Assembly (NCBI GenBank): GCA_016190205.1
Contig: JACPQZ010000045.1
Location: forward strand, 33,923 to 97,922
DNA length: 64,000 bases
From: Candidatus Omnitrophota bacterium
GTDB taxonomy: Bacteria > Omnitrophota > JACPQZ01
Direction of reading: 5' to 3'
Shown here: positions 1 through 64,000 of the stretch, piece by piece
How positions within the stretch are numbered: position 1 is the first letter of the stretch
Layout of the letters: the number at the start of each line of letters is the position of its first letter
The notes under the pieces: model-generated
What the model saw: the letters and a program-made list of their open reading frames with translations, nothing else
The model's database searches: none
What the model was told of the DNA's origin: nothing
Program-made: the position numbers and the translations under genes

Positions 1-391
1 AACCCAAACAAATTCCAAACCCTGGTGTTTAGGTCATTGGGATTTAGGATTGGGAGCTTGTTTGGGATTTGTGATTTGTTATTTGGGATTTTTCTGAAGG
101 CCCCTGCCGCCCACCCACTGGCCCAGAACTGCGGTAGCAATGAGAATCGGGATAGCCCAATAGGGGCAATGGGAAAGTATCCTGAAGGCGATAACCAGGG
201 GAACGGGCAGGTGGATGTAAAGCCACCACTGAAACGAGAATTTTTTGGCGCGCGCACGCAGCCGTCCGAACGGAAGATTGAGGATGAAGGTAAATACCAT
301 AAGTCCTGCTACGAGCCATAGGGAATGCGTGTGCATGTGATCTCCTGTTTTGGCAGACTGGCAGACACCCTAGGGTGTCTGCCTACTGATT

Positions 392-838
392 TTGCCGGCG
401 ACTGCCATTTGCGAGCCGCCTCGAAATCGTGTTATTATACCCCAAATCCCATCTATGGAAGAAAAGGAAGCGCACTATCACAGGGGAGTGACCCTTTACG
501 GTCAGGAGGACATCAACGGGGCCCTGGCAGAGTACGAGAGGGCCTTGGAGATGGATCCTCACTATGTGGACGCCCTTTTGGGGGCGGCCGTAGCCTGCGA
601 TCGCACAGGCCGGTTGGATCACGCGGTGGCATTCACGCTCCGGGCCGTGCGGATCGACCCTGAAAATCTCCTGGCGCACACCTCACTCTCCCTGTTTTTT
701 CAGAAGCTGGGGATGACACGGTCGGCTGAAGAGACGCAATCTGTAGCGCGGATTCTTGCCTGGAAGGAGGAGGCGCGCGTCAAGCGCGAGTCTCCACCCC
801 AAGACACCAGCGGCGAGAGTCCGTTCAACATACTTTAG
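392..838 (+). CDS. TPR-repeat protein
   Basis: Translation shows tetratricopeptide-like A/L/Y periodicity (AEYERALEMDPHYVDALLGAAVA...). No catalytic motif. Confidence 0.45.
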   Translation: MPATAICEPPRNRVIIPQIPSMEEKEAHYHRGVTLYGQEDINGALAEYERALEMDPHYVDALLGAAVACDRTGRLDHAVAFTLRAVRIDPENLLAHTSLSLFFQKLGMTRSAEETQSVARILAWKEEARVKRESPPQDTSGESPFNIL

Positions 839-847
839 AAGGTAAAA

Positions 848-1147
848 ATGGCTACCGAAGACGAAGTGATAGGTGCGTTAAAAACCGTTTATGATCCCGA
901 GATCCCGGTAAATATCTATGACTTGGGTCTCATTTACCATGTCGGGATCGAGGGAGGCTCGGTCACCATCGACATGACGCTCACCTCGGCCCACTGTCCA
1001 GCAGCCCAAAGTCTTCCCGACCTTGTACGACAGAAGGTCAGCCGCCTCAACGGGGTCTTAAATACGGATGTCAACCTGGTATGGGACCCGCCCTGGACCC
1101 AGGAACGGATCAGCTTGGAAGGAAGAATGCGCCTGGGGATCGACTGA
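848..1147 (+). CDS. DUF59/MIP18-family metal-sulfur cluster assembly protein (SufT/PaaD-like)
   Basis: About 99 aa with the typical 'VYDPEIPVNIYDLGLIY...GxVxIxMTLTSxxCP' signature of the DUF59 family. Confidence 0.6.
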   Translation: MATEDEVIGALKTVYDPEIPVNIYDLGLIYHVGIEGGSVTIDMTLTSAHCPAAQSLPDLVRQKVSRLNGVLNTDVNLVWDPPWTQERISLEGRMRLGID

Positions 1148-1152
1148 AATCC

Positions 1153-1374
1153 ATGCCTCGGCTCCAGTGTAAGATCTTGAAAGAGCGCTGTGCCGGTTCA
1201 GGAGTCTGCGTGTCGGTTGCGCCGTATGTCTTTTCGCTGGATGAGGACGGCAAGGCGGCCGTCGCCGATCTGAACGGGGCAGATGAAGACACGCTCATCG
1301 AGGCCAGCCAGGGTTGTCCCACCTCTGCCATCCTGCTGATTGACACGGAAACCGGGGAAGCCGTATGCCCGTAG
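1153..1374 (+). CDS. Single-cluster ferredoxin (Fer4_13/15 type)
   Basis: Internal ATG at 1153. Cys spacing C-x6-C-x5-C ... C-terminal CP, and a '[19 protein letters not shown]' motif typical of small [3Fe/4Fe-4S] ferredoxins. Stop overlaps the acs start. Confidence 0.55.
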
Positions 1375-3311
1375 AACTCGAATCTCTGCTCATGGAATCG
1401 CGTGTCTTTGATTCTCCCCAAGCCTTCCGCGAGCACGCAACCATCCGCGACGCGAACATCTGGAAAGAGTCAGACCGCGAGTTCGAGGACTTCTGGGCCC
1501 GCTGGGCGACGGAACTGTCCTGGTTTAGGAAATGGGACCGCGTCTTGGATTGGAAGGCACCCAACGCCCGCTGGTTTGTGGGGGGACGGCTCAACGCGAG
1601 CGTCAATTGCCTGGACCGGCACCTCACCACGCCGCGGCGCACGAAGGCCGCCCTCATCTGGGAAGGGGAGCCCGGGGAGCGCCGGACCCTGACGTACTGG
1701 GACCTCTACAGGCAAGTCCTACGTTTCGCCAATGCCCTGAAGGCTCTCGGCGTCAAACGGCAGGACCGCGTGGCGATTTATCTCCCCATGGTACCGGAAC
1801 TCGTGGTCGCTATGCTCGCCTGCGCGCGCATCGGCGCGGTCCACAGCGTCGTCTTTGCAGGTTTCAGCGCGGAGGCCCTCAAAGACCGTATCCAGGACTC
1901 AAGCGCGTGCCTTCTCATCACGGCGGACGCTTCTTACCGCCGGGGGAGGCTCATCCCCCTCAAGCGTTTTGCCGATGAGGCCGTGGCTCAATGCCCTTCG
2001 ATCCGCCGCGTCGTAGTGTTTAAGCGGAGCGGCATGGAGATCGAATTTAGCGCCAAACGCGATCTTTGGTGGCACGAGCTCATGCGCGAGACGGCCTGCG
2101 AATGCCCCCCCGAAGAGATGGATGCGGAAGACACGCTTTACATCCTATATACCTCGGGCACCACCGGAAAGCCCAAAGGCATCGTGCACACCACGGGCGG
2201 ATACCTGACAGGGGTGACCGCCACCACGCAGTGGGTCTTTGATCTCAAGGAGAATGATGTCTACTGGTGTACCGCCGACATCGGCTGGGTGACCGGTCAC
2301 AGTTACGTCGTGTACGGCCCGCTGGCGTGCGGCGCCACCGTCGTCATGTACGAAGGCGCTCCGGACTGGCCTGACCGCGGACGTTTTTGGAAAATGGTCG
2401 AGGAACACGGGGTATCCGTTTTTTACACCGCCCCGACCGCCATCCGTTCTTTCATGAAGTGGGGGGCCGAGTGGCCCGAGCGGCACGACCTTTCTTCCTT
2501 AAGGCTTTTGGGGACCGTGGGCGAGCCCATTAACCCCGAGGCCTGGGTGTGGTATTACAAAGCAATCGGCCGGGAGCAGTGTCCCATCGTCGACACCTGG
2601 TGGCAGACTGAAACCGGCATGATTATGATCACACCTCTGCCGGGCATCACCCGCATGAAGCCTGGTTCCGTCACCCGCCCTTTTCCGGGCATTCGGGCGG
2701 AGCTATTGAACGTGAAAGGCGAGCGCGTGGAGGAGGGGGGAGGGTATCTTGCCATCACGCGCCCGTGGCCGGCCATGCTGCGCTCGATCTACGGCGATCA
2801 CGACCGTTATGTCAAGGAGTATTGGTCCAAATGGAAGGGCGACATCTATTTTCCCGGCGACGGGGCCAAACGCGACCGTGACGGTGATTTCTGGATTCTG
2901 GGAAGGGTGGACGACGTCTTAAACGTGGCGGGCCACCGCATCGGAACGATGGAGGTGGAAAGCGCCCTGGTAGACCACCCTCGAGTGGCAGAGGCGGCCG
3001 TGGTCACCCGTCCGCATGATGTCAAGGGCGAGGCCATCGTGGCATTCGTAACCTTAAAAGAGGGGGGCGAGCACAATGACCACCTCTCCGGGGAAATCAG
3101 GGAACACGTGGCCAAAAAGATAGGGGCCTTTGCGCGGCCCGAGGAGGTGATCTTTTCACACGATCTCCCCAAGACGCGGTCGGGTAAAATCATGCGCAGG
3201 CTCTTGAGAGATATTGCGGCGGGAAAGGTGCTCGGCGACACGACCACCCTGGCTGATCCTGTCGTGGTGGCAGAACTTAAGGAACGCTATGAGGCACAGT
3301 ATGGAGCATAA
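1365..3311 (+). CDS. acs: Acetyl-CoA synthetase (AMP-forming)
   Basis: 648 aa with AMP-binding motif [11 protein letters not shown]. Acs-specific N-terminus (WARWA...) and a C-terminal '[17 protein letters not shown]' lysine-acetylation loop. Confidence 0.92.
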
Positions 3312-3321
3312 GGGAGGAGCG

Positions 3322-3714
3322 ATGAACATTAGAAGGCAACTGTCCATCTTCGTGGAGAACCGGCCGGGGATGCTCGCGCGCGTCTGCGAAACCATGGCAA
3401 AGAAAAACGTCAACATCCTGGCCCTGGCCATTCAGGACAGCATCGACCATGCCGTCATCCGGATGGTCGTGGACAAGGCCACCGACGCCGCCCACATCCT
3501 GGGGGAGGCGGGGCTTTTGGTGATTGAGAAGGACATCCTCTTCGCAGAAGTCGAAAACCGCCCCGGCATACTGAGCGAAATTGCCGAGCGGTGCCGGGAC
3601 GCCAAGCTCAACATTGAATATGCCTATTGCACGGCAACCGAGAAACAAAAGACAGGATGTGTTATTATAAGCGTATCCGATCCTGAGCAAGCACTTAAAG
3701 TGATCAAACTCTAG
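3322..3714 (+). CDS. Tandem ACT-domain protein
   Basis: Two repeats of 'FVENRPGMLARV...' / 'AEVENRPGILSEI...', typical of ACT ligand-binding domains. RBS AGGGAGGAG lies upstream of the ATG at 3322, immediately after acs. Confidence 0.55.
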   Translation: MNIRRQLSIFVENRPGMLARVCETMAKKNVNILALAIQDSIDHAVIRMVVDKATDAAHILGEAGLLVIEKDILFAEVENRPGILSEIAERCRDAKLNIEYAYCTATEKQKTGCVIISVSDPEQALKVIKL

Positions 3715-3725
3715 GGAGGGGGTCA

Positions 3726-4118
3726 ATGAACAAGAGACATGTCTGGATCGTCAAGGTGATGGCGGTCGTTCTCATCGCGGCCCTGGCTGTTTTGGCGGGC
3801 CCGAGCGACGCCCGAGCCGGAAAATTTAGCGCCGAAAAATCTTTGGATAAATTCGGCCGCGGCTTGAGCAATACGGCCTTCGGCTGGATGGAAATACCGA
3901 ACCAGGTGGAAAAGACGTGGGTTGATAAAGGCGCCGGTCCCGCGTGGACGCTGGGCGTGGTCGAGGGGCTTGGCTGGGGAGTGGCCAGAACTGCGATTGG
4001 AGTCTATGAGGTGTTCAGCGCGCCATTTTCCGGGAAGGAAAATTACGAGCCCATTCTCACAGATCCGGTCTCGTTCCTAACGCCCCCCGCTGAGAAGGAC
4101 ATCGCCCGGGACATCTAG
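3726..4118 (+). CDS. Small secreted protein, paralogue family A (TIGR04073-like)
   Basis: Signal peptide followed by the conserved 'GKF..KFGRGLSNTAFGWMEIP...GV..G...GVARTAIGVYEVFSAPF' motif. Paralogues at 43028 and 55307 in this window. Confidence 0.5.
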   Translation: MNKRHVWIVKVMAVVLIAALAVLAGPSDARAGKFSAEKSLDKFGRGLSNTAFGWMEIPNQVEKTWVDKGAGPAWTLGVVEGLGWGVARTAIGVYEVFSAPFSGKENYEPILTDPVSFLTPPAEKDIARDI

Positions 4119-4130
4119 ATAATAGCGGCA

Positions 4131-4163
4131 TTCAAAACAAAAGCCCTCTGGGAACTATCAGAG
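4131..4163 (+). terminator. Rho-independent terminator
   Basis: AAAAGCCCTCTG-(loop)-CAGAGGGCTTTT hairpin directly after the stop at 4118. Confidence 0.6.
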
Positions 4164-4180
4164 GGCTTTTGTCGTCAAAT

Positions 4181-4250
4181 CACGAAGTCCACAGTCCACG
4201 GTCGACAGTAGACTCTCATCTCTTGCCGTGGACTGTGGTCTGTGGACTAC
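4181..4250. repeat. Palindromic heptamer-repeat element (GTCCACA class)
   Basis: cacgaag-gtccaca-gtccacg-gtcgaca-gtagact ... inverted partner gccgtgga-ctgtggt-ctgtgga-ctac. 7-nt periodicity with imperfect dyad symmetry. Confidence 0.5.
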
Positions 4251-4262
4251 TTTAATGTGTGC

Positions 4263-4808
4263 CTAAAACTTGATCTCGAGCTTTCGAAGCCAGCGATTGA
4301 GGGCGTAGCGGGAAATACCCAGGACCTCGGCCGCCTTCTGCTGGTTCCAGCTGCAATGGTTGAGGGCCTTCACGATGAGTTTGCGATAAATTTGATCCCT
4401 CGCCTCATCTAGATTAAGCCCGGTGAGGGTAAGCCGGGTGACATCAGAATCACCCGCCGCGCGGTTGACCGCCCGCACGAGCACCTCATTGCTAAACGGT
4501 TTGGCAACCACGTCAAAGGCCCCGAGTGAAGAGTAATATGTCGAATCGGGCCCATCCGCAAAGGCGCTCACGATGATAACCGGAAGATCCGGGTATTTCT
4601 TCTTAATGAGCTGGATGACTTCGGTTCCTTCCATCTTGGGCATGCGGATATCCAGAAGAACACAGCCGTAGCTTTTTCGTTCGAGGAAGGAAACGGCCTT
4701 CGGACTCTCCTGACAGTGGTCCGAAGCATACCCCGCGTGCTCCAGGACTTGCCTTACGGTGTCTGCAACCCCCTCGTCATCGTCTACAATTAGAACCGGT
4801 TTTGTCAT
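4263..4808 (-). CDS. Response regulator (receiver + Fis-type HTH)
   Basis: N-terminal 'KPVLIVDDDEGVADTVRQVLE' receiver with 'VLLDIRMPKMEG'. C-terminal 'WNQQKAAEVLGISRYALNRWLRK' Fis-family HTH. No sigma-54 AAA+ domain. Only convincing minus-strand gene in the window. Confidence 0.8.
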   Translation of the reverse strand: MTKPVLIVDDDEGVADTVRQVLEHAGYASDHCQESPKAVSFLERKSYGCVLLDIRMPKMEGTEVIQLIKKKYPDLPVIIVSAFADGPDSTYYSSLGAFDVVAKPFSNEVLVRAVNRAAGDSDVTRLTLTGLNLDEARDQIYRKLIVKALNHCSWNQQKAAEVLGISRYALNRWLRKLEIKF

Positions 4809-4925
4809 GTTGTCTATTATAGTCTTTTGCAGAAAATAAAAAAAGCGGATCATCGCCCTTTGTGGTAATATTTTATATTGAGCGTATATAGCTCATTCTG
4901 TTTAGAAAATGGGAAAAAACTGTTA

Positions 4926-6251
4926 ATGATTACAGATCAATGGGTTACTACAGGAAGCCTTCTCGTTTTAACGGCTATCTGCTTGTACTTGCTTTGGGCG
5001 CTCAATACCCGCTCTGCCAAGACCAGCACCCAATCGGGCCGGACTTCTGACCCTCGCCTTATCGTAGTAGAAGCGGCCAAACGTATGGTCGAGATAACTG
5101 ATCACGATGTCCTCCTGCGTCTCATTGCGAGGTACATGGAAGAGGCGGTGAACGTTTCGCAGATTGGACTTTTTTTCTGGGATGACGAGGTAGAAAAGTA
5201 CCGCTTGACTGTTCAGCGAGGCCGTTTCAAAGCCCCGAAAGACCACGATCAGTTTGGTCTTGAAAACCCGCTGGTCGACTGGTTTCAGCACAGGCAGTCG
5301 GTCTTATTTCCGGATCAGCGCTCACTCCTCTACGCAGACCTCATCAAGACCATGCGGGAAGACCTTTCCTTTCACGAAGGACGCGGGAACCTCGCGACCC
5401 TAAGGCTGGTCAAAAACGAAATGGACTCCTATCAATGCCAGTATATGATTCCCTGCTACTACAAGCACAGGCTCTTGGCCATCGTCATGCTGGGCGCCAA
5501 GCAGGACGGAACCCGGTACACGCAGGAGGAGCTCGACGCGCTCGAAACGCTTTCCAACATCGCAGCGATGGGGATCCGCAACAGCCAGCTTGTGGAAAAG
5601 CATCGCCGGACGAACGAAGAACTCAAAAAGGGGATCGAGGAAGTCGAGACCTTAAGGAAACGCGACATGGATCAGTTCTATCAGACCATTGTCACGCTGG
5701 CTGAGGCCGTCAATGCCAAAGATCAATATACGCATTCCCACCTGGAAGAGGTCGAGGCGCTGGGACAAAAGGTGGCCGAGCGCATCTATCAGATCAAAGG
5801 GGTCCCCTTTGATTATGCCAAGCGCCACATCCTGTCCACTGCCCTAAAATTGCACGACCTCGGGAAGGTGGGCACTCCGGACCATATCCTCAAGAAGAAG
5901 GGGAGCCTGACCAACGAGGAATGGGTCACCATGCGCCTGCACCCCGAAGTGGGAGCCCGCATCCTTTCCCCGATACCTACCTTGCGCGAAGTGGCATACA
6001 TCATCCGGCACCACCACGAAAATTATGATGGGAGCGGGTATCCGGGACACCTCAAGGGAGAGGAGATCCCTCTGGAGGCGCGGATCATTTCTGTTGTGGA
6101 TACGTACCACGCCATCGTATCTACCCGTCCCTACCGAAAGGGTCAGCCCATGGAAATTGCGATTGAGGTCCTGCGCTCCATGGCAGGCAAGCAGTTCGAC
6201 CCTGAAGTAGTGGATGTCTTCGTTGACGTCGTGAAAAACCAGGCCGCCTAG
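4926..6251 (+). CDS. Membrane-anchored GAF / HD-GYP c-di-GMP phosphodiesterase
   Basis: One TM segment, a central GAF-like region, and a C-terminal HD-GYP signature 'HDLGKVGTPDHIL...HHENYDGSGYP'. Start placed at the ATG (MITDQW); an in-frame upstream TTG at 4878 is possible. Confidence 0.8.
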   Translation: MITDQWVTTGSLLVLTAICLYLLWALNTRSAKTSTQSGRTSDPRLIVVEAAKRMVEITDHDVLLRLIARYMEEAVNVSQIGLFFWDDEVEKYRLTVQRGRFKAPKDHDQFGLENPLVDWFQHRQSVLFPDQRSLLYADLIKTMREDLSFHEGRGNLATLRLVKNEMDSYQCQYMIPCYYKHRLLAIVMLGAKQDGTRYTQEELDALETLSNIAAMGIRNSQLVEKHRRTNEELKKGIEEVETLRKRDMDQFYQTIVTLAEAVNAKDQYTHSHLEEVEALGQKVAERIYQIKGVPFDYAKRHILSTALKLHDLGKVGTPDHILKKKGSLTNEEWVTMRLHPEVGARILSPIPTLREVAYIIRHHHENYDGSGYPGHLKGEEIPLEARIISVVDTYHAIVSTRPYRKGQPMEIAIEVLRSMAGKQFDPEVVDVFVDVVKNQAA

Positions 6252-6255
6252 CCGT

Positions 6256-7194
6256 ATGATTTTCATGCGCCTAACCATCGTGTCACTTGCCCTTGTGCTC
6301 ACCGCGTGCGGCTGCGCAACTGCCTCCCGCCGGGGTGACGGCACGATGACGCTCGAGCCCGTCCGCTGGCATCATCAGGAGTTTCTGCTGGGAATCCGCT
6401 CCCTGACACCCCACGGGGCCGCGGAAATCCATGGCCTGCGCGTAGGGGATCTCATCCTGTCCGTGGACGGAGAGCCGGTGGGCGACAGGGAGGCCCTCGA
6501 GCGCAGGGTCCGGGAGGGACAGGGGCCCATCGAGCTTAACGTTTTATCCAGTGGAGTGGAGTGGTCGCATTCTCTGCCCGAGCAGTTCCGGACAACGGGG
6601 TTGGGAGTGGATGCCCAACCTAGTTACCGAACGGTTACAGAAAAAGGTGTCCCTCTAGCCATTGCAGAAGGGCGATTAGTCGTCGTGAGCGCATGGGCGC
6701 GCCAAAGTAAAGATCTCATGTTTGTCGACCTCCGCGTCGAAAATCTTAGCGACTCTACGATCGAGGTGACCCCGCGTGCGTTTACGCTTTTGGACAGCGG
6801 GCGGAAAGTCGTGCGGCCCTACCACCCCCGCGATCTGGCAGGATCCTACCTGAGTGGAGCGGAGCTTGCCCTGGATGAGGCGGATATCCACATGGGCGGG
6901 GCCGCCGGACGCAGACATTCCGTGAAGATCTCTTCCTTAGACCCCATCTCGGGGCTTATCTCCGCCCTCCTGGCCCTGCCTTTTCAAACAGCCGAAGCCT
7001 CCATCCGCGAGGCCCGTAAGGCCCAGGTGAAGGCAGAGGCCATTGTTGACAGGGCCTATGCGTTCGGCCCCCTTCCCGCGCGAGCCTCCCAGGAGGGGCT
7101 CCTTTTCTATCCCCACACGGACGAACTGCCCATAACACTTACCGTAACTATCGGGGAAGATCACCTCAATCTTGTTTTTATGGAACCGGCCTAA
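6256..7194 (+). CDS. Lipoprotein with PDZ domain
   Basis: Lipobox 'LVLTAC'. PDZ-like 'GAAEIHGLRVGDLILSVDGEPVGD'. No protease domain seen. Confidence 0.45.
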   Translation: MIFMRLTIVSLALVLTACGCATASRRGDGTMTLEPVRWHHQEFLLGIRSLTPHGAAEIHGLRVGDLILSVDGEPVGDREALERRVREGQGPIELNVLSSGVEWSHSLPEQFRTTGLGVDAQPSYRTVTEKGVPLAIAEGRLVVVSAWARQSKDLMFVDLRVENLSDSTIEVTPRAFTLLDSGRKVVRPYHPRDLAGSYLSGAELALDEADIHMGGAAGRRHSVKISSLDPISGLISALLALPFQTAEASIREARKAQVKAEAIVDRAYAFGPLPARASQEGLLFYPHTDELPITLTVTIGEDHLNLVFMEPA

Positions 7195-7199
7195 CCCAT

Positions 7200-7862
7200 A
7201 TGTCCCGCGCCGAAGACCTGCCCTTTGACCCCAGCCGTTTTTCCGGCAAGGTGCCCCTCTTTCCCTTGCCTGACGCCGTGCTCCTGCCGGGCCAGGAAAT
7301 GAAACTCTGTGTCTTCGAACTGCGTTACCGGGCCATGATCCAAACGGCACTCACCGGCGAACTCCTGGTCGGAATGGCCCTGTTAAAACCGGGGTGGGAG
7401 CCGCATTACCTCGAGTCGCCGGATATCTATCCCGTCATCTGCGTGGGATGGATACGTTCTCATGAGCGCCTGGATGACGGACGCTTTAACCTGGTTTTAA
7501 CGGGGCAGGAGCGGGCTAAGGTGGAGAGCGAGACGCAGAAAATTCCTTACCGCGTAGCCGAGGTCACCCTACTCAAAGACGAGGACCCTCACTCCGCTGA
7601 TGTGGAAAAAGACCGGAAATGGCTTATCCAGTGGATCGAGAAACGACTGCCACCTGATTCCTCGCTCAAGGATCTTTTCCGGAACCGCTGGTCCAAGCTC
7701 CCGCTCGGGCGCCTCGCGGACGCCGTCTCCGCCTCTCTTAAGGTCACGCCTGCGGTCAAATACAGCCTCCTGGAGGCTACAGCCGTAAACGAGCGCATTC
7801 AAAGGCTCCGCCCCCTGCTCAAGGGCATGAAAATGACGAGCGACGTCTGGAAAAAACCATGA
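7200..7862 (+). CDS. LON N-terminal (substrate-binding) domain protein
   Basis: 'PLFPLPDAVLLPGQEMKLCVFELRYRAMI' matches the Lon N-terminal/PUA-like domain. No AAA+ or protease domains follow. Confidence 0.6.
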   Translation: MSRAEDLPFDPSRFSGKVPLFPLPDAVLLPGQEMKLCVFELRYRAMIQTALTGELLVGMALLKPGWEPHYLESPDIYPVICVGWIRSHERLDDGRFNLVLTGQERAKVESETQKIPYRVAEVTLLKDEDPHSADVEKDRKWLIQWIEKRLPPDSSLKDLFRNRWSKLPLGRLADAVSASLKVTPAVKYSLLEATAVNERIQRLRPLLKGMKMTSDVWKKP

Positions 7863-7920
7863 AGCTTGAGCGCCTTGACCCATCCAGAAGGGCTATGATA
7901 TACTTTCAGTTACGAAGGGT

Positions 7921-8664
7921 TTGACGAAAAAGAAAGGGTCAATCATGAATAAAGGATCTATAGGAGTTGTCGTAACTATAGCCTGCGGTCTTATTATCCC
8001 TTATGCGCAGCAGGTTCAGGCAGAAGATACTGCAGCGACGAAAGTTCTCAAACAGGGCCTCGTGGGCGCCGGGGTAGGCGCCATCAGCGCCGAGGCCTCG
8101 GGCGGGAAGGCCGGGAAGGGGGCGCTCGTGGGCGCCGGGACGAACGTTATTGGAAGTGCGCTTCTGGACGCCTTGAGCGGCAGCAGCGCCCCTCCAGCAC
8201 CCGCACCTCCTCCTAGACCCCGTTATTATGAACAGCCACAACCCCAATACCAGGACCCGTATTACGAAGAAGAGTACTATGAGCCGGCGCCTCCTCCGCC
8301 GCCGCCTGCTCCACGGCGCGTGATCCGAAGGACGGCGCCTGCCCCTCAACCTGCTCAAAACCAATCCACAAAAATCCTCAAACAGGGCCTTGTGGGCGCC
8401 GGGGTAGGCGCCATCAGCGCCGAGGCCTCGGGCGGGAAGGCCGGGAAGGGGGCGCTCGTGGGCGCCGGGACGAACGTCCTCGGGAGCGCGCTCTTGGATT
8501 TTTTCAGCAATAGCTCCAGCCAGAACACACAGCAATACTACGAAGAGCCTGCCCAGCAGGAATACTATTACGAAGAAGAACAGCAGTACTACGACGACCA
8601 GGGCACGACTTCAGAAACCAGTCCCACGCGCCGGACTCGCCGCGTGATCCGACAGGGGTACTGA
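7921..8664 (+). CDS. Secreted Gly-zipper / Pro- and Tyr-Glu-rich repeat protein
   Basis: Signal peptide. Two copies of 'KILKQGLVGAGVGAISAEASGGKAGKGALVGAGTNV' (glycine-zipper-like), each followed by PPPAPPP and YYEEE low-complexity tracts. Confidence 0.5.
   Translation: MTKKKGSIMNKGSIGVVVTIACGLIIPYAQQVQAEDTAATKVLKQGLVGAGVGAISAEASGGKAGKGALVGAGTNVIGSALLDALSGSSAPPAPAPPPRPRYYEQPQPQYQDPYYEEEYYEPAPPPPPPAPRRVIRRTAPAPQPAQNQSTKILKQGLVGAGVGAISAEASGGKAGKGALVGAGTNVLGSALLDFFSNSSSQNTQQYYEEPAQQEYYYEEEQQYYDDQGTTSETSPTRRTRRVIRQGY
8044..8479 (+). repeat. Intragenic 103-bp near-perfect direct repeat (2 copies)
   Basis: 8044-8146 and 8377-8479 differ at only 2-3 nt. Spacing is 333 bp, so the copies are in frame. 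Confidence 0.85.
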
Positions 8665-8683
8665 CCTCGGGGTAACACCTCTT

Positions 8684-8788
8684 GTCGCTGGCCGCTGGTC
8701 GCTAGTCGCTGGCAAGCAAGAACCCCATCAGTTTAAAGACCGTTTCATTATGCTAGCGACCAGCGACTAGCGACTAGTTACTAGCGAC
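8684..8788. repeat. Palindromic heptamer-repeat element (GTCGCTG/AGCGAC class)
   Basis: gtcgctg-gccgctg-gtcgcta-gtcgctg ... loop ... ctagcga-ccagcga-ctagcga-ctagtta-ctagcga. The arms are reverse complements (for example gtcgctagtcgctgg). Confidence 0.5.
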
Positions 8789-8812
8789 GGGCGGTGATAA
8801 TAATCCGGCCAA

Positions 8813-8850
8813 CCACCCACCCAGGCCAGTAAGCCTGGGTGGGTTTTTTT
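8813..8850 (+). terminator. Rho-independent terminator
   Basis: CCACCCAGGC-cagtaa-GCCTGGGTGG followed by TTTTTTT. Confidence 0.6.
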
Positions 8851-8919
8851 ACGAAGCTCCCTTGACCTCATGCCTCCTCGAAGTCTATACTGCACTTAAA
8901 TCGAGGAGGCCAAAAAAAC

Positions 8920-9207
8920 ATGTTGGATGGATCGCGCACCAACCGGATTTTGCTGATTGTCATCCTCGCGCTCATACTGGCCGATTTTCTGAAGACCCAA
9001 TCATGCTCGAACGAGGCATGGGCACAGAACCTCCTGTCTCCCCACTTGAGTTTGGCGGTAGAAGGGGGGGCTTTTTTTATCTTGAGCCCGGAGGATAAGA
9101 TGATTTATGCCTATGACCGTCGGCAGGGAAAGCTCGGGCGGATTTACCACATTACGGAGCTCGCGCAGGATTTTACGATAAAGACGGGGGGATGGAAGTC
9201 TAACTGA
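8920..9207 (+). CDS. Hypothetical small membrane protein
   Basis: One TM helix. Stop overlaps the ATG of the downstream TonB-like gene (TGATG), suggesting translational coupling. Confidence 0.3.
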   Translation: MLDGSRTNRILLIVILALILADFLKTQSCSNEAWAQNLLSPHLSLAVEGGAFFILSPEDKMIYAYDRRQGKLGRIYHITELAQDFTIKTGGWKSN

Positions 9208-9848
9208 TGCTTGAAGACAAGGTCTTACGCGGGGCCCTCATCGTCTCGCTCGTCACCCACGGGGGGCTTTTCGCAACCGGTCACCCCTTGTGGGGCTTTA
9301 CCACGGTTAAAGAACTCCATGACCCCGAGATCATCTACTTTGCCCCTCCCTCCCCGCAGACCACGGTTATCATAACGAAACAAGTCCCGGAGGCTTCTTC
9401 CCAGGGGCTTGCCCAGTACCCCGTGAAGACCCCCGTCGAGCGGACACGGCCCGCCCCGAAAAAACCCAAGGCGGAAGTAAAATCACAATCCAAAGTTGAG
9501 AAGCCGCCCGCCGTCATCGAAATTCCAATCCCGGACGATCTTCCCTCCCAGTTCGTTCCTATTTTCGTGGATTACTACAAGGCGGTCCGGGCGCGCATCC
9601 TGCGCTACCTGGACTATCCCAACTCGGCGCGCACGCAAAAGATCGGAGGGGATGTGTGGCTGGCATTTGACCTGGATCGTCAGGGCAGATTGAGGGCGCT
9701 CAAACTGCAAAGGAGCGGGATCCACGAGCTCCTCAACGGAGCAGCTCTACAGAGCATCCGGGCCGCCTCTCCGTTTCCTGCCTTTCCATCCAACCTGCCT
9801 CAAGAGCGGATCACCTTCAATGTCCAAATTGAGTTTCAACTTGACTAG
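9207..9848 (+). CDS. TonB-family energy transducer (C-terminal domain)
   Basis: N-terminal TM, Pro-rich spacer, and a C-terminal 'YPNSARTQKIGGDVWLAFDLDRQGRL...LQRSG...L..AALQSI' TonB_C-like fold. Confidence 0.6.
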   Translation: MLEDKVLRGALIVSLVTHGGLFATGHPLWGFTTVKELHDPEIIYFAPPSPQTTVIITKQVPEASSQGLAQYPVKTPVERTRPAPKKPKAEVKSQSKVEKPPAVIEIPIPDDLPSQFVPIFVDYYKAVRARILRYLDYPNSARTQKIGGDVWLAFDLDRQGRLRALKLQRSGIHELLNGAALQSIRAASPFPAFPSNLPQERITFNVQIEFQLD

Positions 9849-9894
9849 AATGCACAAGCATGATACAACTAACTTAACGACATAAAGTTAGGGG

Positions 9895-10092
9895 GTGTTA
9901 GAAGGATTGCCAAAGGTAACGCTGCGCGAGGGTGAGTCCCTGGACAAGGCCCTGCGCCGGCTCAAAAAAAAGATAGAACGTGAGGGCATTTTAAAGACCC
10001 TCAAGGCCCGCAAACACTACGAAAAACCGAGCGTGCGCAAGCGCAGAAAAATGCGCGCGGCTCGAAAGAAGCAGACCAGATTCATAGGTTAG
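9895..10092 (+). CDS. rpsU: 30S ribosomal protein S21
   Basis: 'VTLREGESLDKALRRLKKKIEREGILKTLKARKHYEKPSVRKRRKMRAARKK' matches the S21 consensus. Confidence 0.8.
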   Translation: MLEGLPKVTLREGESLDKALRRLKKKIEREGILKTLKARKHYEKPSVRKRRKMRAARKKQTRFIG

Positions 10093-10095
10093 CGT

Positions 10096-11571
10096 GTGCT
10101 TGCCCTTATCATATTGGATGGTTGGGGCACCTCCCATGAAAGGGAGGGGAATGCCCCGGCCCTGGCGCGCACACCCACCCTTCTCCACCTCTCCAAGCAC
10201 TACCTCTACGGTCACCTCACCGCATCCGGACCCGCAGTAGGCCTCAAGGGAGTCGAACCAGCGAGCTCCGAGCTGGGACACACCACTTTAGGCGCGGGCC
10301 GTGTGCTCCAAGATCCCTGGCAGTTCAAAAAGCGTTTTCAAGATGGCGCCCTCCTTAAATCCAGAACCTTAAGCTCTGCCCTCCAACATGTCATAAAAAA
10401 TGGGGGCCAGCTCCATCTTATGGGCTTGACGGAGCCGGGAGAGGCGCCCGGTCAAATCCTCAAGTCGCTCATCGAGTGGGCAGGGCGCTCCAAAGTAAAA
10501 GCAACACATCTCCATATGGTCTTGGACGGGCATGACTCCGGGCCTTTTGAAGGAAGAAGATACCTTAAAGAGCTCAAGCGTTACCTGGATGGGATGGCAG
10601 GAGTGCATCTATCCTCTTGCACGGGGCGGGCCCATTTTCTCAATCCTTCCGGCCAGGCGGGTTTGACCCGCTTACTCGTCGAAGCCTTAACTCAAGAAAA
10701 AGGGGTGAGGGCCGAAGACCCCGAGACTTACCTGGAGGGATGTTACCGCAGGGGTCTTGCAGACGACGAAATCAAACCCACCTGTTTGAGCGGTACAAAG
10801 GGTGAAGGCGTTCGCATCCGCGAGTCTGACGCCTTGATCCTTTTCTCCCCTGGAAAGACTCTAGAGGTATCACACCTGGCCAAGGCCCTGCCCGGGAAAA
10901 TTCGTATCGTGCACCTCTTTAAGGACGAAACACCTTTGAAAACAGGCTGGGCCTTTGAACTTGAGCCCCTTGCGACAAATCTGGGGGAGCTGGTATCCGA
11001 GGCGAAGCTCTCCCAGATACGTTTGGCAGAAACTTTAAAATCCCGCCAGGTGTCCTTTTATCTAAACGGAGGCCGGGCAAATCCGTATCCTAGAGAGGAC
11101 CGGGTGTTTATTCCCTCACAGGACCATGTGCGGCATGAGCGCAATCCCGCCCTCTCGGCCCACGCCGTGACCCGCGCAGCTCTCAAGGCGATCCGCTTAC
11201 GACGATATGAACTCGTCGTCTTAAACTATGCCAATGGTGACATCGTGGGCCACACGGGAGATCTGAAGGCGGCGATTCAGGCGGTCGAAACCGTGGATGC
11301 GTGCCTGGCAAAGGTGCTCGCGTGCTTAAGCGCTGCAGGAGGGGACGTTGTCATAACCTCCGACCACGGAAATTGCGAATGCATGCGCACCCGAGACGGA
11401 AGGCCGTTCCGCGCCCACACATCTAATGATGTCCCATTTTATATTGCCTCCTTTCGCAGAAATCTCCGCCTGCAAAGGAACCAAGGCTCTTTAACGGACA
11501 TAGCCCCAACCGTACTCGAACTCCTGGGAATGCCCAAGCCAGGGGTTATGACGGGGTCGTCGTTAATCTAG
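10096..11571 (+). CDS. gpmI: 2,3-bisphosphoglycerate-independent phosphoglycerate mutase (divergent)
   Basis: N-terminal 'LIILDGWG' and 'SSELGHTTLGAGRV'. C-terminal 'VVLNYANGDIVGHTGDLKAAIQAVETVDACL...VITSDHGNCE' matches iPGM metal-site motifs. Confidence 0.75.
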   Translation: MLALIILDGWGTSHEREGNAPALARTPTLLHLSKHYLYGHLTASGPAVGLKGVEPASSELGHTTLGAGRVLQDPWQFKKRFQDGALLKSRTLSSALQHVIKNGGQLHLMGLTEPGEAPGQILKSLIEWAGRSKVKATHLHMVLDGHDSGPFEGRRYLKELKRYLDGMAGVHLSSCTGRAHFLNPSGQAGLTRLLVEALTQEKGVRAEDPETYLEGCYRRGLADDEIKPTCLSGTKGEGVRIRESDALILFSPGKTLEVSHLAKALPGKIRIVHLFKDETPLKTGWAFELEPLATNLGELVSEAKLSQIRLAETLKSRQVSFYLNGGRANPYPREDRVFIPSQDHVRHERNPALSAHAVTRAALKAIRLRRYELVVLNYANGDIVGHTGDLKAAIQAVETVDACLAKVLACLSAAGGDVVITSDHGNCECMRTRDGRPFRAHTSNDVPFYIASFRRNLRLQRNQGSLTDIAPTVLELLGMPKPGVMTGSSLI

Positions 11572-11667
11572 CGCCGCCCGAGTCATTAGGCGAAAAGATC
11601 GAGAGGAGACTACAGACTGAAGACTTAACGAAAACCACCTCTTTTAATCTGAAGTTTGTTTTTTTGC

Positions 11668-11728
11668 GATGCACGAAGCACGAAGCACGATTCAGTCTGT
11701 AGTCTGTGGTCTGTAGTCTTCAGTCTTA
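11668..11728. repeat. Heptamer tandem arrays (GCACGAA x3, then GTAGTCT-like x4)
   Basis: gcacgaa-gcacgaa-gcacgat-tcagtct-gtagtct-gtggtct-gtagtct-tcagtct. The GCACGAA heptamer recurs at 34163, 55256 and 61561. Confidence 0.5.
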
Positions 11729-11730
11729 AC

Positions 11731-12552
11731 ATGGTCACGCACGCCCAACATACCAGAACGCCCGCAGTAGCGGGCCAATTCTATCCCAGCGATCCCAAAG
11801 AGCTTTCTGAAACGGTAGAAAAGCTCCTTCCTAAAAAGGCGAGCGCCGTTCCGCGCAAGGCGGTTATCGTCCCGCATGCAGGGTATATCTATTCCGGCAA
11901 GATTGCGGGTAACGTGTATGCGCGCACGGCGGTTCCAAGCCTTTCCATACTCGTAGGACCCAACCATACGGGCAGAGGGGCGAGTTTGAGTTTATACCCG
12001 GGCGGGTCTTGGATGACCCCGTTAGGAGCCATGCGGGTCAATCAAGATTTCGTGCAAGCCATCCGAAGAGAGTTCGATGCCTTCAGTCTGGATACCCTGG
12101 CACACACCTATGAACACAGCCTGGAGGTCCAGCTTCCCTTCCTAAAACATATCAGCGCGCAGTCAACCATCGTGCCCATTATCGTGGGTACGGACCATGT
12201 TCCATCCCTCCTAAAAGCGGGTTCAGCGCTGGGGAGGGTTATCCGGGACTGGAAGCAGCCCTCATTACTCATTTGTTCCACGGATATGACACATTATGAG
12301 CCTTTAGTGACAGCCCAGCGAAAAGACAAAATGGCCATTCAGGCGCTCACTTCCCTGGATCCGAAGGAGCTGGCCCTTGTCGTGGCGGAGAACGCTATAT
12401 CCATGTGCGGATGGGCCCCTGCCGTCATGATCTTGGCCGCCTGCCGTACCCTGGGTGCCACGAAGGCCGAGTTCATAGCCTACGGGACAAGCGCGGATAC
12501 AACTGGAGATCGTTCCAGCGTCGTGGGTTATGCGGGGATGGCATTCGGCTAG
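11731..12552 (+). CDS. AmmeMemoRadiSam system protein B (Memo-like)
   Basis: 'AVAGQFYPSDP...VIVPHAGYIYSGKIAG...HSLEVQLPFLKH' matches the Memo1/AmmeMemoRadiSam B family. Confidence 0.7.
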   Translation: MVTHAQHTRTPAVAGQFYPSDPKELSETVEKLLPKKASAVPRKAVIVPHAGYIYSGKIAGNVYARTAVPSLSILVGPNHTGRGASLSLYPGGSWMTPLGAMRVNQDFVQAIRREFDAFSLDTLAHTYEHSLEVQLPFLKHISAQSTIVPIIVGTDHVPSLLKAGSALGRVIRDWKQPSLLICSTDMTHYEPLVTAQRKDKMAIQALTSLDPKELALVVAENAISMCGWAPAVMILAACRTLGATKAEFIAYGTSADTTGDRSSVVGYAGMAFG

Positions 12553-12668
12553 GTATTTCCGAAACAATTGTTGTACTCGTAAACCAAAAAAACCAACTAA
12601 AACCACTTGACAGACTATAATCCCGGATGTTAAATTAAAAACCAACAGAGACTACGGTCTCTACTCAC

Positions 12669-12720
12669 CTAGAGGTTCCTAGTATAACCACTCCCACTTA
12701 TACTGGGAACCTCGTTTTTT
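12669..12720 (+). terminator. Rho-independent terminator (possibly the 3' end of a small RNA)
   Basis: GAGGTTCCTAGTATAA...TTATACTGGGAACCTC hairpin followed by TTTTTTT. A second hairpin (agagac-tacg-gtctct) precedes it in the 200-bp non-coding gap. Confidence 0.45.
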
Positions 12721-12755
12721 TATCCATATTTCATAATGGGCAAGGCAACACAGAG

Positions 12756-12920
12756 ATGATTGACGAAAAGCTTCTGGCTATTCTGGCTTGCCCCGTTTGC
12801 AAGAAGAAGGTTCGTTGGAATCAGGAAAGACTTGTTTGTGAATCCTGCGGCCGCCGCTACCCTGTAAGAGATGGTATTCCGATCATGCTCGTTGAGGAAG
12901 CGGACTTGGCCCAGCAATAA
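12756..12920 (+). CDS. Trm112/YcaR-family small zinc-ribbon protein (UPF0434)
   Basis: 54 aa, 'LLAILACPVCKKKVRW...LVCESCGRRYPVRDGIPIMLVEEA', classic Trm112 signature. Not in the ORF track because it is under 60 aa. The antisense 80-aa ORF 12720-12962 is rejected. Confidence 0.7.
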   Translation: MIDEKLLAILACPVCKKKVRWNQERLVCESCGRRYPVRDGIPIMLVEEADLAQQ

Positions 12921-13042
12921 GGCCCCCACCTTTCCACGCTCTGTATCATCGATCCTATCCAAACTCCTGCCGTTTGCTTTTACGCGCTACATCTAGTAAC
13001 ATATACGTCACATATGCTTAGGATAAAAACCGGGGGACGGGT

Positions 13043-13489
13043 GTGAATCTCAAAGAAATCAAGGAAATGATTAACCTCATGAATGAGAGCGGGCTCTCTG
13101 AACTCGAGCTCGAGCGGGACGGCCTCAGAATAAAGCTTCGCAAAGGGTCGGCGCCGGAGGTGAGCATGGGCCTTGCGCCTCTTCCTCCTGGGGGCACACT
13201 GTCCGCTGGAGCGCAGGCGGGGGAGCCAAGCCAGCCGGAGGCGGAGGAAGGCGTGCTGGAGGTGAAGGCGCCTATGGTCGGTACTTTCTACCGGGCCCCT
13301 GCGCCTGATGCCCCGCCCTATGCAGAGGAAGGTCAGAGGATAGAAAAGGGTCAAGTGCTGTGTATCATCGAAGCCATGAAGCTCATGAATGAAATCAAGT
13401 CGGAGCTGTCAGGAACCATCAAGGACATCCTGGTCCGCAACGGAGACCCCGTCGAGTTCGATCAGACCCTCTTCCGAATTAAGACTTAA
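13043..13489 (+). CDS. accB: Biotin carboxyl carrier protein
   Basis: C-terminal biotinyl domain with '[12 protein letters not shown]' (biotinyl-Lys in EAMKLMNEI). GTG start. Confidence 0.85.
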
Positions 13490-13494
13490 AGCCC

Positions 13495-14850
13495 ATGTTC
13501 AATAAAATTCTAATCGCAAACCGCGGCGAGGTCGCCGTACGCATTATCCGAGCATGCCGCGAGCTGGGCATCCGGACGGTGGCCGTCTTTTCCAAGGCCG
13601 ACCGCGAGAGCCTGCACGTGCGCCTCGCTGACCAGGCGATCTGCGTCGGGGACTCCGCCAGCCAGGAGAGCTACCTCAATATACCGGCGATCATCAGCGC
13701 CGCCGAAATCACGGATGTGGAGGCCATCCATCCCGGCTACGGCTTTTTGGCAGAAAACTCTCACTTTGCGGAAGTCTGCCAGTCCTGTCAGATAACGTTC
13801 ATCGGCCCCCGGCCGGAAGCCATCCGGCTCATGGGAGACAAGGCCGAGGCGCTCAAGCTCATGAAAAAAAATGGCATCCCCACGGTACCCGGAAGCGATG
13901 GCATCATTAAGGACTCTGATGAGGCCCTCAAGGTAGCCCGGCGGGTCAAATACCCGGTCATCGTAAAAGCGGCTGGCGGAGGAGGGGGCAAGGGCATGCG
14001 CACCGCCCATAACGACGGGCACCTCGTCAGCGCTTTCATGACGGCGCAGGCAGAGGCCGAAAAGGCCTTCTCCAACCCGGCCGTCTACATCGAAAAATAC
14101 ATCGAAGAACCCCGTCACGTCGAGGTTCAGATCCTCGCCGATAATTATGGTGCGACCGTTCACCTGGGGGAGCGGGACTGCACCATCCAGCGCAATCACC
14201 AGAAGCTCATTGAAGAGGCGCCTTCCCCGATACTCGGGGGAAAGCTGAGAAGAAGGATAGGAGAGGTGGCCCTCAAATGCGCTCGTCTCGCGCACTACAA
14301 CAACGCGGGCACCATCGAATTTCTGGTGGACAAGGACCGCAACTTTTACTTCATGGAAATGAATACCCGGATCCAGGTGGAGCACCCGGTCACGGAGCTC
14401 GTGACCGGGATTGACATCGTCAAGGAACAGATCAGGATCGCTTCGGGGGAGAGGCTGCGCTTCCGTCAGGAAAATATCCGCTTCCACGGCTGGGCCATCG
14501 AGTGCCGGATCAATGCCGAAGATCCGGATAAAGGTTTTACTCCGTCGCCCGGTTACATCAAAACGTACCGGCCGCCCGGGGGCCCGCGCGTCCGTCTGGA
14601 TACCCACATTTATCCCAACTACCTGGTGCCCCCATTCTATGACTCCATGATCGCGAAACTTATTGTGCACGGAAACGACCGCCAGGAGGCCATCAACATC
14701 ATGAAGAGGGCCTTGGATGAGTTTGAGATCGGTCCCGTCAAGACCACCATCCCGCTCCACCAAAAAATATTCCGCAATCCGGCGTTTTTGCGCGGGCAGG
14801 TCTCCACGCATTTTATCGAGACCTTTTTTTCAAATGGTAATAAAATATGA
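13495..14850 (+). CDS. accC: Biotin carboxylase
   Basis: 451 aa. '[26 protein letters not shown]', ATP-grasp and '[14 protein letters not shown]' motifs. Near-full-length match to the AccC consensus. Confidence 0.95.
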
Positions 14851-15458
14851 GGGGCCGACGCATGCGATGGGTGGATGAAATCTTGGTAGGGTTTTACGCT
14901 TTAACCCTGCTCGTGATGGGTCTTGTCATCCTGGGGATTACCATGGGATTTATCCCTGCCTCCCTGGCAGAATTTTGGCTATCCAGGATCCAGGGCGACC
15001 CCTTGACGCGCTGGCAGTTTCTGGCTGGAGGTGCGCTCATGACCCTCTTGGCGCTTGCGACCGTCGCCCTGGTAAGACAACGGTCGCACATCGAGCGTCA
15101 TCTCGTCTTCCGGAACGAAGAGGGCCAGATTGAGGTGAGCATCCACGCCCTGGAAGAGGTGGTCCGGAATGCAGGACGGGACTTCCTGGATATCAAGTCC
15201 ATCCAACCCGTGCTTTTGATCCATAAAAACAGTGCGGTCGTCAAGGCCGACCTGGAACTCTATGCAGGGGCCCACATCAACTTTACGGCAGAACGGCTTC
15301 AGTCTCGCATCAAGGATCAGTTTGAGCAGTTGCTGGGAAGAGACGTGAAGGTAGCCATTGACGTGGTCGTAAGACACGTGGACCGGAAGGGGACGTCCCC
15401 TCGGCCCCGTGACGCAGACCGAAGCATGCATTTCGGCTCGACACCCGGCACCGGTTGA
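14847..15458 (+). CDS. Hypothetical membrane protein (possible AmaP/Asp23-associated type)
   Basis: Two N-terminal TM helices then a soluble domain. Overlaps the accC stop (ATGA). No recognisable catalytic motif. Confidence 0.3.
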
Positions 15459-16522
15459 GGAAGGAAATGGATAACATGAATCCAAGCAATACAGATGTGA
15501 AACGTATCGGCGTCTTGACCGGGGGGGGTGACTGCCCCGGTCTAAATCCAGTGATCCGGGCCGTGGTACGGCGTGCGATCCGGGCCGGAATCGAGGTCAT
15601 GGGCATCCGGGACGGCTGGAAGGGGCTGGTGTCTGATACGATCGTCCCCTTGGATATTAATTCGGTCTCCGGCATCTTGTCGCGAGGGGGGACGATCTTG
15701 GGCACTTCACGGACAAACATTTATAAGAACCCGGCCGATTCCGTTAAGGCCAAAGAAACAATGGCCAAACATAAACTGGATGCCCTGATCGCCATTGGAG
15801 GGGAGGACACCTTGGGCGTGGCGCAGAGGCTGTACGAGGAGGGGATCCGGGTGGTGGGGGTTCCCAAAACGATCGACAACGATCTCTCCTGCACCGACTA
15901 TACCTTTGGCTTCGACTCGGCGATCAATATCGCCATGGAGGCGATCGACCGCCTGCACACCACAGCCGAAAGTCACAACCGCGTCATCGTCGTAGAACTC
16001 ATGGGACGGCATACGGGCTGGATTGCCATGCATGCCGGTATCGCCGGCGGGGCGGACGCCATCCTGATACCCGATGTGGAAAACGATATCGACCTGGTGG
16101 TCGCAGAGCTTAAAAAACGGCACGCGCGGGGCAAACGTTTCAGCATCGTTGCGATTGCAGAAGGCGTCAAGCTTAAAAACACGGTGGTGACCCAGGATGC
16201 ACGCGTAGATGACTTCGGCCACGTCCGGCTGGGCGGGGTGGGACAAACGCTGGCCGCGGAGATTGAAAGGCGCACCGGATACGAAACGCGTACGGTCGTG
16301 TTGGGACACCTTCAGCGCGGAGGTTCGCCGACCGCCTTTGACCGGATCCTGGGCACCCGCTTTGGCATTCGGGCCGTAGAACTCGTTTTGGAAGGCGGAT
16401 TCGGAAAAATGGTCTGCCTTCGCGGCAATACGATTGAAACCGTCGAAATCAAGAAGGCGATCGCCCAGCCCAAGACCGTAGACGGCGAATGGGTTAAGAT
16501 TGCCAGCGTGTTTTATGGCTGA
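15455..16522 (+). CDS. pfkA: 6-phosphofructokinase (ATP- or PPi-dependent)
   Basis: 'IGVLTGGGDCPGLNPVIRAVV', 'IAIGGEDTLGVA', 'PKTIDNDL', 'MGRHTGWIAMHAGIAGGAD' PFK motifs. Confidence 0.85.
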   Translation: MRKEMDNMNPSNTDVKRIGVLTGGGDCPGLNPVIRAVVRRAIRAGIEVMGIRDGWKGLVSDTIVPLDINSVSGILSRGGTILGTSRTNIYKNPADSVKAKETMAKHKLDALIAIGGEDTLGVAQRLYEEGIRVVGVPKTIDNDLSCTDYTFGFDSAINIAMEAIDRLHTTAESHNRVIVVELMGRHTGWIAMHAGIAGGADAILIPDVENDIDLVVAELKKRHARGKRFSIVAIAEGVKLKNTVVTQDARVDDFGHVRLGGVGQTLAAEIERRTGYETRTVVLGHLQRGGSPTAFDRILGTRFGIRAVELVLEGGFGKMVCLRGNTIETVEIKKAIAQPKTVDGEWVKIASVFYG

Positions 16523-17114
16523 AACAAAGTCCCGCCCGGCATACAACCTGAAAGGCCGTCTTAAGGAAGTTGTCTCGGAGAGCATTCGCGTCAAGCAGGC
16601 CACCCTGACCACGCAAAGCGGGCAGATCGCCCAGATTGCGGAACTCGCCATCCAGTCCCTTCGAAAGGGCGGAAAAATCCTGATCTGCGGAAATGGGGGA
16701 AGCGCCTCACAGGCGCAGCACCTGGCCGCTGAAATTATCTGCCGCTATAAGAAAAATAGAAAGTCCCTGCCCGCCCTTGCCCTGAACACCGATACGGCGG
16801 TCATGACCGCCGTGGCGAACGATTTTTCATACGAAGACGTCTTTGCAAAACAGATTGAGGGTCTGGCCGCTCCGGACGATCTCGTCTGGGTGTTGTCCAC
16901 AAGCGGCAATTCTCCCAATGTGGTCCGCGCTGTTCAAGCGGCGAGGAAGGTGGGCTGCCAGATCGTTGGATTTACGGGCGAATCGGGGGGCCGCCTCAAA
17001 GACCTCGTAGAATACCTGGTCAGGGTCCCGTCGCGCGAGACCGATCGCATCCAGGAAACCCACATCACGATCGGGCATGCCGTTTGCGAGGCGATCGAGG
17101 AAACCCTGGGATAA
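16515..17114 (+). CDS. gmhA: D-sedoheptulose-7-phosphate isomerase
   Basis: SIS domain. 'GGKILICGNGGSASQAQHLAAE...VLSTSGNSPNVV...GCQIVGFTG' matches GmhA. Confidence 0.8.
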   Translation: MAETKSRPAYNLKGRLKEVVSESIRVKQATLTTQSGQIAQIAELAIQSLRKGGKILICGNGGSASQAQHLAAEIICRYKKNRKSLPALALNTDTAVMTAVANDFSYEDVFAKQIEGLAAPDDLVWVLSTSGNSPNVVRAVQAARKVGCQIVGFTGESGGRLKDLVEYLVRVPSRETDRIQETHITIGHAVCEAIEETLG

Positions 17115-17115
17115 C

Positions 17116-17595
17116 GTGGGAACCAAACGCAAGGGTCTCAAGGCGGTCAGGGCCCTCGCCCGCAGGCTCCGTCAAAAGGGAAGGCGGATCGTCTTCACCA
17201 ACGGGTGTTTTGATCTCATCCACCCGGGTCACATCCAAATCCTGACGCGCGCCCACGCCCTGGGTGACTACCTGATCGTAGGACTCAATTCGGACAAATC
17301 CGTAAGGCGTCTGAAAGGGCCATCCCGGCCCTTCATCAGCCAGCAGGGCCGCTCCCAGATGCTCGAGGCCCTGGAGTGCGTGGATTGTGTCGTGATATTT
17401 GACGCGCCCACGCCGGAGGCCTTGATCCGCGCGATCCACCCCGACGTGCTCGTCAAGGGCGCGGATTGGACGAAGGGTGAGATCGCCGGCGGAGATTTCG
17501 TGGCATCCTATGGCGGGAAGATCGCCCGGGTGCCTCTCGTAAAGGGACAATCCAGCACGCGGCTCATCAGGCTTCTTAAAAATAATGTTACTTAA
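17116..17595 (+). CDS. D-glycero-beta-D-manno-heptose-1-phosphate adenylyltransferase (RfaE domain II-like)
   Basis: Cytidylyltransferase fold 'IVFTNGCFDLIHPGHIQIL...VGLNSDKSVRRLKG...RPFI'. GTG start after the gmhA stop. Confidence 0.75.
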   Translation: MGTKRKGLKAVRALARRLRQKGRRIVFTNGCFDLIHPGHIQILTRAHALGDYLIVGLNSDKSVRRLKGPSRPFISQQGRSQMLEALECVDCVVIFDAPTPEALIRAIHPDVLVKGADWTKGEIAGGDFVASYGGKIARVPLVKGQSSTRLIRLLKNNVT

Positions 17596-18241
17596 GAACG
17601 AGGTCATCCTTTTTCCCCCGGAAAACCCCCTTTATCCCATTCTAAGTCTTCCTTCAGACGATGTCGAAAGCTACGTCAACGCCTTTGATGCCCTGGTCCG
17701 CGCCGGCGTAGCCATCGTACAGCTGCGGGCCAAGGGACTGCGGCCGGGAGACCTGGAACAGCTGGCAGGACGCCTGGTAAAAAGGGCCCGGGCGGCACGC
17801 ATCCGCCTCATCTTAAACGATGAGGTTGAACTCGCGGCACGCATCCGGGCGGACGGGGTCCATGTGGGTCAGAAGGACGCCTCGGTAAAAACAGTGAGAG
17901 GATTAGGAATCCCTCTCGTAGGAGTTTCCACTCACTCGGTCGAGGAAGCGAGAAATGCCCAGTCGCAGGGAGCCGACTACATCGGGGTGGGCTGTCTTTT
18001 CCCGAGTCCAACGGAGCCCCACCGCAAGCCCCTGGGGCTCGCAACCCTGCGCAGGATACGCGCGCAGGTTCACATCCCGATCGTGGCCGTAGGCGGGATC
18101 TCGCATGACAACATCTGGGAATGCGTTCAGGCGGGGGCGGATGCCGTTTCCTCAATCAGCGCCGTTTTTGGCGGCGGGGATTTTGAGTCCAATTGCCGGA
18201 ACCTTATGGCCAGGATCCACGCAGAGGTTCTAAACACGTGA
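17585..18241 (+). CDS. thiE: Thiamine-phosphate synthase
   Basis: 'VQLRAKG...RLILND...GVHVGQKD...ADYIGVGCLFPSPTEP...IVAVGGIS' matches ThiE TIM-barrel motifs. Confidence 0.8.
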   Translation: MLLKNEVILFPPENPLYPILSLPSDDVESYVNAFDALVRAGVAIVQLRAKGLRPGDLEQLAGRLVKRARAARIRLILNDEVELAARIRADGVHVGQKDASVKTVRGLGIPLVGVSTHSVEEARNAQSQGADYIGVGCLFPSPTEPHRKPLGLATLRRIRAQVHIPIVAVGGISHDNIWECVQAGADAVSSISAVFGGGDFESNCRNLMARIHAEVLNT

Positions 18242-19140
18242 GTCCTGTGCTCGTGCTGGGCACGGTGGCCATTGATTCTGTGGAGACACCTTTCGGCCGG
18301 AAAAAGGCGGTGCTGGGGGGATCGGCGAGCTATGCCGCGTACAGCGCCAGTTTCTTCGCACCCGTCCGGCTGGTCGCCTGCGTAGGCTCTGATTTTCCAG
18401 AGCGCTACACCCGGGTCCTGCGTGAACGGCCCATCGACACGGCAGGTCTTGAAAGGGTGCCCCATGAACGCACGTTCCGCTGGCGCGGCCGTTATGGGGC
18501 GGATCTCGGAGAGGCCACTACGCTTGCCACGCACCTCAACGTGCTTGAGCGCTTTAACCCCAACATTCCTCTGGATTATCTGGACACCCCCTGCGTTTTT
18601 CTTGCAAATATTGATCCGGTTATACAAGAGCGCGTCTTGAACCATCTGAAGCCGCGGTGGGTGGTTCTGGACTCCATGAATTACTGGATACAGCATAAGA
18701 GGAAGGATCTCTTGCGCGTGGCGAAACGAGCTGATCTGGTTGTCTTGAACGACGCAGAGGCCCGGGGGCTTGCCCAGGAGGCGAGTCTGGTTCATGCGGC
18801 ACGACGCCTAAAGAAATTCGGCTTGAAGCGTCTGATCATTAAAAAGGGCGAGCACGGCGCGCTCCTCTTTGAAGACGACAAGTTTTTTCTAGCTCCGGCT
18901 TATCCGCAGCCCGCGACGGTAGATCCTACGGGGTGCGGTGACGCCTTTGCCGGCGGGCTCACGGGATTCCTGGCATCTCAGAAAAAGATTACCCGGCGGC
19001 TTTTGAGACGTTCCGTTATAGCCGGAAGTGTGATGGCCTCTTTCACGATCGAGGATTTCGGACTCAAGCGGCTGCGCAGACTCACGCATGCGGAAATCCG
19101 AAACCGCCTGACTGAATTTCACGACCTCATCCGTTGCTAA
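18238..19140 (+). CDS. PfkB-family carbohydrate kinase
   Basis: Ribokinase-like fold with the C-terminal 'DPTGCGDAFAGGLTGFL' anion-hole motif. Could be the heptose-7-P kinase (RfaE domain I); not provable from sequence. Confidence 0.65.
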   Translation: MSPVLVLGTVAIDSVETPFGRKKAVLGGSASYAAYSASFFAPVRLVACVGSDFPERYTRVLRERPIDTAGLERVPHERTFRWRGRYGADLGEATTLATHLNVLERFNPNIPLDYLDTPCVFLANIDPVIQERVLNHLKPRWVVLDSMNYWIQHKRKDLLRVAKRADLVVLNDAEARGLAQEASLVHAARRLKKFGLKRLIIKKGEHGALLFEDDKFFLAPAYPQPATVDPTGCGDAFAGGLTGFLASQKKITRRLLRRSVIAGSVMASFTIEDFGLKRLRRLTHAEIRNRLTEFHDLIRC

Positions 19141-19145
19141 TACTC

Positions 19146-19228
19146 GCGGCGTATTTGTTCGTCGTTCGTTGATCGGTTATCGGTCATCGCAAACTTTTTC
19201 TTGCAATAACCGATTACCGAACACCGAT
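19146..19228. repeat. Palindromic heptamer-repeat element (CGGTTAT class), copy A
   Basis: tatttgttcgtcgttcgttgatcggttatcggtcatcgcaaac ... ttgcaataaccgattaccgaacaccgataatcg. The arms are inverted repeats. The head is a direct repeat of the head of copy B at 19743. Confidence 0.5.
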
Positions 19229-19425
19229 AATCGAAGTTGCACGTAAAGCGTACACGTGAGGCGCGCAAAATAACAACATATAGCGTCTATTGCGCAGCGC
19301 AGTCTAGGTATAGTGTCAGAATCATGTTACGAAATGTGCCCGTAGAAATAATTTGTTTTTGAAGTTATAATACGCAACACGCACGACGCGGTACGCACTA
19401 CGAAGTACTGTGCCTAAGTCATGAT

Positions 19426-19497
19426 GCGGGTGTAATTCAGCGGCAGAATGCAAGCTTCCCAAGCTTGACGTTGTGGGTTCGACTCCCATCACCCGCT
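19426..19497 (+). tRNA. tRNA-Gly (anticodon CCC)
   Basis: 72 nt. Acceptor GCGGGTG/CACCCGC, D-arm ATTC/GAAT, anticodon stem CAAGC/GCTTG with loop TTCCCAA, T-loop GGTTCGACTCC, discriminator U. Confidence 0.85.
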
Positions 19498-19702
19498 GTA
19501 TTTATCCGCGTAACGTGATGGGAGTCGAACCCAGGGAAAAGGGTTCGGGGAAAACGGGAGTTTTCCCCGAGGCACGGCGCATCTCAGGTGAGGGGGGAAT
19601 CTAAGGGGGGTGCGCAGCACGAGTGAATAATGGATGATCGCAAGCACCCCCCTTAGGGAGCATCGGCGTTTCAAATTTGATGGATCAAAGAGCCGATGCG
19701 AC

Positions 19703-19727
19703 GGGTTCGACTCCCATCACCCGCTGT
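19703..19727 (+). repeat. Exact 25-nt direct repeat of the tRNA-Gly 3' end (T-arm + acceptor)
   Basis: gggttcgactcccatcacccgctgt at 19473-19497 and again at 19703-19727. An inverted copy of the T-arm (gatgggagtcgaaccca) lies at 19518-19534. Confidence 0.8.
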
Positions 19728-19742
19728 TGACATGTCGGGGTA

Positions 19743-19822
19743 GATTTGTTCGTCGCTCGGGGATCGGTTATCGGGGATCGCAAACCCCGGATGATTGCGA
19801 TGACCGATCACCGATAACCGTA
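19743..19822. repeat. Palindromic heptamer-repeat element (CGGTTAT class), copy B
   Basis: gatttgttcgtcgctcggggatcggttatcggggatcgcaaaccccggatgattgcgatgaccgatcaccgataaccg is an imperfect palindrome. With copy A it brackets the tRNA locus. Confidence 0.5.
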
Positions 19823-19836
19823 CTGGTGAGTCAATA

Positions 19837-20484
19837 ATGACAAAGATTGTTTCAGTCATTCTGGTCTTATTCGTTACGGGCTGCGCAGGCAACCAGATCA
19901 TTGCCCCCATCGCCACGCAAGCCGGGTTTTATCACCGCGTCGAAAAGGGACAGACGCTGTGGGCCATCTCACGTCAGTACGGTCTGACCGTCGAAGAGCT
20001 GATTGAAGCCAACAAGATTTCGGAGGCCTCCCGCATCGAATCAGGACAGCTTTTGTTCATACCCAGGGAGAAATCCAAGATCCGGAGCACCCCTTCGGAG
20101 GCCCCCGCGAATCATTCGTTCGTTTGGCCCGTACAGGGCCGCGTGATCTCGGGGTTCGGTACCCGACAGGAAGGAATAACGAACAAGGGCATACACATCG
20201 CCGCCAATGACGGGACCAATATTGTGGCGGCCTTGGACGGGACCGTCTCGTTCGCGCAAGAATCTGTGCGCGGGTTTGGTCACATGATCATCATCGACCA
20301 CATGAATAATTACCAAACGGTGTACGCACATAACCGGCAAAATCTTGTTAAAGAAGGGATGCGCGTCAGGAGAAGTGATGTGATTGCCAAGGTGGGATCC
20401 ACGGGCCGCGCCACGCTCCCTTATTTACATTTTGAAATCCGCAAAGATCACAAACCCAAAAACCCTTTCTACTACTTGCCTTAA
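19837..20484 (+). CDS. LysM-domain M23 peptidase lipoprotein (NlpD-like)
   Basis: Lipobox 'LFVTGCAG'. LysM 'YHRVEKGQTLWAISRQYGLTVEELIEANKI'. M23 'GIHIAANDGTNIVAALDGTV...HMIIIDH...TVYAHNRQ...GSTGRATLPYLHFEIR'. Confidence 0.85.
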   Translation: MTKIVSVILVLFVTGCAGNQIIAPIATQAGFYHRVEKGQTLWAISRQYGLTVEELIEANKISEASRIESGQLLFIPREKSKIRSTPSEAPANHSFVWPVQGRVISGFGTRQEGITNKGIHIAANDGTNIVAALDGTVSFAQESVRGFGHMIIIDHMNNYQTVYAHNRQNLVKEGMRVRRSDVIAKVGSTGRATLPYLHFEIRKDHKPKNPFYYLP

Positions 20485-20494
20485 GTTCTAGGAC

Positions 20495-22138
20495 ATGCAG
20501 TCTGAATCCATGCCGGTCGACGGCGTCCCCGTTCGGGGTGCCGTTGTCCAGCGACTTTTGCAGCGCGTTCAAGGCCTTTTGTCCGGCTTCCGTCAGAATG
20601 TGGCCATCCTGGGTCACGAGGGCTCTGGAAAAAGCCTGCTTCTTAACGATCTGGCGCGGGGGCTCAACGGGAGAGGGCCGATCCTGCTTTGCCTCGAGAT
20701 CTATCCGGAAAACTTCCGGACTTTCACAGAACGCTTTCTCTCACACCTCATCATCCGAGGCCTGGCCCAAAAGGGAGGCATTCCCTCACAGGGGTCGCTG
20801 AAGGCCTTGCTTGAGCAAGCCAGACACCGCTTGCCTGAGACAGCATCATGCGCTCAAAAGGTGCTGGGACTTCTCCCGCGAAATCCCGACGCGGCCTTCC
20901 AACTAGCCCTGGATCTGCCCATGCTGCTCGCGGCTGAGACCGGAGCACCCCTGCTGGTTCAACTCGATGAATTTGACAGACTTGGGAATTTTCACCTGCG
21001 CGATCCGTTCGCCTCTTTCGGCCGCAAGATACAGCTTCAGAAAAGCGTCATGTACCTTGTCACGAGCTCCCGGCCTCATCGCGCCCGGCTCATCCTCAAG
21101 GAAAAGCTCAACCTTCTCTTCGGTCACTTTGAGGTCATGGAGCTCGCAGGCCTGGATCCGGACTCCGCTCGCGAGCTCATGACTGCCGAGGCAGGCGCGG
21201 GCCCAGTTCCCGCAACCGAAGCAAACTTTCTCATAGCACTTACATCGGGGCACCCGTTTTATCTCAAGCACATCGCACGCACCTGGGGGCTCGTGGCTTC
21301 GACTTCGCTCACCACTCGCCCCGCGCCTGCACTGGACCGCGGCAGTCTTATGGAGGCTTTGGAAAAGGAACTGGTTGAGAAAGACGGATGTCTCCATTCC
21401 TTATTCAGGCGCCACGTAGACGAGATGTATGCTATGCGGTCTCACAGGTGTCACATCTCGGTCCTCTCGTCCCTCGCGCAAGGCAATCGCACATGCGCCC
21501 ACATCTCGCACGACTTAGGGCTCACCCGAAAAGAGGCCTCAAAGCAGCTCACGCGCCTTCACGACATGGATCTCGTCCTGCGCAGCGGCCAGCTCTATGC
21601 CGTCAAGGATTCGCTGTTTGCCTATTGGCTTAAAACGGTTTGGTGCCCCACGCTGGTGCAAGGGGACGCCTGCTCCCACGAGGTGAGACGCCTCTTCCGT
21701 ACTTCGCTTGAGTCCGATCTGGATGCCTTTATCCGGGCCGGGCAGCAAGGCATCCGTGAACGGGTGGCGGCGCTCTTCCGCAAATTCGAAAATGATCTGG
21801 TGGAAATCGGGGCCCGCAAGGTCCGGCTGCCCCTATTTGAGGAGGTATGCCCCCGCTCCACCGGACTGGACGGCGCACTCCCGCTTACGGCACGCAGGGG
21901 GAGTGCCTACTGGGTGGGGCATATCACAAACGGCCATACCAGCGAGGCAGAAATCACGCACTTTGCACGTGAGCTCAAAAAAAGCCGCTTGCCGGTCAAG
22001 CGCAAGATTATAATCAGTCAAAGACCTCTGGATATTAATGCCCGGCTCGTGGCCAAGGAAGCAAAGATTTGGACATGGGACCTCGATGAAATCAATTTGT
22101 TGCTAAATCTCTACGGACAACCTAAAATCATAGTGTAA
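20495..22138 (+). CDS. AAA+/ORC-like ATPase with C-terminal winged-helix domain
   Basis: Walker A 'ILGHEGSGKSLLL', Walker B 'LLVQLDEFDRL'. C-terminal wHTH-like segment. Resembles the 'archaeal ATPase' (PF01637-type) + DUF234 architecture. Confidence 0.5.
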   Translation: MQSESMPVDGVPVRGAVVQRLLQRVQGLLSGFRQNVAILGHEGSGKSLLLNDLARGLNGRGPILLCLEIYPENFRTFTERFLSHLIIRGLAQKGGIPSQGSLKALLEQARHRLPETASCAQKVLGLLPRNPDAAFQLALDLPMLLAAETGAPLLVQLDEFDRLGNFHLRDPFASFGRKIQLQKSVMYLVTSSRPHRARLILKEKLNLLFGHFEVMELAGLDPDSARELMTAEAGAGPVPATEANFLIALTSGHPFYLKHIARTWGLVASTSLTTRPAPALDRGSLMEALEKELVEKDGCLHSLFRRHVDEMYAMRSHRCHISVLSSLAQGNRTCAHISHDLGLTRKEASKQLTRLHDMDLVLRSGQLYAVKDSLFAYWLKTVWCPTLVQGDACSHEVRRLFRTSLESDLDAFIRAGQQGIRERVAALFRKFENDLVEIGARKVRLPLFEEVCPRSTGLDGALPLTARRGSAYWVGHITNGHTSEAEITHFARELKKSRLPVKRKIIISQRPLDINARLVAKEAKIWTWDLDEINLLLNLYGQPKIIV

Positions 22139-22141
22139 ACG

Positions 22142-22621
22142 ATGACGGATATACTCTGGGCCCCCTGGCGCGAACGCTACGTCCGCATGTATAAAAAATA
22201 CAAAGGCTGTCTTTTCTGCAAGGCACCCGCCCGGCACAAGGACCCTGCAAATCTCATCGTCAAGCGCAGCCGGCACGCGTTTGCCATGTTAAATAAATAC
22301 CCGTACAATTCTGGGCACCTTCTGGTCTCGCCGTACCGCCACCAAAAAGATTTGAGACCCTTGAGCGCCGAGGAACGTCTGGACCTGGTTGAGCTCTTAT
22401 GCGAGATGCAAGAGCTCTTGATCCGCACCCTTCGTCCCCAGAGCTTTAATGTCGGCATAAACATCGGCGGTCTTGCCGGCGCAGGTTTTAGGGACCACCT
22501 GCACTTTCACATTGTTCCGCGCTGGAAGGCAGATTGCAATTTTATGTCTATTGTTGGAAACGCCAGGGTCATTCCGGGCTCACTCAACGGACTCTACAAA
22601 AAGCTCAAACGGGCGCTGTGA
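22142..22621 (+). CDS. HIT-family nucleotide hydrolase/transferase
   Basis: Histidine triad 'HLHFHIVPRW'. N-terminal 'CLFC' as in Ap4A-phosphorylase/GalT-like HIT proteins. Confidence 0.65.
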   Translation: MTDILWAPWRERYVRMYKKYKGCLFCKAPARHKDPANLIVKRSRHAFAMLNKYPYNSGHLLVSPYRHQKDLRPLSAEERLDLVELLCEMQELLIRTLRPQSFNVGINIGGLAGAGFRDHLHFHIVPRWKADCNFMSIVGNARVIPGSLNGLYKKLKRAL

Positions 22622-22624
22622 AAA

Positions 22625-23785
22625 ATGCTGACCCGGGAAGATCTGGAGCAACGAGAGACGGCTGCACTCGCCCCCTATGCCTGCCGGGCCCGGGAGGGCC
22701 GGGGGAGGAAGCATCCGGAGAGTGAGCACCCTTATCGGACCTCATACCAGCGGGACCGGGACCGCATTATCCACTCGACCGCGTTCCGGCGTTTGGAATA
22801 CAAGACCCAGGTATTTGTCAACCATGAGGGTGATCATTACCGCACCCGCCTGACGCATTCGCTCGAAGCAGCCCAGATCGGCCGCACGATCGCGCGTGCC
22901 CTGGGTCTCAACGAAGACCTGGTGGAGGCTGTAATCCTCGCGCACGATTTGGGACACGGGCCCTTTGGGCACGCCGGACAGGACGCCCTGCATGCCCTGA
23001 TGCGGCAGCATGGCGGATTCGAGCATAACCTGCAAACCTTGCGTATCATCGATCTCCTGGAAACCCGCTACCAGGCATTTCCCGGTCTGAACCTCACCTT
23101 TGAGGTCCGCGAAGGAATCCTCAAACACCTTTTCCAATACAGCCGGCAGATCCAAAAAGGATTGAGCGAATTTGGCCATTCATCCTCGCCGTCACTGGAA
23201 GCCCAGGTGGCCAATATCGCGGACGAGATCGCCTATGATAGCCATGATCTTGACGACGGTTTTCGCTCAGGCCTGTTGTCAGACGAAGTGCTCAAAGGTA
23301 TCCCACTTTGGAGACGGGTCACGCAGGGCGGGCACGTGAAAAAAACCAAGGGCCCTGACAAGACATTCATCAGTTCTGCTGTCCGAAGACTCATCGACCT
23401 GCAGGTCACAAATCTTTTGACAGCTTCAGCGAAGCGGATCCGAGCCTTCCGGATCCGGACACCCCAAGACGTACGGCGCATGAAATCCCCCCTCATTGGC
23501 TTTTCGCGGGAGCTTGTCAAAGAAAAGGTCCTGCTCAAAAAGGGCCTTTGGGAGCACCTGTACATGCACTATCGGGTCGCGAGAATGAGCGAGAAGGGCA
23601 AGCGGGTTATTCGCGGCCTCTTCAACGTGTACTTAAAAGACCGCGACCAGATCCCTCCCCAAAACCGCAAGAGGGAAAACCAGGACGGCCTGCACCGCAT
23701 CATTTGCGATTACATCGCCGGCATGACTGACCGCTTCGCATTGGATGAGTATCGGAGGCTGTTTGACCCCTTTGAAAAGGTCTAG
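22625..23785 (+). CDS. dgt: dGTP triphosphohydrolase-like HD-domain protein
   Basis: 'RTRLTHSLEAAQIGRTIAR...AHDLGHGPFGHAGQDAL' HD motif. Overall dGTPase family architecture. Confidence 0.8.
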   Translation: MLTREDLEQRETAALAPYACRAREGRGRKHPESEHPYRTSYQRDRDRIIHSTAFRRLEYKTQVFVNHEGDHYRTRLTHSLEAAQIGRTIARALGLNEDLVEAVILAHDLGHGPFGHAGQDALHALMRQHGGFEHNLQTLRIIDLLETRYQAFPGLNLTFEVREGILKHLFQYSRQIQKGLSEFGHSSSPSLEAQVANIADEIAYDSHDLDDGFRSGLLSDEVLKGIPLWRRVTQGGHVKKTKGPDKTFISSAVRRLIDLQVTNLLTASAKRIRAFRIRTPQDVRRMKSPLIGFSRELVKEKVLLKKGLWEHLYMHYRVARMSEKGKRVIRGLFNVYLKDRDQIPPQNRKRENQDGLHRIICDYIAGMTDRFALDEYRRLFDPFEKV

Positions 23786-23841
23786 ACCAAAATAGACCAT
23801 TGACGAAAACTACATCCAGGAATACAATAACTTCATAAGCT

Positions 23842-24024
23842 ATGGAATTAGTTACTGCAGACGAGATGCTGAAAGAGGCGGAGGAACGCCTCCTCCTCTT
23901 GGAGCAAAAAGCAGCCGAACTGGAAGAGTCTCACGGGCCAGGTTGGATCGGAATCCTCCTCATTATCGCGAATACCTTCATGGGGTCGGCCTTCATCCTG
24001 CTCCTCCTGCAGACCTCCCTTTAG
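23842..24024 (+). CDS. Hypothetical small protein (coiled-coil + C-terminal TM)
   Basis: 60 aa. Amphipathic EE-rich N-terminus then 'GWIGILLIIANTFMGSAFILLLL'. Weak support. Confidence 0.25.
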   Translation: MELVTADEMLKEAEERLLLLEQKAAELEESHGPGWIGILLIIANTFMGSAFILLLLQTSL

Positions 24025-24040
24025 AAGATTCTCGATTAAC

Positions 24041-24721
24041 ATGCTGAAGGGGGTCTGCGCCGGCTTTCTGGTTGCGACTGGCGTGGGGTTGGTGTGCCTT
24101 AAACCTATTTCACACCCTCTCCTGGATCAGTTATTAACAAGAAAACTCGGTCAAGCCCTAGGGGCCGATATCCAGGCCAAGGATCTTGCGGTCGGGCCCC
24201 TCTACGGAATTTCAGCCCGCGATATATCCATCCGCCGCGAAGACGTTTTCTACGCCCAGGCCGCCAGCCTGTATACGAGGCCCCGTCTGGTCCTCATGAA
24301 TATCCGCCCCCACATCCGGCTGGATCTTGAGCTCGAGGATCTGGTCATCGGCCAGGACTATATGTCCACTCTGCTTGCCACGCAGACTCTGAACCGTGTG
24401 CCCTTCAGCAAATCTCGCGCGCAGGTCGAGATCCGGCCCTTCGGCTTGGAGGTGAACCAGATGACGGCCGAGGGCTCCTCCTGCCTGCTGGAAGCGAAAG
24501 GGGCTTACGACTATAACGGAAGGCTGAACTTCGACATTAAGTTTTTCATGGGTCCAGCACTCGCAGCCGAGATCCCTGCACCGCTTAAACAAGAAATGCT
24601 GCGCGTGGACCCTTCGGGTCGTGTGCTGTTTACGTTGCGGGTAGCGGGCACACGAGATCTTCCGTCCATAGAATTTGTGAGTGACAGGCACCGTTTCAAG
24701 GCCCAAACGAGGAAATTATGA
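24041..24721 (+). CDS. Hypothetical exported protein (AsmA-like C-terminal features)
   Basis: N-terminal hydrophobic anchor. No catalytic motif. Stop overlaps the start of the downstream nuclease gene (ATGA). Confidence 0.3.
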   Translation: MLKGVCAGFLVATGVGLVCLKPISHPLLDQLLTRKLGQALGADIQAKDLAVGPLYGISARDISIRREDVFYAQAASLYTRPRLVLMNIRPHIRLDLELEDLVIGQDYMSTLLATQTLNRVPFSKSRAQVEIRPFGLEVNQMTAEGSSCLLEAKGAYDYNGRLNFDIKFFMGPALAAEIPAPLKQEMLRVDPSGRVLFTLRVAGTRDLPSIEFVSDRHRFKAQTRKL

Positions 24722-25947
24722 CTACCTACTCCTATTCCCGCTTAACCACTTACGAAAACTGTGCCTTGAGATATAAGTACCGGTATATTGATGGAATCAA
24801 AAAGGACGCTGTCGGGATTGAGGCCTACCTGGGCAATACGGTTCATCTGACTCTGCAGAAGCTGTACCAAGACCTCATGCGCGAGAAGACAAACAGCTTA
24901 GGAGATCTCATCACCTTCTTTAATGAACTCTGGTCTAAAAACTGGACACCCAATATCTTTCTGGTCAACAAAAAATATACTGAAGACAACTACCGCCGGA
25001 CCGGGGAGCGGTGCCTGAGGGACTACTACAAGCGCTATGCCCCTTTCGGCCAGAGCACCACCCTGGGGCTGGAGGAGCGGATCCAGATTGATCTGGGGCA
25101 GGGGCATTACCGGATGGTTGGCTACATTGACCGGCTGGCGCGCGCGCCGGATGGGACGCTTGAAATACATGACTATAAGACTTCAGGACGCCTCCCCGAT
25201 CAGGAAACAATCAACGCAGACCGTCAGCTCGCGCTCTATCAGATCGCGATTCAGCAACGCTGGCCGGACACGCGCAAGGTGAAGCTTATATGGCACTTCC
25301 TGCTCTTTGATATGGAGCTTGCCTCCACACGTGACGCCCGCCAACTCGCAGGCTTGAGCCAGGATCTGATTCGGCTCATCCAGGAGGTCGAGCAGGCCAA
25401 AACCTTCGCGCCTCGGGAAAGCCCGCTCTGCGACTGGTGCGAGTATGCCCCCGATTGCCCCATCCAAAAGCACCGGTTTAAGGTGGATGGTCTTCCCGTC
25501 AACCGCTATCTGACCGAAGAAGGGGTGGTGCTTGTCAATAAATACATGCAGATCCTAACCGAAAGGCGCGCAAGGGGAAAGGAATACGACGACGAGCTGG
25601 AAAAGGTCAGGGCAGCCATCCTTAGCTTTGCGGAGCGCGAGGGGACCCAAGTCCTCAAGGGATTGGATTACAAGCTCCGTATCGACACGGAGTCCAGGCT
25701 GGTTCTGCCGGACATGGCGGATCCCAAACGTGCGGAGCTTGAAGCGCTCCTCAACAAGGCAGGCAAGTGGGAGGAGGTCGCGGCCCTGTCCCCAAGCCGC
25801 CTCCAGGAAGCACTGCAAAAGACCTCATGGGACCCGGCCCTTGCTCAACGTATCAAAGGCCTGTGTTCGGAAGCCTGTTTCCCCCGCCTCTATCCCTCCA
25901 AAATTAAGGATGCGGAGAGACTTTTCGAAGCACTCACCGAAGAATAG
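24718..25947 (+). CDS. PD-(D/E)XK nuclease family protein (RecB/Cas4-like, with Cys cluster)
   Basis: N-terminal 'YSYSRLTTYENCALRYKYRYI'. Core 'GYIDRLARAPDGTLEIHDYKTS' (D...E.K). C-terminal 'CDWCEYAPDCP' Fe-S-like cysteines as in Cas4/AddB nuclease domains. Confidence 0.6.
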   Translation: MTTYSYSRLTTYENCALRYKYRYIDGIKKDAVGIEAYLGNTVHLTLQKLYQDLMREKTNSLGDLITFFNELWSKNWTPNIFLVNKKYTEDNYRRTGERCLRDYYKRYAPFGQSTTLGLEERIQIDLGQGHYRMVGYIDRLARAPDGTLEIHDYKTSGRLPDQETINADRQLALYQIAIQQRWPDTRKVKLIWHFLLFDMELASTRDARQLAGLSQDLIRLIQEVEQAKTFAPRESPLCDWCEYAPDCPIQKHRFKVDGLPVNRYLTEEGVVLVNKYMQILTERRARGKEYDDELEKVRAAILSFAEREGTQVLKGLDYKLRIDTESRLVLPDMADPKRAELEALLNKAGKWEEVAALSPSRLQEALQKTSWDPALAQRIKGLCSEACFPRLYPSKIKDAERLFEALTEE

Positions 25948-26028
25948 TATTCCCCCCACGCGATTCATCTTGATGTCAGAGCGCCTTAAATGTTATAATC
26001 CGTCTAACTAACGGGTGGGAGAAAGGTT

Positions 26029-26676
26029 ATGACAGAGGAGCGGGGGGGGGTCCAAAGAGAGCTTTTTCCGAAGCTCGAAGGCGGCCACGAGGCCAGCACC
26101 TTTAGAAGCCGGTTTAACGTGAGGCCTGCGGGCAAGGTTTCTTTTTCCATCTCCTATGAAAATTTGGTTTTTGTCGGTATCCTTTTCATCATGACATTCG
26201 TGCTTTCGTTTTCCCTTGGCGTGGAAAAGGGTAAAGGGCGGGTCACGCAAGTTGCTTTTCGAGACGAGCCCGTTCCTCAAGGGCTTGCGCCCGCGCAGGA
26301 CGTTATCGGTGAACCCGCGCCGAAGCCCGCTGCGGTGGCTCAAAAGACCGTGAGTGCTGCTGCGGTCGAAAACAAAACAGAAACTCCCGTCCCGGTTGTA
26401 CCCGCAACAGAAAAGTCCGCCTTCGCCGCGCCGGCAGTCAAACCGCGGGAGGCGGGGTATACCATTCAGCTCATTACCTTCGCACAGCAGGACTCAGCCA
26501 ACAAACAGGTTGAGCAGTTGAAGAAAGACGGCTATAAACCTTACCTGAAAACCAGCGGCAAATATTTCGTTATCTGTGAAGGAGATTATCCCGACTCAAG
26601 CACGGCCAAGCTCACACTGGCACAGTTTAAGAAATCCAAATCTTATCAAGACGCATTTTTGAAAAAGCTTCGTTAA
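26029..26676 (+). CDS. SPOR-domain membrane protein
   Basis: One TM, then an A/P-rich linker. C-terminal 'GYTIQLITFAQQDSANKQVEQLKKDGYKPYL...GKYFVICEGDYPDSSTA' SPOR-like peptidoglycan-binding domain. Confidence 0.6.
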   Translation: MTEERGGVQRELFPKLEGGHEASTFRSRFNVRPAGKVSFSISYENLVFVGILFIMTFVLSFSLGVEKGKGRVTQVAFRDEPVPQGLAPAQDVIGEPAPKPAAVAQKTVSAAAVENKTETPVPVVPATEKSAFAAPAVKPREAGYTIQLITFAQQDSANKQVEQLKKDGYKPYLKTSGKYFVICEGDYPDSSTAKLTLAQFKKSKSYQDAFLKKLR

Positions 26677-26686
26677 GGGTCCTCCC

Positions 26687-27637
26687 ATGCTGGGAATCGT
26701 CTTACCATGTATTTTGAGTTTTATCCTCTTTGCCGTCATGCCCCTTCCCAGCGCTGCAACTGAAGCCGAGGCTTTCCGAAAGCCGCGCGAGTATCCTGCC
26801 GCCCACATCCCGGACCCCGAGCCTGCGGCGAGCGTGGAGCGGGAAAATCTGAACCGGCGCGACGTTCGTATCCCGAAGGGATTTCCCGCCGCACAGAAGG
26901 AGAATAACCCTGATCAGGGCTCCCCGGGCGAAAATCAGGAAATGCTGGACCCCTGGCAGGCGGCCACCCTGAAAAATAATCTCGGCAACAAGCTGGAGGA
27001 TGAAGGAGATCTAAAGGGGGCCGAGCAGGCTTACCAAGAAGCTATAGACATCGCCCCGGATTCGCCCCTCGCTTATTCGAACTTGGGCAATCTGTACTCT
27101 AAAAAGGGGGATATCGCACAAGCCGTCGCCCTTTATAAGAAGGCGCTTCGGCTGGACCCCACGGCCACCTTTGCGCATATCAACCTGGGCAATGCCTATT
27201 ACGAGCTCAATGACTGGACCCACGCTATCAAGGAATACAAGATCGCACTGGTTCTGGATCCCGAGTCACTCGTCGCACACAACAATCTAGGCGATGCCTA
27301 TATCAAAAAGGGCCTTCCCAACCACGCCCTGAGGCATCTCAAGAAGGCCGTCGAGATGGATCCAGGTTTTGCGGCCGCCCACGACAATTTGGGTGATGCC
27401 TACCGCGCCAAGGGCGAGTTCGACGAGGCTGCGGCGGCCTATGAGCGCGCTCAACAACTCAGGCCAGCCTATGGCCCCTATTATCTCAAGCTGGCGCGCC
27501 TCCTGCACGCGCGGGGAGAGGCGGATAAGGCCAGAACTTTTTTCAGAAAAGGTATTGACCTTCTGAGCATGCCTTCGGACCGCCAGGCGGCATTCCAGGA
27601 ATATCACAAACTATTTGGAAGGGTATCCAAATCATGA
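26687..27637 (+). CDS. TPR-repeat protein (secreted)
   Basis: Signal peptide, then at least 6 canonical TPR units (AYSNLGNLYSKKGDIAQAVALYKKALRLDP...). Confidence 0.65.
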   Translation: MLGIVLPCILSFILFAVMPLPSAATEAEAFRKPREYPAAHIPDPEPAASVERENLNRRDVRIPKGFPAAQKENNPDQGSPGENQEMLDPWQAATLKNNLGNKLEDEGDLKGAEQAYQEAIDIAPDSPLAYSNLGNLYSKKGDIAQAVALYKKALRLDPTATFAHINLGNAYYELNDWTHAIKEYKIALVLDPESLVAHNNLGDAYIKKGLPNHALRHLKKAVEMDPGFAAAHDNLGDAYRAKGEFDEAAAAYERAQQLRPAYGPYYLKLARLLHARGEADKARTFFRKGIDLLSMPSDRQAAFQEYHKLFGRVSKS

Positions 27638-27915
27638 GTCAACATCGCAGTTATAGAGGCGGTGCACAGCATGCCAGGCACCGGAGTGTGCTCAAGCGCG
27701 GCGAACGCATCAAGAGCCTTGAGAAAGAAGGGAAATGGAGTCCGGAACGATCGGTCTTCTCCCTTCCCAAAGTTAAAACCGTAAGGTTTAGGGTCAAGAA
27801 GGAAAAGGCGGCTGCGAAACCTGCTCCAGGCGAGGCCCCAGCGGAGAAACCTGCTCCAGGCGCCCAGCCGAAGCAAGAGAAAAAATCGGATAAGACCCCG
27901 TCTGGCACAAAGTAA
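27634..27915 (+). CDS. Hypothetical basic Lys/Pro/Ala-rich protein
   Basis: Low-complexity, highly basic 93-aa product (KKEKAAAKPAPGEAPAEKPAPGAQPKQEKK). Start overlaps the upstream stop. Confidence 0.3.
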   Translation: MSQHRSYRGGAQHARHRSVLKRGERIKSLEKEGKWSPERSVFSLPKVKTVRFRVKKEKAAAKPAPGEAPAEKPAPGAQPKQEKKSDKTPSGTK

Positions 27916-27919
27916 TACG

Positions 27920-28420
27920 ATGATTCACGCCCTTGCGGGCTTGTTGTTCGTACCCCTTCTCATCTGTGTGCTGCCGGATGATGCCGGTGCGGCTCAATTT
28001 CCTTTTTCGGCTCGTCCCATACGGGATCATGTCCGCGTGCGGGCCGACAGTACCTTGTACAGTCCTATATTGGGCGAACTCATGGCAGATGCCCCGATTC
28101 GTGTCGTCGCAGAGCGCTGGGATTGGTACAAGATCAGCCTACCGTCAGAAATCCCTGCCTATGTCCATTCATCCTTTCTGAAGCAGATTTCGCCCACCTT
28201 AGCTCAAGTCACCGCCTCCGGAGTAAATGCACGGGCGTACGCGTCGCGCGAGGCCCCTGTGGTGGGAACCCTCTCTCATGAGGACCGGGTGGAGTACTCC
28301 GTCCAGGAGGGCGAATGGATCAAAATCAAATCCCTGCCCAAGTTCAGCGGTTACGTTCACTCGCAGTTCGTGGTGCCCATCCCGACTGCTGGAGGAGACC
28401 TTGAACATCCGCAGCGTTAA
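27920..28420 (+). CDS. Bacterial SH3 (SH3b) domain protein, two repeats
   Basis: Signal peptide. Repeated 'VRVRADSTLYSPILGELMADAPIRVVAERWDWYKI' / 'VNARAYASREAPVVGTLSHEDRVEYSVQEGEWIKI' SH3b-like modules. Confidence 0.5.
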   Translation: MIHALAGLLFVPLLICVLPDDAGAAQFPFSARPIRDHVRVRADSTLYSPILGELMADAPIRVVAERWDWYKISLPSEIPAYVHSSFLKQISPTLAQVTASGVNARAYASREAPVVGTLSHEDRVEYSVQEGEWIKIKSLPKFSGYVHSQFVVPIPTAGGDLEHPQR

Positions 28421-28871
28421 GAAAAAGGATTCCGCCCAGGTCATCAAGCTCATTCAGGACGTGGTGAACGCGGAATTTGCCCCTCAAGAGAAGGAGGCCT
28501 ATCCCATGGACGACGTGCTGGATCTGCCCGCAAGTTACCAGGGCAGGCGCGATGCCTTTTTCGTCATGAGCGACGGCCCGCAAACAATCGTCGGGACCTG
28601 TGGAGTCAAGAATGAAGGCAACGGCGTCGGCCTCATCCGGCGTGTCTTCGTCAGGCCCTCCCACAGGCGCGAGGGGGTGGCCGAGCGCCTCGTGCGGCAC
28701 TCCATACAGTTCGCAAAGAATCAGGGTTACCGAGTGCTCCAGGTCAGAACCACAAGCGCCATGAAAGCGGCGATCGCACTGCTTTACAAAGTCGGCTTCC
28801 AGGAGCGCGCCACCTTAGAGGTTGGAAGGCTCAAAATGCTTAAACTCACGTACAACTGTAAGGAGGACTGA
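28401..28871 (+). CDS. GNAT-family N-acetyltransferase
   Basis: 'TIVGTCGVK...VGLIRRVFVRPSHRREGVAERLVRHSIQFAKNQGYRVLQ' acetyl-CoA-binding motif A. A TTG start at 28401 is assumed (no in-frame ATG). Confidence 0.65.
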   Translation: MNIRSVKKKDSAQVIKLIQDVVNAEFAPQEKEAYPMDDVLDLPASYQGRRDAFFVMSDGPQTIVGTCGVKNEGNGVGLIRRVFVRPSHRREGVAERLVRHSIQFAKNQGYRVLQVRTTSAMKAAIALLYKVGFQERATLEVGRLKMLKLTYNCKED

Positions 28872-28872
28872 A

Positions 28873-29298
28873 ATGCTGCTTGTTCCAGAAATCAAACCGT
28901 ATAAAGATACCCGGCCTGTCCGGGCTATGACTGAACAGGAAATCCAGGAGAAACTGTACGGCAGGAAGGTGAATGTCCTGTCAGGCGTTCATCCGCAGTT
29001 GGCCCAGGCTAAAACCCGTATCGCTGATCTGGAGGGAGCACTCCGCGAACACGAGGCGCGCGAGAGGGGGCTTGAGACACGCATGGAGGCACTCGAGCAG
29101 GAGAAACGCGAGTTCGCGAAAAAAGCCGCCCGCGCCGAGCGGGAGCGCGATCGCCTGGACCGCAGATTGGAAGAGCTGGCAGCGCAGGCCCCTGAACGCG
29201 AACCCCGGAAGCAGCCGGCCGCGGACCTGGCGCAAGGCGCGTGGAAGAAGCTCAAGTCGTCGCTCGCACGGCTTAAGAAACCGACGGCTACACAGTAG
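28873..29298 (+). CDS. Hypothetical coiled-coil protein
   Basis: RBS AGGAGG before the ATG at 28873. Product is dominated by an E/R/A-rich heptad coiled coil. Confidence 0.3.
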   Translation: MLLVPEIKPYKDTRPVRAMTEQEIQEKLYGRKVNVLSGVHPQLAQAKTRIADLEGALREHEARERGLETRMEALEQEKREFAKKAARAERERDRLDRRLEELAAQAPEREPRKQPAADLAQGAWKKLKSSLARLKKPTATQ

Positions 29299-29301
29299 CA
29301 T

Positions 29302-30780
29302 GTGAGATACCTTCTCTCCATTGATCAGGGGACGACCGGGACACGAGCCCTGATCGTGGATATCAAGGGCCGACTCGCCGCGCAAGCTTACACCGAGTTC
29401 CCCCAATATTTTCCCCGCCCCGGCTGGGTGGAGCACGATCCACAAGAGATCTGGAACTCCACCCGGACCGTCATCCGGCAGGCACTCCTCAAAGGCCGCG
29501 TCCGCCCACAAACAATCGCAGGAATCGGGATCACCAACCAGCGCGAGACAACCGTTCTCTGGTCACGCCAAAGCGGGAAACCTCTCGGCCGCGCCATCGT
29601 GTGGCAGTGCAGGCGCTCTGCGGGCATCGTGACCTCTCTGAAGGCCCGCGGGGCGGAACCCCTATTCAGGCGCAAGACCGGCCTTGTGCTGGATGCGTAT
29701 TTTTCCGCAACCAAGATCCGCTGGGCACTCGATCATTGGGGCGGTGCGGCGCGATCAAGCCGCCGCAGGGATCTCGTCTTTGGAACCATTGACAGTTGGC
29801 TGATCTGGAAACTCTCGGGGGGGAAGGCGCATGTCACAGATCCCACCAACGCCTCACGCACCCTTCTCTACAACATCTACCGCCGCGAGTGGGATTCCGA
29901 CCTCTGCAAGATTTTAAGAATTCCCAAGTCCTGCCTTGCCCGCGTGCTTCCCTCCGCCGGCGTCTTTGCGAAAACCGGAAACGTGCGGGAGCTCTGCCCA
30001 GGCATCCCGATCACGGGCGTGGCCGGGGATCAGCAGGCATCCCTTTTTGGGCATGGATGCGTCCGGACGGGTGAGATGAAAAATACATACGGTACAGGGT
30101 GCTTCATCCTGCTCAATACCGGCAGTCATGCCCTCAAACCCAGGGCAGGGCTTCTGACCACGCTGGCCTGCGGACCCCAAGGAGAACCGGCCTACTGTCT
30201 CGAAGGCAGCATCTTCATGACGGGCGCGGTCATACAGTGGCTGAGAGACGCCCTGGGTCTCATCCAGAAGGCGTCGGATTCGGAAAAAATCGCCCGCTCT
30301 GTTAAGGACACCGGCGGGGTGTACCTGGTGCCGGCCTTTTCCGGTCTTGGGTCTCCCCACTGGAACATGTCGGCCCGCGGGGCCCTCCTGGGTCTTACGC
30401 GGGGCTCGGACCGGGGCGTGGTCGTGCGCGCAGCGCTGGAGGCCATCGCCTATCAGACCAGAGACTGTCTGGAGCGCATGCGCATGAGTATCCGGGGACG
30501 CATACGCAGACTGCGCGTGGACGGCGGGGCGGCACGAAACAACTGGCTGATGCAATTCCAGAGCGACGTCCTGGGGATTCCGGTCGAACGCGCGCGCTCC
30601 GCCCAAGTGACTGCGCTCGGCGCCGCCGCGTTGGCAGCCATCGGGGCAGGGGTTTGGAAAAATGGCGAGCCCATCAAGGGGCTTACCGGATGCGACGCGC
30701 TGTTCGTGCCACACATGAGGGCCAACGAACGGGAGCGGCTCTACTCGGGCTGGAAGCTGGCCCTGGGACGTGTCTTATGA
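29302..30780 (+). CDS. glpK: Glycerol kinase
   Basis: FGGY kinase. 'LSIDQGTTGTRALIVD', 'ITNQRETTVLW', 'FGTIDSWLIWKLSGG', 'GDQQASLFG'. GTG start. Confidence 0.9.
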   Translation: MRYLLSIDQGTTGTRALIVDIKGRLAAQAYTEFPQYFPRPGWVEHDPQEIWNSTRTVIRQALLKGRVRPQTIAGIGITNQRETTVLWSRQSGKPLGRAIVWQCRRSAGIVTSLKARGAEPLFRRKTGLVLDAYFSATKIRWALDHWGGAARSSRRRDLVFGTIDSWLIWKLSGGKAHVTDPTNASRTLLYNIYRREWDSDLCKILRIPKSCLARVLPSAGVFAKTGNVRELCPGIPITGVAGDQQASLFGHGCVRTGEMKNTYGTGCFILLNTGSHALKPRAGLLTTLACGPQGEPAYCLEGSIFMTGAVIQWLRDALGLIQKASDSEKIARSVKDTGGVYLVPAFSGLGSPHWNMSARGALLGLTRGSDRGVVVRAALEAIAYQTRDCLERMRMSIRGRIRRLRVDGGAARNNWLMQFQSDVLGIPVERARSAQVTALGAAALAAIGAGVWKNGEPIKGLTGCDALFVPHMRANERERLYSGWKLALGRVL

Positions 30781-32846
30781 GATACTTTTGGGCCGACAAG
30801 CAGGAAGGGGATGACGAAAAGGTAGCCATACTCAAGCAGGTGCCTCTCTTTTCCAACTTGAGTCAGCGGGAGCTCAAGGATATCGCCACTCCTGCCAGGC
30901 TCATCGAATACAAGAAGGATCAAGTCATTTACCAGATAGGAGATCCGCCCCACGCCTTCTTCGTCATCGCAAGCGGCAGGGTTCGAATCGACCGGCCGAC
31001 AGGCCCCAAAGGTGAGATGACGACCACCATGCTGCACGGGGGAGAGTTTTTTGGAGAGCTCTCCATCTTGACGGGAAATCCCCATTCGGCAACCGTCACG
31101 GCCAAGAACGACTGTCTGCTCCTGGAAATTGGAGGCGAAGATTTCGGGCGGCTGACCAAGGAGATCTCCGCCCTGGGTCTTTACTTCAGCCGTTTCCTCA
31201 TCCAGCGCCTGAGGGGTGTTCAGAAGGGAGATGAGTACGTTCGCGAGAGCAAGCTCATCGCCGTGTACAGTGCTGCGCGGGAGGTGGGGAAAACTGTCTT
31301 AAGCATTAACCTGGCCGCGGCCCTGGCCCGGGAGGGCGCTTCGCAGGTCATCCTGGTGGATATGGGAGGGACGAAGGGGGAGTTGGGACATCTCCTTAAA
31401 TATCCGACCGATAAGGGCCTGGTTCAGGTCGGAAGAGACCGCGCCATACATCCTGTAGGGATCCAGGAACACATCATCAAACATGATGCAGGCTTTCATA
31501 TCGTGAGCGTCGTTGAACCCGAAAAGGACGGGATTGACCCCCGCGGCATCGCACCCTTTTTCTCCTCCCTGGCCAGACAATACGACTATATCGTCATTGA
31601 TCTTCCGAACCAATTTGACGCCGCCATCCTGGAGGCCCTGCACCAGGCGGACATCCTCTTTCTTCTAACCGGGCCCCGCAGGGAAACCCTGCGCGCGACG
31701 GCGGAGATATGCGGCAAACTCAAGGCCACGATCGGCACCCAGATGGACAAGTTGAGACTACTCCTCAACCCCATGAAATTGTCCGATCCCCTGGACTTAC
31801 CTGCCAAGGAAGAGCTTTTAGGTCATCCCATCTCACTGACCCTCCCCAGCACCCCCATCGTAAAAAGCTACACGGAGTCCACAGGGATGCCGTATCTCGT
31901 CGCGAGCCCCCGGGCGGAATACAGCCGCGTCGTTCGCCGGATTGCGCGCGAGATCAGTGAGTCTATGGTCGGCCTTGCCCTGGGAAGCGGCGCGGCCCTG
32001 GGATTTGCCCATATCGGGGTGCTCAAGGTCTTCGAGCGGGAGGATATCCCCGTGGACCTTGTGGCGGGTTCCAGCATGGGCGCCTTGATCGGTGCCCTTT
32101 GGACCGCCGGAAAGACTGCCGACGAGATCGAAGGCCTGGCCCTCGATATGGCGCGTTGGCGCATCTTGAAGCTCGTTGATTTCGACTTCCCCGCGCGCGC
32201 GATCTTGAAAGGAAACCGCCTCCTGCGGTACCTCAAGACTCAACTCAAGAAAAAAACTTTTCAGGACACGCTCATCCCCCTCAAAGTCACGGCCGTAAAC
32301 CTGTACACCCGGCAGCAGGTGGTGATCGACGAAGGTCCGCTTTACGAAGCCGTGCGGGCCAGCTGCTCCATCCCGGGGCTCCTCGCCCCGTTCCGTAAGG
32401 GGGACATGTACCTTACGGACGGCGGCCTGCTGGAGCCCTGCCCGGTCCGTACCCTCATGCGGGCAAAGGTCCATAAGATTATCGCGGTCAATGTCCTTCC
32501 CAGCCCCGAAGACATGGTAGATCATCACCGCAAGCACAGGGACCTGGAGCGCGTGGAGCAGGAACGGGCCAGTCAACTTCCCCCCATGGCAAAATTCAGA
32601 TGGCGCGCGCAACAGTTTTTGAAACGAATGGTGACGCCCAGTATCGCCGAAGTCATTTTAAACAGCATGCAAACGATGGAATACCACCTGGCCCTTCAGG
32701 CCTGCGAGGACGCGGACGTTCTCATTCAGCCCATCCACTCCGGAATCCACGTCTTGAACTTTAATGAGGCCCCCCAGCTCATCGCGCGCGGAGAAGAGGA
32801 AACCTTGAAGAAACTGGACGAAATAAAGCAGCTTGTAAAGAAGTAG
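30777..32846 (+). CDS. Three-domain protein: cNMP-binding + degenerate ParA/MinD-like + patatin-like phospholipase
   Basis: cNMP-binding 'FFGELSILTG...ATVTA'. Central 'KLIAVYSAAREVGKTVLSINLAAALAREGASQVILVDMGG' (ParA-like, Walker A degenerate). Patatin 'GSGAALGFAHIGVL...GSSMGALIGALW' (GxSxG) and 'DGGLLEP' (catalytic Asp). Confidence 0.7.
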   Translation: MRYFWADKQEGDDEKVAILKQVPLFSNLSQRELKDIATPARLIEYKKDQVIYQIGDPPHAFFVIASGRVRIDRPTGPKGEMTTTMLHGGEFFGELSILTGNPHSATVTAKNDCLLLEIGGEDFGRLTKEISALGLYFSRFLIQRLRGVQKGDEYVRESKLIAVYSAAREVGKTVLSINLAAALAREGASQVILVDMGGTKGELGHLLKYPTDKGLVQVGRDRAIHPVGIQEHIIKHDAGFHIVSVVEPEKDGIDPRGIAPFFSSLARQYDYIVIDLPNQFDAAILEALHQADILFLLTGPRRETLRATAEICGKLKATIGTQMDKLRLLLNPMKLSDPLDLPAKEELLGHPISLTLPSTPIVKSYTESTGMPYLVASPRAEYSRVVRRIAREISESMVGLALGSGAALGFAHIGVLKVFEREDIPVDLVAGSSMGALIGALWTAGKTADEIEGLALDMARWRILKLVDFDFPARAILKGNRLLRYLKTQLKKKTFQDTLIPLKVTAVNLYTRQQVVIDEGPLYEAVRASCSIPGLLAPFRKGDMYLTDGGLLEPCPVRTLMRAKVHKIIAVNVLPSPEDMVDHHRKHRDLERVEQERASQLPPMAKFRWRAQQFLKRMVTPSIAEVILNSMQTMEYHLALQACEDADVLIQPIHSGIHVLNFNEAPQLIARGEEETLKKLDEIKQLVKK

Positions 32847-32872
32847 CGCAATGGGTAAACTGTTGATCAGCC

Positions 32873-34063
32873 ATGGATAAATACGTCATCATAGAAGGCG
32901 TGCGCACGCCGCAGGGGATCCTGGGCGGAGCCCTTAAAGATTTTTCGTCCGCCCGTCTGGGGGAGCTTGTCGTGCGCGGTCTCCTTCAGAAAACAAAAAT
33001 CGATCCTAAGTTAATAGAAGGGGTTATCTTTGGATGCGTAGGACAGACAAGTGATGCCCCCAACGTGGCCCGTGTCATCGCCCTTAAGGCGGGACTTCCC
33101 ATTTCCCTTCCGGGTTATACGGTTCAGCGGAACTGCGCGTCGGGCATGCAATCAATCGTCAGCGCCTGTCAGCACATAGCCGTAGGCGATGCCGACGTCC
33201 AAGTCGCGGGCGGAACAGAATCGATGAGCCAGGCGCCGTATATCAACCGGGACCTGCGGTTCGGTAAGAAACTCCGTGACTCTGCGCTGGTCGATTCCCT
33301 CTGGGAAGGTTTGACGGATCCCATCTGCGGCCAGATCATGGGGAGGACCGCAGAAAACCTGGCGGAAGAATTTAAGATTCCGCGGGCCGAGCAGGACCGT
33401 TACGCCATTGAGAGCCACGCGCGCGCCTTTCGCGCCACACGCGAAGGTAAGTTCAAGGATGAAATCGTCCCGGTCGAAATCCCTAAGAAGATGGCGGGGC
33501 GCGTGGTGCCATCAGAGATCTTTTCGGAAGACGAGGGACCCAACGTCGCGCTTACGGAACAAATGCTTTCCCAGTACCCGACGATCTTCAAGGAGGAGGG
33601 CACCGTAACGGCTGGAAACGCATGTCCCATATCTGACGGGGCGGCGTGCGTCCTCATCATGAGCGCAGAAAAGGCCAAGTCCCTGGGCCTCAAACCCATG
33701 GCATCGATCCGCGCCTGGGCCTTCGCAGCCCTCGAACCCCAGCGCATGGGCCTGGGACCCGCCTATGCCACTCCGCTCGCGCTGAAAAAAGCGGGCCTCA
33801 CGCTTGCCGACATTGATCTCATTGAAATAAACGAGGCCTTTGCCGTTCAGGTGCTCGCCTGCCGCAACATGCTGGATTTCAAACTTGAAAAAACAAATGT
33901 ACAGGGAGGCGCTATCGCCTTGGGACACCCGGTAGGAACGAGCGGGACCCGTCTCGTGATCACCCTCATGCATGAAATGAAACGCCGCGGCGCTGCCCTG
34001 GGCCTCGCAACCTTATGCGTCGGGGGCGGACAGGGATCAGCCATGATACTCGAAAGGAAGTAG
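32873..34063 (+). CDS. Acetyl-CoA C-acyltransferase (thiolase)
   Basis: 'VQRNCASGMQSIVSACQHIAVGD' (active Cys), 'NACPISDGAACVLIMS', C-terminal 'GHPVGTSGTRLVITLMHEM' and 'CVGGGQGSAMILE'. Confidence 0.85.
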   Translation: MDKYVIIEGVRTPQGILGGALKDFSSARLGELVVRGLLQKTKIDPKLIEGVIFGCVGQTSDAPNVARVIALKAGLPISLPGYTVQRNCASGMQSIVSACQHIAVGDADVQVAGGTESMSQAPYINRDLRFGKKLRDSALVDSLWEGLTDPICGQIMGRTAENLAEEFKIPRAEQDRYAIESHARAFRATREGKFKDEIVPVEIPKKMAGRVVPSEIFSEDEGPNVALTEQMLSQYPTIFKEEGTVTAGNACPISDGAACVLIMSAEKAKSLGLKPMASIRAWAFAALEPQRMGLGPAYATPLALKKAGLTLADIDLIEINEAFAVQVLACRNMLDFKLEKTNVQGGAIALGHPVGTSGTRLVITLMHEMKRRGAALGLATLCVGGGQGSAMILERK

Positions 34064-34067
34064 CCTT

Positions 34068-34195
34068 GTACGTGCATCGTACTTCGTTCATCGTGCTGCG
34101 TGGGTGGGGCGTGCAGTTCTTCGTAGTTACAGACCCTCGGCAACTGGCCTATTACCCCTTTACGATGCACGATGCACGAAGCACGAAGCACAAAC
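34068..34195. repeat. Imperfect palindromic heptamer-repeat element (GCACGAA/CGTGCAT class)
   Basis: Left arm cgtgcatcgtacttcgttcatcgtgctgcgtg, right arm cgatgcacgatgcacgaagcacgaagcac. 7-nt periodicity. Lies between the thiolase and dehydrogenase genes. Confidence 0.45.
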
Positions 34196-34219
34196 ACGGC
34201 CACCCAGAGATCAACTTGT

Positions 34220-35437
34220 ATGTACATCTATAAGACTGGCGTAGTGGGAGCCGGGGCGATGGGGGCGGAGATCGCCCAGGTCATCACCTTTGCAGGTCTC
34301 CCCGTCATCCTGCATGACATCGAGCAGCGCTTTGTGGATAAAGGCATGGAGCGCATCCGGTCCATCTACGCTCGAAGAGTGGAAAAGGGGAAGATGAGCG
34401 CTGATGAACTCGAGAAAAAGATGGCGCTCGTGACCACCACCACCCGGCTGGAAGACCTGCGGGCGGCGGACATCGTCATCGAGGCGGTCCCCGAAAAGAT
34501 GGATCTTAAAAAGCAGGTTTTTTCCAAACTTGACGGAATCCTGGGCCCTTCCGCGATCTTGGCTTCCAATACCTCCGCCCTCTCGATCTCCGCCCTAGGT
34601 TCCGCAACAAAACGCCCAGGGCGTGTCATAGGTCTGCATTTTTTCTACCCTGCGCACGTCATGAAGCTCATTGAGATCATTCCGGGACTTGCCACGTCGG
34701 ACGAGACCGTCGATGACGCGCTCGCCTTTACCGAATCTCTGCGCAAGATTCCGATTCGCGTTAACGAATGTGCCGGTTTTCTCATCAACCGCCTGCTCAT
34801 GCCGTACCTCAACGAATGTGCCTACTGCCTGGAGGAAGGTTCCGAGGGCGCCCGTGCCATCGATGAGAAAATCGTAAAATTCGGTCTGCCGATGGGCCCC
34901 TTTACGCTGGTGGACACCCTGGGGCTCGACATCTGCAAAGATGTGGGGGAAGTCCTGCACGCTTCCTACGGTGCCCGCATGCGTCCCGCCGCTCTTTGGC
35001 GCAAGCTCTTTGAAAAGAAGCGGTTCGGAATCAAGTCCGGCGCCGGTTTTTATACGTATCCCGGAGGCAAGGAGGACCCTGAACTCCAAGCGCTCGCCCA
35101 ATCTGCCGCCAGCGAAGACAAAAGCGGAAAGTCGCCCTTTGCGCTCGACCGGGTGCTCTATCAAATGATCAACGAGGCCGCCTACTGTCTGGAGGAAAGG
35201 GTCTCCACCGCCCGCGAGATCGATCTCGGCATGGTGGCCGGACTGGGTTTCCCGCAGGAGAAAGAGGGGATACTTCGTTACGCGGATTCCATCGGGCTGG
35301 ATACTGTGCTGGAGAAGCTCACATCGTATCATCATGAACTTGGAGAGCGCTTCTGGCCTGCGCCCCGCATCCGACGCATGGTGGAAGCGGGATTCCTGGG
35401 CCGGAAGACGAAGCAGGGGTTCTTTACTTACTCGTGA
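34220..35437 (+). CDS. 3-hydroxyacyl-CoA dehydrogenase (NAD-binding, duplicated C-terminal domain)
   Basis: Rossmann 'TGVVGAGAMGAEIAQV'. 'NTSALSIS' and two 3HCDH_C-like repeats. Confidence 0.85.
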   Translation: MYIYKTGVVGAGAMGAEIAQVITFAGLPVILHDIEQRFVDKGMERIRSIYARRVEKGKMSADELEKKMALVTTTTRLEDLRAADIVIEAVPEKMDLKKQVFSKLDGILGPSAILASNTSALSISALGSATKRPGRVIGLHFFYPAHVMKLIEIIPGLATSDETVDDALAFTESLRKIPIRVNECAGFLINRLLMPYLNECAYCLEEGSEGARAIDEKIVKFGLPMGPFTLVDTLGLDICKDVGEVLHASYGARMRPAALWRKLFEKKRFGIKSGAGFYTYPGGKEDPELQALAQSAASEDKSGKSPFALDRVLYQMINEAAYCLEERVSTAREIDLGMVAGLGFPQEKEGILRYADSIGLDTVLEKLTSYHHELGERFWPAPRIRRMVEAGFLGRKTKQGFFTYS

Positions 35438-35465
35438 CAACACTTGACCAAATAAGCGTGCCAAT

Positions 35466-36353
35466 ATGCTACGTTATCTTTCGATTGTTAAGAGGAAGCT
35501 CAAGTCGCATTATGGTTTCCAGCTGCTGCGTCTCGCTGCTGGCTGGAACCGCCTGAAAGGAGTCATCTTGCCTGAGGAAACCCTCGTTCAGATCCATGAC
35601 GACGAGCGCGCCCGTGTTTTAACCTTGGACCACCCCCCGGTCAACGCGCTCTCCCGTTCCCTCTTAAAGCAACTGGGGGAGGCCCTGGAAAAAACCAGGG
35701 ATGATAACCGCATTGCCGTGGTCATCATCACCGGGGCCGGCCAGAACGCCTTCGCCGCGGGCGCCGACATCCGGGAACTTGCTCTCATCCATTCCAAGGA
35801 CGAGGCGGCCCGGCTGGCCGCAGAAGGACAGACGCTCTTCAATAAGATCGAGCACTTTCCGAAACCCGTGATTGCCGCCATCAATGCAGTCTGCCTCGGG
35901 GGAGGAAATGAGCTTGCCCTGGCTTGCCACATTCGTATCGCCTCCGAACGGGCCCGCTTCGGCCAGCCTGAAGTAAATCTCGGGATCATTCCCGGCTTCG
36001 GCGGCACCCAGAGGCTCGCCAGACTCGTGGGCCTCCCCAGGGCAACAGAACTCGTCCTGACCGGCGACATAATTCCGGCCAAGGAGGCGGAGCGGATCGG
36101 TCTCATCAACAGGTCTGTGCCGGATGGAGAAGAGCTCAAGGTGGCCAAGGGAATCGCGCGAAAGATCGCCTCCAAAGGCCAAGTGGCTGTCCGGAAGGCC
36201 CTCCAGGCCCTGGTCGAGGGAAGAGAGAAATGGCTGACCGACGGCCTGGCGCTCGAGGCCTCTCTCTTTGGCGACACGACTTCTACCGACGATATGAAAG
36301 AGGGGATCCAGGCATTTTTGGAGAAGAGGCAGCCCCAATTCAAGGACCGGTGA
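35466..36353 (+). CDS. Enoyl-CoA hydratase (crotonase family)
   Basis: 'VVIITGAGQNAFAAGADIRE' and 'AINAVCLGGGNELALACHIRIAS' oxyanion-hole motifs. Start codon uncertain (no in-frame ATG early in the ORF). Confidence 0.75.
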   Translation: MLRYLSIVKRKLKSHYGFQLLRLAAGWNRLKGVILPEETLVQIHDDERARVLTLDHPPVNALSRSLLKQLGEALEKTRDDNRIAVVIITGAGQNAFAAGADIRELALIHSKDEAARLAAEGQTLFNKIEHFPKPVIAAINAVCLGGGNELALACHIRIASERARFGQPEVNLGIIPGFGGTQRLARLVGLPRATELVLTGDIIPAKEAERIGLINRSVPDGEELKVAKGIARKIASKGQVAVRKALQALVEGREKWLTDGLALEASLFGDTTSTDDMKEGIQAFLEKRQPQFKDR

Positions 36354-38176
36354 TCCCCGAAACCCACCTCGCGGCCCTCTTTTTTAACCGCGTCCAGCGC
36401 TGGCCGGACCGGCCCCTCCTTTCCTGGCGCAAAGGCGGCCATACGCTTCGCTGGACCTGGCAGGAGACCGCTGACCAGGTCACCGCCATCGCCCACTTTC
36501 TGGTAGGACTCAAAATAGGACCCCAGGAACCCTGCGGCCTTATTTCGGAGAACCGCCCCGAGTGGAGCTGGGTAGACCTGGGGGTTCTGACATCGGCAAA
36601 CTATGACGTACCGCTTTACCCGACGTCCACCTCCGAGGAAATTCTCTACTGCCTCAATGACTGCCGTGCCCGCATCCTCTTCCTCTCCAGCGAAGAACAG
36701 CTTCAGAAGATTGCCGCCGTCGAGGGATTTTTCAAGTATCTTCGTACGGTGGTGACATTTGATCCTGTCCCGGCACGCCTGAAGAAACTAAAACAGATAC
36801 TGCTTTCAGAAATCCTGAAGGAAGGGGCGCGCCTCGCAGGAGGAGGTCCCGCCGAACAGTTCTCCGGAGCGCTTGCGACGATTGAACCGCACGCCTTGGC
36901 AAGTGTGATCTACACCTCCGGCACGACGGGGACCCCGAAAGGCGTTATGCTGACCCACGACAATATTCTCTTCAACGTTGAATCATCAAGCCAGATGCTT
37001 CCTATCACTGAAGCCGATGTCTATCTCTCATTCCTGCCCTTAAACCACGTATTTGAACGCATGGCGGGTCTGTACCTCATGATGAAGCAGGGGGCTCAAA
37101 TCACCTACGTGGAAAAGCTGGATACGCTCGCTCAAGAAATTCCAATCGTGCGGCCCACCTTGATGTGCGGCGTCCCCCGCTTTTTCGAAAAAATCCAAAA
37201 CGGCATTCGGACTAAGGTGGCTCAAGGGGGCCCTGTCAAACAAAAACTCTTTCAAAGGACCCTTGATCTTGGGCGGAAGAGAGTGTGCGCCCTCGAGCGG
37301 GGCGAGGGCCTGTCATTCTTAGAGCGCCTGGAGACAGCTCTTTTAAACCGTCTGGTGGCGAGCAAGGTGAGGAGGGGGTTCGGGGGCCGCCTGCGCTTTT
37401 TTGTGAGCGGGGGAGCCGCGCTGGGCCGCGCCCTCCCAGAATTTTTTTACGCGCTGGGCCTTACCATCTTGGAAGGTTATGGACTTACCGAGACATCCCC
37501 CGTGATTACGGTAAACCGGCCGGACCGCTTTCGCTTCGGGACCGTGGGTCTCGCCATACCCGGCGTTGAGGTCAGGATCGCCCCCGACGGCGAGATCCTG
37601 ACGAGAGGGCGGCACGTCATGAAGGGCTATCTGGGACGCGAGGAAGACACGAGGGCCGTCATTGAAGACGGCTGGTTTGCTACTGGGGACATCGGACAGC
37701 TCGACAAGGATGGCTTTCTCACGATCACAGACCGCAAGAAAGACCTGATCGTTACTTCGGGGGGGAAGAAGGTCGCCCCCCAGCTCTTGGAAAATCTTCT
37801 CAAGGCCGATCCAGCCATCCTTCAGGTGCACCTCCATGGCAATGCGCGGCGCTACATGACTGCCTTGGTGGTTCCCAATTTTGAAGTGCTTGTCAAAAAG
37901 GCAGAGGAGCGATCCATAGCTTATTCCAACCCAAAAGATCTCGTCGAAAATAAGGACATTCAAAACTGGATGGCGTCATCCATCGCCGAGAGGCTTCAGG
38001 CTGTTGCCCCCTACCAAAAGATAAAGTACATCCAAATTCTTGCGGACGAATTTACCCTGGAAAAGGGGGAACTCACCCCCACCCTAAAGCTCAAGAGAAG
38101 GGTGATTGACGAACGTTACCAGAGACTCATCGATGGGATGTACCAGGATCCACCTCAAGGTATAGCCGTCCCGTGA
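36350..38176 (+). CDS. Long-chain fatty-acid--CoA ligase (AMP-binding)
   Basis: 'YTSGTTGTPKGVMLTHDNI', 'GYGLTETSP', 'GWFATGDIG...DRKKDLIV' motifs. GTG start overlapping the upstream stop. Confidence 0.8.
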   Translation: MIPETHLAALFFNRVQRWPDRPLLSWRKGGHTLRWTWQETADQVTAIAHFLVGLKIGPQEPCGLISENRPEWSWVDLGVLTSANYDVPLYPTSTSEEILYCLNDCRARILFLSSEEQLQKIAAVEGFFKYLRTVVTFDPVPARLKKLKQILLSEILKEGARLAGGGPAEQFSGALATIEPHALASVIYTSGTTGTPKGVMLTHDNILFNVESSSQMLPITEADVYLSFLPLNHVFERMAGLYLMMKQGAQITYVEKLDTLAQEIPIVRPTLMCGVPRFFEKIQNGIRTKVAQGGPVKQKLFQRTLDLGRKRVCALERGEGLSFLERLETALLNRLVASKVRRGFGGRLRFFVSGGAALGRALPEFFYALGLTILEGYGLTETSPVITVNRPDRFRFGTVGLAIPGVEVRIAPDGEILTRGRHVMKGYLGREEDTRAVIEDGWFATGDIGQLDKDGFLTITDRKKDLIVTSGGKKVAPQLLENLLKADPAILQVHLHGNARRYMTALVVPNFEVLVKKAEERSIAYSNPKDLVENKDIQNWMASSIAERLQAVAPYQKIKYIQILADEFTLEKGELTPTLKLKRRVIDERYQRLIDGMYQDPPQGIAVP

Positions 38177-39012
38177 TCACAGGGTCCTCCTGGCAAGAAG
38201 AGTGTGTTCAAGCTCCAGACGGCGGAAGGCTTTTCCAGCGCGCTCACCGAGTTGAGAACCCACAGAAAACCCTCCTCGTCATTCACGGCCTCGGGGAGCA
38301 TGGAGGCCGGTATGAACCCCTGGCGAGCATCCTGGCCCAACGCGGCATATCCACGTATTGTCCTGATTTAAGGGGTCATGGCAGGAGCCCGGGACAACGC
38401 GGACACCTCTTAAGCTGGGATACCCTCATGCAGGATGTCGGCTCCTGCCTCGCCTCAATCCAAGTTCAAGTCGCCAAAACCCCTGTAGTCATCCTCGGCC
38501 ACAGCCTGGGAGGGCTCATCGCCATCCGGTCGGCGGGGATGTTCCAGGAGCGCCTGGCTGCCCTCATCTTAAGCGCACCCTATCTGGGTCTTGCGAGACC
38601 CGTTCCTTATTCCCTGCGGCTTTTGGTGCATGCCCTCAACGCATTCGTTCCCCGTCTTCCTTTAAAAAACGGCGTTGACCCGAGAAACCTATCTCACATC
38701 GAGAGCGAGGTGAAGGCCTATCGGGAGGACCCCCTGGTGCATCCCTGGATCACACCGCGTTCCTTCACGGAGATTGAGAAGGCCATCCGGGAGGCAGCAG
38801 ACGATGCGCAGCGCATTCGTATCCCGACGCTCCTCATCTTGCCGGGCCGCGACGCCATCTGCTCAACTGCCGCCTCACTGGAGTGGTTTAAGCTCCTGCG
38901 GAGTCCGCGCAAGCAAGCAATCGTCTACCCCGAAAGCCTCCATGAGCCTCTCAATGACCTTGACCGCAACCGCTTCCTGGGTGACGTAGTCCGCTGGCTG
39001 GGTGAAATATGA
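38173..39012 (+). CDS. Alpha/beta hydrolase (lysophospholipase/monoacylglycerol lipase-like)
   Basis: 'LLVIHGLGEHGGRY' and the nucleophile elbow 'GHSLGGLIA'. Confidence 0.7.
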   Translation: MITGSSWQEECVQAPDGGRLFQRAHRVENPQKTLLVIHGLGEHGGRYEPLASILAQRGISTYCPDLRGHGRSPGQRGHLLSWDTLMQDVGSCLASIQVQVAKTPVVILGHSLGGLIAIRSAGMFQERLAALILSAPYLGLARPVPYSLRLLVHALNAFVPRLPLKNGVDPRNLSHIESEVKAYREDPLVHPWITPRSFTEIEKAIREAADDAQRIRIPTLLILPGRDAICSTAASLEWFKLLRSPRKQAIVYPESLHEPLNDLDRNRFLGDVVRWLGEI

Positions 39013-40355
39013 CCGTAGAATTTATGGACCGGTTCATGAGCTGGGTGCATGATGAGAACGCCATCTGGGTACATATGGGGCCGCAGGCGCGAGAGGCCCT
39101 CGGCATGCCCGCCTTTCAGCCTCTACCCTTTATTCGCGGCGCGTCCCTGCCTGAGCTTAAACACTGGCTTTCCGGATCCCGCCGACCGGTGCACTGCCTG
39201 CCCTATGAAGCCATGCCCCTTTTGGAAGATATGGCGCGGGAATACACCGACCTGCGCATCCTCTGCCCTCCGCAGCGCATCAAGGCCAAATTTGACGATA
39301 GGGCATTTGTCCGCGATATGCTTCCCCGCATAGGAGTCCGGACGCTTCGCGGGGAAGGCGCGCAACTGGACGTCCTTGATTTTCGTGCCTGTACAGAACA
39401 TTATGGTGTTCCGTTCGCGATTCAATTTCCATACCGCACCGGCAAAGAAGTGCATGCGGTGACCGACCCCCGAGACCTCAAGTCGCTCAAGGAAAAATTT
39501 GGCGGCATTCCCGTCCATGTTACGGTGTACGCCGCCGGCCCCTTCATCAACACGCACGCCGTCATCCTGGAAGACCGCCGGGGCCTTCACGTGCTCGCGG
39601 GCCCTCTATCTGTAGAGTTCAGAGGCAACCGCGAGACCTCCCCCGCGGGCATCACTCCTATCGGAAGTGATTTTCGGGCCATGGAAAGAATCCCCTTGGC
39701 GAGACTGATTGAAATTCAACAGCTCGCACGTCGCATCGGCAAGTGGATGGCGGAGCAGGGTTATCGGGGGCTCTACGGTGCCGATTTCTCGGTCGGCGAC
39801 CACGCGACCCTCGTTGCGCTCCGGCCCTCGTTGCAACCCTCCACTTCGCTCGTGACGCAGCTCTGTTACGAAAGGAAGGAGGCGCTTCATCTGGCCGCAC
39901 ACATGGCCCAATTTTTTCCGAGCGCCCCAAGACCCACGCCCCGGGAAAGGTCTCGTCAATATGAACTCTCCTTCGTCCCTCTTAAAGGCTCCCAGCTCAT
40001 CCTGTACAATGATGGCAGTGAAAATCTGCGTGTGACAAACTCCCTGCGGGAGGGAGTCTACCGCCCGGGGGCGGGAGCGCCCCGTTATATACGTCCGGGC
40101 GCGTCCATCTCGGAGCTCAAAGACGAACAGGAATTCCTGATCCTGTGCGGGTCACCCGGACGGGCCGAACTCTTTGACCCAGGGGCCCGGCTCATCACCC
40201 TTCAGGCCAGGACCTCGTTTTTCGCACCTGATTTGAAGAATCTTACACCCCGGTTCCGCGGGCTTTGCGACGAGCTGATCCGAACCTTAAACCCTAAACC
40301 GGAGAAAGGTCTTGTAGCGGATTCAGCACTCTTGTATACTAACAGTGATACGTAA
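39009..40355 (+). CDS. Hypothetical ATP-grasp-like protein
   Basis: 'KAKFDDRAFVRDMLPRIGVRT' (ATP-grasp linker-like), 'IPVHVTVYAAGP', 'GLYGADFSV'. About 150-aa C-terminal extension of unknown fold. Assignment tentative. Confidence 0.35.
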   Translation: MTVEFMDRFMSWVHDENAIWVHMGPQAREALGMPAFQPLPFIRGASLPELKHWLSGSRRPVHCLPYEAMPLLEDMAREYTDLRILCPPQRIKAKFDDRAFVRDMLPRIGVRTLRGEGAQLDVLDFRACTEHYGVPFAIQFPYRTGKEVHAVTDPRDLKSLKEKFGGIPVHVTVYAAGPFINTHAVILEDRRGLHVLAGPLSVEFRGNRETSPAGITPIGSDFRAMERIPLARLIEIQQLARRIGKWMAEQGYRGLYGADFSVGDHATLVALRPSLQPSTSLVTQLCYERKEALHLAAHMAQFFPSAPRPTPRERSRQYELSFVPLKGSQLILYNDGSENLRVTNSLREGVYRPGAGAPRYIRPGASISELKDEQEFLILCGSPGRAELFDPGARLITLQARTSFFAPDLKNLTPRFRGLCDELIRTLNPKPEKGLVADSALLYTNSDT

Positions 40356-40395
40356 ACAATCCGATCAGGCTAACGGCGATGCCTGACAAAATGCC

Positions 40396-41886
40396 ATGCC
40401 CCCAACATACCGTAACTATATAGACGGTAAGTGGATCCCGTCAACTTCCTGCCACGTTATCCGAGACTTAAACCCCGCTGATTTTAGAGACTGTCTGGGC
40501 GAGTTTCCCGAATCGGGACCGGATGAAATCAGCCAAGCAGTCCGCGCAGCCCACAGGGCCTTTGCATCCTGGAGACGTGTCCCCGCGCCCGCAAGGGGAG
40601 AATTCGTGGCGCGCTGGGGGGAGCTCATTGCGCGCGATGAGGAAGCGCTCGCCCGCCTCATTACGATGGAAAACGGCAAGACGCTTCAGGAATCGAAAAG
40701 CGAAGTGAAGGAGGCCTTCGACTTCGCACGCTTCATGAGCGCCCAGGCCCGCCTCATCGAAGGGTCCACATTTCCTTCTCAGCATGAACGTCGTCTGCTC
40801 ATGACGTTAAGACAGCCTGTCGGCGTGACGGCCCTGATCACCCCCTGGAATTTTCCGATTCTGATACCCTGCTGGAAGCTGTTTCCAGCCCTCATCTGCG
40901 GCAATACCGTTATCCTCAAGCCTGCTGAAGAGTGCCCGCTCGCAGCCCACCGCCTGGTTGAACTCGCCGCCGAGGCGGGCCTCGCGCCCGGGGTAGTCAA
41001 CTTGATACATGGCTCCGGAGAGGGGACCGGGCGGACCCTCGTCAAACACCCCGGAGTGGCCCTCGTATCCTTCACCGGCTCTACAGAAACGGGCCGCCGG
41101 ATTGCCCAAGAGTGTGCGCTCAGCCTCAAGCGCCACGTCCTCGAGCTGGGCGGCAAAAACGCGCAGATCGTGCTCGCAGACGCGGATCTTACGGAAGCAG
41201 TCGAGGGGGCCGTCGTCGGGGCTTACAAAACGACAGGCCAGCGCTGTACGGCAACCAGCCGAATCATTGTGGAACAGACCGTAGCCGGCTCATTCAGTGA
41301 ACGCTTTCTGGAACGCACGAAACAGATACGCGTGGGTAACGGGCTCGACGCGAATGTCGACATGGGCCCGCTGGTCAGCGAATCCAGGCGCAAGCGGGTC
41401 CACGCCTATGTCGAAGCGGGACGGCGGGAGGGGGCCCATTTGCTTCTGGGCGGTTACTTCTACGAGAGCGAGCCGTTGGCCCAGGGCGCCTTTTATCCCC
41501 CTACGGTGTTTGACTCGGTCAAACCCGGTATGGCCATCGCCCGGGAGGAAATCTTCGGGCCCGTAATCTGCCTCATGGAAGCGGAAGATCTCGAGGCGGC
41601 CCTATTAGACTTAAACAATAACCCCTACGGACTTTCCGCCTCCGTCTATACCAGTAACATGCACACGGCGCTCGAGGCAGTGGAGCGCATTGAGGCGGGT
41701 CTCGTGTACATCAACAGCCCAACCACGGGATCGGAGCTCCATATGCCTTTTGGCGGGGTAAAGGCAACGGGTGACGGACACCGCGAGGCGGGCCGCTACG
41801 GCTTGAACATTTTCAGCGAGTGGAAAAGCGCGTATATCAACTATGGGCGGCGCGTCTCAAGGGTCGAGCTTCAAACCCCTGCATGA
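40396..41886 (+). CDS. NAD(P)-dependent aldehyde dehydrogenase
   Basis: 'ITPWNFP', 'ELGGKNAQIV' (catalytic Glu), 'GQRCTATSRIIV' (catalytic Cys), 'EEIFGPV'. Confidence 0.85.
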   Translation: MPPTYRNYIDGKWIPSTSCHVIRDLNPADFRDCLGEFPESGPDEISQAVRAAHRAFASWRRVPAPARGEFVARWGELIARDEEALARLITMENGKTLQESKSEVKEAFDFARFMSAQARLIEGSTFPSQHERRLLMTLRQPVGVTALITPWNFPILIPCWKLFPALICGNTVILKPAEECPLAAHRLVELAAEAGLAPGVVNLIHGSGEGTGRTLVKHPGVALVSFTGSTETGRRIAQECALSLKRHVLELGGKNAQIVLADADLTEAVEGAVVGAYKTTGQRCTATSRIIVEQTVAGSFSERFLERTKQIRVGNGLDANVDMGPLVSESRRKRVHAYVEAGRREGAHLLLGGYFYESEPLAQGAFYPPTVFDSVKPGMAIAREEIFGPVICLMEAEDLEAALLDLNNNPYGLSASVYTSNMHTALEAVERIEAGLVYINSPTTGSELHMPFGGVKATGDGHREAGRYGLNIFSEWKSAYINYGRRVSRVELQTPA

Positions 41887-42221
41887 AGCTCGCCCTTTCA
41901 CTACTCGCCGCGGCGATCTTGTCGGCTGGCTGTATCGCGCGAACACTGTATGTAAAATCGTCCCCGCCGGGGGCGGCGATCACCGTCAACCACGAGCTGA
42001 AGGGGACGACCCCCCTCACGCTGCCGTTTGATTACTACGGCACGTACCGTCTGCGGTTCGAACTGGAGGGGTACGAACCACTGGAGGTTAAGGAGAAAAT
42101 CAAGGGTCCTTGGTATGATTGGTTTCCCATAGACCTGGTAACCGAAATCTTACCGCTCGACTTAAAGGTGGAACGCAGCCTGACTTATAACCTGGCAGAA
42201 AAGAAAACACTAGAGCCCTAG
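41883..42221 (+). CDS. PEGA-domain lipoprotein
   Basis: Lipobox 'ILSAGC'. 'LYVKSSPPGAAITVNHELKGTTPLTL...GTYRLRFELEGYEP' PEGA-like beta-sandwich. Confidence 0.5.
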   Translation: MKLALSLLAAAILSAGCIARTLYVKSSPPGAAITVNHELKGTTPLTLPFDYYGTYRLRFELEGYEPLEVKEKIKGPWYDWFPIDLVTEILPLDLKVERSLTYNLAEKKTLEP

Positions 42222-42235
42222 AGGAGGGGTCCTCC

Positions 42236-42601
42236 ATGGAAACCGCCGTTCAAGAAAGAAGGGAATCTCAACGCTTGCCGGATTCCCTTGTTGTCCGGCA
42301 CCGGGTACTGGGGTCAAGGTCAAACAAGGAACGCTCGGTCACTAAGAACTTGAGTTTTCACGGCGTGGGTCTTCCTACCAGCCGGCGCCTGTCCCTTCGG
42401 TCGGTGGTAGAGATGGAAATTATCATCCCCATGCAAATCCTGCCGATCTTTGCCCTGGGTGAAGTCATGTGGATGAAGGAGACCTGGGAGAACGCGCGCC
42501 GTTTGTATGACATCGGCCTTCGCATCACAGACATCGACGAGTTTGACGAAGACAGAATTCAAAAATATATTCAGGTACGTTCCTGCGAGACCCAAGGATG
42601 A
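42236..42601 (+). CDS. Single-domain PilZ protein (c-di-GMP receptor)
   Basis: 'RRESQRL' (RxxxR) and 'NLSFHGVGL' (D/NxSxxG) motifs. Confidence 0.6.
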   Translation: METAVQERRESQRLPDSLVVRHRVLGSRSNKERSVTKNLSFHGVGLPTSRRLSLRSVVEMEIIIPMQILPIFALGEVMWMKETWENARRLYDIGLRITDIDEFDEDRIQKYIQVRSCETQG

Positions 42602-42954
42602 AACAGGACCACCGTAAATTCCTGCGTTTCGAGGCCCCCCTGGACGCCCGCCTCCGTGTCCACGGCGAGAGGTCGCCGGCCCCCACTCCCATCCATGACG
42701 TCAGTAAGGAGGGTCTGCGACTCACTGCAAAACAAGTACTGCCCCAGGGGACAGAGGTCAAGCTGGAGATCATCCTCCCGGGAGAGCTGGTTCCTTTGTT
42801 CGCAGAGGCCCGTGTGCGCTGGTGCCAGCCGGCCCGGGAAGCGTGGCGCAGGGAGCATGACACAGGTTTGGAGATTACACGTATGGATCCTTTTGACCGC
42901 TCCCGGTTGCTCGATTTTGCGTACGAGAAATGGTTGCACACCCACATTCGCTGA
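42598..42954 (+). CDS. Single-domain PilZ protein (c-di-GMP receptor), tandem paralogue
   Basis: 'HRKFLRF' (RxxxR) and 'DVSKEGL' (DxSxxG). Start overlaps the upstream stop (ATGA). Confidence 0.6.
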   Translation: MKQDHRKFLRFEAPLDARLRVHGERSPAPTPIHDVSKEGLRLTAKQVLPQGTEVKLEIILPGELVPLFAEARVRWCQPAREAWRREHDTGLEITRMDPFDRSRLLDFAYEKWLHTHIR

Positions 42955-43027
42955 TGTATAATAACGCCACTTTATACGTCTATCCTAAAGTCAATGCGTT
43001 ATGCATCGTTATGGGGGAGGATAACAC

Positions 43028-43366
43028 ATGAAGCATGGGCTCGTAAAAATCACATCCCGAGCTGCCATCGTCCTATCGCTGGCCCTTGTCCTGGGTCCTA
43101 TTTGTCAGGCAGAGGCGGCGGATAATGCCGGTGGTAAGTTCGGGCGCGGTCTCGTCAACGTGGCGACCGGGTGGATGGAAGTATTCGCCAATATCATTGA
43201 GGTTTCCAAGGAGGAGAATCCCTTCCTGGGAATCACAGTAGGTACAGTTAAGGGTGTGGGCATGACACTGGCCCGCACGGGGAGTGGTCTTTTTGACGTT
43301 ATTACAGCTCCCTTTGAACCATACGACGAGCCTTTGGTGACGCCTGATTACGTCTGGAGTGAATAG
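43028..43366 (+). CDS. Small secreted protein, paralogue family A (TIGR04073-like)
   Basis: Signal peptide plus 'GGKFGRGLVNVATGWMEV...GTVKGVGMTLARTGSGLFDVITAPFEPYDEPLVTPDYV'. Aligns with 3726 and 55307. Confidence 0.5.
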   Translation: MKHGLVKITSRAAIVLSLALVLGPICQAEAADNAGGKFGRGLVNVATGWMEVFANIIEVSKEENPFLGITVGTVKGVGMTLARTGSGLFDVITAPFEPYDEPLVTPDYVWSE

Positions 43367-43390
43367 CAGTAATTTCCAGTTTCATAAAAA

Positions 43391-43420
43391 GGGTTCCCTT
43401 CAAGGGAACTCTTTTTTTGC
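43391..43420 (+). terminator. Rho-independent terminator
   Basis: GTTCCC-ttcaa-GGGAAC hairpin followed by TCTTTTTTT. Confidence 0.55.
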
Positions 43421-43545
43421 TTTGTCTTAAAGACATTAGTAAATAAAAGTAAACATATTTATTATGACCTTTTGCGACCCAGATCTTGACTTTGCATAAA
43501 AAAACCAGGTATTTTTGAAGTGAACGATAACCTATTAGGGGGTTT

Positions 43546-44649
43546 ATGGAACGGGCAATCCTGGTATTAGAATCGGGCACCAAGCGAATCATCGATTTTA
43601 ACCATCATACCATCCGCCTGCTTCGTTTCGTCCCGAAGGAGCTCCTGGCGCTTTCATTCCAGGACTTTTTCTCTCGCGACGTAAAGGATTTCGTCTTGGA
43701 GGGGTACCTGAAGGCCCTCCACAAATCTCAATGCCGTGTGGATCAGGTCCTGATCAACCGAAAAGACGGTCCGCCCGTACCTGTAAGCATAGAATATCAA
43801 TGTCCAGATCCCAAGGGGAACGTGACGGTAATTATTTACCCCCTGTCAGACCAAAACGGCAACGGGGAATGGGATCCGCAGCAGGAGCTTACAGAGCTCC
43901 GGCAGGCATACCGGCGCCTTTCGGACTTGAACCTAACACTGAAGAAGAGGATTACACACCTGGCAGAGGTGCTCGCGCTTGCGGACGCCCGTTTCGATTC
44001 CGCGCAGGATGAGATGACAGAATCCCTCAGACAAAAGGAGGGCACGAAGAAAGAATGCCTGTCTCTCATGGCTTCGATCATCCGCTCCGTGGAAGAGCGC
44101 GATCCTTTGTCACGCGGCCACTCAGACCGCGTGGTGGTCTTCGCCTTCGAGATTGCGCAGGCCCTCAAACGCCCGGAAAAGGAGCTGGACATCATTCACA
44201 ATTACGGAGCGCTTTACGACATCGGTAAGGTGGGCATTGCGGAGGCCACGCTCACCAAACAAAACCCGCTGACCGACGAAGAAAGGCTTCTCATCACGGA
44301 TCACCCTGTGATCGGAACAAGAATCTTAAAGCACATACCGTGGATGGAGCCTGGTCTTGACCTCGTCCGACACCATCATGAGCGTTATGACGGATCCGGG
44401 TATCCCGATGGTCTCAAGGGCAAAGACATCCCGCTCCTGGCGCGTATTTTCATGGTCGCCGATGCCTTTGAGGCCATGACCCGTGACCGCGCGTACCGCA
44501 GGCGCCTTCCGGTCTTCAAGGCTATTCAGGAACTGGAACGACTTCAGGGAGCGCAGTTTGATCCCGGCATCGTAGATACCTTCAAAAACAAAGTCCTCTC
44601 ATCTCAACCCCACCTCCTCAACGAAACGAACGACGAATCCGCAGCCTGA
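43546..44649 (+). CDS. HD-GYP c-di-GMP phosphodiesterase with N-terminal sensory (PAS-like) region
   Basis: 'HSDRVV...YDIGKVGIAEATL' and 'HHHERYDGSGYPDGL' HD-GYP signature. Confidence 0.8.
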   Translation: MERAILVLESGTKRIIDFNHHTIRLLRFVPKELLALSFQDFFSRDVKDFVLEGYLKALHKSQCRVDQVLINRKDGPPVPVSIEYQCPDPKGNVTVIIYPLSDQNGNGEWDPQQELTELRQAYRRLSDLNLTLKKRITHLAEVLALADARFDSAQDEMTESLRQKEGTKKECLSLMASIIRSVEERDPLSRGHSDRVVVFAFEIAQALKRPEKELDIIHNYGALYDIGKVGIAEATLTKQNPLTDEERLLITDHPVIGTRILKHIPWMEPGLDLVRHHHERYDGSGYPDGLKGKDIPLLARIFMVADAFEAMTRDRAYRRRLPVFKAIQELERLQGAQFDPGIVDTFKNKVLSSQPHLLNETNDESAA

Positions 44650-44892
44650 GAAAACTTGAGACTATAGACCTGAGACCCGAGACCCAAAGTCAAAGGTACA
44701 GCTGCCCGCCGCCTTGCCAGTTTCTTGTCTCGTGTCTCTTGTCTCGTGTCTCTTGTCTCGTGTCTAAAGTCTCCTTAGCCTGAGAAGACTTGAGACTATA
44801 GACCTGAGACCCGAGACCCAAAGTCAAAGGTACTGCTGCCCGCCGCCTTGCCAGTTTCTTGTCTCGTGTCTCTTGTCTCGTGTCTAAAGTCT
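44646..44892. repeat. Tandem duplication, 2 x about 122 bp, each unit internally pseudo-palindromic and rich in GAGACCC/GAGACAC heptamers
   Basis: Units start near 44646 and 44768 and are nearly identical (cttgagactatagacctgagacccgagacccaaagtcaaaggtac.gctgcccgccgccttgccagtttcttgtctcgtgtctc...). Confidence 0.85.
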
Positions 44893-44989
44893 CCTTGCGA
44901 TTGACTTCACGAGCAGTCTATGATATTTTGACGGTGCCGTTACCTGCCGGCTGACCTCTTTTTGACTACCTGACAACGTTAGCAAGTGA

Positions 44990-47440
44990 ATGCTTTTGTT
45001 TGAAGAATTCGTCACGCGTTTAAGCGACTTCGTTTGGGGCCCTCCCTCCATCCTCCTCCTCATTGGGACGGGAATCCTCCTTTCCTTCCGCACAGGTCTC
45101 ATCCAGCTAAAAAAATTCGGTCTTGGCCTGAAGATTATTCGCGGTGACTACGATGACCCCGGGATCGCCGGCGACGTCAGCCACTATCAGGCCCTCTCCA
45201 CAGCCCTGGCGGCCACGATCGGCACGGGCAATATCGTGGGCGTCGCTACGGCCATCGCGGTGGGGGGGCCAGGCGCCGTGTTTTGGATGTGGATTACAGC
45301 CCTGGTGGGAATGGCGACCAAGTATTCCTGCTGCCTCCTCGCCCTGCGTTACCGAACGACCGACCCATCGGGACACATAAGCGGCGGGCCCATGTACTAT
45401 CTGGAAAGGGGACTGGGCCTCAAGGCCCTCGGCCGGCTTTTTGCACTGTGCACGGTGGCTGCCGCCCTCGGCATCGGCAACCTGGTGCAGTCCCACTCCG
45501 CCGCCGATTACCTGCACAACACCTTCTCCATCCCGCAAGGGGTTACGAGCGTCGCCCTGGCCGTCCTCGTGGGTTTGGTTATTATCGGCGGGATCCGCCG
45601 CATCGCTCATGTGGCAAGCTTCCTGGTTCCTTTCATGTGCGCGTTTTACACCCTGGCGTGCTTGGTGGTGCTGGTACTTAACATCTCAAAGATTCCCGAG
45701 GCCCTGGGACTCATCTTTAAGCACGCCTTTACCCCTCTGGGGGCAACCGGAGGCTTTTTGGGGTCGAGCGTGCTCCTCACCATGCGCATGGGGGTCGCGC
45801 GCGGTATCTTCTCCAACGAGGCGGGCCTGGGAAGCGCCCCCATCGCCCACGCAGCCGCCAAGACCAAAGAACCGGTCAGGGAGGGGCTCGTAGCCATGAT
45901 GGGGCCTTTCATTGATACGATCCTGGTTTGCACCCTGACCGCGCTCGTCATAATCACCACCGGCGTATGGAGGGAAGGTCTGGATGGGGCCACCCTGTCC
46001 GCGCAGGCCTTCCACAGAGGACTGGGGATTTGGGGAGAGCGGGGAGTGGCCTTGAGCCTGCTGCTCTTCGTCTACACCACGATCATAGGCTGGTTTTACT
46101 ACGGCGACCGCGCACTGTATTATCTCACGGGGCCCCGGTACGCAACCGCCTACAAATGGCTCTGGACTTCGCTCGTGGCCGTCGGGGCCGTAGTCCAACT
46201 CAAGACGGTCTGGAATCTGGCCGACATTGCGAACGGGTTTATGGCCTTCCCCAATTTGGTGGGCCTCATCGGCCTGTCCGGTGTGGTCTCAAAGTCGACG
46301 CGGGATTATTTTGAACGCGTCAAGCGCGTCACGCCCCTGGTAGGCACGCACGAGCGCCTCGGGGGCCGCATGACGGACTTCCATGGCTGGTACCTTCCGC
46401 TTCAGTACTCGGGTATCCTGGAAGAGCACCGGGCCGTCCGGCAGGTGGCGGGGCTCTTCGACGCAAGCCACCTCGCCAAGATCCATATCACAGGAGAAGA
46501 CGCGCACAGCTTTGTCCAGAAACTCGTGGTCTCTGATTTATCCCGCATGGGAAGGGGAGATATCCTGTATACCCTGATCACAAATGAGAAGGGTGGCGTG
46601 CTTGACGATATCCTGGTTTATATGCATTCTCACCGTCATTATTTCTTGGTGACGAATGCGGTGCAAAGCGCAAAGGTCATTCCCTGGCTTCAAAAGCACC
46701 GTTTTCCGAACACCCAAATCCGAGACGCGACCCAGGCACTAGGCATGCTGGCCCTCCAGGGGCCGCGGGCCGTTGAGTTCCTTGAGCCGTATCTTAAGGC
46801 CTCTTACAAAAGGTTAAAACTCTATACCTTTGAACAGGGCACTTTTCAGAACAAGATCCCCGTCCTGGTCTCGCGGACCGGCTACACCGGCGAGGACGGA
46901 TTTGAGCTCATCCCTCCGGCAGGTAAATCGGCTTGGGTTTGGAATACGCTCTCGAATACCTTATTGAGCGACGGGACCCCGCTCGTGCCCTGCGGGTTGG
47001 GAGCCCGGGATACTTTACGGCTTGAGGCCGGAAATCTCTTGTCAGGCCAGGACTTTGACGAACGCAATAATCCCTTCGAGATCGGCCTAGGAAAACTTGT
47101 GCACTTCGAAAAACCCTACTTTCTGGGCAGGCCTGCCTTGGCCCGCCTTCATGCCCGGGAACCCCGCACGAGGCTTGCCGCCTTCACCCTGAAGGGGCGG
47201 GCCATCCCGAGATCCGGAAACCCTGTGTTCGGCGCGGGCGCAAGGGCAGGGGAGGTCACCAGCGGATCCTTCGCCCCGACGCTTGGCTACACCATCGGCC
47301 TCGCCCATATCGATTCATCTTTCTCCGCGCCGGGAACAGAGATCGAGATTGAAACGCGCGGCCAGCGCTTTCCCGGAGTCGTCACTTCCAAACCCTTTTA
47401 TCGTCGCAGGGCCCTGACCAGCCTTAAAGGAGCGCATTAA
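44990..47440 (+). CDS. gcvT: Fusion: alanine/glycine:cation symporter (AGCS) + glycine cleavage T protein (aminomethyltransferase)
   Basis: N-terminal about 450 aa carry AGCS motifs ('ALSTALAATIGTGNIVGVATAIAVGGPGAVFWMW', multiple TM helices). C-terminal about 360 aa are GcvT ('LPLQYSGILEEHRAVRQVAGLFDASHLAKIHITG', 'SRTGYTGEDGFEL'). No stop codon between them. Confidence 0.7.
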   Translation: MLLFEEFVTRLSDFVWGPPSILLLIGTGILLSFRTGLIQLKKFGLGLKIIRGDYDDPGIAGDVSHYQALSTALAATIGTGNIVGVATAIAVGGPGAVFWMWITALVGMATKYSCCLLALRYRTTDPSGHISGGPMYYLERGLGLKALGRLFALCTVAAALGIGNLVQSHSAADYLHNTFSIPQGVTSVALAVLVGLVIIGGIRRIAHVASFLVPFMCAFYTLACLVVLVLNISKIPEALGLIFKHAFTPLGATGGFLGSSVLLTMRMGVARGIFSNEAGLGSAPIAHAAAKTKEPVREGLVAMMGPFIDTILVCTLTALVIITTGVWREGLDGATLSAQAFHRGLGIWGERGVALSLLLFVYTTIIGWFYYGDRALYYLTGPRYATAYKWLWTSLVAVGAVVQLKTVWNLADIANGFMAFPNLVGLIGLSGVVSKSTRDYFERVKRVTPLVGTHERLGGRMTDFHGWYLPLQYSGILEEHRAVRQVAGLFDASHLAKIHITGEDAHSFVQKLVVSDLSRMGRGDILYTLITNEKGGVLDDILVYMHSHRHYFLVTNAVQSAKVIPWLQKHRFPNTQIRDATQALGMLALQGPRAVEFLEPYLKASYKRLKLYTFEQGTFQNKIPVLVSRTGYTGEDGFELIPPAGKSAWVWNTLSNTLLSDGTPLVPCGLGARDTLRLEAGNLLSGQDFDERNNPFEIGLGKLVHFEKPYFLGRPALARLHAREPRTRLAAFTLKGRAIPRSGNPVFGAGARAGEVTSGSFAPTLGYTIGLAHIDSSFSAPGTEIEIETRGQRFPGVVTSKPFYRRRALTSLKGAH

Positions 47441-47442
47441 CT

Positions 47443-47829
47443 ATGGAATTTCCCCATGATTTGAAATACACCTCAACGCATGAATGGATACGCATGGACG
47501 GAAACCGCGCCCGCGTGGGTGTCACGAGCTTTGCCGCGCAGGAGCTTTCGGACGTCGTATACGTGGATCTGCCCGAAGTCGGGAAGGAGGTCCAGGCGGG
47601 TCAGGAAGTTTCCGTGGTGGAGTCTGTGAAAGCGGCTTCATCGATCTATGCCCCCCTCGCAGGCAGGGTAGCAGACGTCAACACAGCCCTCAAATCAAAC
47701 CCGGCCCTCTTGAACGAGTCCTGTTATCAAGAGGGATGGATTTTTGAACTTGAGCTTACACCCGGCGCCCCGGCGCAGGGACTTCTCACTTCGAAGGAAT
47801 ACTTAAAAACGCTCGAAGGGGAAAAATAA
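47443..47829 (+). CDS. gcvH: Glycine cleavage system H protein
   Basis: Lipoyl domain 'VSVVESVKAASSIYAPLAG'. 128 aa. Confidence 0.9.
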   Translation: MEFPHDLKYTSTHEWIRMDGNRARVGVTSFAAQELSDVVYVDLPEVGKEVQAGQEVSVVESVKAASSIYAPLAGRVADVNTALKSNPALLNESCYQEGWIFELELTPGAPAQGLLTSKEYLKTLEGEK

Positions 47830-47832
47830 GAA

Positions 47833-49176
47833 ATGCCTTACGTTTCCCACACTCCTCAAGACCAGGACGCCATGTGCGCGGCCATTGGCGTGAGAGATCC
47901 CCGCGACCTTTTTCGGGAGATACCTGATGCCGTGCGCTTAAGCCGGATCAATCTTCCCGGCGGCCTTACAGAACTGGAACTTTCGCGCCGGATGCGTGAG
48001 CTCGCCGCGAAGACAGAAGGAACCCACTCATTTGACTCGTACTTGGGCGCCGGCTCCTATGAGCACTTCATCCCCTCCGTAGTGAGCGCGATCGTGTCGA
48101 GGGGAGAATTTGAAACTGCCTACACCCCGTATCAGGCCGAGGCCAGCCAGGGGACCCTGCAATGGATATTCGAATTCCAGTCCCTCATCGCCAAGCTCAC
48201 AGGCATGGACGTGGCCAATGCCTCTCATTATGACGGGGCCAGCGCCCTCGCTGAAGGGGCCATGCTCGCAACCTTTGCCCGAAAAAGACCCCGCATCCTC
48301 ATTTCGGAAACAGTCCACCCCGAATACCGCCGCGTGGTCCGGACCTATCTAAGTGGACTTGATGTCGAGCTCGTGGAGATTCCGATGCTCGCGGGGGGCC
48401 GGCCAGACTGGGAGCAGGCAGAGAGGCTCCTGGATGAGCGCGTGAACGCCCTGCTCGTCTCAAGCCCCAACTTTTTTGGACAACTGGAGGATATCGAGGT
48501 CATTGCGCCTCGCGTGCACAAGGCCGGCGCGCTTCTCGTCGAATCGTCAAACCCCATTGCACTTGCCCTGGTCAAAACCCCAGGCGAGCACGGGGCGGAT
48601 GTGAGCGTCGGAGAGGCGCAGCCCCTGGGGCTGGCCCCCGCCTGGGGAGGACCGTATTGCGGCTGGTTCGCGGCACGGCAGGAACTCACGAGGCGGCTTC
48701 CAGGCCGCCTGGTGAGTGAAACCCGCGACCGAAACGGTCGCAAGGCCTATGTCCTCACGCTGCAGACGCGCGAGCAGCACATTCGGAGGGAGAAGGCCAC
48801 CTCCAATATCTGCACCAATCAAGGGCTGTGCGCCCTGACCGCCACTGTTACCCTGGCTTGTCTGGGGCCGGAGGGTCTCAAGGAAATGGCAGAATTAAAC
48901 ACCTCTTTGAGCCACTACGCATATGACCGGCTTCTTGAAATTGACGGCGTAACGCCCTTCACAAGCGGCCCTTTTTTCAACGAGTTTGCCGTCCGATTTC
49001 CAAAGACCACACAAGCGATCAACCTGAAGCTGCTTAAAAAGGGGATCATAGGCGGTTTTGACCTGGGCAGGATACGAAAAGATTGGGCCCATGCCTGCCT
49101 TTTCGCAGTGACAGAGACAAAGACAGAAGAAAAAATCGACCGCCTCGTTCAGGAGATCAAGGCGTGTCTCATCTGA
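47833..49176 (+). CDS. gcvPA: Glycine dehydrogenase (decarboxylating) subunit 1
   Basis: 447 aa. N-terminal 'PYVSHTPQDQDAMCAAIGV', typical P-protein alpha subunit. Confidence 0.9.
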   Translation: MPYVSHTPQDQDAMCAAIGVRDPRDLFREIPDAVRLSRINLPGGLTELELSRRMRELAAKTEGTHSFDSYLGAGSYEHFIPSVVSAIVSRGEFETAYTPYQAEASQGTLQWIFEFQSLIAKLTGMDVANASHYDGASALAEGAMLATFARKRPRILISETVHPEYRRVVRTYLSGLDVELVEIPMLAGGRPDWEQAERLLDERVNALLVSSPNFFGQLEDIEVIAPRVHKAGALLVESSNPIALALVKTPGEHGADVSVGEAQPLGLAPAWGGPYCGWFAARQELTRRLPGRLVSETRDRNGRKAYVLTLQTREQHIRREKATSNICTNQGLCALTATVTLACLGPEGLKEMAELNTSLSHYAYDRLLEIDGVTPFTSGPFFNEFAVRFPKTTQAINLKLLKKGIIGGFDLGRIRKDWAHACLFAVTETKTEEKIDRLVQEIKACLI

Positions 49177-50681
49177 CGCGCGAGGAACCCACCTTAGCGG
49201 AGCTCTCACGTCCGAAAAAGCGCGCGGTTAAGTTTCCACGCGCCGCTTGCGCCAAAGACAGCCAGCCATTGATTCCCGCACAATACCTTCGCAAGACGCG
49301 TCCTCGACTTCCGGAATTGAGCGAACTCGACGTCGTCAGGCATTTTACGCGTCTCTCCAAGCTCAATTTCTCCATCGATACCCATTTCTACCCGCTGGGA
49401 TCTTGTACGATGAAATACAACCCCAAGAGAAATGACACGCTCTCGACCCTCCAGCCCTTTCTATGGGCGCATCCCGCCCAGCCGGAGGAGCTCTCCCAGG
49501 GCATCCTGGAGATCCTGTACGAACTGGAGCAGGCCCTGGTCGAGATCTGCGGGGTGCGCCGCTTCAGTTTGCAGCCGGCGGCAGGGGCCCAGGCGGAATT
49601 CACCGGCCTCATGATCGTCAGGGCCTGGCATCGTGACCACGGAAACGATAAAAAGATCGTGCTGGTGCCCGACACGAGCCATGGCACCAACCCTGCCAGT
49701 GCAGCGCTCGTAGGCTACCAGGTGCAAACGGTCAAGAGCGATGAGAGGGGCCTCGTGGACCTGGGTGATCTCGAAAGTCACTTGGGACCGCGAGTGGCTT
49801 GTCTGATGCTCACGAACCCCAACACACTCGGCCGCTTCGAGGTCCACATCCAAAAGATCGCGAAGATGATCCATATGGTAGGGGGGCTCCTCTATTACGA
49901 CGGCGCCAATTTAAATCCCCTCCTCGGCACGGCTCGGCCGGGCGACATGGGATTCGACATCGTGCACCTTAACCTCCACAAGACCTTCTCGACACCCCAC
50001 GGGGGAGGAGGGCCGGGCGCAGGTCCCATCGGTGTCGCAGACCGGCTCGTGCCCTATTTACCGGCTCCCTTGATAGGCCGCGACGGGGGGTGTTATTTTC
50101 TGGAGCCGGCCCACCCCAAATCCATTGGGCGGGTCCACGCCTTTTACGGCAACGCCAACATCCTCATCAAGGCATTCATCTACATCAAGACCCTGGGCGC
50201 CGAAGGCCTCAAACGCGTCGGTGAGGCCTCTGTCCTCAACGCGAATTATCTCCTCACACGACTTGAAAAAATCTTCCACGTGCCCTATCCGGGGAGGTGC
50301 ATGCATGAGTTTGTGGTCTCGACCCTCAAAGAGAATCCCCATGGGATCCGAACCTTGGATGTCGCGAAGCGCCTCCTCGATTTCGGATTCCACTCACCCA
50401 CCATCTACTTTCCCATCAACGTCAAGGAGGCGATGATGATCGAACCCACCGAAACAGAGTCGCGCGAGACCCTGGACCATTTCGTCGAAACCCTTGAGAC
50501 AATCGCGGATGAGGCCCGCCACCACCCCGAGCGACTGCGGCAGAGCCCGCACACGCTCGCGGTCAGCCGCCCCGACGAAGTGGCGGCCGCCCGCACACCT
50601 AAACTCGTGTGGGACGAACCCCCTTTAGCCTCACCAGACAAAAGCCCCGAGGGAATACTCGCATTGAAATCGCAGCGCTAG
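49164..50681 (+). CDS. gcvPB: Glycine dehydrogenase (decarboxylating) subunit 2
   Basis: PLP-dependent. 'HLNLHKTFSTPHGGGGPG' (Lys-PLP motif). GTG start overlapping the gcvPA stop. Confidence 0.85.
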   Translation: MSHLTREEPTLAELSRPKKRAVKFPRAACAKDSQPLIPAQYLRKTRPRLPELSELDVVRHFTRLSKLNFSIDTHFYPLGSCTMKYNPKRNDTLSTLQPFLWAHPAQPEELSQGILEILYELEQALVEICGVRRFSLQPAAGAQAEFTGLMIVRAWHRDHGNDKKIVLVPDTSHGTNPASAALVGYQVQTVKSDERGLVDLGDLESHLGPRVACLMLTNPNTLGRFEVHIQKIAKMIHMVGGLLYYDGANLNPLLGTARPGDMGFDIVHLNLHKTFSTPHGGGGPGAGPIGVADRLVPYLPAPLIGRDGGCYFLEPAHPKSIGRVHAFYGNANILIKAFIYIKTLGAEGLKRVGEASVLNANYLLTRLEKIFHVPYPGRCMHEFVVSTLKENPHGIRTLDVAKRLLDFGFHSPTIYFPINVKEAMMIEPTETESRETLDHFVETLETIADEARHHPERLRQSPHTLAVSRPDEVAAARTPKLVWDEPPLASPDKSPEGILALKSQR

Positions 50682-50704
50682 GATGGGTTGACGCAGCCGC
50701 GCGC

Positions 50705-51367
50705 ATGCAAGAAGATTGGTTCGAACTCCTGAAGGCTCGGGAGACCGCTTCTTACCCGCCCAAACTGCTTTTTTACCGTTTCCGCGGGCCCGTTATGACC
50801 ATCGGGCGTCATACCCATAAAGAAGAGGTGTACCGTTCCCACGAAGGTTCCCGCTTGAAAGAGCGCACCGTCCGCCGCGCCACGGGAGGGGGGGCCATCT
50901 TCCATGCCGGGGGGATGTGCTACTCATGGATCAGCAGGGGAAAGACCACCCGCTCCGGCCGAAACGAGTGCGTGTACTGGCTTCGAGACATGTTGCTTGC
51001 AACGCTCGAGCCGCTGGGAATCTTGGGCAAGACCCGAGACCCGAGACCCGAGACCCGAGCAAGAACCCTGGGCTCCTGGTGCGCCTTCGAGGAAGCCGAA
51101 ACAGATCTAATCATCGGACACAAAAAGCTGGGGGGCATGGCCCAGCGCTTATTTAAGGACGCCATTCTCATCGAGGGTTATCTGACCCTGCGCCGCCGCG
51201 AAACTATCTGGATGGAACGCATCGCCGCCCGCGGGATCCTTGAAAAACACAGCGCGCGTCCAGTATCCTTGGAAGAACTTGCTGGAAGACCAGTCCATTA
51301 CGACGAAATCGTCAGCCGATTCATGCACATATCCCATGACTTCCGAACCCGATCTTGCCCGGCGTAA
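50705..51367 (+). CDS. Lipoate-protein ligase / octanoyltransferase-like (BPL/LPL catalytic domain)
   Basis: 'RRATGGGAIFHAGG...YSWI' and 'GHKKLGGMAQRL' BPL_LplA_LipB motifs. Directly follows gcvPB. Confidence 0.6.
   Translation: MQEDWFELLKARETASYPPKLLFYRFRGPVMTIGRHTHKEEVYRSHEGSRLKERTVRRATGGGAIFHAGGMCYSWISRGKTTRSGRNECVYWLRDMLLATLEPLGILGKTRDPRPETRARTLGSWCAFEEAETDLIIGHKKLGGMAQRLFKDAILIEGYLTLRRRETIWMERIAARGILEKHSARPVSLEELAGRPVHYDEIVSRFMHISHDFRTRSCPA
51029..51058 (+). repeat. In-frame heptamer array (GAGACCC x4) inside the lipoyl-ligase CDS
   Basis: caagacccgagacccgagacccgagacccgagc encodes KTRDPRPETRA. The same heptamer occurs in the intergenic tandem repeat at 44672. Confidence 0.85.
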
Positions 51368-52445
51368 GGACTATGCACGGCTCTCTATCCGGTTCGCACT
51401 CGTCCACCTCTCCATCTCTCCCCTCATCCTCATCCTGCTCCTTTTTTTGGAAGGACATGGGGCCCTCGCGCGGGTTTCATACGGTGCGTTCGTCATACCT
51501 TGGAAAGAGATCATTCGCGCCCTGGTGGTCGTCTGGAGCTCTCTCCTCGTCCCCAAGCTTGTCCTCAAGTTCATCAAAGGCTACCGCATAGAACACGCCT
51601 TCGGCCTTTCGCGTGAGACATTCCGCGCCTGGGCCAAGCGCACAACCAAGGCTGAGCTCATCTCCTTCATCTTTTTTCTGACAGTCTTTGGAACGGTCGC
51701 GGCGCTTCGTCTTTACGATCCCGAGGGATGGTGGATTTCAAGCTCGGTCCTCGCCATCCTCTTCTTCATCATACTGGGGAAACTGGTACCTAAGCTCATC
51801 TTGCCGCTTTTTTATAAGACCGAACCCCTCGAGCAAGAAACACTGATTCAGTGGTTGAAAGAAACGTGCCGGAATACGCACATTCGGCCCCTTCCACTCT
51901 TTTCCATCAAGCTGGGCAAGGAGACGCGCAAGGCAAACGCCGCCGTGATGGGGTGGGGAAAAGCACGGCGCATGCTTATTTCGGACACCTTGCTTGAGGG
52001 GTTTGAGCTCGATGAAATCAAAACGGTCATGGCCCACGAGCTCGGGCACCACAAGCACCGCGATTTTCTTGTGCAGCTCCTATTTGCGTCATGCGGCACG
52101 GCCATGCTCCTTTACATGACGCATAGGCTCCTCACCCTATTCCTATCAGGGGGAGGGCCGCCCACTCCGGCCCGCGAGATCCTTCTCCTCCTTCTCCTGG
52201 TGGACATCTTGAGCGTTCTCACCTCACCCCTCATGAATGCCATAAGCCGGGCGCTCGAGCGCCGTGCGGACCGTTTTGCGCTCGCCTTCACCCAAATGCC
52301 CCAGGCCATGCGTACGGCGTTTGAGAAGCTGGCCCGGCTCAATATGGCGGATCCCTCGCCCGCCCGATGGCACGTGTGGCTTTTTTATGATCACCCGCCC
52401 ATCCACGAGCGCATCCAGGCGGCGGTGGAGAGAGAACATGCTTAA
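51336..52445 (+). CDS. M48-family zinc metalloprotease (Ste24/HtpX-like), membrane
   Basis: Multiple TM helices. 'VMAHELGHHKHRD' HExxH, plus a C-terminal 'ER..DRFAL' third-ligand region. Confidence 0.7.
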   Translation: MTSEPDLARRKDYARLSIRFALVHLSISPLILILLLFLEGHGALARVSYGAFVIPWKEIIRALVVVWSSLLVPKLVLKFIKGYRIEHAFGLSRETFRAWAKRTTKAELISFIFFLTVFGTVAALRLYDPEGWWISSSVLAILFFIILGKLVPKLILPLFYKTEPLEQETLIQWLKETCRNTHIRPLPLFSIKLGKETRKANAAVMGWGKARRMLISDTLLEGFELDEIKTVMAHELGHHKHRDFLVQLLFASCGTAMLLYMTHRLLTLFLSGGGPPTPAREILLLLLLVDILSVLTSPLMNAISRALERRADRFALAFTQMPQAMRTAFEKLARLNMADPSPARWHVWLFYDHPPIHERIQAAVEREHA

Positions 52446-53616
52446 CTGCCGTCAGCTTGGGTCTTGGGTATTGGGTTTTGGGTTTCTCACGTTGCTCCAA
52501 ATCCCTGCACTCGACGCGGGTGTTCCGCTCAAGGCACAGCGCGCCCTGCAAAAAAATAACTCCGCGCTCTCTCAACTCGCCGAGGGGAATAAGGAGAGGG
52601 CGGTCCAGCTCCTCACAGAGGCACATGAACTCGATCCGCACAATGTGACGATACGGCAAAACCTCGTTAACCTCTACTTAAACAGCGGACTGGACGCCCT
52701 CGAGGCCGGCCAGTACGAGTCTGCCCATGAGGATTTCACAAAGGCCCTGGAGATCGCACCCACAAATTTTACTGCCCTCAACGGCCTCGGCCAGGTCCAC
52801 TATCAGAAGCATGAGCTTGAAGACGCGAAGATCTTCTGGGGCAAAGCACTTGCCCTCAAGCCTGAGGACTCGGAACTGTCGGAAAAACTGGGACAGCTCA
52901 ACCAGGAAATCAAGATGGACAGCGATTTTAGAACCGTTAAGGCGCCTCATTTTGACATCCGCACGGAAAAGGGAGTCGTGGAAGAAGGCGATCATGAACT
53001 GCGCAGGGTACTCAACGATACCTACCGCCATACCAGCCAGGACATGCAATTTTTCACGCAAAGGACGATCATCGTCCTCATTTATTCGCAGGAGGCCTAC
53101 CACGAGCTCGCCTCGACCCCGCACTGGTCCGGCGGACTGTTCGACGGCAAGATCCGCATCCCCATCCCCGACGAGCGCAGCGGCTGGCCCGGTTTTGAAC
53201 CCGTCATCCGGCACGAGTTCACTCACGCCCTCATCTGGGAAATCACGCGCGGCGCCTGTCCACCCTGGCTTAATGAGGGCCTCGCTCAATACGAAGAGCG
53301 GGGGGGGCGCTTCTCTAAAATGCCTCCGGAATTACTTAAGCTGGTCAGGGAAAATGAAACGCAGGTAATCCCCATGGCGGCGCTCAATAACCCCTTCGCC
53401 CGGTGGGAAGATTTAGACCTCATCCGGAGGGGCTACGCCAAGTCTGAATCCCTGGTTCGCTACATCATCCAGCGCTATGGCCTTTGGAAAATACACAATA
53501 TCCTGGCCCTGCTCGGCAAAGGAGAACCCATGGAGTCTGCAGTGCGCAAAGAGTTAGCCCTGGAACTCAGCGGCCTCGAAGCAGATTGGGTAAAAGCTGT
53601 TAAAAGAGGTAAATGA
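52438..53616 (+). CDS. Secreted TPR protein with C-terminal HExxH metallopeptidase-like domain
   Basis: Signal peptide. TPR units (LDALEAGQYESAHEDFTKALEIAP...). C-terminal 'IRHEFTHALIWE' HExxH and 'NEGLAQYEE'. Confidence 0.5.
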   Translation: MLNCRQLGSWVLGFGFLTLLQIPALDAGVPLKAQRALQKNNSALSQLAEGNKERAVQLLTEAHELDPHNVTIRQNLVNLYLNSGLDALEAGQYESAHEDFTKALEIAPTNFTALNGLGQVHYQKHELEDAKIFWGKALALKPEDSELSEKLGQLNQEIKMDSDFRTVKAPHFDIRTEKGVVEEGDHELRRVLNDTYRHTSQDMQFFTQRTIIVLIYSQEAYHELASTPHWSGGLFDGKIRIPIPDERSGWPGFEPVIRHEFTHALIWEITRGACPPWLNEGLAQYEERGGRFSKMPPELLKLVRENETQVIPMAALNNPFARWEDLDLIRRGYAKSESLVRYIIQRYGLWKIHNILALLGKGEPMESAVRKELALELSGLEADWVKAVKRGK

Positions 53617-53845
53617 CAAAAAGGGGCAGGATTAGGGTGGCAGGGCCCCTCTATGCCAAATGCAACTAAACTTTTATCTTATTGTTAATAAATGAGTAAC
53701 GTAGTACTAGTACTTCGATAACCAGTCTATAGGTTATACTTTCAGTAGGTAGAGGTAGAGCTCAAAGATCTTATACATAGGTTATCCTCTGAACTGGGTG
53801 AAGGTCCGTGCACCCAAACTTTTGGACGTAAGGGGGTGAGACGAC

Positions 53846-53986
53846 ATGAAGATGGATGACCTCGTGATAGGAACTCTTATTGGGATCGTTTTAGGCATCC
53901 ACTACGGAGCAGAACTCGCCACGTATAATGTCTTGTTCGTGGTGTTCCTGGTCCTAGGCGGCCTAAAACTCGTCCTAAAGAAGTAA
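53846..53986 (+). CDS. Small hydrophobic peptide (46 aa)
   Basis: RBS AGGGGGTGAG, ATG at 53846, product MKMDDLVIGTLIGIVLGIHYGAELATYNVLFVVFLVLGGLKLVLKK. Followed by a strong terminator. Below the ORF-track size cutoff. Confidence 0.3.
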   Translation: MKMDDLVIGTLIGIVLGIHYGAELATYNVLFVVFLVLGGLKLVLKK

Positions 53987-54015
53987 CACCTGAACGTAAG
54001 TAAGACAGCAACATG

Positions 54016-54050
54016 AACGGCTGGGAAGCAGTGTTTCCCAGCCGTTTTTT
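54016..54050 (+). terminator. Rho-independent terminator
   Basis: AACGGCTGGGAA-gcagtgt-TTCCCAGCCGTT followed by TTTTTT. Confidence 0.6.
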
Positions 54051-54054
54051 CTCC

Positions 54055-54083
54055 TTGCCAAGGCCAACCCTGCATGTTACAAT
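54055..54083 (+). promoter_or_regulatory. Sigma-70-like promoter (TTGCCA-17-TACAAT)
   Basis: -35 TTGCCA at 54055, 17-nt spacer, -10 TACAAT at 54078. The ATG at 54091 lies only about 7 nt downstream (leaderless-type arrangement). Confidence 0.4.
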
Positions 54084-54090
54084 CAAGCCC

Positions 54091-54201
54091 ATGAATTTCA
54101 ACCTTTTTCACTTCGACAACGAGCGCTTCCACACGATCATGACCGGGGTTGTCATCGGGCTCATGATTACACTAGCCTTCCACATTCTGGCTGCGATATA
54201 A
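54091..54201 (+). CDS. Small hydrophobic peptide (36 aa)
   Basis: MNFNLFHFDNERFHTIMTGVVIGLMITLAFHILAAI, a single TM helix, immediately downstream of the promoter above. Confidence 0.25.
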   Translation: MNFNLFHFDNERFHTIMTGVVIGLMITLAFHILAAI

Positions 54202-54296
54202 TCACACCAGCGTTTTCATACAAGGCTTGTCCCAAGTCCCATGTCCAAAATCGGTTGGGCCGTGACTTGGGACATGGAACATGAGACTTACACCAG

Positions 54297-54701
54297 ATGA
54301 AACGAGACGACAGTCTCATACCAACTCTAGAAGGTATCGTTGAACACGATCCGCGCTTTAAGCTCGAGGGGTACCTTTTTGTCTTATCCGCGCTTCATTT
54401 CACACAGTCCAGGCTTCCAGTACGCAGGCACGTCACGGGAGGTGAACTCCTGGAGGGAATCCGGATCTACGCCCTCGATCAATTTGGACCCCTGGCCCGG
54501 GTTGTACTGGAAAACTGGGGAATCTGTGAGACCCTCCACATGGGTCACATGGTATTTAAGCTAGTGGAACACAAGGTGCTTCACCGTACTAATCAAGACT
54601 CTCTCGAGGACTTCCGGACCGCCTATGATTTTAAAGAGGCCTTCGACGAAGGCTGGAAATCCACCTTGAAGACCAGCACTCAAGACTTCCTTCCTAAATG
54701 A
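54297..54701 (+). CDS. Conserved hypothetical protein
   Basis: 134 aa, no motif I can assign. Stop overlaps the dcd start. Confidence 0.35.
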
Positions 54702-55252
54702 GCCTTAAATCAGATAGTTGGATTCGCGAGCTCGCCCTCACGCAACGCATGATTGAACCTTTTAGTGAGCACGAGAGCCGCCCGGGCATGCTTTCCTACG
54801 GACTTTCCAGCTACGGTTATGATATGAGGCTGGCGGATGAATTTGAAATCTATGACGGCGCACCAGAACTTTGCATTGATCCCAAACAGTTTGCGGGCGG
54901 CCGCATGCGCAAGGTCCGCACAATGGTTCTGGAAATACCGCCGAATAGTTTTGCCCTCGGCCGCTCCTGGGAATATTTCCGCATCCCGCGGGAAGTCCTC
55001 ACCCTGTGCCTCGGAAAGTCCTCCTACGCACGGTGCGGAATTATCGTCAACGTCACCCCCTTTGAGCCCGGATGGGAGGGCTACGCCACCCTCTCAATCG
55101 TGAATGCAACGCCCTCGCCCGCGCGCGTCTACTCGGGCGAAGGCATTGCACAGGTCATATTTTTGGAAGGCGACGCGCCCTGTCAATTGAGCTATGCCGA
55201 GCGCAAGGGGCGCTACCAGGCGACGCAGACCATTCAACATGTTAAAACATAG
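54698..55252 (+). CDS. dcd: dCTP deaminase (dUTPase-fold)
   Basis: '[14 protein letters not shown]' and '[31 protein letters not shown]...GIAQVIF' match Dcd family motifs. Confidence 0.8.
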
Positions 55253-55255
55253 CGT

Positions 55256-55282
55256 CCGTGCTTCGTGCTTCGTGCTTCGTGC
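55256..55282. repeat. Heptamer array CGTGCTT x3 (reverse of GCACGAA class)
   Basis: ccgtgcttcgtgcttcgtgcttcgc immediately after the dcd stop. Confidence 0.6.
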
Positions 55283-55306
55283 TTCGCAACAGAGAGGAGG
55301 AGAGTT

Positions 55307-55696
55307 ATGACCACCGGGAAAGGTGCCTGCCGTCTTGTTTTTGCACTAATTGTTTCCTTGCCCCTGTGCGCGGCACATATACCGCCGGCCAATGCGGGCG
55401 ATGCCATGACCAAGCTGGGCCGTGGGGTCGCCAACATCGGGGGAAGCTGGTTGGAGCTGGTTCACCAAACTCAACATACGTATGAACAGGACGGGGCGCT
55501 CGCGGGCGCCACGACCGGTGTCGTCAAAGGCGTCTTTATGACTGCCTATCGGGCCATCGTGGGCGTATACGAAACGGCCACGTTTCTCGTACCGGTGCCC
55601 CCCGACTACCAGCCCATTATCTATCCAGAATATGTCCCCCTCCGGACTGGCTATACCCAGCCTGAAGGCCGCGGACCGCAGCCGAGCGGTTACTAG
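55307..55696 (+). CDS. Small secreted protein, paralogue family A (TIGR04073-like), divergent
   Basis: RBS GAGGAGGAGAG. Signal peptide plus 'AMTKLGRGVANIGGSWLEL...GATTGVVKGVFMTAYRAIVGVYETATFLVPVPPDYQPII'. Confidence 0.45.
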   Translation: MTTGKGACRLVFALIVSLPLCAAHIPPANAGDAMTKLGRGVANIGGSWLELVHQTQHTYEQDGALAGATTGVVKGVFMTAYRAIVGVYETATFLVPVPPDYQPIIYPEYVPLRTGYTQPEGRGPQPSGY

Positions 55697-55699
55697 CCT

Positions 55700-55903
55700 A
55701 TGTCCCTTTTCACCCAGAGAAAAGAAGAGCGGCGCCAGCCCATACTCTGCCCGAAATGCAGCACCCAGATGATCTGCATGAACCTATACGATAGAAAAGA
55801 GAACACGACCTTTGTATGGTACGTCTGCCCGCGCCGGGAAGGGGAGACAGGATGCGGTTACCTTGAAGCCGTCAAGCTGCAGGAATACCGTCCGCCCGCA
55901 TGA
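55700..55903 (+). CDS. Small zinc-ribbon protein
   Basis: CPKC...(19 aa)...CPRR...C pattern, 67 aa. Confidence 0.35.
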   Translation: MSLFTQRKEERRQPILCPKCSTQMICMNLYDRKENTTFVWYVCPRREGETGCGYLEAVKLQEYRPPA

Positions 55904-56325
55904 ATTCCATCCGGAATAGGGCGGTATTTCTTTTTCTAATTTTCACCCTGACAGGCTGTGGCGCGAGGTTCGAGGTAGTCCAGCTGGAGAAGGCCGCGCG
56001 GGGGCCGCGGCCGCTCTCCTCGGACATCCAGGTTATGGCAGGGGAGCCGGAGCAGACCTTCACCGAGATTGCCCTCTTGGAAGTCAAAAAGCGCGGGTGG
56101 ATCCCGTTTCTGCCGCCGCCCAGCTACGCACTGCACTCCCTTTTGAAAAGAAAGGCCGCCGAACTCGGCGCAGATGCCGTCATCCGGGTGGAATACGAAC
56201 AGGATAATCTCAAGAGTACTACCACCGCGGTTGGGACAGCCGTTCATTTCGGTGCAGGCGAAGAGCCAGCGTCCAGTGACCTCATGACCCCCCAGCCAAC
56301 CGAGGCAGGTGAGACAGATGGTTAA
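55900..56325 (+). CDS. Hypothetical lipoprotein
   Basis: Lipobox 'FTLTGCGA'. Start overlaps the upstream stop. Confidence 0.4.
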   Translation: MNSIRNRAVFLFLIFTLTGCGARFEVVQLEKAARGPRPLSSDIQVMAGEPEQTFTEIALLEVKKRGWIPFLPPPSYALHSLLKRKAAELGADAVIRVEYEQDNLKSTTTAVGTAVHFGAGEEPASSDLMTPQPTEAGETDG

Positions 56326-56512
56326 GTGGGAATATAAAGTCGTTAAGTGTTCGGGGACGCTCGCGCTGGGCGGGGAGTTCGTGCTGGCTGTGGAACGCGA
56401 ACTCAACAAGCACGGCTCCGAAGGCTGGGAAATGCATGACATGAAGGTGCAGGATTCAAAGGACCCCGGGGGCAAATACGCCCTTCTGATTTTGAAACGC
56501 ATGTCCAAATAG
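56309..56512 (+). CDS. DUF4177-like small protein
   Basis: 'KWEYKVVKCSG...GWEMHDMKVQ' resembles the DUF4177 family (about 60 aa). Confidence 0.35.
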   Translation: MRQMVKWEYKVVKCSGTLALGGEFVLAVERELNKHGSEGWEMHDMKVQDSKDPGGKYALLILKRMSK

Positions 56513-56524
56513 CGAGATTCGTCC

Positions 56525-57577
56525 ATGACCGAACTTAAAATTCATGCCCTGTTGGAAGAAGTCAAAAAGAAAGACGCCTCGGATCTCCACCTGGCCGCAG
56601 GCCTGCCGCCGATGCTCCGGATCTACGGGAAATTAAAGCCGCTGGGTGACGCCATCCTGACGAGCGATGACATCCGCAGACTCACGAGCGAAGTCCTGAC
56701 CCCCGAACAGAAAAAAGAGCTGGAGGAGATGCACGAAATCGACGTTTGCGTGGAGGTTGCCGGCGTGGCGCGCTTTCGACTCAATTCCTTCTACGAGCGA
56801 AACGGGACCGGCACGGTCATGCGCCTCATCCCCTTCGAAATCCGCACGCTTTCCGACCTTGGGCTCCCGGCCGTGGTCGGAGAATTGAGCGAAACGGAGC
56901 GGGGCTTCATCATCGTTACGGGACCGACTGGGAGCGGCAAATCGACTACGCTGGCCGCCCTGGTGGACAAGATCAATTCCGAAAGGGAAGGCCACATCAT
57001 CACGATCGAAGACCCGATCGAATATGTCCACAAGCATAAAAAATGCATCGTCCAGCAAAGGCAGGTAGGTCCTCATACCCACTCCTTCGCCATGGCCTTA
57101 AGAAGCGCCCTGCGTGAAGATCCGGATGTGATCCTTGTGGGGGAGTGCCGGGACCTGGAGACCATGCAGATGGCCGTAACCGCAGCGGAGACCGGACACC
57201 TGGTGTTTACGACACTCCATACCGGCGGCGCCGTCCAGACCATCGACCGGATTATCGACATCTTCCCGCCGCACCAACAGGCCCAGGTGCGGACACAGCT
57301 CTCCGAGGCCCTGGTGGCGGTGATCTCCCAAATCCTCATCCCGCGTATGGATGGAAAAGGCCTGGTGGCCGCCTGCGAAATCCTGCGCACGAACGCCGCC
57401 GTCCGGAACTTGATCCGCGAAGGCAAGACTTACCAGATTGTTTCCGCCATTCAAGCAGGCGGGACGGAGGGCATGCAGACCCTGGAGGCGGCGTTAACCA
57501 AACTGCAGCGCGAGGGAAGGATCACTCCCGATGAAGTGCGCAAGCACATTACCCCCGCGCGAATTTCTAAGCCGTAG
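56525..57577 (+). CDS. pilT: Twitching-motility ATPase PilT
   Basis: 'GFIIVTGPTGSGKSTTLAA' Walker A, 'IITIEDPIE', 'ILVGECRD', 'GHLVFTTLHT' PilT/GspE signatures. 350 aa is PilT-sized. Confidence 0.9.
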   Translation: MTELKIHALLEEVKKKDASDLHLAAGLPPMLRIYGKLKPLGDAILTSDDIRRLTSEVLTPEQKKELEEMHEIDVCVEVAGVARFRLNSFYERNGTGTVMRLIPFEIRTLSDLGLPAVVGELSETERGFIIVTGPTGSGKSTTLAALVDKINSEREGHIITIEDPIEYVHKHKKCIVQQRQVGPHTHSFAMALRSALREDPDVILVGECRDLETMQMAVTAAETGHLVFTTLHTGGAVQTIDRIIDIFPPHQQAQVRTQLSEALVAVISQILIPRMDGKGLVAACEILRTNAAVRNLIREGKTYQIVSAIQAGGTEGMQTLEAALTKLQREGRITPDEVRKHITPARISKP

Positions 57578-57586
57578 GGTGAGGGC

Positions 57587-58849
57587 ATGTTGACCAATAT
57601 CCTGCTGACCACCATCTGTCTCTTCCTACTGCTCATCTTCTGGACATATCGCCAGGATGAAAAGCGGAAAATGCGGGCGCGGCAGCCCACCGGCCAGGTG
57701 GATTCGGTATGGGATGGGGCCGAACGACGCCGGCACGCGCGCCTGAAGACGAACCTCGCCATCGCCTACCGGGTGGACGGCGAGGGGCCTGCGCCGATTC
57801 AAAAATCACGCACCAAAAATATCTCCAAGGGCGGCCTATGTCTCGTCATGAGCGAGAAACTGACCCGCGATACCCGCATCAAACTGGACATCGAAATCCC
57901 CGGCGGGGGCCAGCCTTACCAGGCGCTGGGCCTCGTGCGCCGCTGCAGGGAACGAGAATCCCAGGACGGCAAACGGCTTTTTGAAATCGGTATTCGCTTC
58001 CTCGACCTGGCGGAGGACGACTGGAAAAAAATCTTAGGTCACGTCCTGAAAAGCGCGCCGGACACTTCCCAGAAACTGGCCGTTTTTTTGGCGGCACTCA
58101 TTTTAAGCGGTTTTTTTCTGGAGCCGGTGAGCGCCGAATATCTTCAGGGGGGTGTGGGCGGACAGCAAGGCGTTAGCCGCACGAGAAGGGAGCGGCTTGC
58201 GCGGCGGGCCCAGCGCGAGAGCCAGGAAAAAAGCCTCGAAGAAGGTCTGCAACGAGAACTGGAGGAATACTCCCGCCAGCGAGAGGAACGGGAAAGACGC
58301 ATCAAAGAGGCGGGTTGGTTTGAGCAGGCGGAGGCGCACTTCGCCCGGCAGGATTTTGACCAGGCATACAAACTGTACACCCTGCTTCAGACACCCACAG
58401 TCGACCGTGTCCTTAAGGAACGGGCTCTGGAACGCATCCAGGAACTCAAGGAAAACTCCGCCTTCCAAACCATCATCCAGGAAGAGCGCAAGCAAAAGGC
58501 CATTGAGGACTTGTCCTCTGAAGACCGAGTCATCCGCCTGAATGCATTAAAACAGCTGGGCGAACTGGGCGATACCCAATCCGCAGAAGTCCTGGTAGCC
58601 ACGTTGACCGACCCCGATCCTTTCGTGCGCCGAGTAGCCGCCTGGGCCTTGGGCCGGATCGGTGACCCCTCGGGCGTGCCTCCCTTGATCAGCGCCCTCC
58701 ATGACGAACACGAATGGATTCGCCAGGAGGCCCATGGGGCGCTCGTCCAAATTACAGGCCGCGATCTGGGCGCCGAGCCTCAAGCCTGGGTGGAGTGGTG
58801 GCGTTCTTTTGATGCAAGTCGCCCGGCCGGTGATACCCAGGGCTCCTGA
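57587..58849 (+). CDS. Membrane PilZ-domain protein with C-terminal HEAT (PBS-lyase-like) repeats
   Basis: N-terminal TM. PilZ 'ERRRHARL' (RxxxR) and 'NISKGGLCL' (DxSxxG-like). C-terminal 'DPDPFVRRVAAWALGRIGDPSGVPPLISALHDEHEWIRQEAHGAL' HEAT repeats. Confidence 0.6.
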   Translation: MLTNILLTTICLFLLLIFWTYRQDEKRKMRARQPTGQVDSVWDGAERRRHARLKTNLAIAYRVDGEGPAPIQKSRTKNISKGGLCLVMSEKLTRDTRIKLDIEIPGGGQPYQALGLVRRCRERESQDGKRLFEIGIRFLDLAEDDWKKILGHVLKSAPDTSQKLAVFLAALILSGFFLEPVSAEYLQGGVGGQQGVSRTRRERLARRAQRESQEKSLEEGLQRELEEYSRQREERERRIKEAGWFEQAEAHFARQDFDQAYKLYTLLQTPTVDRVLKERALERIQELKENSAFQTIIQEERKQKAIEDLSSEDRVIRLNALKQLGELGDTQSAEVLVATLTDPDPFVRRVAAWALGRIGDPSGVPPLISALHDEHEWIRQEAHGALVQITGRDLGAEPQAWVEWWRSFDASRPAGDTQGS

Positions 58850-59580
58850 TGAGTCTTGCCCTGCCGCTTACACACCTTAAAGCAGGTAAACGCAATCTCG
58901 CCCGCCTCATCACCTACCTGGAAAACGGGCAAGCCCCTCGCACCATCTTGTCCGCGCTGGACGCGGCCCGAAAGAAAAGCCTTCTCATCGGGATCACGGG
59001 TGCGGCCGGCGCCGGGAAAAGCACGCTTTCAGCCCACCTCATTCAGCACTTAAGAAGACCTCGGCAAAAAATCGCATTTATCGGCTGTGACCCTTCCAGT
59101 CCTTATTCGGGCGGCGCCTTTCTGGGTGACCGCGTCCGTTTGGGCGCGCTGCGGGATGAGAACCTGTTCGTGCGCAGCATGGCCACCCGAGGCGCTCCGG
59201 GAGGGATCGCCCGCGCCACCCCGGCCGCTTGCGGGGCCCTTGCCCTGGCGGGATATAACCCCATCATCATAGAGTCCGTAGGCGCCGGGCAGCTGGACGT
59301 GGCGATCAAGCGCTGGGTGGATTTGGCCGTGGTCGTCCTGGCCCCTGATCACGCGGATTCCATTCAGCTCGCCAAGGCGGGTCTTTTGGAGATCGCTGAC
59401 CTTTTCGTTCTAAACAAGATGGATCATCCTCACTCCCGTCGGGCCGAGCAGAACCTCAAGTCCCACCTCTCCCTAAACCGCAACACGATCGAGATCCCGG
59501 TGTTTCGAACAGTCGCGACGCGCGGCTCGGGGGTGCGCGAACTCGCCCGGTGGATTCAAGACAGGTTCGACTCACAATGA
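58849..59580 (+). CDS. meaB: Methylmalonyl-CoA mutase-associated GTPase (MeaB/ArgK-like, short)
   Basis: 'LLIGITGAAGAGKSTL' P-loop, 'GCDPSSPYSGGAFLGDRVRL', 'VFVLNKMD' (NKxD). Confidence 0.75.
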   Translation: MSLALPLTHLKAGKRNLARLITYLENGQAPRTILSALDAARKKSLLIGITGAAGAGKSTLSAHLIQHLRRPRQKIAFIGCDPSSPYSGGAFLGDRVRLGALRDENLFVRSMATRGAPGGIARATPAACGALALAGYNPIIIESVGAGQLDVAIKRWVDLAVVVLAPDHADSIQLAKAGLLEIADLFVLNKMDHPHSRRAEQNLKSHLSLNRNTIEIPVFRTVATRGSGVRELARWIQDRFDSQ

Positions 59581-59587
59581 GCGGGCA

Positions 59588-61144
59588 ATGAAAAAGAGGA
59601 TCTACACCGCTCGCGACATTCGGGGTCTCAAGCCCAGGCGGGATCTCGGGGTTCCAGGCACGTTTCCGTACACACGCGCGATCCGCGCGGACCTTTACGA
59701 AAACCGGTTTTGGACCATGCGCCTTTTTTCGGGCTTTGGCCTCCCGGATGAGACGAACCGGCGTTTTCACTACCTGCTCAAACAGGGAGAAACGGGCCTC
59801 TCCGTCGCTTTTGATCTTCCCACGCTCCTGGGTTATGACTCCGACGACCCGCAGGCGGAAGGGGAGGTGGGCCGCTGCGGGGTGGCGATTGATTCTTTAG
59901 AGGACATGGAGCTTCTATTTTCCAAGATCCACCTGGATCAGGTCTCGACCTCCATGACTATCAACGGCCCCGCGGCCATCCTCTATGCCATGTATCTGGC
60001 CTGCGCCAAAAAAAAGGGGGTACCCTGGTCCAAGATACGGGGCACCCTCCAAAACGATTGTCTTAAAGAATACATCGCCCAGAATACGTGGACGTTTCCG
60101 CCCGTCCCGGCGCTCCGGCTCATTACGGATATCTTCGCCTTTTCCGCCCGGCATGTTCCCAAGTTTAATACGATCTCGATTTCCGGGTATCATATCCGCG
60201 AGGCGGGGGCCACGGCGGCACAGGAGCTTGGCTTCACGCTGGCCAACGGGTTTACCTATGTCGAGGCCGGCATCCGGGCAGGACTGGCTGTAGATGCCTT
60301 TGCCCCAAGGCTTTCGTTTTTTTTCAACTCCCATCTCAATTTCTTCGAGGAGATCGCCAAGTACCGCGCCGCAAGGAAGCTGTGGGCGCAAACAATGAAA
60401 AGACGATTCAAAGCGCGCGAGGAGCAGTCACTCAAGCTCAGGTTTCATACCCAGACAGCAGGCTGCACCCTCACGCGCCAACAGCCTTACAACAATATCG
60501 TCCGGACCGCCTACCAGGCCCTGGCGGCTGTGCTAGGCGGGACGCAATCTCTGCACACCAACTCCCTCGATGAAACCTTCAGCCTCCCGTCAGACGAGAC
60601 GGCCAAGCTCGCCCTCCGGACCCAGCAGATCCTGGCTCACGAAACAGGCGTGACCCAGGTCGTAGACCCGCTCGGGGGATCCTATTACGTCGAGGCACTC
60701 ACCGCAGGGCTTGAGCACCAGGCCCGCGAGATCCTCAACGAAATCCGCCGTGAGGGAGGGGTTCTCGCCTGCATAGAGTCAGGCTGGTTCCAGCGCGAAA
60801 TCGCCCGCTCTGCCTACGCGGAGCAAATGGCCATCGAGAGGCGCGAGAAGATCGTGGTGGGCGTGAACGCATACGCGGAGCCCGACGAGAAATCCGCACT
60901 CCATATTCTTGAGGTTAGCCCGGCGATCGAACAAAAGCAGTGCCGCCGGCTTAAGGGGCTCAAAAAGAAGCGCTCGGCGCGCAGGGTTCAGAGGGCACTG
61001 GACAGGCTTCAAGAGCGAGCCGAGTCCCAGCAGAATTTGATGCCGTCGCTCGTAGAGGCCGCTTTATCCAACGCAACCCTGGGAGAGATGACGAGGACCC
61101 TGAAGGGAGTATTCGGCGAATATGAGCCTCCGACTGTCCTATAG
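59588..61144 (+). CDS. Methylmalonyl-CoA mutase, catalytic (N-terminal) subunit
   Basis: 'TMRLFSGFGLPDETNRRFHYLLKQGETGLSVAFDLPTLLGYDSD' and downstream MCM substrate-binding barrel motifs. No B12 domain in this ORF. Confidence 0.85.
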   Translation: MKKRIYTARDIRGLKPRRDLGVPGTFPYTRAIRADLYENRFWTMRLFSGFGLPDETNRRFHYLLKQGETGLSVAFDLPTLLGYDSDDPQAEGEVGRCGVAIDSLEDMELLFSKIHLDQVSTSMTINGPAAILYAMYLACAKKKGVPWSKIRGTLQNDCLKEYIAQNTWTFPPVPALRLITDIFAFSARHVPKFNTISISGYHIREAGATAAQELGFTLANGFTYVEAGIRAGLAVDAFAPRLSFFFNSHLNFFEEIAKYRAARKLWAQTMKRRFKAREEQSLKLRFHTQTAGCTLTRQQPYNNIVRTAYQALAAVLGGTQSLHTNSLDETFSLPSDETAKLALRTQQILAHETGVTQVVDPLGGSYYVEALTAGLEHQAREILNEIRREGGVLACIESGWFQREIARSAYAEQMAIERREKIVVGVNAYAEPDEKSALHILEVSPAIEQKQCRRLKGLKKKRSARRVQRALDRLQERAESQQNLMPSLVEAALSNATLGEMTRTLKGVFGEYEPPTVL

Positions 61145-61550
61145 CAAGAAACGCAGGATTCCTCCCCGCATTCTCGTGGCCAAGCTGGGACTCGACGGGC
61201 ACGACAGGGGCATTAAGATCATCGCCCATGCCCTGCGCGACGCAGGGTATGAAGTGATCTATACGGGTCTGTTCCAGACCCCCGAAGTCGTGGCCCAGGC
61301 CGCCGTCGAAGAGGATGTCCGTATCGTGGCCGTCAGCATCCTTTCAGGGGCCCATAAGGTTCTGCTGCCCAAGGTGGTAAAACTCCTGAAGAAGAAGGGG
61401 GCGCGGGACGTCCAGGTCATCGGGGGCGGAATCATATCTGCCAAAGACGCGGAGCGGCTAAAAAAGCAGGGGATTGCGCGCGTCTTCGGGCCGGGGACTC
61501 CCGTCCAAGAAATCATCTCGTTTCTGGACCGGGAACTGGAACGCTCATGA
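61122..61550 (+). CDS. Methylmalonyl-CoA mutase, B12-binding (C-terminal) subunit
   Basis: 'RILVAKLGLDGHDRGIKIIAHALRDAGYEVIY' (DxHxxG cobalamin motif) and 'SILSGAH'. Confidence 0.8.
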   Translation: MSLRLSYSKKRRIPPRILVAKLGLDGHDRGIKIIAHALRDAGYEVIYTGLFQTPEVVAQAAVEEDVRIVAVSILSGAHKVLLPKVVKLLKKKGARDVQVIGGGIISAKDAERLKKQGIARVFGPGTPVQEIISFLDRELERS

Positions 61551-61560
61551 TAGATCCAAA

Positions 61561-61593
61561 CCGTGCTTCGTGCTTCGTGCCTCGTGCTTCGTG
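61561..61593. repeat. Heptamer array CGTGCTT x4
   Basis: ccgtgcttcgtgcttcgtgcctcgtgcttcgtgg between the mutase and the JAMM gene. Confidence 0.6.
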
Positions 61594-61605
61594 GATCGTT
61601 CGTAA

Positions 61606-62028
61606 ATGATCGTCCTAACCCAAGAGCAAAAGACGGCCATCGAACGTGAGGCACGGCAGCACTATCCGAATGAGTGCTGCGGTATACTCGCTGGGCACAT
61701 TCAGGGACGAGACAAATGTATACAGGACATTTACCCTGTCAGTAATATCAATCAGGAGCGCTCCGTAGATCGTTATAACATCGATCCAAAGGAATTTCTC
61801 GCGGTCTCCAAAAGGATAGAATCCCTGGGCCAGTCGCTCGTCGGAATCTACCATTCCCACCCGGACCATCCCGACCGGCCTTCGGAATTCGACCGGGGGC
61901 ACGCATGGGAAGTGTACTCCTACATCATCGTCGGAATTGAGCAGGGAAAAAAAGTCTCCATGCGCTCTTTCGCCCTAGACCCAAACAGGCAGTTTCAAGA
62001 AGAAGAGATCAAGATCGTCAAGCCATGA
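61606..62028 (+). CDS. JAMM/MPN+ (Mov34) metalloprotease
   Basis: 'ECCGILAG' and 'GIYHSHPDHPDRPSEFD' (E...HxHx7Sx2D zinc motif). Confidence 0.7.
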   Translation: MIVLTQEQKTAIEREARQHYPNECCGILAGHIQGRDKCIQDIYPVSNINQERSVDRYNIDPKEFLAVSKRIESLGQSLVGIYHSHPDHPDRPSEFDRGHAWEVYSYIIVGIEQGKKVSMRSFALDPNRQFQEEEIKIVKP

Positions 62029-63083
62029 AGCCTTTTTCCCTTCTCATCCCAGACACGGCCTTCAAACATCCCGCAGGGCGCATCCGAACCGGATTTTACT
62101 CGGACGTCTATTTTTCCAGAACCCAAAAAATACTCGAGCGCGAGGGGCGCCGGGCGCGGGTCGTCATGCAGATCTTCTGCAAGGAGCATGCCCTTCTGTG
62201 CGGGGTCCAGGAGGTCCTGGCCCTTTTAAAACAACAGAAACCCACAGGAGCGCCGCTCAAGGTGCGCGCCCTTAAAGATGGAACGGGAATCCGTCCCTGG
62301 GAAACGGTGCTGACCCTGGAAGGGGAATACCGCGACTTTTGCACGCTGGAGACCCTCATCTTAGGGATCCTCACACGAAGAACCAGTATCGCGACACAAA
62401 TGCGGCGCTTGGTCCAGGCCGCCTCTCCGAAAGGAGTCATCTATTTTGGGGCCCGCTTCGATCATTATCTCATGCAGGAAGGGGACGGCTATGCGGTCCG
62501 CGTCGGCGGGGCCCTCGCCTCCTCCACTCCTGCCACAGAATATTGGTTCGGAAGGGAAGGTACAGGAACTATTCCGCACGGCCTGATCGCCGCCTTTCAG
62601 GGTGATACCACTGCTGCCGCACTTGCCTTTGACCGGCACATCGTTTCGAAGATCAAAAGGATCGTACTCGTGGATTTTGACAACGACTGTGTGGGCACCG
62701 CCCTGGCCACCGCCCGTGTGTTGGGAAGGAAATTATGGGGCGTTCGACTCGACACCGCAGAGAATCTGACGGACCGCGCGATCACGCGGGCAAGGTCCCG
62801 CCATCGCGGGGTCTCGCCGCTCCTCATACGTCTGGTGCGCAGGGCCCTGGACCGCGCCGGGTTTGCGCGGGTGAAAATTATCGTGAGCGGGGGGTTTAAT
62901 GAAACTCGTATCCGGGACTTTGTACGGCGCAAAGTCCCCTTCGACCTCGTAGGTGTGGGCTCGAACGTCCATCGTTTCCGTGTCGACTTTACCGCTGATG
63001 TCGTGAGTGTAAATGGCCGCCCGTGCGCCAAGGTGGGGCGCCGCTTTCGACCGAACCCAAGGCTCAAACGGGTGGACGTGTGA
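62025..63083 (+). CDS. Nicotinate phosphoribosyltransferase-family protein (archaeal-type)
   Basis: Type II PRTase family features ('FGARFDHYLMQ', 'GVRLDTAENL', 'IIVSGGFN'). Start overlaps the JAMM stop. Confidence 0.55.
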   Translation: MKPFSLLIPDTAFKHPAGRIRTGFYSDVYFSRTQKILEREGRRARVVMQIFCKEHALLCGVQEVLALLKQQKPTGAPLKVRALKDGTGIRPWETVLTLEGEYRDFCTLETLILGILTRRTSIATQMRRLVQAASPKGVIYFGARFDHYLMQEGDGYAVRVGGALASSTPATEYWFGREGTGTIPHGLIAAFQGDTTAAALAFDRHIVSKIKRIVLVDFDNDCVGTALATARVLGRKLWGVRLDTAENLTDRAITRARSRHRGVSPLLIRLVRRALDRAGFARVKIIVSGGFNETRIRDFVRRKVPFDLVGVGSNVHRFRVDFTADVVSVNGRPCAKVGRRFRPNPRLKRVDV

Positions 63084-63616
63084 AGCTGCGCACGTGCCGC
63101 CGGGTTTGGCAGGGGAGGGTCTTCACGGTTGAACAGGCGGAATTTGAAATGGCGAGAGGCGCCCGAAAGCTGGACATCGTGCGGCACGGCGGGGCCAGCG
63201 TCATCCTGTCTGTGCTCAAGCGCAATCGGATCTTGCTCATCCGCCAGGCGCGCCCTGCCGTGGGAAGGGTTATCTGGGAACTTCCGGCCGGTACCATTGG
63301 GAGAGGGGAAAGCCCCTTGGCCTGCGCCCGCCGCGAGCTCGCCGAGGAGACCGGCTGGCGAGCCGGAAGAATCAAACACCTGATCTCATTCTTTCCCAGC
63401 CCTGGATTTTGTGACGAGAAGATGCATGTCTTCGTCGCCACACAACTAAGTTTCGTCGGCCAAAGACTCGAACCTGACGAGGAGCTTACGGTCCGAACCG
63501 TGACTTTAAAACAAGTGCTGGACATGATCCAAAAAGGCCTGATCCACGACGCGAAGACCATCGTTGCTCTACTGGTCTGGCAGCTTAATCGTAAAAAACA
63601 CGGCCGTGACTCGTAA
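63080..63616 (+). CDS. NUDIX hydrolase (ADP-ribose pyrophosphatase-like)
   Basis: 'WQGRVFTVEQAEF...GGASVIL' NudF-type N-terminus. Nudix box 'GESPLACARRELAEETGW'. GTG start overlapping the upstream stop (GTGA). Confidence 0.7.
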   Translation: MKLRTCRRVWQGRVFTVEQAEFEMARGARKLDIVRHGGASVILSVLKRNRILLIRQARPAVGRVIWELPAGTIGRGESPLACARRELAEETGWRAGRIKHLISFFPSPGFCDEKMHVFVATQLSFVGQRLEPDEELTVRTVTLKQVLDMIQKGLIHDAKTIVALLVWQLNRKKHGRDS

Positions 63617-63698
63617 TCCGTGACCCGTGACCCGTGAATTGTGAACTGCGGTATATCTACTTATGCTAGCGACGAGCGACGAGCGACGAGCGACAAAC
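63617..63698. repeat. Heptamer arrays (CCGTGAC x3; AGCGACG x4)
   Basis: tccgtgacccgtgacccgtgaattgtgaa ... gctagcgacgagcgacgagcgacgagcgac. The AGCGAC unit is shared with the element at 8684-8788. Confidence 0.6.
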
Positions 63699-64000
63699 GT
63701 GCCAATAATCACGCTGCTCACAGACTTCGGCACTAAAGATTCCTACGTAGCCCAAATGCAGGGAGTGATCTTAAGCGCCCTGCCGGAGGCGCGCATCGTT
63801 CATCTGGGACATGAAATCCCGCCGCAGAACGTCCGCAAGGCCGGTCTCTTCCTGCTGGCGGCCTATGGGTATTATCCGGCGGGGACCCTGCATGTGGTGG
63901 TCGTCGACCCCGGCGTGGGAACCGGACGTAAAATTCTAGCCATCGAAACAAGCCGCTACCGCTTCCTTGTACCCGATAACGGCCTCATCGGCCCTGTGCT
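63699..64000 (+). CDS. SAM hydroxide adenosyltransferase family protein (DUF62), 5' partial
   Basis: GTG start. 'IITLLTDFGTKDSYVAQMQGVIL...VVDPGVGT' N-terminal signature. Runs off the window end. Confidence 0.5.
   Translation, partial: MPIITLLTDFGTKDSYVAQMQGVILSALPEARIVHLGHEIPPQNVRKAGLFLLAAYGYYPAGTLHVVVVDPGVGTGRKILAIETSRYRFLVPDNGLIGPV

Follow-up and report, generated by a model that had tools for sequence, protein, structure and literature searches.

Short tandem arrays of heptanucleotides, mostly lying in the spacers between genes, recur throughout the stretch of 64,000 nucleotides analysed here (the window). With a probability that we put at about one half, they are heptanucleotide simple-sequence arrays of the class described in Geobacter, Xanthomonas, Nostoc and Beggiatoaceae, which would have proliferated recently in one Omnitrophota lineage by duplication and slippage. 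The original prediction claimed at least ten such loci; all ten carry period-7 arrays, and four more (1-91, 52456-52485, 54229-54287 and 63604-63637) were added from the whole window (Table 1).

Period-7 arrays in the window

The source of the window is a Candidatus Omnitrophica MAG. A strict scan yielded nine arrays of period 7, one of period 14 and none of any other period within 3-15. A looser lag scan, with a threshold of at least 18 of 21 matches at lags 4-15, gave 11 segments at lag 7, five at lag 14 and none at the remaining lags, while 20 dinucleotide-preserving shuffles used as a control gave no segment at any lag. Period 7 is uniquely enriched in the window, though the unit sequence varies between loci, with at least eight unrelated classes in 64 kb. 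The predicted dispersed, mostly intergenic family with strict 7-nt periodicity is thereby borne out by Tandem Repeats Finder (TRF), by both scans and by the empty shuffles. Copy number clusters near four, with a range of 3-5 per array. Isolated two-copy heptamer duplications are not commoner than those of other periods: runs of 7-9 matches number nine at lag 7, against 8, 3, 10 and 8 at lags 6, 8, 9 and 10, and nearly all of the lag-7 runs fall within larger arrays.

Table 1. Heptanucleotide elements of the window, with TRF period-7 calls in brackets after the program name.
Element	Position	Strand	Units and arms	Basis and RNA fold	Context
E0	1-91	.	inverted arms 3-23 and 46-66; TTTGGGA x4.4 at 61-91	TRF, inverted repeat I10, sequence reading; z = -2.05	overlaps 3' end of small minus-strand ORF (47-337); may extend past window start
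E1	4186-4248	.	AGTCCAC x3.4 (4186-4209), reverse complement GTGGACT x3.0 (4228-4248); 21 nt between arms	TRF (4186-4209, 4228-4248); inverted repeat I7, 86% complementary; -37.3 kcal/mol, z = -5.98	convergent genes; directly after terminator-like stem-loop ~4141-4172
E2	8673-8799	.	GTCGCTR x4 (8681-8713), CTAGCGA x5.1 (8753-8788); 47 nt between arms	TRF (8686-8713, 8753-8788); inverted repeats I2-I4; -65.4 kcal/mol, z = -7.92	3' region of gene 7921-8664; strong terminator-like hairpin downstream at 8815-8844
E3	11607-11727	.	composite: ACAGACT-type arm 11607-11625, GCACGAA x3.4 11667-11690, AGTCTGT-type x5 11691-11727	TRF (11667-11690, 11694-11719), lag scan, inverted repeat I12; z = -2.76	occupies whole spacer between iPGM and Memo genes
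E4	19157-19234	.	hairpin of TCGGTTA-type heptamers	inverted repeats I9, I23; array 19146-19235 by sequence reading and lag scan; z = -3.81	after PfkB-family gene, ~190 nt upstream of tRNA-Gly
E5	19754-19822	.	TCGGTTA-type hairpin, second copy	TRF (19757-19780, 19798-19820), inverted repeat I17; z = -2.21	after tRNA-Gly region; 15 nt upstream of M23 peptidase gene start
E6	34060-34203	.	degenerate GTGCWTC-type left arm 34068-34101; GCACGAT/GCACGAA x4.3 right arm 34162-34191; 60 nt between arms	TRF (34162-34191); inverted repeat I1, 42 nt, 79%; -59.1 kcal/mol, z = -4.39	occupies thiolase to 3-hydroxyacyl-CoA dehydrogenase spacer; flanks carry CTTGTAYGTRCATC in two copies, start codon within second copy
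E7a	44643-44776	.	first copy of 134-bp unit; GAGACNN x4 left arm, GTCTCKT x6-7 right arm (14-nt super-unit x3)	TRF (44666-44885, across E7a and E7b); -41.5 kcal/mol, z = -3.82	
E7b	44777-44895	.	second copy, 98% identical; 14-nt super-unit x2 only	TRF	ends at promoter-like site (44895-44929), upstream of symporter-GcvT gene
E8	51030-51059	+	AGACCCG x4.3, perfect; codes for TRDPRPETR	TRF, protein alignment	within LplA/LipB-like CDS, in loop variable in length (protein alignment)
E9	52456-52485	+	TTGGGTN x4.1; also G3N4 x4 motif	TRF, lag scan	most likely codes for part of signal peptide (LGSWVLGFGF) of TPR/peptidase-MA protein, if start is ATG 52438 (from reading of frame)
E10	54229-54287	.	GTCCCAA-type array and reverse complement; 11 nt between arms	inverted repeat I6; z = -3.32	leader between promoter-like site (54055-54083) and gene starting 54297
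E11	55257-55286	+	CGTGCTT x4.3, perfect, unpaired	TRF (55257-55286); z = +1.93, less structured than shuffles	starts 4 nt past dCTP deaminase stop; ends 20 nt upstream of next start codon
E12	61562-61599	+	CGTGCTT x4.6 and degenerate units, unpaired	TRF (61562-61593); z = +0.40	between B12-binding and JAB genes; two diverged ancestral-junction copies as flanks
E13a	63604-63637	+	CCGTGAC x4.9	TRF (63604-63637)	first units are last four codons and stop of NUDIX gene
E13b	63668-63694	+	AGCGACG x3.9, perfect	TRF (63668-63694); fold of 63600-63700 z = +1.78	directly 5' of SAM hydroxide adenosyltransferase gene (start ~63690) or inside its 5' end (ATG 63663)

The recurrence of the unit classes GCACGAA/CTTCGTG, AGCGACN and GAGACCC at different loci had been noticed correctly. 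The first, GCACGAA/CGTGCTT, is found at 11667, 34162, 55257 and 61562, the second at 8753 and 63668, and the third at 44666, 44800 and 51030. Within one class, some single arrays run with transcription and others against it. The loci share no consensus beyond the unit and no common internal sequence. A GAC/GTC core was considered as a common unit feature; it fails correction for multiple trinucleotides and is missing from the arrays of other lineages.

Non-coding DNA makes up 8.8% of the window and the elements cover around 20% of it, being present in 12 of the 25 intergenic gaps of at least 40 nt. The family is not purely intergenic as first described: this is true of 12 of the 14 elements, while E8 and E9 are coding. 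Similarly, the placement 'precisely between gene ends' applies mostly to spacers between co-directional genes; the genes converge at one locus only (4186-4248), and others occupy a 5' leader or precede a promoter-like site. Terminators, said to be often adjacent, are represented by strong terminator-like hairpins at just two loci (E1 and E2). With settings that range from 3' regions before terminators through intercistronic spacers to a 5' leader and the upstream side of promoter-like sites, there is no single regulatory setting. Several arrays end 0-25 nt from a start codon, and the genes beside arrays belong to housekeeping metabolism (thiolase, methylmalonyl-CoA mutase, NAD salvage, dCTP deaminase).

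The longest inverted repeats of the window are the 7-nt arrays themselves. Forward and reverse-complement arrays are paired at nine loci, with stems of 16-42 nt of tandem units and 11-75 nt from arm to arm. The long imperfect hairpins originally proposed stand for these nine, which fold far better than shuffles (z = -2.05 to -7.92; -26 to -65 kcal/mol), but not for the unpaired arrays, which are unusually unstructured as RNA. The arm mismatches (12 G-T, 10 A-C and 25 transversion-type) give no sign of selection for RNA pairing, and no U-tract belongs to the array hairpins. Potential for G-quadruplex formation is confined to the TTGGGTN/TTTGGGA class.

Two cases allow copies to be compared within the window. 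E4 and E5 are homologous (77% column identity over aligned stretches), diverged copies of an element of about 80 nt; their alignment shows arms that differ in unit number and, as we read it, no compensatory changes. The region 44646-44892, previously taken as one long element, is instead a 134-bp unit repeated 1.8 times (44643-44895). The single difference in length between its copies is one 14-nt (two-unit) block, which makes the suggested slipped-strand variability plausible. By reading, the five-base cores of the E7 arms match, including a TAGAC variant, and the two-base spacers do not.

Relatives, assemblies and other lineages

Arrays are absent from all three junctions for which orthologues were available (proteins 60-73% identical), where the genes of the relatives overlap or have spacers of 2-30 nt. 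One relative (L086; QRPTase 73% identical) supplied the E12 junction, at which two genes overlap (ATGA), and the E13 junction, of 7 nt; in three others (L300, L301 and L302; 3HCDH 65-70% identical) the E6 junction is 2-30 nt long. About 109 kb of other Omnitrophota contained one element, against 11 segments in the 64-kb window, and another Omnitrophota genome (L207) has the same paired-array architecture as the window. From these sequence comparisons, the gain of arrays appears to be recent and lineage-specific, and would represent a real burst in one Omnitrophota lineage.

Around both E6 and E12 the ancestral junction is found as an imperfect direct repeat that takes in the downstream start codon; around 2% of pairs of 40-mers drawn at random from the window score as high. 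When the flanks of 11 elements were compared, exactly and with gaps, target-site duplications proved inconsistent: nine elements do not rise above background, and E6 and E12, which do, have duplications of different length (14 and ~26 nt).

Independent short-read assemblies from four other sequencing runs contain identical arrays at 61562 and 63604-63694, so that the arrays are not an assembly artefact of this contig, a concern raised originally. Nor was the copy-number variation then envisaged seen for these arrays across four to five assemblies of one population. Short-read assemblies do break at the elements, as at repeats.

Among 1.42 Mb of unrelated genomes there are 16 lag-7 segments against 0-3 at other lags, clustered in a small number of lineages, among them Pirellulales, Verrucomicrobia and Thiotrichaceae; loci of the latter two also have the paired architecture. 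In contigs chosen for the presence of one CGTGCTT array, another 90 arrays have period 7, compared with 17 of period 6 and 19 of period 8. At least 120 metagenome contigs, of G+C 0.32-0.71, contain CGTGCTT in three tandem copies, and one of them carries the same CGTGCTT/GCACGAW hairpin as the window. The period-7 phenomenon is general but patchy.

Comparison with known repeats

The arrays seem, by comparison of their properties, to match a known class of intergenic heptanucleotide repeats, itself still unexplained. To call the periodicity unusual was thus an overstatement: an intergenic excess of heptanucleotides is already published (PMC4692102, PMC2700814, PMC4679880), and an excess of long heptanucleotide SSRs was noted in many bacteria by Mrazek et al. 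2007, as cited in PMC4692102. Geobacter metallireducens has class 3 'global regulator binding sites', built from MTYCTGA units, five in tandem on opposite strands, and Gmet_H4 elements of four tandem GGACCGG units; its authors proposed these as putative sites for IHF/HU-type or other regulators (Aklujkar et al. 2009, PMC2700814). The window shares with Geobacter the 4-5 tandem heptamers, often as opposite-strand pairs at variable distance, the intergenic spacers, some within one pathway (proB-proA in Geobacter), the occasional intragenic copy, the several unrelated unit families per genome and the species specificity, Geobacter copies being absent at the same place in G. sulfurreducens. Unit sequences and phylum differ, however; Geobacter families are multi-copy by BLAST, whereas most window loci have only the unit in common, and Geobacter has 8- and 9-nt families, which the window lacks.

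The GGGAATC repeats of Xanthomonas and GGGGAYT repeats of Nostoc (Rehm et al. 2015, PMC4692102) are again strongly biased to non-coding DNA, prefer about four units, form some inverted pairs, vary widely in length and sequence between related species and adjoin genes of every functional class, without a function having been found. Unlike the window, where only TTGGGTN/TTTGGGA qualifies, theirs is one G-rich, G-quadruplex-capable family; moreover, two Xanthomonas species keep most repeats between the same genes, against 0/3 junctions here with much more distant relatives. TAACTGA direct repeats in marine Beggiatoaceae, some Cyanobacteria and Bacteroidetes (MacGregor 2015, PMC4679880) consist of tandem heptamers in two to six copies, which lie mostly between genes and in many cases within a few nt of a start codon, with no functional pattern downstream and with one unit in distant phyla, as is apparently so for CGTGCTT. 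There, however, one unit dominates, with 169 direct sets and one inverted, whereas the window has many units, mostly as inverted pairs. Cyanobacterial STRR, mentioned in PMC4692102 as three tandemly repeated heptanucleotides in Calothrix PCC 7601, likewise include several dispersed, tandem, non-coding heptamer units per genome. Their units and phylum are different, their arrays are as a rule longer, and palindromic pairs are not part of their description. Mazel et al. in 1990 are said to have given the units as CCCCAGT, TTGGTCA and CAACAGT.

The resemblance to REP/BIME elements suggested originally goes no further than extragenic, palindromic sequences repeated round the chromosome, in many cases where co-directional or convergent genes meet. 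The window elements lack a family consensus and a conserved GTAG-type tetranucleotide at the stem foot, their stems are tandem heptamers with long loops, and no RAYT was found in the window, where a tblastn search with an Omnitrophota Y1 transposase gave nothing credible (best E-value 1.2). The omega (ribbon-helix-helix) repressor of plasmid pSM19035 binds heptads of 7 bp that adjoin one another as direct and inverted units, and so demonstrates that an exact 7-bp register can be set by a protein. Its sites are few, overlap promoters and have the single consensus WATCACW, unlike the diverse units and contexts of the window, and no such protein is among the roughly 40 window proteins scanned.

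Origin of the arrays and rival explanations

We suggest that, at gene junctions, duplication and slippage create and reshape arrays, which are tolerated where coding permits. A short junction duplication, as observed at E6 and E12, would come first and separate abutting or overlapping genes, leaving a junction copy on either side; 7-nt units would then be gained or lost through slipped-strand mispairing, whole-unit differences being observed between paralogous copies. Around 60% of loci also carry the array in reverse complement a few tens of bases away, for which strand-switch (hairpin-templated) copying may be the most economical source. Since seven is not a multiple of three, arrays would persist almost only in non-coding spacers, gene ends, tolerant loops or signal peptides, the distribution observed, presumably through selection. 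The strict period combined with many unrelated units speaks for a feature of the process that generates the arrays rather than for one sequence-specific reader; Mrazek et al., as quoted in PMC4692102, suggested that the period reflects how long a piece of DNA the polymerase holds. Some observations sit uneasily with slippage. A general polymerase bias to 7-nt slippage predicts more two-copy seeds than the unremarkable number found, and unit number is constant across the assemblies of one population. A copy number near four, as in Xanthomonas (PMC4692102) and the four-heptamer elements of Geobacter (PMC2700814), looks more like constraint than open-ended slippage. The recurring units, the wide occurrence of CGTGCTT and the shared hairpin hint at sequence-level selection or transfer.

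It is possible, though we consider it unlikely, that the arrays are binding platforms for proteins reading nucleic acid in a 7-nt register, the unit classes being different regulons. Readers of duplex DNA might be omega-type ribbon-helix-helix repressors or the IHF/HU-type global regulators put forward by the Geobacter authors (PMC2700814), and readers of single-stranded RNA cold-shock or S1 domains, as MacGregor proposed for TAACTGA (PMC4679880). The strict period and narrow copy-number range would suit such readers, as would the use of one unit in both direct and inverted arrangement and the E7 arms, whose conserved core and free spacer resemble a protein-site pattern. Cold-shock and S1 domains each cover some 6-7 nt, and the unstructured unpaired arrays would be appropriate for a single-strand binder. 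Classes that recur in the window and, for CGTGCTT, in very different metagenome contigs, and arrays ending close to start codons, as TAACTGA does (PMC4679880), also fit. Nevertheless, at least eight unrelated classes in 64 kb would need many readers, contexts are heterogeneous, all relatives examined lack arrays at the orthologous junctions, and single arrays in both orientations argue against an RNA-level reader. Pfam found no ribbon-helix-helix or cold-shock protein among the roughly 40 proteins scanned, and the rejected GAC/GTC core offers no common site. Rather doubtful, too, is selection of the paired arrays as RNA (or single-stranded DNA) hairpins, REP-like in action without being REP elements: intercistronic or 3'-end stem-loops that shield the mRNA upstream from exonucleases, provide RNase III sites or slow transcription, with the periodicity a mere trace of stem construction. 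The strong folding of nine loci, their position in transcribed spacers of co-directional genes or just before terminators and the same architecture in L207, Verrucomicrobia and Thiotrichaceae agree with this. Yet G-U is not in excess over A-C, half of the mismatches are transversion-type, E4 and E5 show no compensation, the arms are 11-75 nt apart, none of the hairpins has a U-tract of its own, E1 and E2 stand beside separate terminator-like hairpins, about a third of arrays are unpaired and the relatives have no hairpin at any of the three junctions.

We give very little credence to non-autonomous MITE or REP/BIME elements mobilised by a transposase encoded elsewhere, with heptamers as multiple transposase-binding sites in terminal inverted repeats. 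Inverted-repeat-like ends, the E4/E5 pair, the direct duplications around E6 and E12, insertions missing in relatives and assembly breaks are all as expected of mobile elements; the inconsistent target-site duplications, the lack of common internal sequence, the unpaired arrays without inverted ends and the absence of a RAYT or other transposase signal from the window (tblastn; Pfam on ~40 proteins) are not, and units that differ between loci could not all be recognised by one transposase. Equally improbable are contingency (phase-variation) loci, in which a change of one 7-nt unit shifts the frame (E8, E9, possibly E13b) or alters promoter or leader spacing. Heptanucleotide phase variation is reported for neuO in E. 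coli K1 and for the hmw promoters in Haemophilus, and here arrays lie within two CDS and directly 5' of several starts and differ in unit number between paralogues. However, 3-5 copies are short for high-rate slippage, the neighbouring genes are housekeeping, four to five independent assemblies show one and the same sequence, and the majority of arrays are intercistronic, a position in which a change of length would not obviously act as a switch.

If the arrays are the products of duplication and slippage, any effect that they have on the cell is probably incidental. Where arrays are paired, they place long imperfect hairpins in operon transcripts, and unpaired ones form unusually unstructured spacers ahead of start codons.

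Period-7 arrays and their place among the genes

Tandem Repeats Finder, run on the whole window, returned 48 rows, about 20 of which are period-7 arrays with 2.9-5.7 copies, and every locus named in the original prediction is among them. Reading of the sequence at each locus also bore out the recurrence of unit classes: GCACGAA or its complement CGTGCTT is found at 11667, 34162, 55257 and 61562, AGCGAC at 8753 and 63668, and GAGACCC at 44666, 44800 and 51030. A strict scan detected nine arrays at period 7 and one at period 14, against none at the other periods from 3 to 13 or at 15. A looser scan over the same 64 kb of genome, which required 18 or more matches out of 21 at the lag in question, gave 11 segments at lag 7, five at lag 14 and none at the remaining lags from 4 to 15, while 20 dinucleotide-preserving shuffles gave no segment at any lag. 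Within the 64-kb window the arrays thus exceed what composition would produce.

Nor are the arrays an artefact of assembly, the other doubt raised beforehand, since the sequences at 61562-61599 and 63604-63694 are identical in independent short-read assemblies from four other runs. Short-read contigs of the same organism (Logan contigs L081-L085, L212 and L213) terminate at or inside the elements E7, E12 and E13, and L085 begins exactly at position 61561. Such breaks are the usual behaviour of repeats in short-read assembly, and in practice the arrays fragment short-read assemblies of this organism. The density is about one element per 4.5 kb, and no inverted repeats in the window are longer than those formed by the arrays.

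Heptamer-array elements of the window, with z-score (relative to shuffles) and energy (kcal/mol) of RNA folding
Element	Position	Context and remarks	z	Energy
E0	1-91	TTTGGGA units and reverse-complement arm; overlooked in the original prediction	-2.05	-28
E1	4186-4248	Between convergent genes, adjoining terminator-like stem-loop	-6.0	-37
E2	8673-8799	Between stop codon and strong terminator-like hairpin 8815-8844	-7.9	-65
E3	11607-11727	Fills spacer of co-directional genes	-2.8	-41
E4	19157-19234	One side of tRNA-Gly locus	-3.8	-31
E5	19754-19822	Other side of tRNA-Gly locus	-2.2	-33
E6	34060-34203	Fills spacer of co-directional genes	-4.4	-59
E7a/E7b	44643-44895	Ends at promoter-like site	-3.8 (E7a)	-41.5 (E7a)
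E8	51030-51059	Inside coding sequence		
E9	52456-52485	TTGGGTN; inside coding sequence; overlooked in the original prediction		
E10	54229-54287	GTCCCAA and complement; leader downstream of promoter-like site; overlooked in the original prediction	-3.3	-26
E11	55257-55286	Fills spacer of co-directional genes	+1.9	
E12	61562-61599	Fills spacer of co-directional genes	+0.4	
E13a	63604-63637	CCGTGAC; with E13b fills spacer of co-directional genes; overlooked in the original prediction	+1.8 (E13)	
E13b	63668-63694	See E13a		

The window is chromosomal and densely packed with genes, almost all of them on the plus strand. On a gene map curated by hand, in which some starts were chosen with the arrays already known, 8.8% of it is non-coding, and 12 of the 14 elements fall within this fraction; they make up 20% of the non-coding DNA and are present in 12 of the 25 gaps that measure 40 nt or more. 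The description of the elements as intergenic therefore stands for 12, the exceptions being E8 and E9. Their supposed position between convergent or tandem gene ends, often by terminators, is seen at some loci; overall the contexts are mixed. E8 encodes TRDPRPETR, which a HMMER search and protein alignment place in a loop of variable length among homologues. The alignment shows no clear extra seven residues that would mark E8 as an insertion, and for the protein itself a PDB sequence search gave no matches and a word-indexed search matched only the query. E9 most likely corresponds to a signal peptide's hydrophobic core, provided that ATG 52438, a start read from the frame, is where the TPR/peptidase gene begins. 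The E9 units (TTGGGTC, TTGGGTA and TTGGGTT twice) form the canonical G-quadruplex pattern G3N4G3N4G3N4G3 on the coding strand of the probable signal peptide, precisely the property for which heptamers of Xanthomonas and Nostoc were studied (PMC4692102).

Gene boundaries are also affected. The stop and last four codons of the NUDIX gene are made of array units, and a small minus-strand ORF terminates within E0. Longest-ORF starts extend into arrays at 11656 (versus about 11732), 34172 (versus 34220), 63663 (versus about 63690) and 52264 (versus 52438), the real starts having been placed downstream of or beside the arrays by domain positions or by the length of the NCBI protein, which for the dehydrogenase is 405 aa; at 63663 the gene callers disagree. 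A practical consequence is that arrays mislead gene callers on both starts and stops. Loss of the Shine-Dalgarno motif at array-preceded genes was considered and rejected, as the core motif occurs at 1 of 7 such genes and 11 of 53 others, which is no difference. More generally, GGAG, GAGG or AGGA lies within 20 nt upstream of the start in 12 of 60 window genes (about 20%), many neighbouring genes overlap by at least 4 nt, and Shine-Dalgarno pairing seems to play little part in how translation starts here.

Inverted pairs and the corresponding junctions in relatives

The forward and reverse-complement hairpins that had been proposed are present at nine loci, where the arms lie 11-75 nt apart and the sequence folds much better as RNA than its shuffles, whereas E11, E12 and E13 are unpaired and are no more, or less, structured than shuffles. 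None of the hairpins has a U-tract of its own, and in an Rfam search of the window only tRNA reached the gathering score.

The arrays are not conserved at the depth of the relatives available, which were found through searches with two proteins, nicotinate phosphoribosyltransferase and 3-hydroxyacyl-CoA dehydrogenase. On the ENA contig with the closest nicotinate phosphoribosyltransferase (L086, 73% identity) the B12-binding and JAB genes overlap (ATGA) and the gap from NUDIX to SAM-HAT is 7 nt, with no tandem repeats found at either junction. The window equivalents measure 55 nt (E12) and 73 nt (E13) and are filled by arrays. Orthologues of the dehydrogenase in three loci (L300, L301 and L302; 65-70% identity) begin 2-30 nt after the upstream gene, a thiolase in L301 and L302 and a gene without Pfam record in L300, and no array is seen at these junctions. 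In the window, thiolase and dehydrogenase are separated by 156 nt, filled by E6. The comparison provides a view of before and after, in which an array has driven apart genes that overlap or abut in relatives, and a duplicate of the old junction stands to either side of it. Given closer genomes or raw reads, the origin of such arrays becomes tractable from sequence alone.

About 109 kb of other Omnitrophota contained one element only, built of a different unit, and element density in the present genome is at least 10 times that in the other Omnitrophota examined. The single element, at 9758-9995 of contig L207 (GCA_016206925.1), comprises about nine AAGTGAT, AAGTCGT or AAGTGGT units, then about 110 nt of A/G-rich sequence, and a second arm of the reverse-complement units ACTTACC and ACTTACG. 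It is itself an inverted pair, and its end is 8 nt short of the ribosome-binding site that serves the nicotinate phosphoribosyltransferase gene. L302, a second locus of that genome, 21 kb long, has no array. This lone pair suggests that the architecture recurs in the phylum, while positions and units do not.

Known repeat classes and other lineages

Heptanucleotide arrays were first seen in 1990 as cyanobacterial STRR, with units CCCCAGT, TTGGTCA or CAACAGT, and have been without explanation since. Those units differ from the ones described here, and the present host is a member of Candidatus Omnitrophica, not a cyanobacterium. The arrays have proved recurrent in certain bacterial genomes, with reports from Geobacter in 2009 and from Xanthomonas, Nostoc and Beggiatoaceae in 2015. 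In Geobacter metallireducens, heptanucleotides repeated four or five times in tandem form families both within genes and between them, and opposite-strand pairs occur at variable distance, for example at proB-proA; G. sulfurreducens has none, and the repeats were read, without test, as sites for a regulator or for IHF/HU (PMC2700814). Intergenic opposite-strand arrays of one unit are what our nine paired loci present, but arrays of the Geobacter consensus units MTYCTGA, GTTGCTYN or TCTCCGTS, with their many BLAST-matching copies, are absent from the window. Beggiatoaceae carry TAACTGA repeats in 169 sets of two to six, most of which lie immediately before start codons; distant phyla have this unit as well, and S1, cold-shock or CsrA proteins were proposed to read it (PMC4679880). 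The window has no TAACTGA array; E3, E5, E10, E11, E12 and E13b likewise lie immediately before starts. The intergenic G-rich heptamers of Xanthomonas and Nostoc prefer four units, are sometimes inverted, vary between species and had no function found (PMC4692102). As quoted in that paper, Mrazek et al. [quoted passage not shown]

The resemblance to REP/BIME elements suggested earlier is not supported. In that class an imperfect palindrome, some 20-40 nt long, is conserved across many copies, whereas here the arms differ from locus to locus, and tblastn of an Omnitrophota Y1 transposase (L211) against the window, a search for RAYT, gave a best E-value of 1.2; the extragenic location does match, bar the two elements in coding sequence. 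MITEs are flanked by a target-site duplication of fixed length around terminal inverted repeats, which is not seen here, and exist as multiple near-identical full-length copies, for which the window offers only the tandem pair E7a/E7b and the diverged E4/E5. The elements carry the features that define heptanucleotide arrays, namely 7-nt tandem units, a period-7 excess, a bias to non-coding DNA and Geobacter-like inverted pairs, and do not fit the definitions of REP/BIME, MITEs, strict-sense STRR or TAACTGA repeats. They are a dense, lineage-specific addition to the known class of intergenic heptanucleotide arrays. Our literature search found no paper linking Omnitrophota with heptanucleotide repeats; a new phylum and a very dense case are what is added here.

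Such arrays were also sought in 1.42 Mb of unrelated bacterial loci, originally fetched for another purpose. These are of diverse composition and come from a genome-collection scan with the symporter-GcvT protein as query, with relatives of up to 55% identity from many phyla. They contain 16 lag-7 segments, against 0-3 at other lags. The segments cluster in MAGs of Pirellulales, Verrucomicrobia and Thiotrichaceae, with single arrays in Thiohalophilus, Desulfobacterales and Halomonas records, and several are inverted pairs. Loci from a Pirellulales MAG (L005), a Verrucomicrobia MAG (L021) and Thiotrichaceae UBA4486 (L034) each carry 4-6 heptamer arrays per few kb, inverted pairs being AAACGGA/TCCGTTT in L021 and ATCTGAN/NTCAGAT in L034; the latter unit resembles Geobacter MTYCTGA and Beggiatoaceae TAACTGA.

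Three tandem CGTGCTT units were found in at least 120 metagenome contigs of G+C 0.32-0.71, a raw, unnormalised count. Contigs selected in this way contain another 90 period-7 arrays, built of other units, where period 6 gives 17 and period 8 gives 19. The variety of unit sequences in array-rich genomes suggests that some genomes are prone to arrays, and a process-level cause fits better than a sequence-level one. On the metagenome contig Ga0155648_127 (L125, G+C 0.43), hairpins of five CGTGCTT units, a short loop and four GCACGAW units occur three times in 13 kb (1874-1960, 6527-6609 and 6646-6683), with the GCACGAT variant that is also present in E6. In L187, the units of a single array shift stepwise, GAAGACC giving way to AAAGACT and then to GAAGCAC. 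Viral contigs show no sign that CGTGCTT is special, the three-unit array being found at five loci against 7 and 74 for two permutations of the same composition. In metagenome contigs the arrays have no orientation bias relative to neighbouring ORFs and about half lie inside crude ORF calls, observations judged uninformative because ORF calling was rough and three units preserve the frame.

Two ideas about the units themselves were dropped. A GAC/GTC core shared by many unit classes here was noticed post hoc, is not significant after correction for 32 trinucleotide pairs and is unseen in the arrays of other lineages. A stop codon in each unit would place stops in three frames within 21 nt, but stop-containing units (CTAGCGA, CCGTGAC and TGTAGTC) are, by inspection, no commoner than the approximately 30% expected.

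Origin of the arrays

Our preferred account, to which we assign a probability of roughly one half, is that arrays would be generated by duplication and slippage at gene junctions, copied in inverse by strand switching and kept wherever a non-triplet repeat is tolerated, effects on RNA structure being incidental. The slipped-strand variability proposed at the outset finds a counterpart in the 134-bp unit copies E7a/E7b, which are 98% identical and differ by exactly one 14-nt (two-unit) block; at E12 and E13, four to five assemblies of the same population are identical. E4 and E5, the only different loci to have sequence in common beyond the unit, are diverged copies of one element (77% column identity) whose arms are unequal in unit number. 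Of the three insertions whose empty site is seen in orthologues, two have at their flanks an imperfect direct copy of the ancestral junction, downstream start codon included: CTTGTACGTGCATC and CTTGTATGTACATC at E6, TGGAACGCTC-ATGATAGATCCAAACC and TGGATCGTTCGTAAATGATCGTCCTAACC at E12. Scores as high as each of these were reached by about 2% of random pairs of 40-mers drawn from the window. The duplications are 14 and about 26 nt long, respectively, no exact or fixed-length target-site duplication was detected, and the flanking direct repeats of 9 of 11 elements are at background level. The junction copies speak to origin but not necessarily to a transposase, as they are expected in any surviving insertion between overlapping genes.

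Several observations are poorly explained by neutral slippage. Isolated two-copy heptamer duplications in the window are no commoner than duplications at other periods, so that an excess of seeds at period 7 is absent. Copy number clusters narrowly near four, CGTGCTT/GCACGAW modules recur across very different G+C, and the junction duplications themselves are also hard to accommodate, as is the core-and-spacer pattern of E7 described below. Were the arrays only slippage products, they would be a well-documented curiosity.

A protein that reads the arrays periodically would suit the arms of E7, in which, by reading, the five-base cores agree, a TAGAC variant included, while the two-base spacers differ. 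We nevertheless consider it unlikely, as a single sequence-specific factor is difficult to reconcile with at least eight unrelated unit classes within 64 kb, with the occurrence of one unit as a single array in both orientations and with the heterogeneous contexts. An omega-type heptad operator, moreover, needs a cognate ribbon-helix-helix repressor and heptads overlapping its promoters, and no such repressor was seen among the window genes scanned. Selection for RNA hairpins, to which the folding of the paired loci might point, we regard as somewhat less probable again: mismatches in ungapped arm alignments comprise 12 G-T, 10 A-C and 25 of transversion type, and since G-U is not in excess of A-C there is no signal of selection for pairing in a sense transcript, nor does a reading of the E4/E5 alignment reveal compensatory pairs.

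Phase variation by repeat number sits poorly with short arrays, housekeeping genes and the lack of variants in available assemblies, and a mobile element of REP/BIME or MITE type with the lack of a RAYT-like sequence in the window, of a consistent target duplication and of a shared interior. It is rather improbable that the 7-nt register is the footprint of a dedicated system. As a reader, this would possibly be a family of periodic nucleic-acid-binding proteins, with heptad classes as separate regulons and a module of about four units; as a writer, it would possibly act by templated insertion of ready-made modules of about four units into junctions, duplicating 14-26 nt of target. The writer, if real, would represent a new kind of non-autonomous insertion. 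Junction duplication and slippage remain our preferred account.

Some neighbouring features of the window deserve mention. Between E4 and E5, in the region 19426-19727, the last 19 nt of tRNA-Gly(CCC) have a perfect inverted copy at 19515-19533, and a direct copy of roughly its last 25 nt lies at 19703-19727, bracketing some 205 nt to which no feature is assigned, with G-rich and C-rich complementary runs inside and no Rfam match. It has the look of an att-type duplication from an integrated element of small size, or else of an RNA gene linked to the tRNA. The 490-nt gap at 12553-13042 has a period-9/10 repeat (AAACCAACAA, 2.6 copies, 12581-12605), a promoter-like site (12607-12636) and a 16-nt inverted repeat (12672-12713). 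The 680 nt at 53617-54296, which include E10, are without a convincing ORF; their strongest terminator-like hairpin (54015-54047, 15 pairs) is directly followed by a promoter-like site with an extended -10 (54055-54083). Downstream of E7, a single ORF of 816 aa (44990-47440) fuses a sodium:alanine symporter to glycine-cleavage T protein (aminomethyltransferase) and is followed by a GcvH gene (47443-47829). Full-length matches to the fusion in the genome collection come only from Halomonadaceae (40-53% identity), while the symporter half matches proteins from many phyla.

Follow-up and report, generated by a model that had tools for sequence, protein, structure and literature searches.

Genes for tRNA and tmRNA are the main landing sites of prophages and genomic islands. 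Elements of the type catalogued by Islander leave the tDNA intact and place downstream of it, in the same orientation, a 3' fragment that extends from the T-arm to the gene end, whereas candidates without an integrase ORF, or below 2 kb in length, are discarded (PMC4383910). Since standard island finders demand both an integrase gene and a minimum length of 2 kb (PMC4383910), sub-kilobase occupants without genes go unseen. Reduced elements are also recognized, such as the CIMEs, which retain attL and attR but have lost the genes for integration and transfer, and which are described as decay products of ICEs and IMEs (PMC5704250). Integron attC sites and the attP(+) site of CTX-phi are used in recombination of a single strand with a double strand (PMC4792948, PMC3442271). 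Here we compare these systems with a 228-bp insert behind a tRNA-Gly(CCC) gene in an Omnitrophota MAG, found in a stretch of 64,000 nucleotides that was analyzed as a whole and is called the window below.

Small coordinate corrections aside, every sequence feature that the original prediction had described at this locus is present. An intact tRNA-Gly(CCC) gene without an encoded CCA occupies positions 19426-19497 of the + strand, on which all features are given. ARAGORN, which supplies the anticodon call, and Rfam RF00005 agree on this gene (63.9 bits against a gathering score of 29, E = 1.5e-11), and a near-identical tRNA occupies the syntenic position in the two nearest relatives (L055 and L056). 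The last 23 nt of the tRNA and 2 flanking nt make up an exact 25-nt direct repeat, GGGTTCGACTCCCATCACCCGCTGT. Its proximal copy (X1, an attL-type core at 19475-19499) runs from the GGG of the T-stem 5' strand to 2 nt past the tRNA 3' end, and its distal copy (X2, attR-type, a displaced tRNA 3' fragment at 19703-19727) is 100% identical at a spacing of 228, just as had been reported.

Between the two copies, a 15-nt spacer, ATTTATCCGCGTAAC (19500-19514), is followed by X', a perfect inverted copy of the T-arm and of the start of the acceptor 3' strand. This inverted copy had been placed at 19518-19534; it does exist, but it is longer than was thought and lies at 19515-19533. Its 19 nt are 100% complementary to 19474-19492, and 18 nt are complementary to 19703-19720, such that X' is able to pair with X1 or with X2. 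A purine-rich junction, AGGGAAAAGGG, then leads into a hairpin (19534-19571 with the junction), and part of this stretch is homologous to the insert at L154, considered below. The hairpin, H1 (19544-19571), is perfect and reads TTCGGGGAAAAC-GGGA-GTTTTCCCCGAG, with a stem of 12 pairs, one of them a terminal G-U, and a loop of the GNRA type on the + strand. The GC-rich hairpin CTAAGGGGGGTGC...GCACCCCCCTTAG that had been pointed out corresponds to H2 (19601-19656), for which an inverted-repeat search and folding both give a perfect 13-bp stem (arms at 19601-19613 and 19644-19656) and a 30-nt loop. The third predicted hairpin, H3 (19660-19699), has a perfect 8-bp stem, GCATCGGC/GCCGATGC, and an inner 5-bp stem. 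GAC stands directly 3' of H3, and GCGAC just before the T-arm copy is also found in L154 and in tmRNA inserts of Actinomycetota. The first 18 nt of X2 would then pair with X' and close the three-hairpin fold.

The whole inserted unit is 228 bp long (19500-19727) and, because of the repeat, can equally be written as 19475-19702. Its 18-mer occurs three times in the window against an expectation of 0.15 (0 of 100 shuffles reach three), and the predicted fold of 19498-19730 has an energy of -113 kcal/mol compared with -78.5 +/- 4.3 for shuffles (z = -8.0). The enclosed segment had been described as free of ORFs, and indeed only mechanical ORFs of 43-67 aa overlap it. No covariance model accounts for 19498-19727: no Rfam 15 family reaches its gathering score there, none is credible at E <= 10, and the best sub-threshold match is ylbH (17.7 bits against a gathering score of 50). 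Neither ARAGORN nor Rfam RF00023 calls a tmRNA in the window. The insert was also judged not to be a tmRNA, permuted or otherwise, or what is left of a convergent tRNA gene, since ARAGORN finds a single tRNA and the minus strand beside X' is not tRNA-like. The window holds no other copy of the unit within its 64 kb. The locus sequence is present in two independent Logan assemblies and is therefore not a one-off assembly artifact.

Upstream of the tRNA, the AT-rich stretch that had been observed is borne out by the lowest GC content of the neighborhood (0.44 at 19200-19399 compared with about 0.58). Within it, 55 nt before the tRNA, lies a promoter-like TAGAAA-17-TATAAT (19343-19371, 10 of 12 consensus matches), which is only suggestive of a promoter because one such site is expected by chance in the region. 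The two flanking palindromes built from heptamers are also real (19144-19233 and 19735-19823, 82-87% alike), but the idea that they bracket the locus as one unit did not survive comparison. Heptamer-repeat palindromes of other sequence occur in many intergenic regions of the window, and both nearest relatives keep the tRNA at the same place without them. For these reasons the palindromes were rejected as element ends or as the borders of a mobile tRNA cassette; they are a genome-wide habit of this Omnitrophota MAG and not part of the element.

In both nearest relatives, tRNA-Gly(CCC) directly follows a PfkB gene whose product is 65% (L055) or 68% (L056) identical to that of the window, and no X', X2, or palindrome follows the tRNA. 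L055 also retains the LysM/M23 gene downstream. The L056 contig ends 52 nt past the tRNA, which excludes an X' at the offset seen in the window but not a distal repeat. Thus, an empty version of the site was found, which is the opposite of a duplication shared by relatives with no polymorphism. These loci support the view that the 228-bp segment is an insertion that the two nearest relatives lack at their syntenic tRNA-Gly(CCC) loci, and the direct repeat behaves, as had been proposed, like an att-type duplication of a tRNA 3' end. The neighboring AAA_16 protein has no relative in a scan of the genome contigs; its one distant homologue is on a contig (L003) that is cut before the tRNA region. 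The sequence expected of an empty site is tRNA...CCCGCTGT-TGACATGTCGG, and that expected of a circle or tandem junction is ...GATGCGAC-GGGTTCGACTCCCATCACCCGCTGT-ATTTATCCG.

The same design recurs behind other tRNA and tmRNA genes. The search pattern GGTTCGACTCCC-N20-50-GGGAGTCGAACC, a T-arm and then its inverted copy, samples the class through one T-loop sequence (GACTCCC), and it matches 52 genome loci and 56 metagenome loci (108 altogether) from many phyla, where a rough estimate of the chance expectation in the genome collection is about one match. The hosts include Clostridiales and Gastranaerophilales. The left arm is the end of one tRNA or tmRNA gene at 47 of the 52 genome loci and at 39 of the 56 metagenome loci. 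The matches are not convergent tRNA pairs; most loci with an identifiable gene have a single tRNA or tmRNA gene together with X'. Among 92 distinct cases, 38 have arms that reach at least 4 nt past the 12-mer used in the search, compared with 1.6% expected. Furthermore, 43 distinct elements have a direct repeat of the 3' end of the gene of at least 15 nt (15-28 nt) within about 330 nt, with a median X'-to-X2 length of 137 nt. Dozens of tRNA and tmRNA genes carry one layout of repeat, spacer, inverted T-arm, multi-hairpin body, and repeat, and the related copies are always located at tRNA or tmRNA 3' ends. No Rfam family matches any of 17 comparable loci, and the pattern has no match in viral contigs. 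The 18-mer by itself occurs too often to serve as a probe, and most of its 51 viral matches are ordinary phage tRNAs. No description of such inserts was found in the literature or in catalogues, which does not prove that none exists.

Several families in this collection show behavior that resembles mobility and signs of selection on the folded strand. Whole-unit tandem arrays exist, four of which are 100% identical, and one sequence family resides at both a tRNA-Leu(CAG) gene and a tmRNA gene (L099 and L106, 86% identity over 115 nt). Among the eight copies of a tRNA-Glu(CTC) family, 12 of 32 predicted pairs exhibit two-sided compensatory changes around a conserved purine internal loop. The full conservation of a 137-nt stretch between the inserts of L060 and L081, described below, fits such selection as well. 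The one clear sequence homologue of the window's body is the insert at a tRNA-Gly(TCC) gene in L154, where 32 of 39 positions in the H1 region are identical (score 39 compared with 15.6 +/- 2.5 for shuffles, with 0 of 500 reaching it). In close relatives within the L154 lineage, this one tRNA-Gly(TCC) gene is found in four states: empty (L174, L166, and L167), full (L154), body-less with 44 nt (L165), and with X' only (L169). This polymorphism could stem in part from deletions rather than insertions. By the same shuffle test, the similarity of the window's body to six other families (L087, L061, L156, L060, L099, and L092) is weak or absent, with the score reached by 22 of 500 shuffles for L156, by 42 of 500 for L087, and by more than 100 of 500 for the rest. 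It is layout and short motifs that suggest grouping the window's insert with the tmRNA inserts of Actinomycetota.

Each of the described systems matches this insert in part. With Islander-type islands and prophages it shares an intact tDNA followed by the cognate 3' fragment, and the class further shares tandem arrays at one tDNA and an integrase-linked copy of the same core. Unlike those islands, which span 2-200 kb (PMC4383910), the insert measures 228 bp and has neither an integrase nor any other gene; thus, the filters for an integrase and for 2 kb remove the class by design. An inverted core copy beside attL is a further difference. Classical attP sites are not known to us to carry such a copy. 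Like CIMEs, the insert is bounded by att-type repeats, lacks genes for integration and transfer, and would depend on an outside integrase. However, it is about the size of a bare attP site, it contains the X' repeat, and its multi-hairpin design is conserved and covarying, whereas CIMEs have, as far as we are aware, no fixed internal design.

The resemblance to integron attC sites and CTX-phi attP(+) concerns the order of parts, which is core repeat, inverted core, structured middle, and core repeat. In both cases a folded inverted pair would let a single strand present a duplex copy of the target, structure is conserved over sequence, and ORF-less cassettes and arrays occur. AAC and GTT also appear in the paired boxes (GAAC in X', GTTC in X); GTCGAAC in X' and GTTCGAC in X each match six of the seven positions of RYYYAAC and GTTRRRY, including AAC/GTT, which is expected of any T-loop and is not specific. 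Unlike attI or dif, the target here is the T-arm of a tRNA or tmRNA gene. The 18-bp stem of the insert is perfect and has none of the extrahelical bases of attC, the branched unit of 206 nt exceeds the 57-141 nt of attC, and it lies at a tRNA gene instead of in a cassette array beside intI/attI. The folded parts of the class measure 100-200 nt and are branched, and a single-stranded intermediate is purely inferred. Similarly, the insert resembles MITEs in being small, ORF-less, and non-autonomous, with strong hairpin potential, occupied and empty alleles, and perfect 18-bp terminal inverted repeats (19515-19532 and 19703-19720). Unlike MITEs, these repeats are not flanked by a short target-site duplication (flanks GCGTAAC and CCGCTGT), they copy the neighboring gene rather than a transposase-binding end, and insertion is strictly site- and orientation-specific. 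Dispersed copies are absent from the 64-kb window.

We consider it somewhat probable that the 228 bp constitute a miniature, ORF-less, site-specific integrative cassette that is directed to the T-loop and mobilized in trans. Of the two options in the original prediction, a tiny non-autonomous element is thus the better one. Such an element would target the segment of tRNA and tmRNA genes from the T-loop to the 3' end, and its unit would comprise X (the copy of the tRNA 3' end), a short spacer, X', and a two- or three-hairpin body. Once in the chromosome, X1 would complete the working tRNA and X2 would be the displaced fragment, the two together resembling the attL/attR signature of recombination by a tyrosine integrase with a crossover in the T-loop. 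Because the element has no recombinase, it may be inferred that an integrase specific for this tRNA would mobilize it in trans. The 18-bp pairing of X' with X and the covariation of stems within families likewise suggest that a folded single strand is the selected form. If this strand is DNA, the X'/X stem might imitate a double-stranded attB, comparable to integron attC and the CTX-phi attP hairpin; alternatively, the element might carry a structured RNA.

A viral contig (L027) connects this core to a recombinase. The end of its Phage_integrase ORF (E = 5e-23) is 20 nt away from the start of a 24-nt fragment identical to window positions 19702-19725. The 9-mer ATTTATCCG, which forms the first 9 nt of the window's spacer, also follows the core in L027, at 4 nt after CCCGCT instead of the 2 nt seen in the window (one 2-nt gap), although this sharing could be due to chance. 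Pfam on the flanks of L027 leaves the site as either attP or attR, with a right flank that may belong to phage or host. A tblastn search with the L027 integrase returned nothing in the window or at any other locus, and no integrase was seen beside any of the 108 loci by single-query tblastn and by reading 16 ORFs by hand, which leaves mobilization in trans unproven. Those 16 large downstream ORFs, read by eye without a family search, appear housekeeping-like except for one in L077 of no evident identity, and no Cas1-like or transposase gene was seen among them. Two further points weigh against an integrative cassette. Double-stranded circles of 100-230 bp would be physically awkward intermediates. 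Also, crossing over in the T-loop would supply the tRNA with the acceptor strand carried by the element, and therefore moves among different tRNAs and tmRNA are hard to explain without further steps.

A wider proposal, which we put forward tentatively as a possibility well short of probable, is that these inserts represent a widespread and uncatalogued kind of ORF-less cassette for which the T-arm of tRNA and tmRNA genes is the homing site. They would home either as folded single strands whose X'/X pairing recreates a double-stranded target in the manner of attC and CTX-phi, or by means of an element-encoded structured RNA whose X' reads the target.

Among the explanations that do without an integrative cassette, a resident, non-mobile RNA holds up best, though we find it unlikely. 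The insert would be a structured RNA gene or a tRNA 3' trailer, derived from a locally duplicated tRNA tail and expressed with the tRNA or from its own promoter, perhaps to control tRNA maturation through competing X1/X' and X'/X2 helices or to serve as an RNase III stalk. The strong fold fits this account, as do GNRA-type loops and purine-rich internal loops that read correctly on the + strand; in 35 of 47 elements this is also the strand with the better fold. Sequence conservation agrees with it too: in L060 and L081, where the region averages 86.5% identity, the terminator spacer, X', body, and X2 form a 137-nt stretch of 100% identity. In the window no terminator separates tRNA-Gly(CCC) from X', and X' is predicted to outcompete the cloverleaf (-55.1 vs. 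-28.2 kcal/mol) unless it is captured by X2. Several families, however, place a + strand Rho-independent terminator between the tRNA and X', and the lack of any matching Rfam family is a further difficulty. The + strand has no excess of G-U pairs over the other strand (130 of 2143 compared with 116 of 2107), and the stems are almost purely Watson-Crick; the equal counts therefore single out neither RNA nor one DNA strand. The presence of one body family at different genes, the variable arrays, and the empty, full, and body-less alleles point to insertion dynamics. Regardless, RNA cargo and mobility are not mutually exclusive.

Decay from a large integrative element such as a prophage or island, the other option originally offered, is improbable. 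A deletion would have removed the integrase and cargo and left the ends next to attL and attR. Islands classically leave a tDNA with a displaced 3' fragment, L027 offers an integrase-bearing element with this 24-nt core, and loss of integration and transfer genes with retention of attL and attR is a recognized outcome (PMC5704250). Random deletions, in contrast, should not repeat an X' beside the tRNA and two or three perfect hairpins across phyla. Bodies conserved across targets, compensatory changes in stems, and 100% identical tandem units would be unexpected as well, and the window's 203 nt contain no ORF fragment or trace of an integrase. No parent element was found for a decay of the CIME type, and the recurrence of one compact design at dozens of genes argues against simple decay.

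More doubtful still is a cut-and-fill enzyme (casposase-/Cas1-like or another transposase) with a long target-site duplication, in which case both 25-nt repeats would be copies of the target and the element would be only the spacer, X', and body. This mechanism easily explains how one body family comes to lie at both tRNA-Leu and tmRNA genes, each time flanked by the 3' end of the local gene, and in that family the spacer also reads as homologous between targets. Casposons use tRNA 3' ends and duplicate 14-15 bp. The ends of the spacer-X'-body segment are not terminal inverted repeats, however, and repeats of 21-45 nt run through terminators in L092 and L109, which is longer than any target duplication known to us. 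In addition, the conserved right end GCGAC-GGGTTCGACTCCC looks element-borne rather than copied from the target, and the downstream ORFs revealed no candidate enzyme. A one-off replication accident without function or mobility is very improbable: template switching or slippage could plausibly occur at palindromic T-arm DNA and the window has a single copy, but local sequence is not the source of the body of roughly 170 nt, which has significant homology to an insert at a different tRNA in another organism (L154), and the design recurs about 100 times.

If the miniature integrative cassette is indeed mobile, it would rank with the smallest known site-specific integrative elements. It would offer a compact natural model of a minimal att site and a possible source of portable, structure-defined recombination sites. 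By either of the routes proposed for the wider class, a retargetable element of 100-230 nt would result, with a host or helper recombinase as its only requirement. Annotation is affected as well, because these units give rise to tRNA 3' fragments, long palindromes, and tandem arrays immediately downstream of essential RNA genes, and a unit that no terminator separates from the tRNA is predicted to compete with its folding. If the units encode RNA instead, they would constitute a new class of structured RNAs at tRNA loci across phyla, including the little-studied Omnitrophota.

The sole tRNA gene in the window, tRNA-Gly(CCC) at 19426-19497 (ARAGORN; 63.9 bits with Rfam), is followed by a partial duplication of itself. 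Its last 23 nt and the next 2 nt, GGGTTCGACTCCCATCACCCGCTGT at 19475-19499 (the proximal repeat, X1), recur exactly 228 nt further on at 19703-19727 (the distal repeat, X2). Between them, at 19515-19533, lies a perfect inverted copy (X'), of which 19 nt are complementary to X1 and 18 nt to X2; three copies of the 18-mer were observed in the window, where 0.15 are expected by chance. The body between X' and X2 contains three perfect hairpins (H1, H2 and H3; 19544-19571, 19601-19656 and 19660-19699), which pairing of X' with X2 is predicted to close into a single branched fold at -113 kcal/mol (shuffles, -78.5 +/- 4.3; z = -8), and the minus strand has a nearly equal energy (-105 kcal/mol). The whole layout of gene, repeat and inverted copy described in the original prediction was thus borne out; the inverted copy is a little longer than first given. 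The identical locus is present in two independent Logan assemblies. The DNA comes from a Candidatus Omnitrophica MAG, going by the source named for the neighboring AAA_16 protein. It is flanked by a PfkB kinase gene ending at 19140 and a LysM/M23 peptidase gene starting at 19837, and a promoter-like site occurs 55 nt upstream of the tRNA within an AT-rich stretch. An Rfam search of the window returned no model explaining the 228-bp insert.

The two closest PfkB homologues are carried by the nearest syntenic relatives, contigs L056 (68% identity) and L055 (65%), and in both a near-identical tRNA-Gly(CCC) follows PfkB. L055 retains the gene order PfkB, tRNA, one ORF and LysM/M23. Neither contig has an inverted T-arm copy, a 3'-end duplicate or a heptamer palindrome 3' of the tRNA, with the L056 sequence, which stops 52 nt past the gene, ruling out an X' at the window's offset and not a distal repeat. 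Because the tRNA site is conserved but insert-free in these relatives, the 228 bp is, on sequence comparison, lineage-specific additional DNA.

The heptamer palindromes said to bracket the locus are real (19144-19233 and 19735-19823, each roughly 90 bp and 82-87% alike), but they are not particular to it, since many other intergenic regions of the window have them and the relatives keep the tRNA without them. Further arrays or palindromes lie, for example, at 8673-8799, 11600-11735, 34070-34194, 44638-44893, 51030-51056, 55256-55286, 61561-61605 and 63620-63699. The heptamer differs per locus (for example GCTGGTC, GCACGAA, GAGACCC, GTGCTTC or GATCGGT), and arrays are often trailed by their own inverted complement to give long imperfect hairpins, with z down to -6.8. 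They are reminiscent of cyanobacterial STRR heptamer repeats. The array at 44638-44893 is a tandem 122-nt unit (94% identity, spacing 134 nt) composed of GAGACC(C/T) and (T/G)TGTCTC heptamers around a GC-rich core. Also, a 131-nt direct repeat (92% identical, spacing 330 nt) occupies 8038-8168 and 8368-8498.

The sequence homologue of the window insert lies behind tRNA-Gly(TCC) in metagenome contig L154, where 32 of 39 positions match the junction and first hairpin (19536-19574); the alignment score of 39 was reached by none of 500 shuffles (15.6 +/- 2.5). Both inserts run through X', a purine-rich junction, H1 with a GGGA loop, H2, GGA, H3, GCGAC and a T-arm copy. Similarity of the window body to other families is weak or absent (22 of 500 shuffles equalled the match to contig L156, and 42 of 500 that to L087); as far as the sequences tell, what they share is their layout and short motifs.

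Syntenic relatives of L154, retrieved via the gene adjoining its tRNA, reveal four allele states at one tRNA-Gly(TCC) site (percentages are identities of the neighboring protein to the L154 query). The site is empty in L174 (92%) and L166/L167 (91%), full in L154 (a 135-nt unit plus 19 nt of a second), body-less in L165 (92%; 44 nt comprising spacer, degenerate X' and partial repeat), and reduced to X' only in L169 (76%). The empty, body-less and full alleles can be aligned through their host flank, which reads TTCTTATTTCTTGCCC in L154 and differs from it at one or two positions in L165 and L174. The insertion polymorphism among relatives that had been proposed as a check exists at this site, and deletions may account for part of it. 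A separate palindromic insert with ends CCCCCACACC...GGTGTGGGGG occurs near this locus in L154 (9640-9705) and L169 (reverse complement of 1942-2500). Because the L169 copy interrupts host sequence TCTATTTAC/TAATGATG that is unbroken in L166, this insert, unrelated to the tRNA-tail unit, looks like a distinct MITE-like element.

The design recurs widely. A pattern search requiring an inverted copy of the T-arm 20-50 nt behind the T-arm itself (GGTTCGACTCCC-N20-50-GGGAGTCGAACC) gave no matches in viral contigs, 52 loci in a one-genome-per-species collection and 56 in JGI metagenomes; roughly one match would be expected by chance in the genome collection (a rough estimate from ~5x10^5 tRNA/tmRNA genes with this T-loop x 31/4^12). 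At 47 of the 52 loci from genomes and 39 of the 56 from metagenomes, the left arm is the end of a single tRNA or tmRNA gene; these loci are not convergent tRNA pairs. Targets include tRNAs Arg(CCT), Glu(CTC), Leu, Gly(CCC/TCC), Ala, Thr, Gln and Pro as well as tmRNA. Record titles in the genome collection place the hosts in Actinomycetota, Clostridia, Gastranaerophilales, Deltaproteobacteria, Gemmatimonadota, Spirochaetota and Patescibacteria, among other bacteria, and in one DPANN archaeon. Of 92 distinct cases, 38 have arms that reach at least 4 nt past the 12-mer used in the search (1.6% expected), and therefore X' tracks its own gene. Many distinct cases also carry a direct repeat of the gene 3' end no more than 330 nt downstream (at least 12 nt long in 47, at least 15 nt in 43 and at least 18 nt in 28), with a median X'-to-X2 length of 137 nt. 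When 18 inserts were folded singly, X' paired in most with the distal repeat, enclosing one to four hairpins. Rfam found only tRNA and tmRNA in 17 comparable loci. Six actinomycetotal matches (L062, L094, L116, L127, L132 and L161), where ARAGORN calls no tRNA, are near-perfect palindromes of the form AGGTTCGACTCCCGCCG-loop-CGGCGGGAGTCGAACCT and are probably another kind of repeat.

Several sequence families can be recognized among these inserts. One body family occurs at both tRNA-Leu(CAG) and tmRNA (L099 versus L106, 86% identity over 115 nt), and every copy is bordered by the 3' end of its local gene; a Gastranaerophilales family with motifs GGGTTCTTACCTCTC and GTGACATTTAGTCAC likewise occurs at tRNA-Arg(CCT) and tmRNA. 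Eight distinct copies of a tRNA-Glu(CTC) family yield a consensus fold whose 32 pairs, 12 of them with two-sided compensatory changes and only 2 with one-sided ones, surround an invariant purine-rich internal loop, GUGAAU/ARAG. Between contigs L060 and L081 of this family, regional identity averages 86.5%, but the 137 nt spanning terminator spacer, X', body and X2 are 100% identical. Whole units of repeat, spacer, X' and body are also found head to tail, in arrays that hold 1.9-2.3 copies and repeat every 124-226 nt (L065, 124; L091, 175; L109, 195; L121, 137; L131, 226; L147, 178; L152, 167). Copies are 100% identical within the L065, L109, L147 and L152 arrays, indicating very recent duplication or repeated insertion. 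Several families carry a plus-strand Rho-independent terminator in the spacer between tRNA and X'; the window's family has none there.

A link to an integrase is provided by a viral contig. The 18-mer is carried by 51 viral contigs, mostly within ordinary phage tRNAs, but L027 (IMGVR_UViG_3300017960_000356) has no tRNA at this site. Instead, a tyrosine-integrase ORF at 1910-3045, with matches to a SAM-like domain and to Pfam Phage_integrase (E = 5e-23), stops 20 nt short of a 24-nt tRNA-Gly(CCC) 3' fragment, CGGGTTCGACTCCCATCACCCGCT. This fragment is identical to window positions 19702-19725 (X2, with the C that precedes it). An integrase-bearing element therefore uses the same T-loop-to-end segment with the same left boundary, and the fragment may represent the attP (or attR) site of an element targeting the same tRNA. 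After the core, L027 continues with ATTTATCCG, which has a 9-mer in common with the start of the window's spacer, offset from the core's CCCGCT by 4 nt in L027 and 2 nt in the window.

What these loci show is a duplication of attL/attR type with its left edge in the T-arm, insertion in a fixed orientation and without cargo, differences in both copy number and occupancy, and stems under selection for pairing. The unit would best be read as a miniature integrative cassette, roughly of attP size, mobilized in trans. To our knowledge, classical double-stranded att sites do not need an X', and its role could reasonably be to give a single strand a duplex form of the core. Such a duplex is what integron attC sites and the CTX-phi attP hairpin offer when single-stranded DNA recombines with a double-stranded partner (PMC4792948, PMC3442271). 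The window unit is alike in logic, but lacks their extrahelical bases, targets and enzymes.

Certain points weigh against the integrase model. No recombinase was detected near the loci by tblastn with one bona fide integrase, which found no relative in any locus, or among 16 large downstream ORFs translated and read by eye, which appeared housekeeping-like (for example leucyl-tRNA synthetase, Obg GTPase, ribonucleotide reductase and P-type ATPase) except for one L077 ORF that could not be placed. Double-stranded circles of such small size are awkward. Furthermore, target switching is hard to explain because a T-loop crossover would bring the element's acceptor strand into the new host tRNA; a target-duplicating mechanism would account for it more easily.

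A role as RNA may apply instead or in addition. GNRA-type loops and purine internal loops read properly on the plus strand, which folds better than the minus strand in 35 of 47 elements; G-U pairs are equally rare on the two strands. Where X2 does not capture X', the X1/X' helix in a read-through transcript of the window is predicted to beat the cloverleaf (-55.1 versus -28.2 kcal/mol). An alternative predicted fold of the 19426-19727 transcript uses X2 as T-arm and acceptor strand (-147.3 kcal/mol, versus about -138 to -141 for tRNA plus closed element). There, X' sequesters X1, the 5' acceptor strand of the tRNA pairs with the acceptor strand of X2, and X2 makes its own T hairpin, giving a giant tRNA-like structure with a 228-nt insertion.

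Among known systems, the window locus has the tRNA gene plus fragment of Islander-type integrated islands but lacks the integrase and the length that this pipeline requires, which may explain the absence of such units from catalogues. Taken literally, the CIME definition covers it, but the locus does not match the notion of an ICE or IME that has decayed at random. Its inverted ends are MITE-like, yet no target duplication of the MITE type accompanies them. Full-text literature searches turned up no account of such a design, and Rfam 15 holds no model for it. Overall, the window unit is rated a non-autonomous element integrating into tRNA genes, whose mechanism has a real chance of being new.

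Follow-up and report, generated by a model that had tools for sequence, protein, structure and literature searches.

We describe a gene of Candidatus Omnitrophota, read within a window of 64,000 nucleotides (the whole stretch of DNA that was analysed), whose 689-aa product joins a cyclic-nucleotide-binding (CNB) fold, a decayed MinD/CpaE-like P-loop domain and a patatin acyl-hydrolase domain (Table 1). Its kind is known, that of the bacterial NTE-like CNB-patatin proteins, and the protein is a variant of them. Since the gene repeatedly heads a fatty-acid breakdown cluster in Omnitrophota, the product is most likely an intracellular lipase that is regulated and works in lipid catabolism, and we give somewhat better than an even chance to a reading in which a lipid acyl-hydrolase of the cytoplasm, under allosteric control, serves as entry enzyme of a lipid-catabolic operon.

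Table 1. Features of the gene, its product and the neighbouring cluster (positions in the window; residues of the 689-aa protein).
Feature	Positions	Strand	Basis or remark
glpK, glycerol kinase	29302..30780	+	TIGR01311 633 bits (cutoff 590); upstream, translationally coupled
Whole gene, CNB / MinD-like pseudo-ATPase / patatin protein, 689 aa	30777..32846	+	ORF, Pfam, NCBIfam
CNB-fold sensor, residues 15-147	30819..31217	+	β-barrel plus B and C helices
Phosphate-binding cassette (PBC) FGELSILTGNPHSATVTA, residues 92-109	31050..31103	+	Aligned in register with CNB domains of PKA and Toxoplasma
Flexible linker VQKGDEY, residues 148-154	31218..31238	+	pLDDT; CNB C-helix to central domain
MinD/ParA/CpaE-like P-loop fold, residues 155-395	31239..31961	+	Putative pseudo-ATPase scaffold or relay
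Walker A remnant SAAREVGKT, residues 165-173	31269..31295	+	Alignment to MinD SGKGGTGKT
Switch I VILVDMGGTK, residues 191-200	31347..31376	+	Alignment to MinD
Walker B-like YDYIVIDLPNQ, residues 269-279	31581..31613	+	Alignment to MinD FDFILIDCPAG
Patatin (RssA/PlpD-like) acyl-hydrolase plus C-terminal helical extension, residues 397-689	31965..32843	+	
Gly-rich oxyanion motif GSGAALG, residues 403-409	31983..32003	+	Alignment to PlpD (GGAARG)
Nucleophile elbow GSSMG, residues 431-435; Ser433 catalytic	32067..32081	+	Alignment to PlpD GTSMG
DGG, residues 548-550; Asp548 catalytic acid/base	32418..32426	+	Conservation
Thiolase, acetyl-CoA C-acyltransferase	32873..34063	+	TIGR01930 472 bits (cutoff 240); downstream in 7 loci
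3-Hydroxyacyl-CoA dehydrogenase (HADH), like C-terminal half of FadB/FadJ	34217..35437	+	Conserved, 11 loci
Enoyl-CoA hydratase (ECH)	35466..36353	+	
Fatty-acid-CoA ligase, FadD11-like	36230..38176	+	Conserved in 7 loci
α/β-hydrolase	38173..39012	+	Pfam Hydrolase_4, E 1.3e-61; 6 loci; last conserved cluster member

The open reading frame lies where the sequence-only reading had placed it, with an ATG at 30777 that shares the sequence ATGA with the glpK stop and a TAG at 32844-32846. Domain scans with Pfam and NCBIfam bore out the proposed order of cNMP-binding, ParA-like and patatin domains, and the Walker A remnant, GSSMG and DGG motifs quoted at that time were all found. Three features were absent from that reading: the replacement of the PBC Arg by His, that of the Arg of the Gly-rich motif by Leu, and the descent of the central domain from the CpaE/TadZ type. 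NCBI lists an identical protein under the title 'patatin-like phospholipase family protein [Candidatus Omnitrophica bacterium]', and homologues carry the JGI label 'NTE family protein'. PDB sequence matches comprise PlpD, the CNB domains of PKA-R, PKG and MloK1, the ParA-family entry 3ea0 and MinD (1g3q/1ion). No signal peptide or transmembrane segment was found in the protein. The family has at least 120 full-length homologues, nearly all from Candidatus Omnitrophota, and residue counts given here refer to a set of 120. Acidobacteriota have tri-domain relatives at a greater distance, and a Leptospira homologue exists outside any β-oxidation context. Within its one phylum the gene seems to have been inherited vertically and keeps its synteny, and in a rough NJ tree the loci with β-oxidation context form a basal grade of the Omnitrophota family.

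The location between glpK and a β-oxidation block had been noted from the sequence, with a lipid-catabolic role as an alternative, and both points gained strength: GlpK scores above its TIGR01311 cutoff, and 11 loci, with homologues that share 34-41% identity with the window protein, show the order gene-(thiolase)-HADH-ECH-acyl-CoA ligase-α/β-hydrolase. The block lies directly 3' of the gene in the window and in L001, L002, L003, L010, L081, L082, L084 and L085, and adjoins it in L016, L023 and L024. Within the window the cluster genes are on one strand and tightly packed or overlapping. HADH is fused to ECH in FadB style in L084 and L085, GlpK is upstream in the window and L003 only, and no acyl-CoA dehydrogenase is encoded in the cluster. 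The true start of the ligase is probably downstream of 36230, because its Pfam match begins at residue 51, and the α/β-hydrolase is of monoacylglycerol-lipase or lysophospholipase type, its NCBIfam matches being weak. The recurrence of this cluster points to a role in lipid catabolism and away from one in defence. Among informative Omnitrophota loci, those classed as type B or 'other', about half of the total, lack the β-oxidation context, and small PilZ proteins are encoded directly upstream in about ten loci. In a set of about 30 loci, conservation next to the gene extends to β-oxidation enzymes, acyl-CoA ligase, α/β-hydrolase and PilZ, or to housekeeping genes; none of these loci has a cyclase or CD-NTase adjacent to the gene, and no nucleotide cyclase was found among the scanned window ORFs. 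Pilus, flagellar and division genes are likewise absent near the gene, and its GC content bears no island signature.

The patatin domain matches Pfam Patatin over residues 400-560 (E 6e-29), passing the PF01734 gathering threshold with the α/β fold, and NCBIfam RssA over residues 397-688 (E 7e-50, profile positions 5-298 of 301). The latter score, 169.8 bits, stays under the curated cutoff of 272 bits for RssA (NF007623); an RssA equivalog was therefore rejected, and the domain is only related to it. Ser433 and Asp548, which lie here in GxSxG and D-G-[GA] motifs, are each invariant (120/120), so that the dyad first read as intact is kept throughout the family, and the domain appears catalytically competent from its motifs. 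Its oxyanion loop differs from the usual pattern. The Gly residues are invariant among the 120 homologues, and Leu408 stands in place of the Arg/Lys of GGGxR/KG, leaving the motif without its cationic residue; position 408 is L in 87, F in 17, Y in 4, M in 3, W in 3 and R in 2. The patatin/iPLA2 motif is GGGR, while the triacylglycerol lipases ATGL and SDP1 have GXGXXG with no cationic residue (PMC10291501, PMC12871566, PMC4016141), a pattern that GSGAALG fits. By analogy with ATGL-type lipases, Leu in place of the cationic residue suggests a neutral substrate, or at least one whose recognition does not depend on its phosphate; acylglycerols or similar esters would be candidates.

The central domain is a SIMIBI-class module by both its MinD-like fold and its HMM similarity, with matches to Pfam AAA_31 (residues 159-296, E 3.4e-7, 30.8 bits, cutoff 27), NCBIfam minD_bact (residues 159-376, E 2.6e-10) and the CpaE homologue Ssd (residues 142-371, E 6.6e-8). 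It is the least conserved module family-wide, with a mean pairwise identity of 31%. The degenerate Walker A reported from the sequence proved to be decayed across the family. Here the signature Lys has become Ala167 and the Gly-Gly pair Arg168-Glu169; GKT is kept, and the loop still fits the generic [AG]x4GK[ST] though not the deviant K-G-G-x-G-K-[ST]. Among homologues the signature Lys survives in 1 of 120, and position 172, that of the P-loop Lys, is R in 69, K in 13, Q in 12, S in 9 and C in 7, with GK[ST] in 13/120. Gly197 occupies the position of the MinD catalytic Asp (Asp40 equivalent), where Asp occurs in only 4/120. The earlier view of a non-catalytic ParA-like domain is thus supported. 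Asp195, the first switch I Asp, and the Walker B Asp275 are present here and in 92 and 105 of the 120 homologues, respectively. Since GKT, Asp195 and Asp275 are retained together in the 689-aa protein and its closest relatives (8/120), the central domain of this subclade may bind nucleotide. KGGxGK[ST] occurs in none of 26 fusions, against 73 of 120 non-fused relatives. The closest of the latter are REC + ATPase proteins of CpaE/TadZ type with an intact STKGGVGKT, and the combination of a sensor with a MinD-like domain is therefore a pre-existing signalling module.

The sensor matches Pfam cNMP_binding over residues 43-128 (E 5.5e-21), above the PF00027 gathering threshold, and has the β-barrel and helices of the CNB fold. 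Its C-helix (residues 131-147) runs into the central domain through the linker, where pLDDT falls below 50 in an otherwise confident model. Most of the cassette is well kept, with FGE..L....P-x-S-A-T in register. When the cassette is aligned with CNB domains of PKA and Toxoplasma, His103 (31083-31085) falls on the canonical PBC Arg position, and His is found there in 120/120 homologues. The PBC Glu that contacts the ribose 2'-OH is kept here (Glu94) and in 66/120, and is replaced by I, M or V in 45%. The PBC Arg and PBC Glu of a functional cAMP/cGMP receptor are therefore not found together. The Acidobacteriota relatives retain the Arg, in FGEMALLQGGKRTATV, and their cassette is fully canonical. 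With His invariant at the Arg position, canonical cAMP/cGMP switching is doubtful, and in that sense the proposed second-messenger control of the lipase is not supported. A His can still hydrogen-bond phosphate and so leave cNMP binding possible, yet the ligand is probably not canonical cAMP or cGMP.

In the mechanism that we favour, the patatin domain, through Ser433/Asp548 and the oxyanion loop, would release fatty acids from a glycerolipid. These would pass to the co-encoded fatty-acid-CoA ligase, ECH, HADH and thiolase, leftover acyl chains would be taken off by the Hydrolase_4 α/β-hydrolase, and glycerol would go to GlpK in this genome. Activity would be set by the CNB-fold sensor, with ligand moving the C-helix and, through the short linker, the MinD/CpaE-like domain. 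The central domain, its ATPase capability presumably lost, would serve as a rigid relay and would probably also provide a platform on which the patatin domains dimerise. Patatin enzymes are commonly regulated by dimerisation or by a partner protein (PMC12871566).

Other explanations were weighed against this lipase. A canonical cAMP/cGMP-activated phospholipase A or lysophospholipase with membrane phospholipids as substrate, the model put forward for NTE/Swiss-cheese, seems to us unlikely, although the CNB fold is well supported, the cassette is otherwise well kept and RssA is the best NCBIfam match of the patatin domain. Mutation of the CNB sites abolishes Swiss-cheese function (PMC12710771), and the canonical PBC of the Acidobacteriota relatives makes it plausible that the ancestral architecture was under cNMP control. 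Against it speak the loss of the phosphate-clamping Arg in every homologue and of the ribose-binding Glu in many, the hydrophobic residue at position 408 in 114/120, and the lack of cyclases noted above; moreover, a review sees no evidence for direct binding of cNMP to PNPLA6, so that such binding is unproven for NTE too (PMC10291501). An enzyme of membrane-lipid homeostasis (an RssA/NTE-like lysophospholipase or phospholipase B) is equally improbable in our judgement. It would explain the β-oxidation link as acyl-chain recycling and the central domain as a sensor of the ATP energy state in the GKT subclade. The RssA-like match does span the full patatin domain, the type B loci, devoid of catabolic neighbours, fit a housekeeping role, and GK[ST], Asp195 and Asp275 are kept in the window protein and its nearest relatives. 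Binding of ATP without turnover is reported for TadZ-type relatives, a further point for ATP sensing. As most homologues are without the P-loop Lys, however, ATP sensing cannot be the conserved mechanism of the family; the lost cationic residue speaks against recognition of a phosphate head group, and an operon that also encodes a fatty-acid-CoA ligase, another lipase-type hydrolase and, here, GlpK resembles complete glycerolipid catabolism.

Far less probable still is an anti-phage effector of CBASS/Pycsar type, in which the patatin would destroy membranes and the CNB domain would sense a cyclic (oligo)nucleotide alarm. The likeness to nucleotide-gated patatin effectors drawn in the sequence-only reading holds at domain level and goes no further. 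PADLOC matches are to single domains (E 1e-5 to 1e-8) and fall well short of family level, as does the match to NCBIfam CBASS_lipase (E 0.16). Of the two marks of CBASS CapV or Pycsar members, neither a family-level HMM match nor, in about 30 related loci, linkage to a cyclase was found. Metabolic, PilZ or housekeeping neighbours, apparently vertical spread with conserved synteny and unremarkable GC are not the patchy pattern of defence islands.

Among known systems, NTE/Swiss-cheese/PNPLA6-7 and the bacterial 'NTE family' (for example M. tuberculosis Rv2565 and Rv3728) likewise carry CNB N-terminal to patatin with the GxSxG/DGG dyad. NTE has three CNB domains, whereas the 689-aa protein has one and no transmembrane segment; here a MinD/CpaE-like pseudo-ATPase of about 240 aa lies between sensor and esterase, and the invariant His, GSGAALG for GGGxRG and the β-oxidation operon are further differences. 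The mycobacterial proteins are still classed as hypothetical lipolytic enzymes (PMC10865251). RssA and PlpD have GxGAARG where the 689-aa protein has Leu for Arg, lack N-terminal sensor or MinD-like modules, and PlpD, unlike our protein, is secreted or autotransported. CpaE/TadZ, MinD, FleN/FlhG and BcsQ relatives mostly keep KGGxGK[ST]; CpaE/TadZ has a receiver sensor, in contrast to the CNB sensor and appended lipase described here, which have no pilus, flagellar or division genes nearby. With CBASS CapV/CapE and Pycsar the shared idea is a patatin lipase or CNB-fused effector under a nucleotide-type ligand. CapV/CapE become active on forming oligomers or filaments (entry titles 9ion, 9kej), a precedent for assembly-driven patatin activation, but they bind the signal in the patatin protein itself, have no CNB and are cyclase-adjacent in defence islands. 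ATGL/PNPLA2 and plant SDP1 are intracellular patatin-domain lipases that initiate storage or neutral-lipid catabolism. Control of ATGL lies with partner proteins (CGI-58, G0S2) rather than fused domains; our patatin domain is of the bacterial RssA subtype, has no evident lipid-droplet targeting region and shows very low similarity to ATGL in a pairwise comparison (24% identity, E 0.022), with Leu408 opposite the Leu of G-C-G-F-L-G.

Taking the favoured lipase one step further, the CNB domain with its invariant His may be a receptor for a ligand other than cAMP or cGMP, and the decayed MinD/CpaE-like domain may respond to its signal by promoting an assembly that switches on an ATGL-like neutral-lipid lipase, a proposal that we advance only tentatively and consider rather unlikely as a whole. 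Candidate ligands would be a lipid-derived metabolite (acyl-CoA, fatty acid) or a non-cyclic nucleotide; alternatively, c-di-GMP may be the input, passed on by the small PilZ proteins that some loci encode upstream. If true, the proposal would mean that intracellular lipolysis in bacteria is controlled by a previously undescribed mechanism, here in Omnitrophota, a largely uncultured and possibly host-dependent phylum.

We conclude that the tri-domain lipase is probably a regulated lipid acyl-hydrolase. Fatty acids released by its patatin domain would be passed to the enzymes of fatty-acid activation and β-oxidation encoded beside it, the remaining deacylation would fall to the Hydrolase_4 enzyme and, in the window genome, the glycerol would be captured by GlpK. 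The gene starts at an ATG that overlaps the stop codon of the upstream gene as ATGA. This start is favoured over an in-frame TTG at 30654 because the consensus N-terminus of the homologues (M-x8-DK-x3-L-x3-PLF) agrees with it; the TTG, which would give 730 aa and falls within glpK, was rejected. All three domains exceed the Pfam gathering thresholds, bearing out the architecture proposed by the sequence-only reading, and the motifs that it quoted (SAAREVGKT, GSSMG and DGG) are all present in the protein. A PDB sequence search matched PlpD, many cyclic-nucleotide-binding (CNB) domains of PKA, PKG and MloK1, the ParA-family protein 3ea0 and archaeal MinD, and fold searches retrieved each of the three domains separately. 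An AlphaFold2 model, computed from an alignment of 120 family sequences, reached a mean pLDDT of 89.5, with values below 50 only at residues 1-7 and in the linker 148-154, and its high pTM (0.81) suggests a defined inter-domain arrangement. The protein carries neither a signal peptide nor a transmembrane segment and is therefore predicted to be cytoplasmic.

Features of the tri-domain lipase, its gene cluster and related loci (L handles denote genomic loci encoding homologues, with coordinates within that locus)
Feature	Position	Strand	Remarks
Tri-domain lipase gene	window, ATG 30777 to TAG 32844-32846	+	689 aa
cNMP_binding	residues 43-128		Pfam E 5.5e-21
AAA_31	residues 159-296		Pfam 30.8 bits, cutoff 27
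Patatin	residues 400-560		Pfam E 6.1e-29
RssA	residues 397-688		NCBIfam E 7e-50, under equivalog cutoff
minD_bact	residues 159-376		NCBIfam E 2.6e-10
CpaE homologue Ssd			NCBIfam match E 6.6e-8
glpK	directly upstream of tri-domain gene	+	TIGR01311, above curated cutoff
Thiolase	downstream of tri-domain gene	+	TIGR01930, above cutoff
3-Hydroxyacyl-CoA dehydrogenase (HADH)	after thiolase	+	
Enoyl-CoA hydratase (ECH)	after HADH	+	Pfam match only from about residue 41-51 of its ORF onwards
FadD11-like fatty-acid-CoA ligase	after ECH	+	
Hydrolase_4 α/β-hydrolase	after ligase	+	
CNB-less paralogues	L018:3365-4915, L020:8707-10197, L023:1811-3346, L024:5036-6538		decayed MinD-like + patatin
Leptospira ilyithenensis homologue	L046:9983-11704		574 aa, cultured genus
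PilZ genes	L001:7049-7414, L002:3689-4069, L003:657-1049, L004:9570-9914, L010:9402-9788, L017:2937-3359		
Further PilZ genes	L081, L084, L085 (upstream); L082 (downstream)		

From glpK through Hydrolase_4 the window genes form a series on one strand, overlapping or closely packed. The block (thiolase)-HADH-ECH-ligase-Hydrolase_4 directly follows the homologues in L001, L002, L003, L010, L081, L082, L084 and L085, whose proteins are 34-41% identical to that of the window; L084 and L085 carry ECH and HADH as a FadB-style fusion. In L016 the block adjoins the gene, as it does the two-domain paralogues of L023 and L024. GlpK lies upstream in the window and L003 only. Another seven loci share a different arrangement: upstream lie chorismate synthase and an SDR, downstream a cupin. 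Several further loci show unrelated neighbours. In a rough NJ tree, rooted on Acidobacteriota and without support values, the lipid-catabolic loci form a basal grade and the other contexts one derived clade, which suggests that the catabolic linkage may be ancestral within Omnitrophota. There is no acyl-CoA dehydrogenase in the cluster, and a promoter and terminator scan of 28300-42200 gave counts at chance level, uninformative on operon boundaries. A butyrate-fermentation reading of the thiolase, HADH and ECH is less likely, given that the acyl-CoA ligase is of long-chain type, that two hydrolases are of lipase type and that ECH and HADH occur in FadB-style fusions.

The acyl-CoA ligase ORF overlaps the 3' end of the ECH gene by 124 nt (window 36230-36353, +), and its Pfam match begins at residue 51, so the real start probably lies further downstream. 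Beyond Hydrolase_4, whose stop overlaps its start, a 448-aa ORF (39009-40355, +) has no Pfam or NCBIfam match and is not kept beside the cluster at other loci; it was left out of the system. An aldehyde dehydrogenase follows at 40396-41886. Elsewhere in the window, an 816-aa protein (44990-47440, +) joins a domain of the sodium:alanine symporter family (60-446) to an aminomethyltransferase, the T-protein of glycine cleavage (452-804), in an unusual transporter-enzyme fusion, and glycine-cleavage P-protein subunits come after it (47833-50681).

The family set comprises at least 120 homologues, the 120 listed being 33-56% identical to the query over about 98% of its length, and the named members among them are almost exclusively Omnitrophica/Omnitrophota. 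Precomputed cNMP_binding and Patatin matches occur in all 120 of these, and AAA_31 as well in 63. Within the patatin domain, Ser433 (G-S-S-[IM]-G) and Asp548 (D-G-G) are invariant among the listed homologues, which predicts a catalytically competent enzyme. The family's Gly-rich oxyanion motif reads G-[SG]-G-A-A-x-G. At the position of the Arg/Lys in the classical GGGxR/KG, the listed homologues have Leu (87), Phe (17), Tyr/Met/Trp (10) and Arg in only 2; PlpD reads GGAARG at the aligned position. Patatin and iPLA2β carry a "Gly-Gly-Gly-Arg" motif, and the triacylglycerol lipases ATGL (Gly14-Gly19) and SDP1 carry GXGXXG (PMC10291501, PMC12871566, PMC4016141), so that the tri-domain family shares with the latter a Gly-rich motif without a cationic residue. 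A pairwise BLASTP against the catalytic region of human ATGL, with an E value of only 0.022, paired Leu408 with the Leu of G-C-G-F-L-G and aligned GxSxG and DGG as well. By analogy with ATGL and SDP1, the missing cationic residue would point to a substrate that is neutral or not recognised through phosphate.

The central domain is the least conserved of the three: its mean pairwise identity is 31%, whereas the CNB domain reaches 44% and the patatin core 52%. Its P-loop reads S-A-A-R-E-V-G-K-T here vs S-G-K-G-G-T-G-K-T in MinD. The sequence-only reading had called this ParA-like domain degenerate and non-catalytic, a claim that gains strength at family level: among the listed homologues the signature Lys position holds Lys in 1/120 and the P-loop Lys position in 13 (Arg 69, Gln 12, Ser 9, Cys 7). 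The equivalent of the MinD catalytic switch-I Asp, Gly197 in the window protein, is Asp in 4/120; the Walker B Asp is kept in 105/120 and the first switch-I Asp in 92/120. GK[ST] and both Asp persist in 8/120, including the window protein and its closest relatives; judging from these motifs, nucleotide binding is conceivable in this subclade and ATP hydrolysis by the central domain unlikely. The closest solved relative of the central domain, PDB 3ea0 from Chlorobium tepidum, has a P-loop (KGGDGGS) without the P-loop Lys, so the canonical Walker A has been lost elsewhere too in this MinD/CpaE-like branch.

When 1.84 billion representatives were searched exhaustively by phmmer with residues 150-396 as query, 4033 matches were obtained at E ≤ 1e-3 (486 at E ≤ 1e-10), with about 25 tri-domain proteins (~680 aa) first and then mostly proteins of ~370-430 aa in which the domain spans residues ~130-380. 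The shorter relatives that were examined combine Response_reg with AAA_31/CbiA/ParA and an intact STKGGVGKT, as in the CpaE/TadZ type, one of them with a TadZ_N match. KGGxGK[ST] is found in 73/120 non-fused relatives vs 0/26 fusions of at least 600 aa. An N-terminal sensor followed by a MinD-like domain is thus a pre-existing signalling layout. Judged by these comparisons, the tri-domain family has a CNB fold where the CpaE/TadZ type has a receiver, carries an added lipase and has decayed ATPase motifs. MinD/ParA/TadZ folds are dimerisation devices. Patatin enzymes, in turn, are often controlled through binding of a partner, through dimers or through filaments (PMC12871566), and CapE and CapV filament entries were among the fold-search matches. 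Since MinD-type folds dimerise and patatins are often switched in these ways, the central domain is most plausibly a hydrolysis-dead relay or a putative dimerisation scaffold.

When the phyletic distribution of the architecture was followed up, it proved mostly Omnitrophota, with distant relatives in Acidobacteriota. A species-representative genome scan yielded about 25 loci of full length in MAGs of Omnitrophota (a few of these labelled Planctomycetia/-ales) and four Acidobacteriota relatives, in which the central domain between CNB and patatin matches a family-derived HMM weakly (E 1e-6 to 1e-10). Proteins of Leptospira ilyithenensis and Ardenticatenia have CNB and patatin domains around a shorter, unmatched linker. 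Four Omnitrophota paralogues have the central and patatin domains only, so the pseudo-ATPase-lipase pair can probably work without the sensor; those in L023 and L024 directly follow ECH-HADH genes. The Leptospira protein has a His-type phosphate-binding cassette (PBC; FGIHSLLTGEDHSH) and a GGGAALG patatin motif. It is only a partial cultured proxy: no match to the central-domain HMM of the family was obtained for its ~190-aa linker, and the genes around it encode RecN, a YceI-like protein and a DUF5777 β-barrel and none of the β-oxidation enzymes.

Regarding the sensor, the C-helix is the element that moves upon ligand binding in CNB proteins. In the AlphaFold2 model this helix (131-147) is joined directly to β1 of the MinD-like domain by a flexible linker of 7 residues, an anatomy from which regulation by the sensor may be proposed. 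The sequence-only reading envisaged a lipase switched by a second messenger. In its canonical form, a phospholipase switched by cAMP or cGMP, this model is weakened and becomes less likely. The PBC FGELSILTGNPHSATVTA can be placed in register with the CNB domains of PKA and Toxoplasma, and His103 occupies the exact position of the Arg that clamps the cyclic phosphate, and His stands there in 120/120 listed homologues. The ribose-contacting Glu is likewise variable, being present in only 66/120 and otherwise replaced by Ile, Met or Val. The lack of a cationic patatin residue and of a linked cyclase also stands against it, no nucleotide cyclase being seen among the window ORFs scanned and related loci. 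Control by cAMP or cGMP is plausible for the Acidobacteriota relatives, which retain the textbook PBC FGEMALLQGG[KT]RTATV.

A defence effector of the CBASS/Pycsar kind was rejected: the PADLOC matches are single-domain only, the NCBIfam CBASS_lipase profile gives E 0.16, about 30 neighbourhoods hold no cyclase, and the synteny is metabolic and conserved across the phylum. A housekeeping enzyme of membrane-lipid turnover with residual ATP sensing is a reasonable alternative to the regulated acyl-hydrolase feeding β-oxidation, and it fits best the type-B loci, which have no catabolic neighbours.

About 10 Omnitrophota loci have small single-domain PilZ genes (110-140 aa, one to three per locus) directly upstream of the tri-domain gene. 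In the window PilZ is absent from this position, which is taken by a 158-aa ORF without a Pfam match and glpK. Input of c-di-GMP to the MinD-like domain through PilZ adaptors is possible. The window also encodes two HD-GYP-type (HD_5) proteins, one with PAS, and a PilZ-HEAT repeat protein (4878-6251, 43546-44649 and 57587-58849, +), and thus a dense c-di-GMP signalling repertoire.

The tri-domain protein is not categorically new: its domains are known, the MinD-like and patatin folds being each ordinary, the CNB-patatin pairing is in common with NTE/Swiss-cheese, and an identical sequence already stands in NCBI with a generic title ([quoted passage not shown]). Rv2565 and Rv3728 are predicted bacterial CNB-patatin proteins still listed as hypothetical (PMC10865251), and the role of the NTE CNB sites is only now under study (PMC12710771). 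Literature searches on the tri-domain architecture, Omnitrophota lipid catabolism and Rv2565/Rv3728 found no description of a CNB-MinD-like-patatin protein, nor of an inserted, decayed CpaE/MinD-type domain combined with an invariant-His PBC, an ATGL-like Gly-rich motif and a conserved β-oxidation operon. How lipolysis within the cell is regulated is well understood for eukaryotes (ATGL with CGI-58/G0S2; NTE) and poorly for bacteria, and to our knowledge bacterial CNB-patatin proteins, mycobacterial included, are uncharacterised.

The family constitutes a compact, self-contained case, with sensor, relay and lipase in one chain genetically tied to fatty-acid activation and β-oxidation, and a good candidate for the biochemistry of bacterial lipolysis control and of pseudo-ATPase relays. 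It bears on whether a MinD/CpaE-class pseudo-ATPase can be an allosteric or dimerisation relay for an enzyme, on the ligand of a CNB pocket in which His replaces the phosphate-clamping Arg, and on whether loss of the cationic residue of the Gly-rich motif marks neutral-lipid specificity in bacterial patatins. Omnitrophota are mostly uncultured, some being suspected of a host-dependent or predatory life, and the tri-domain lipase also bears on how they obtain carbon from lipids.
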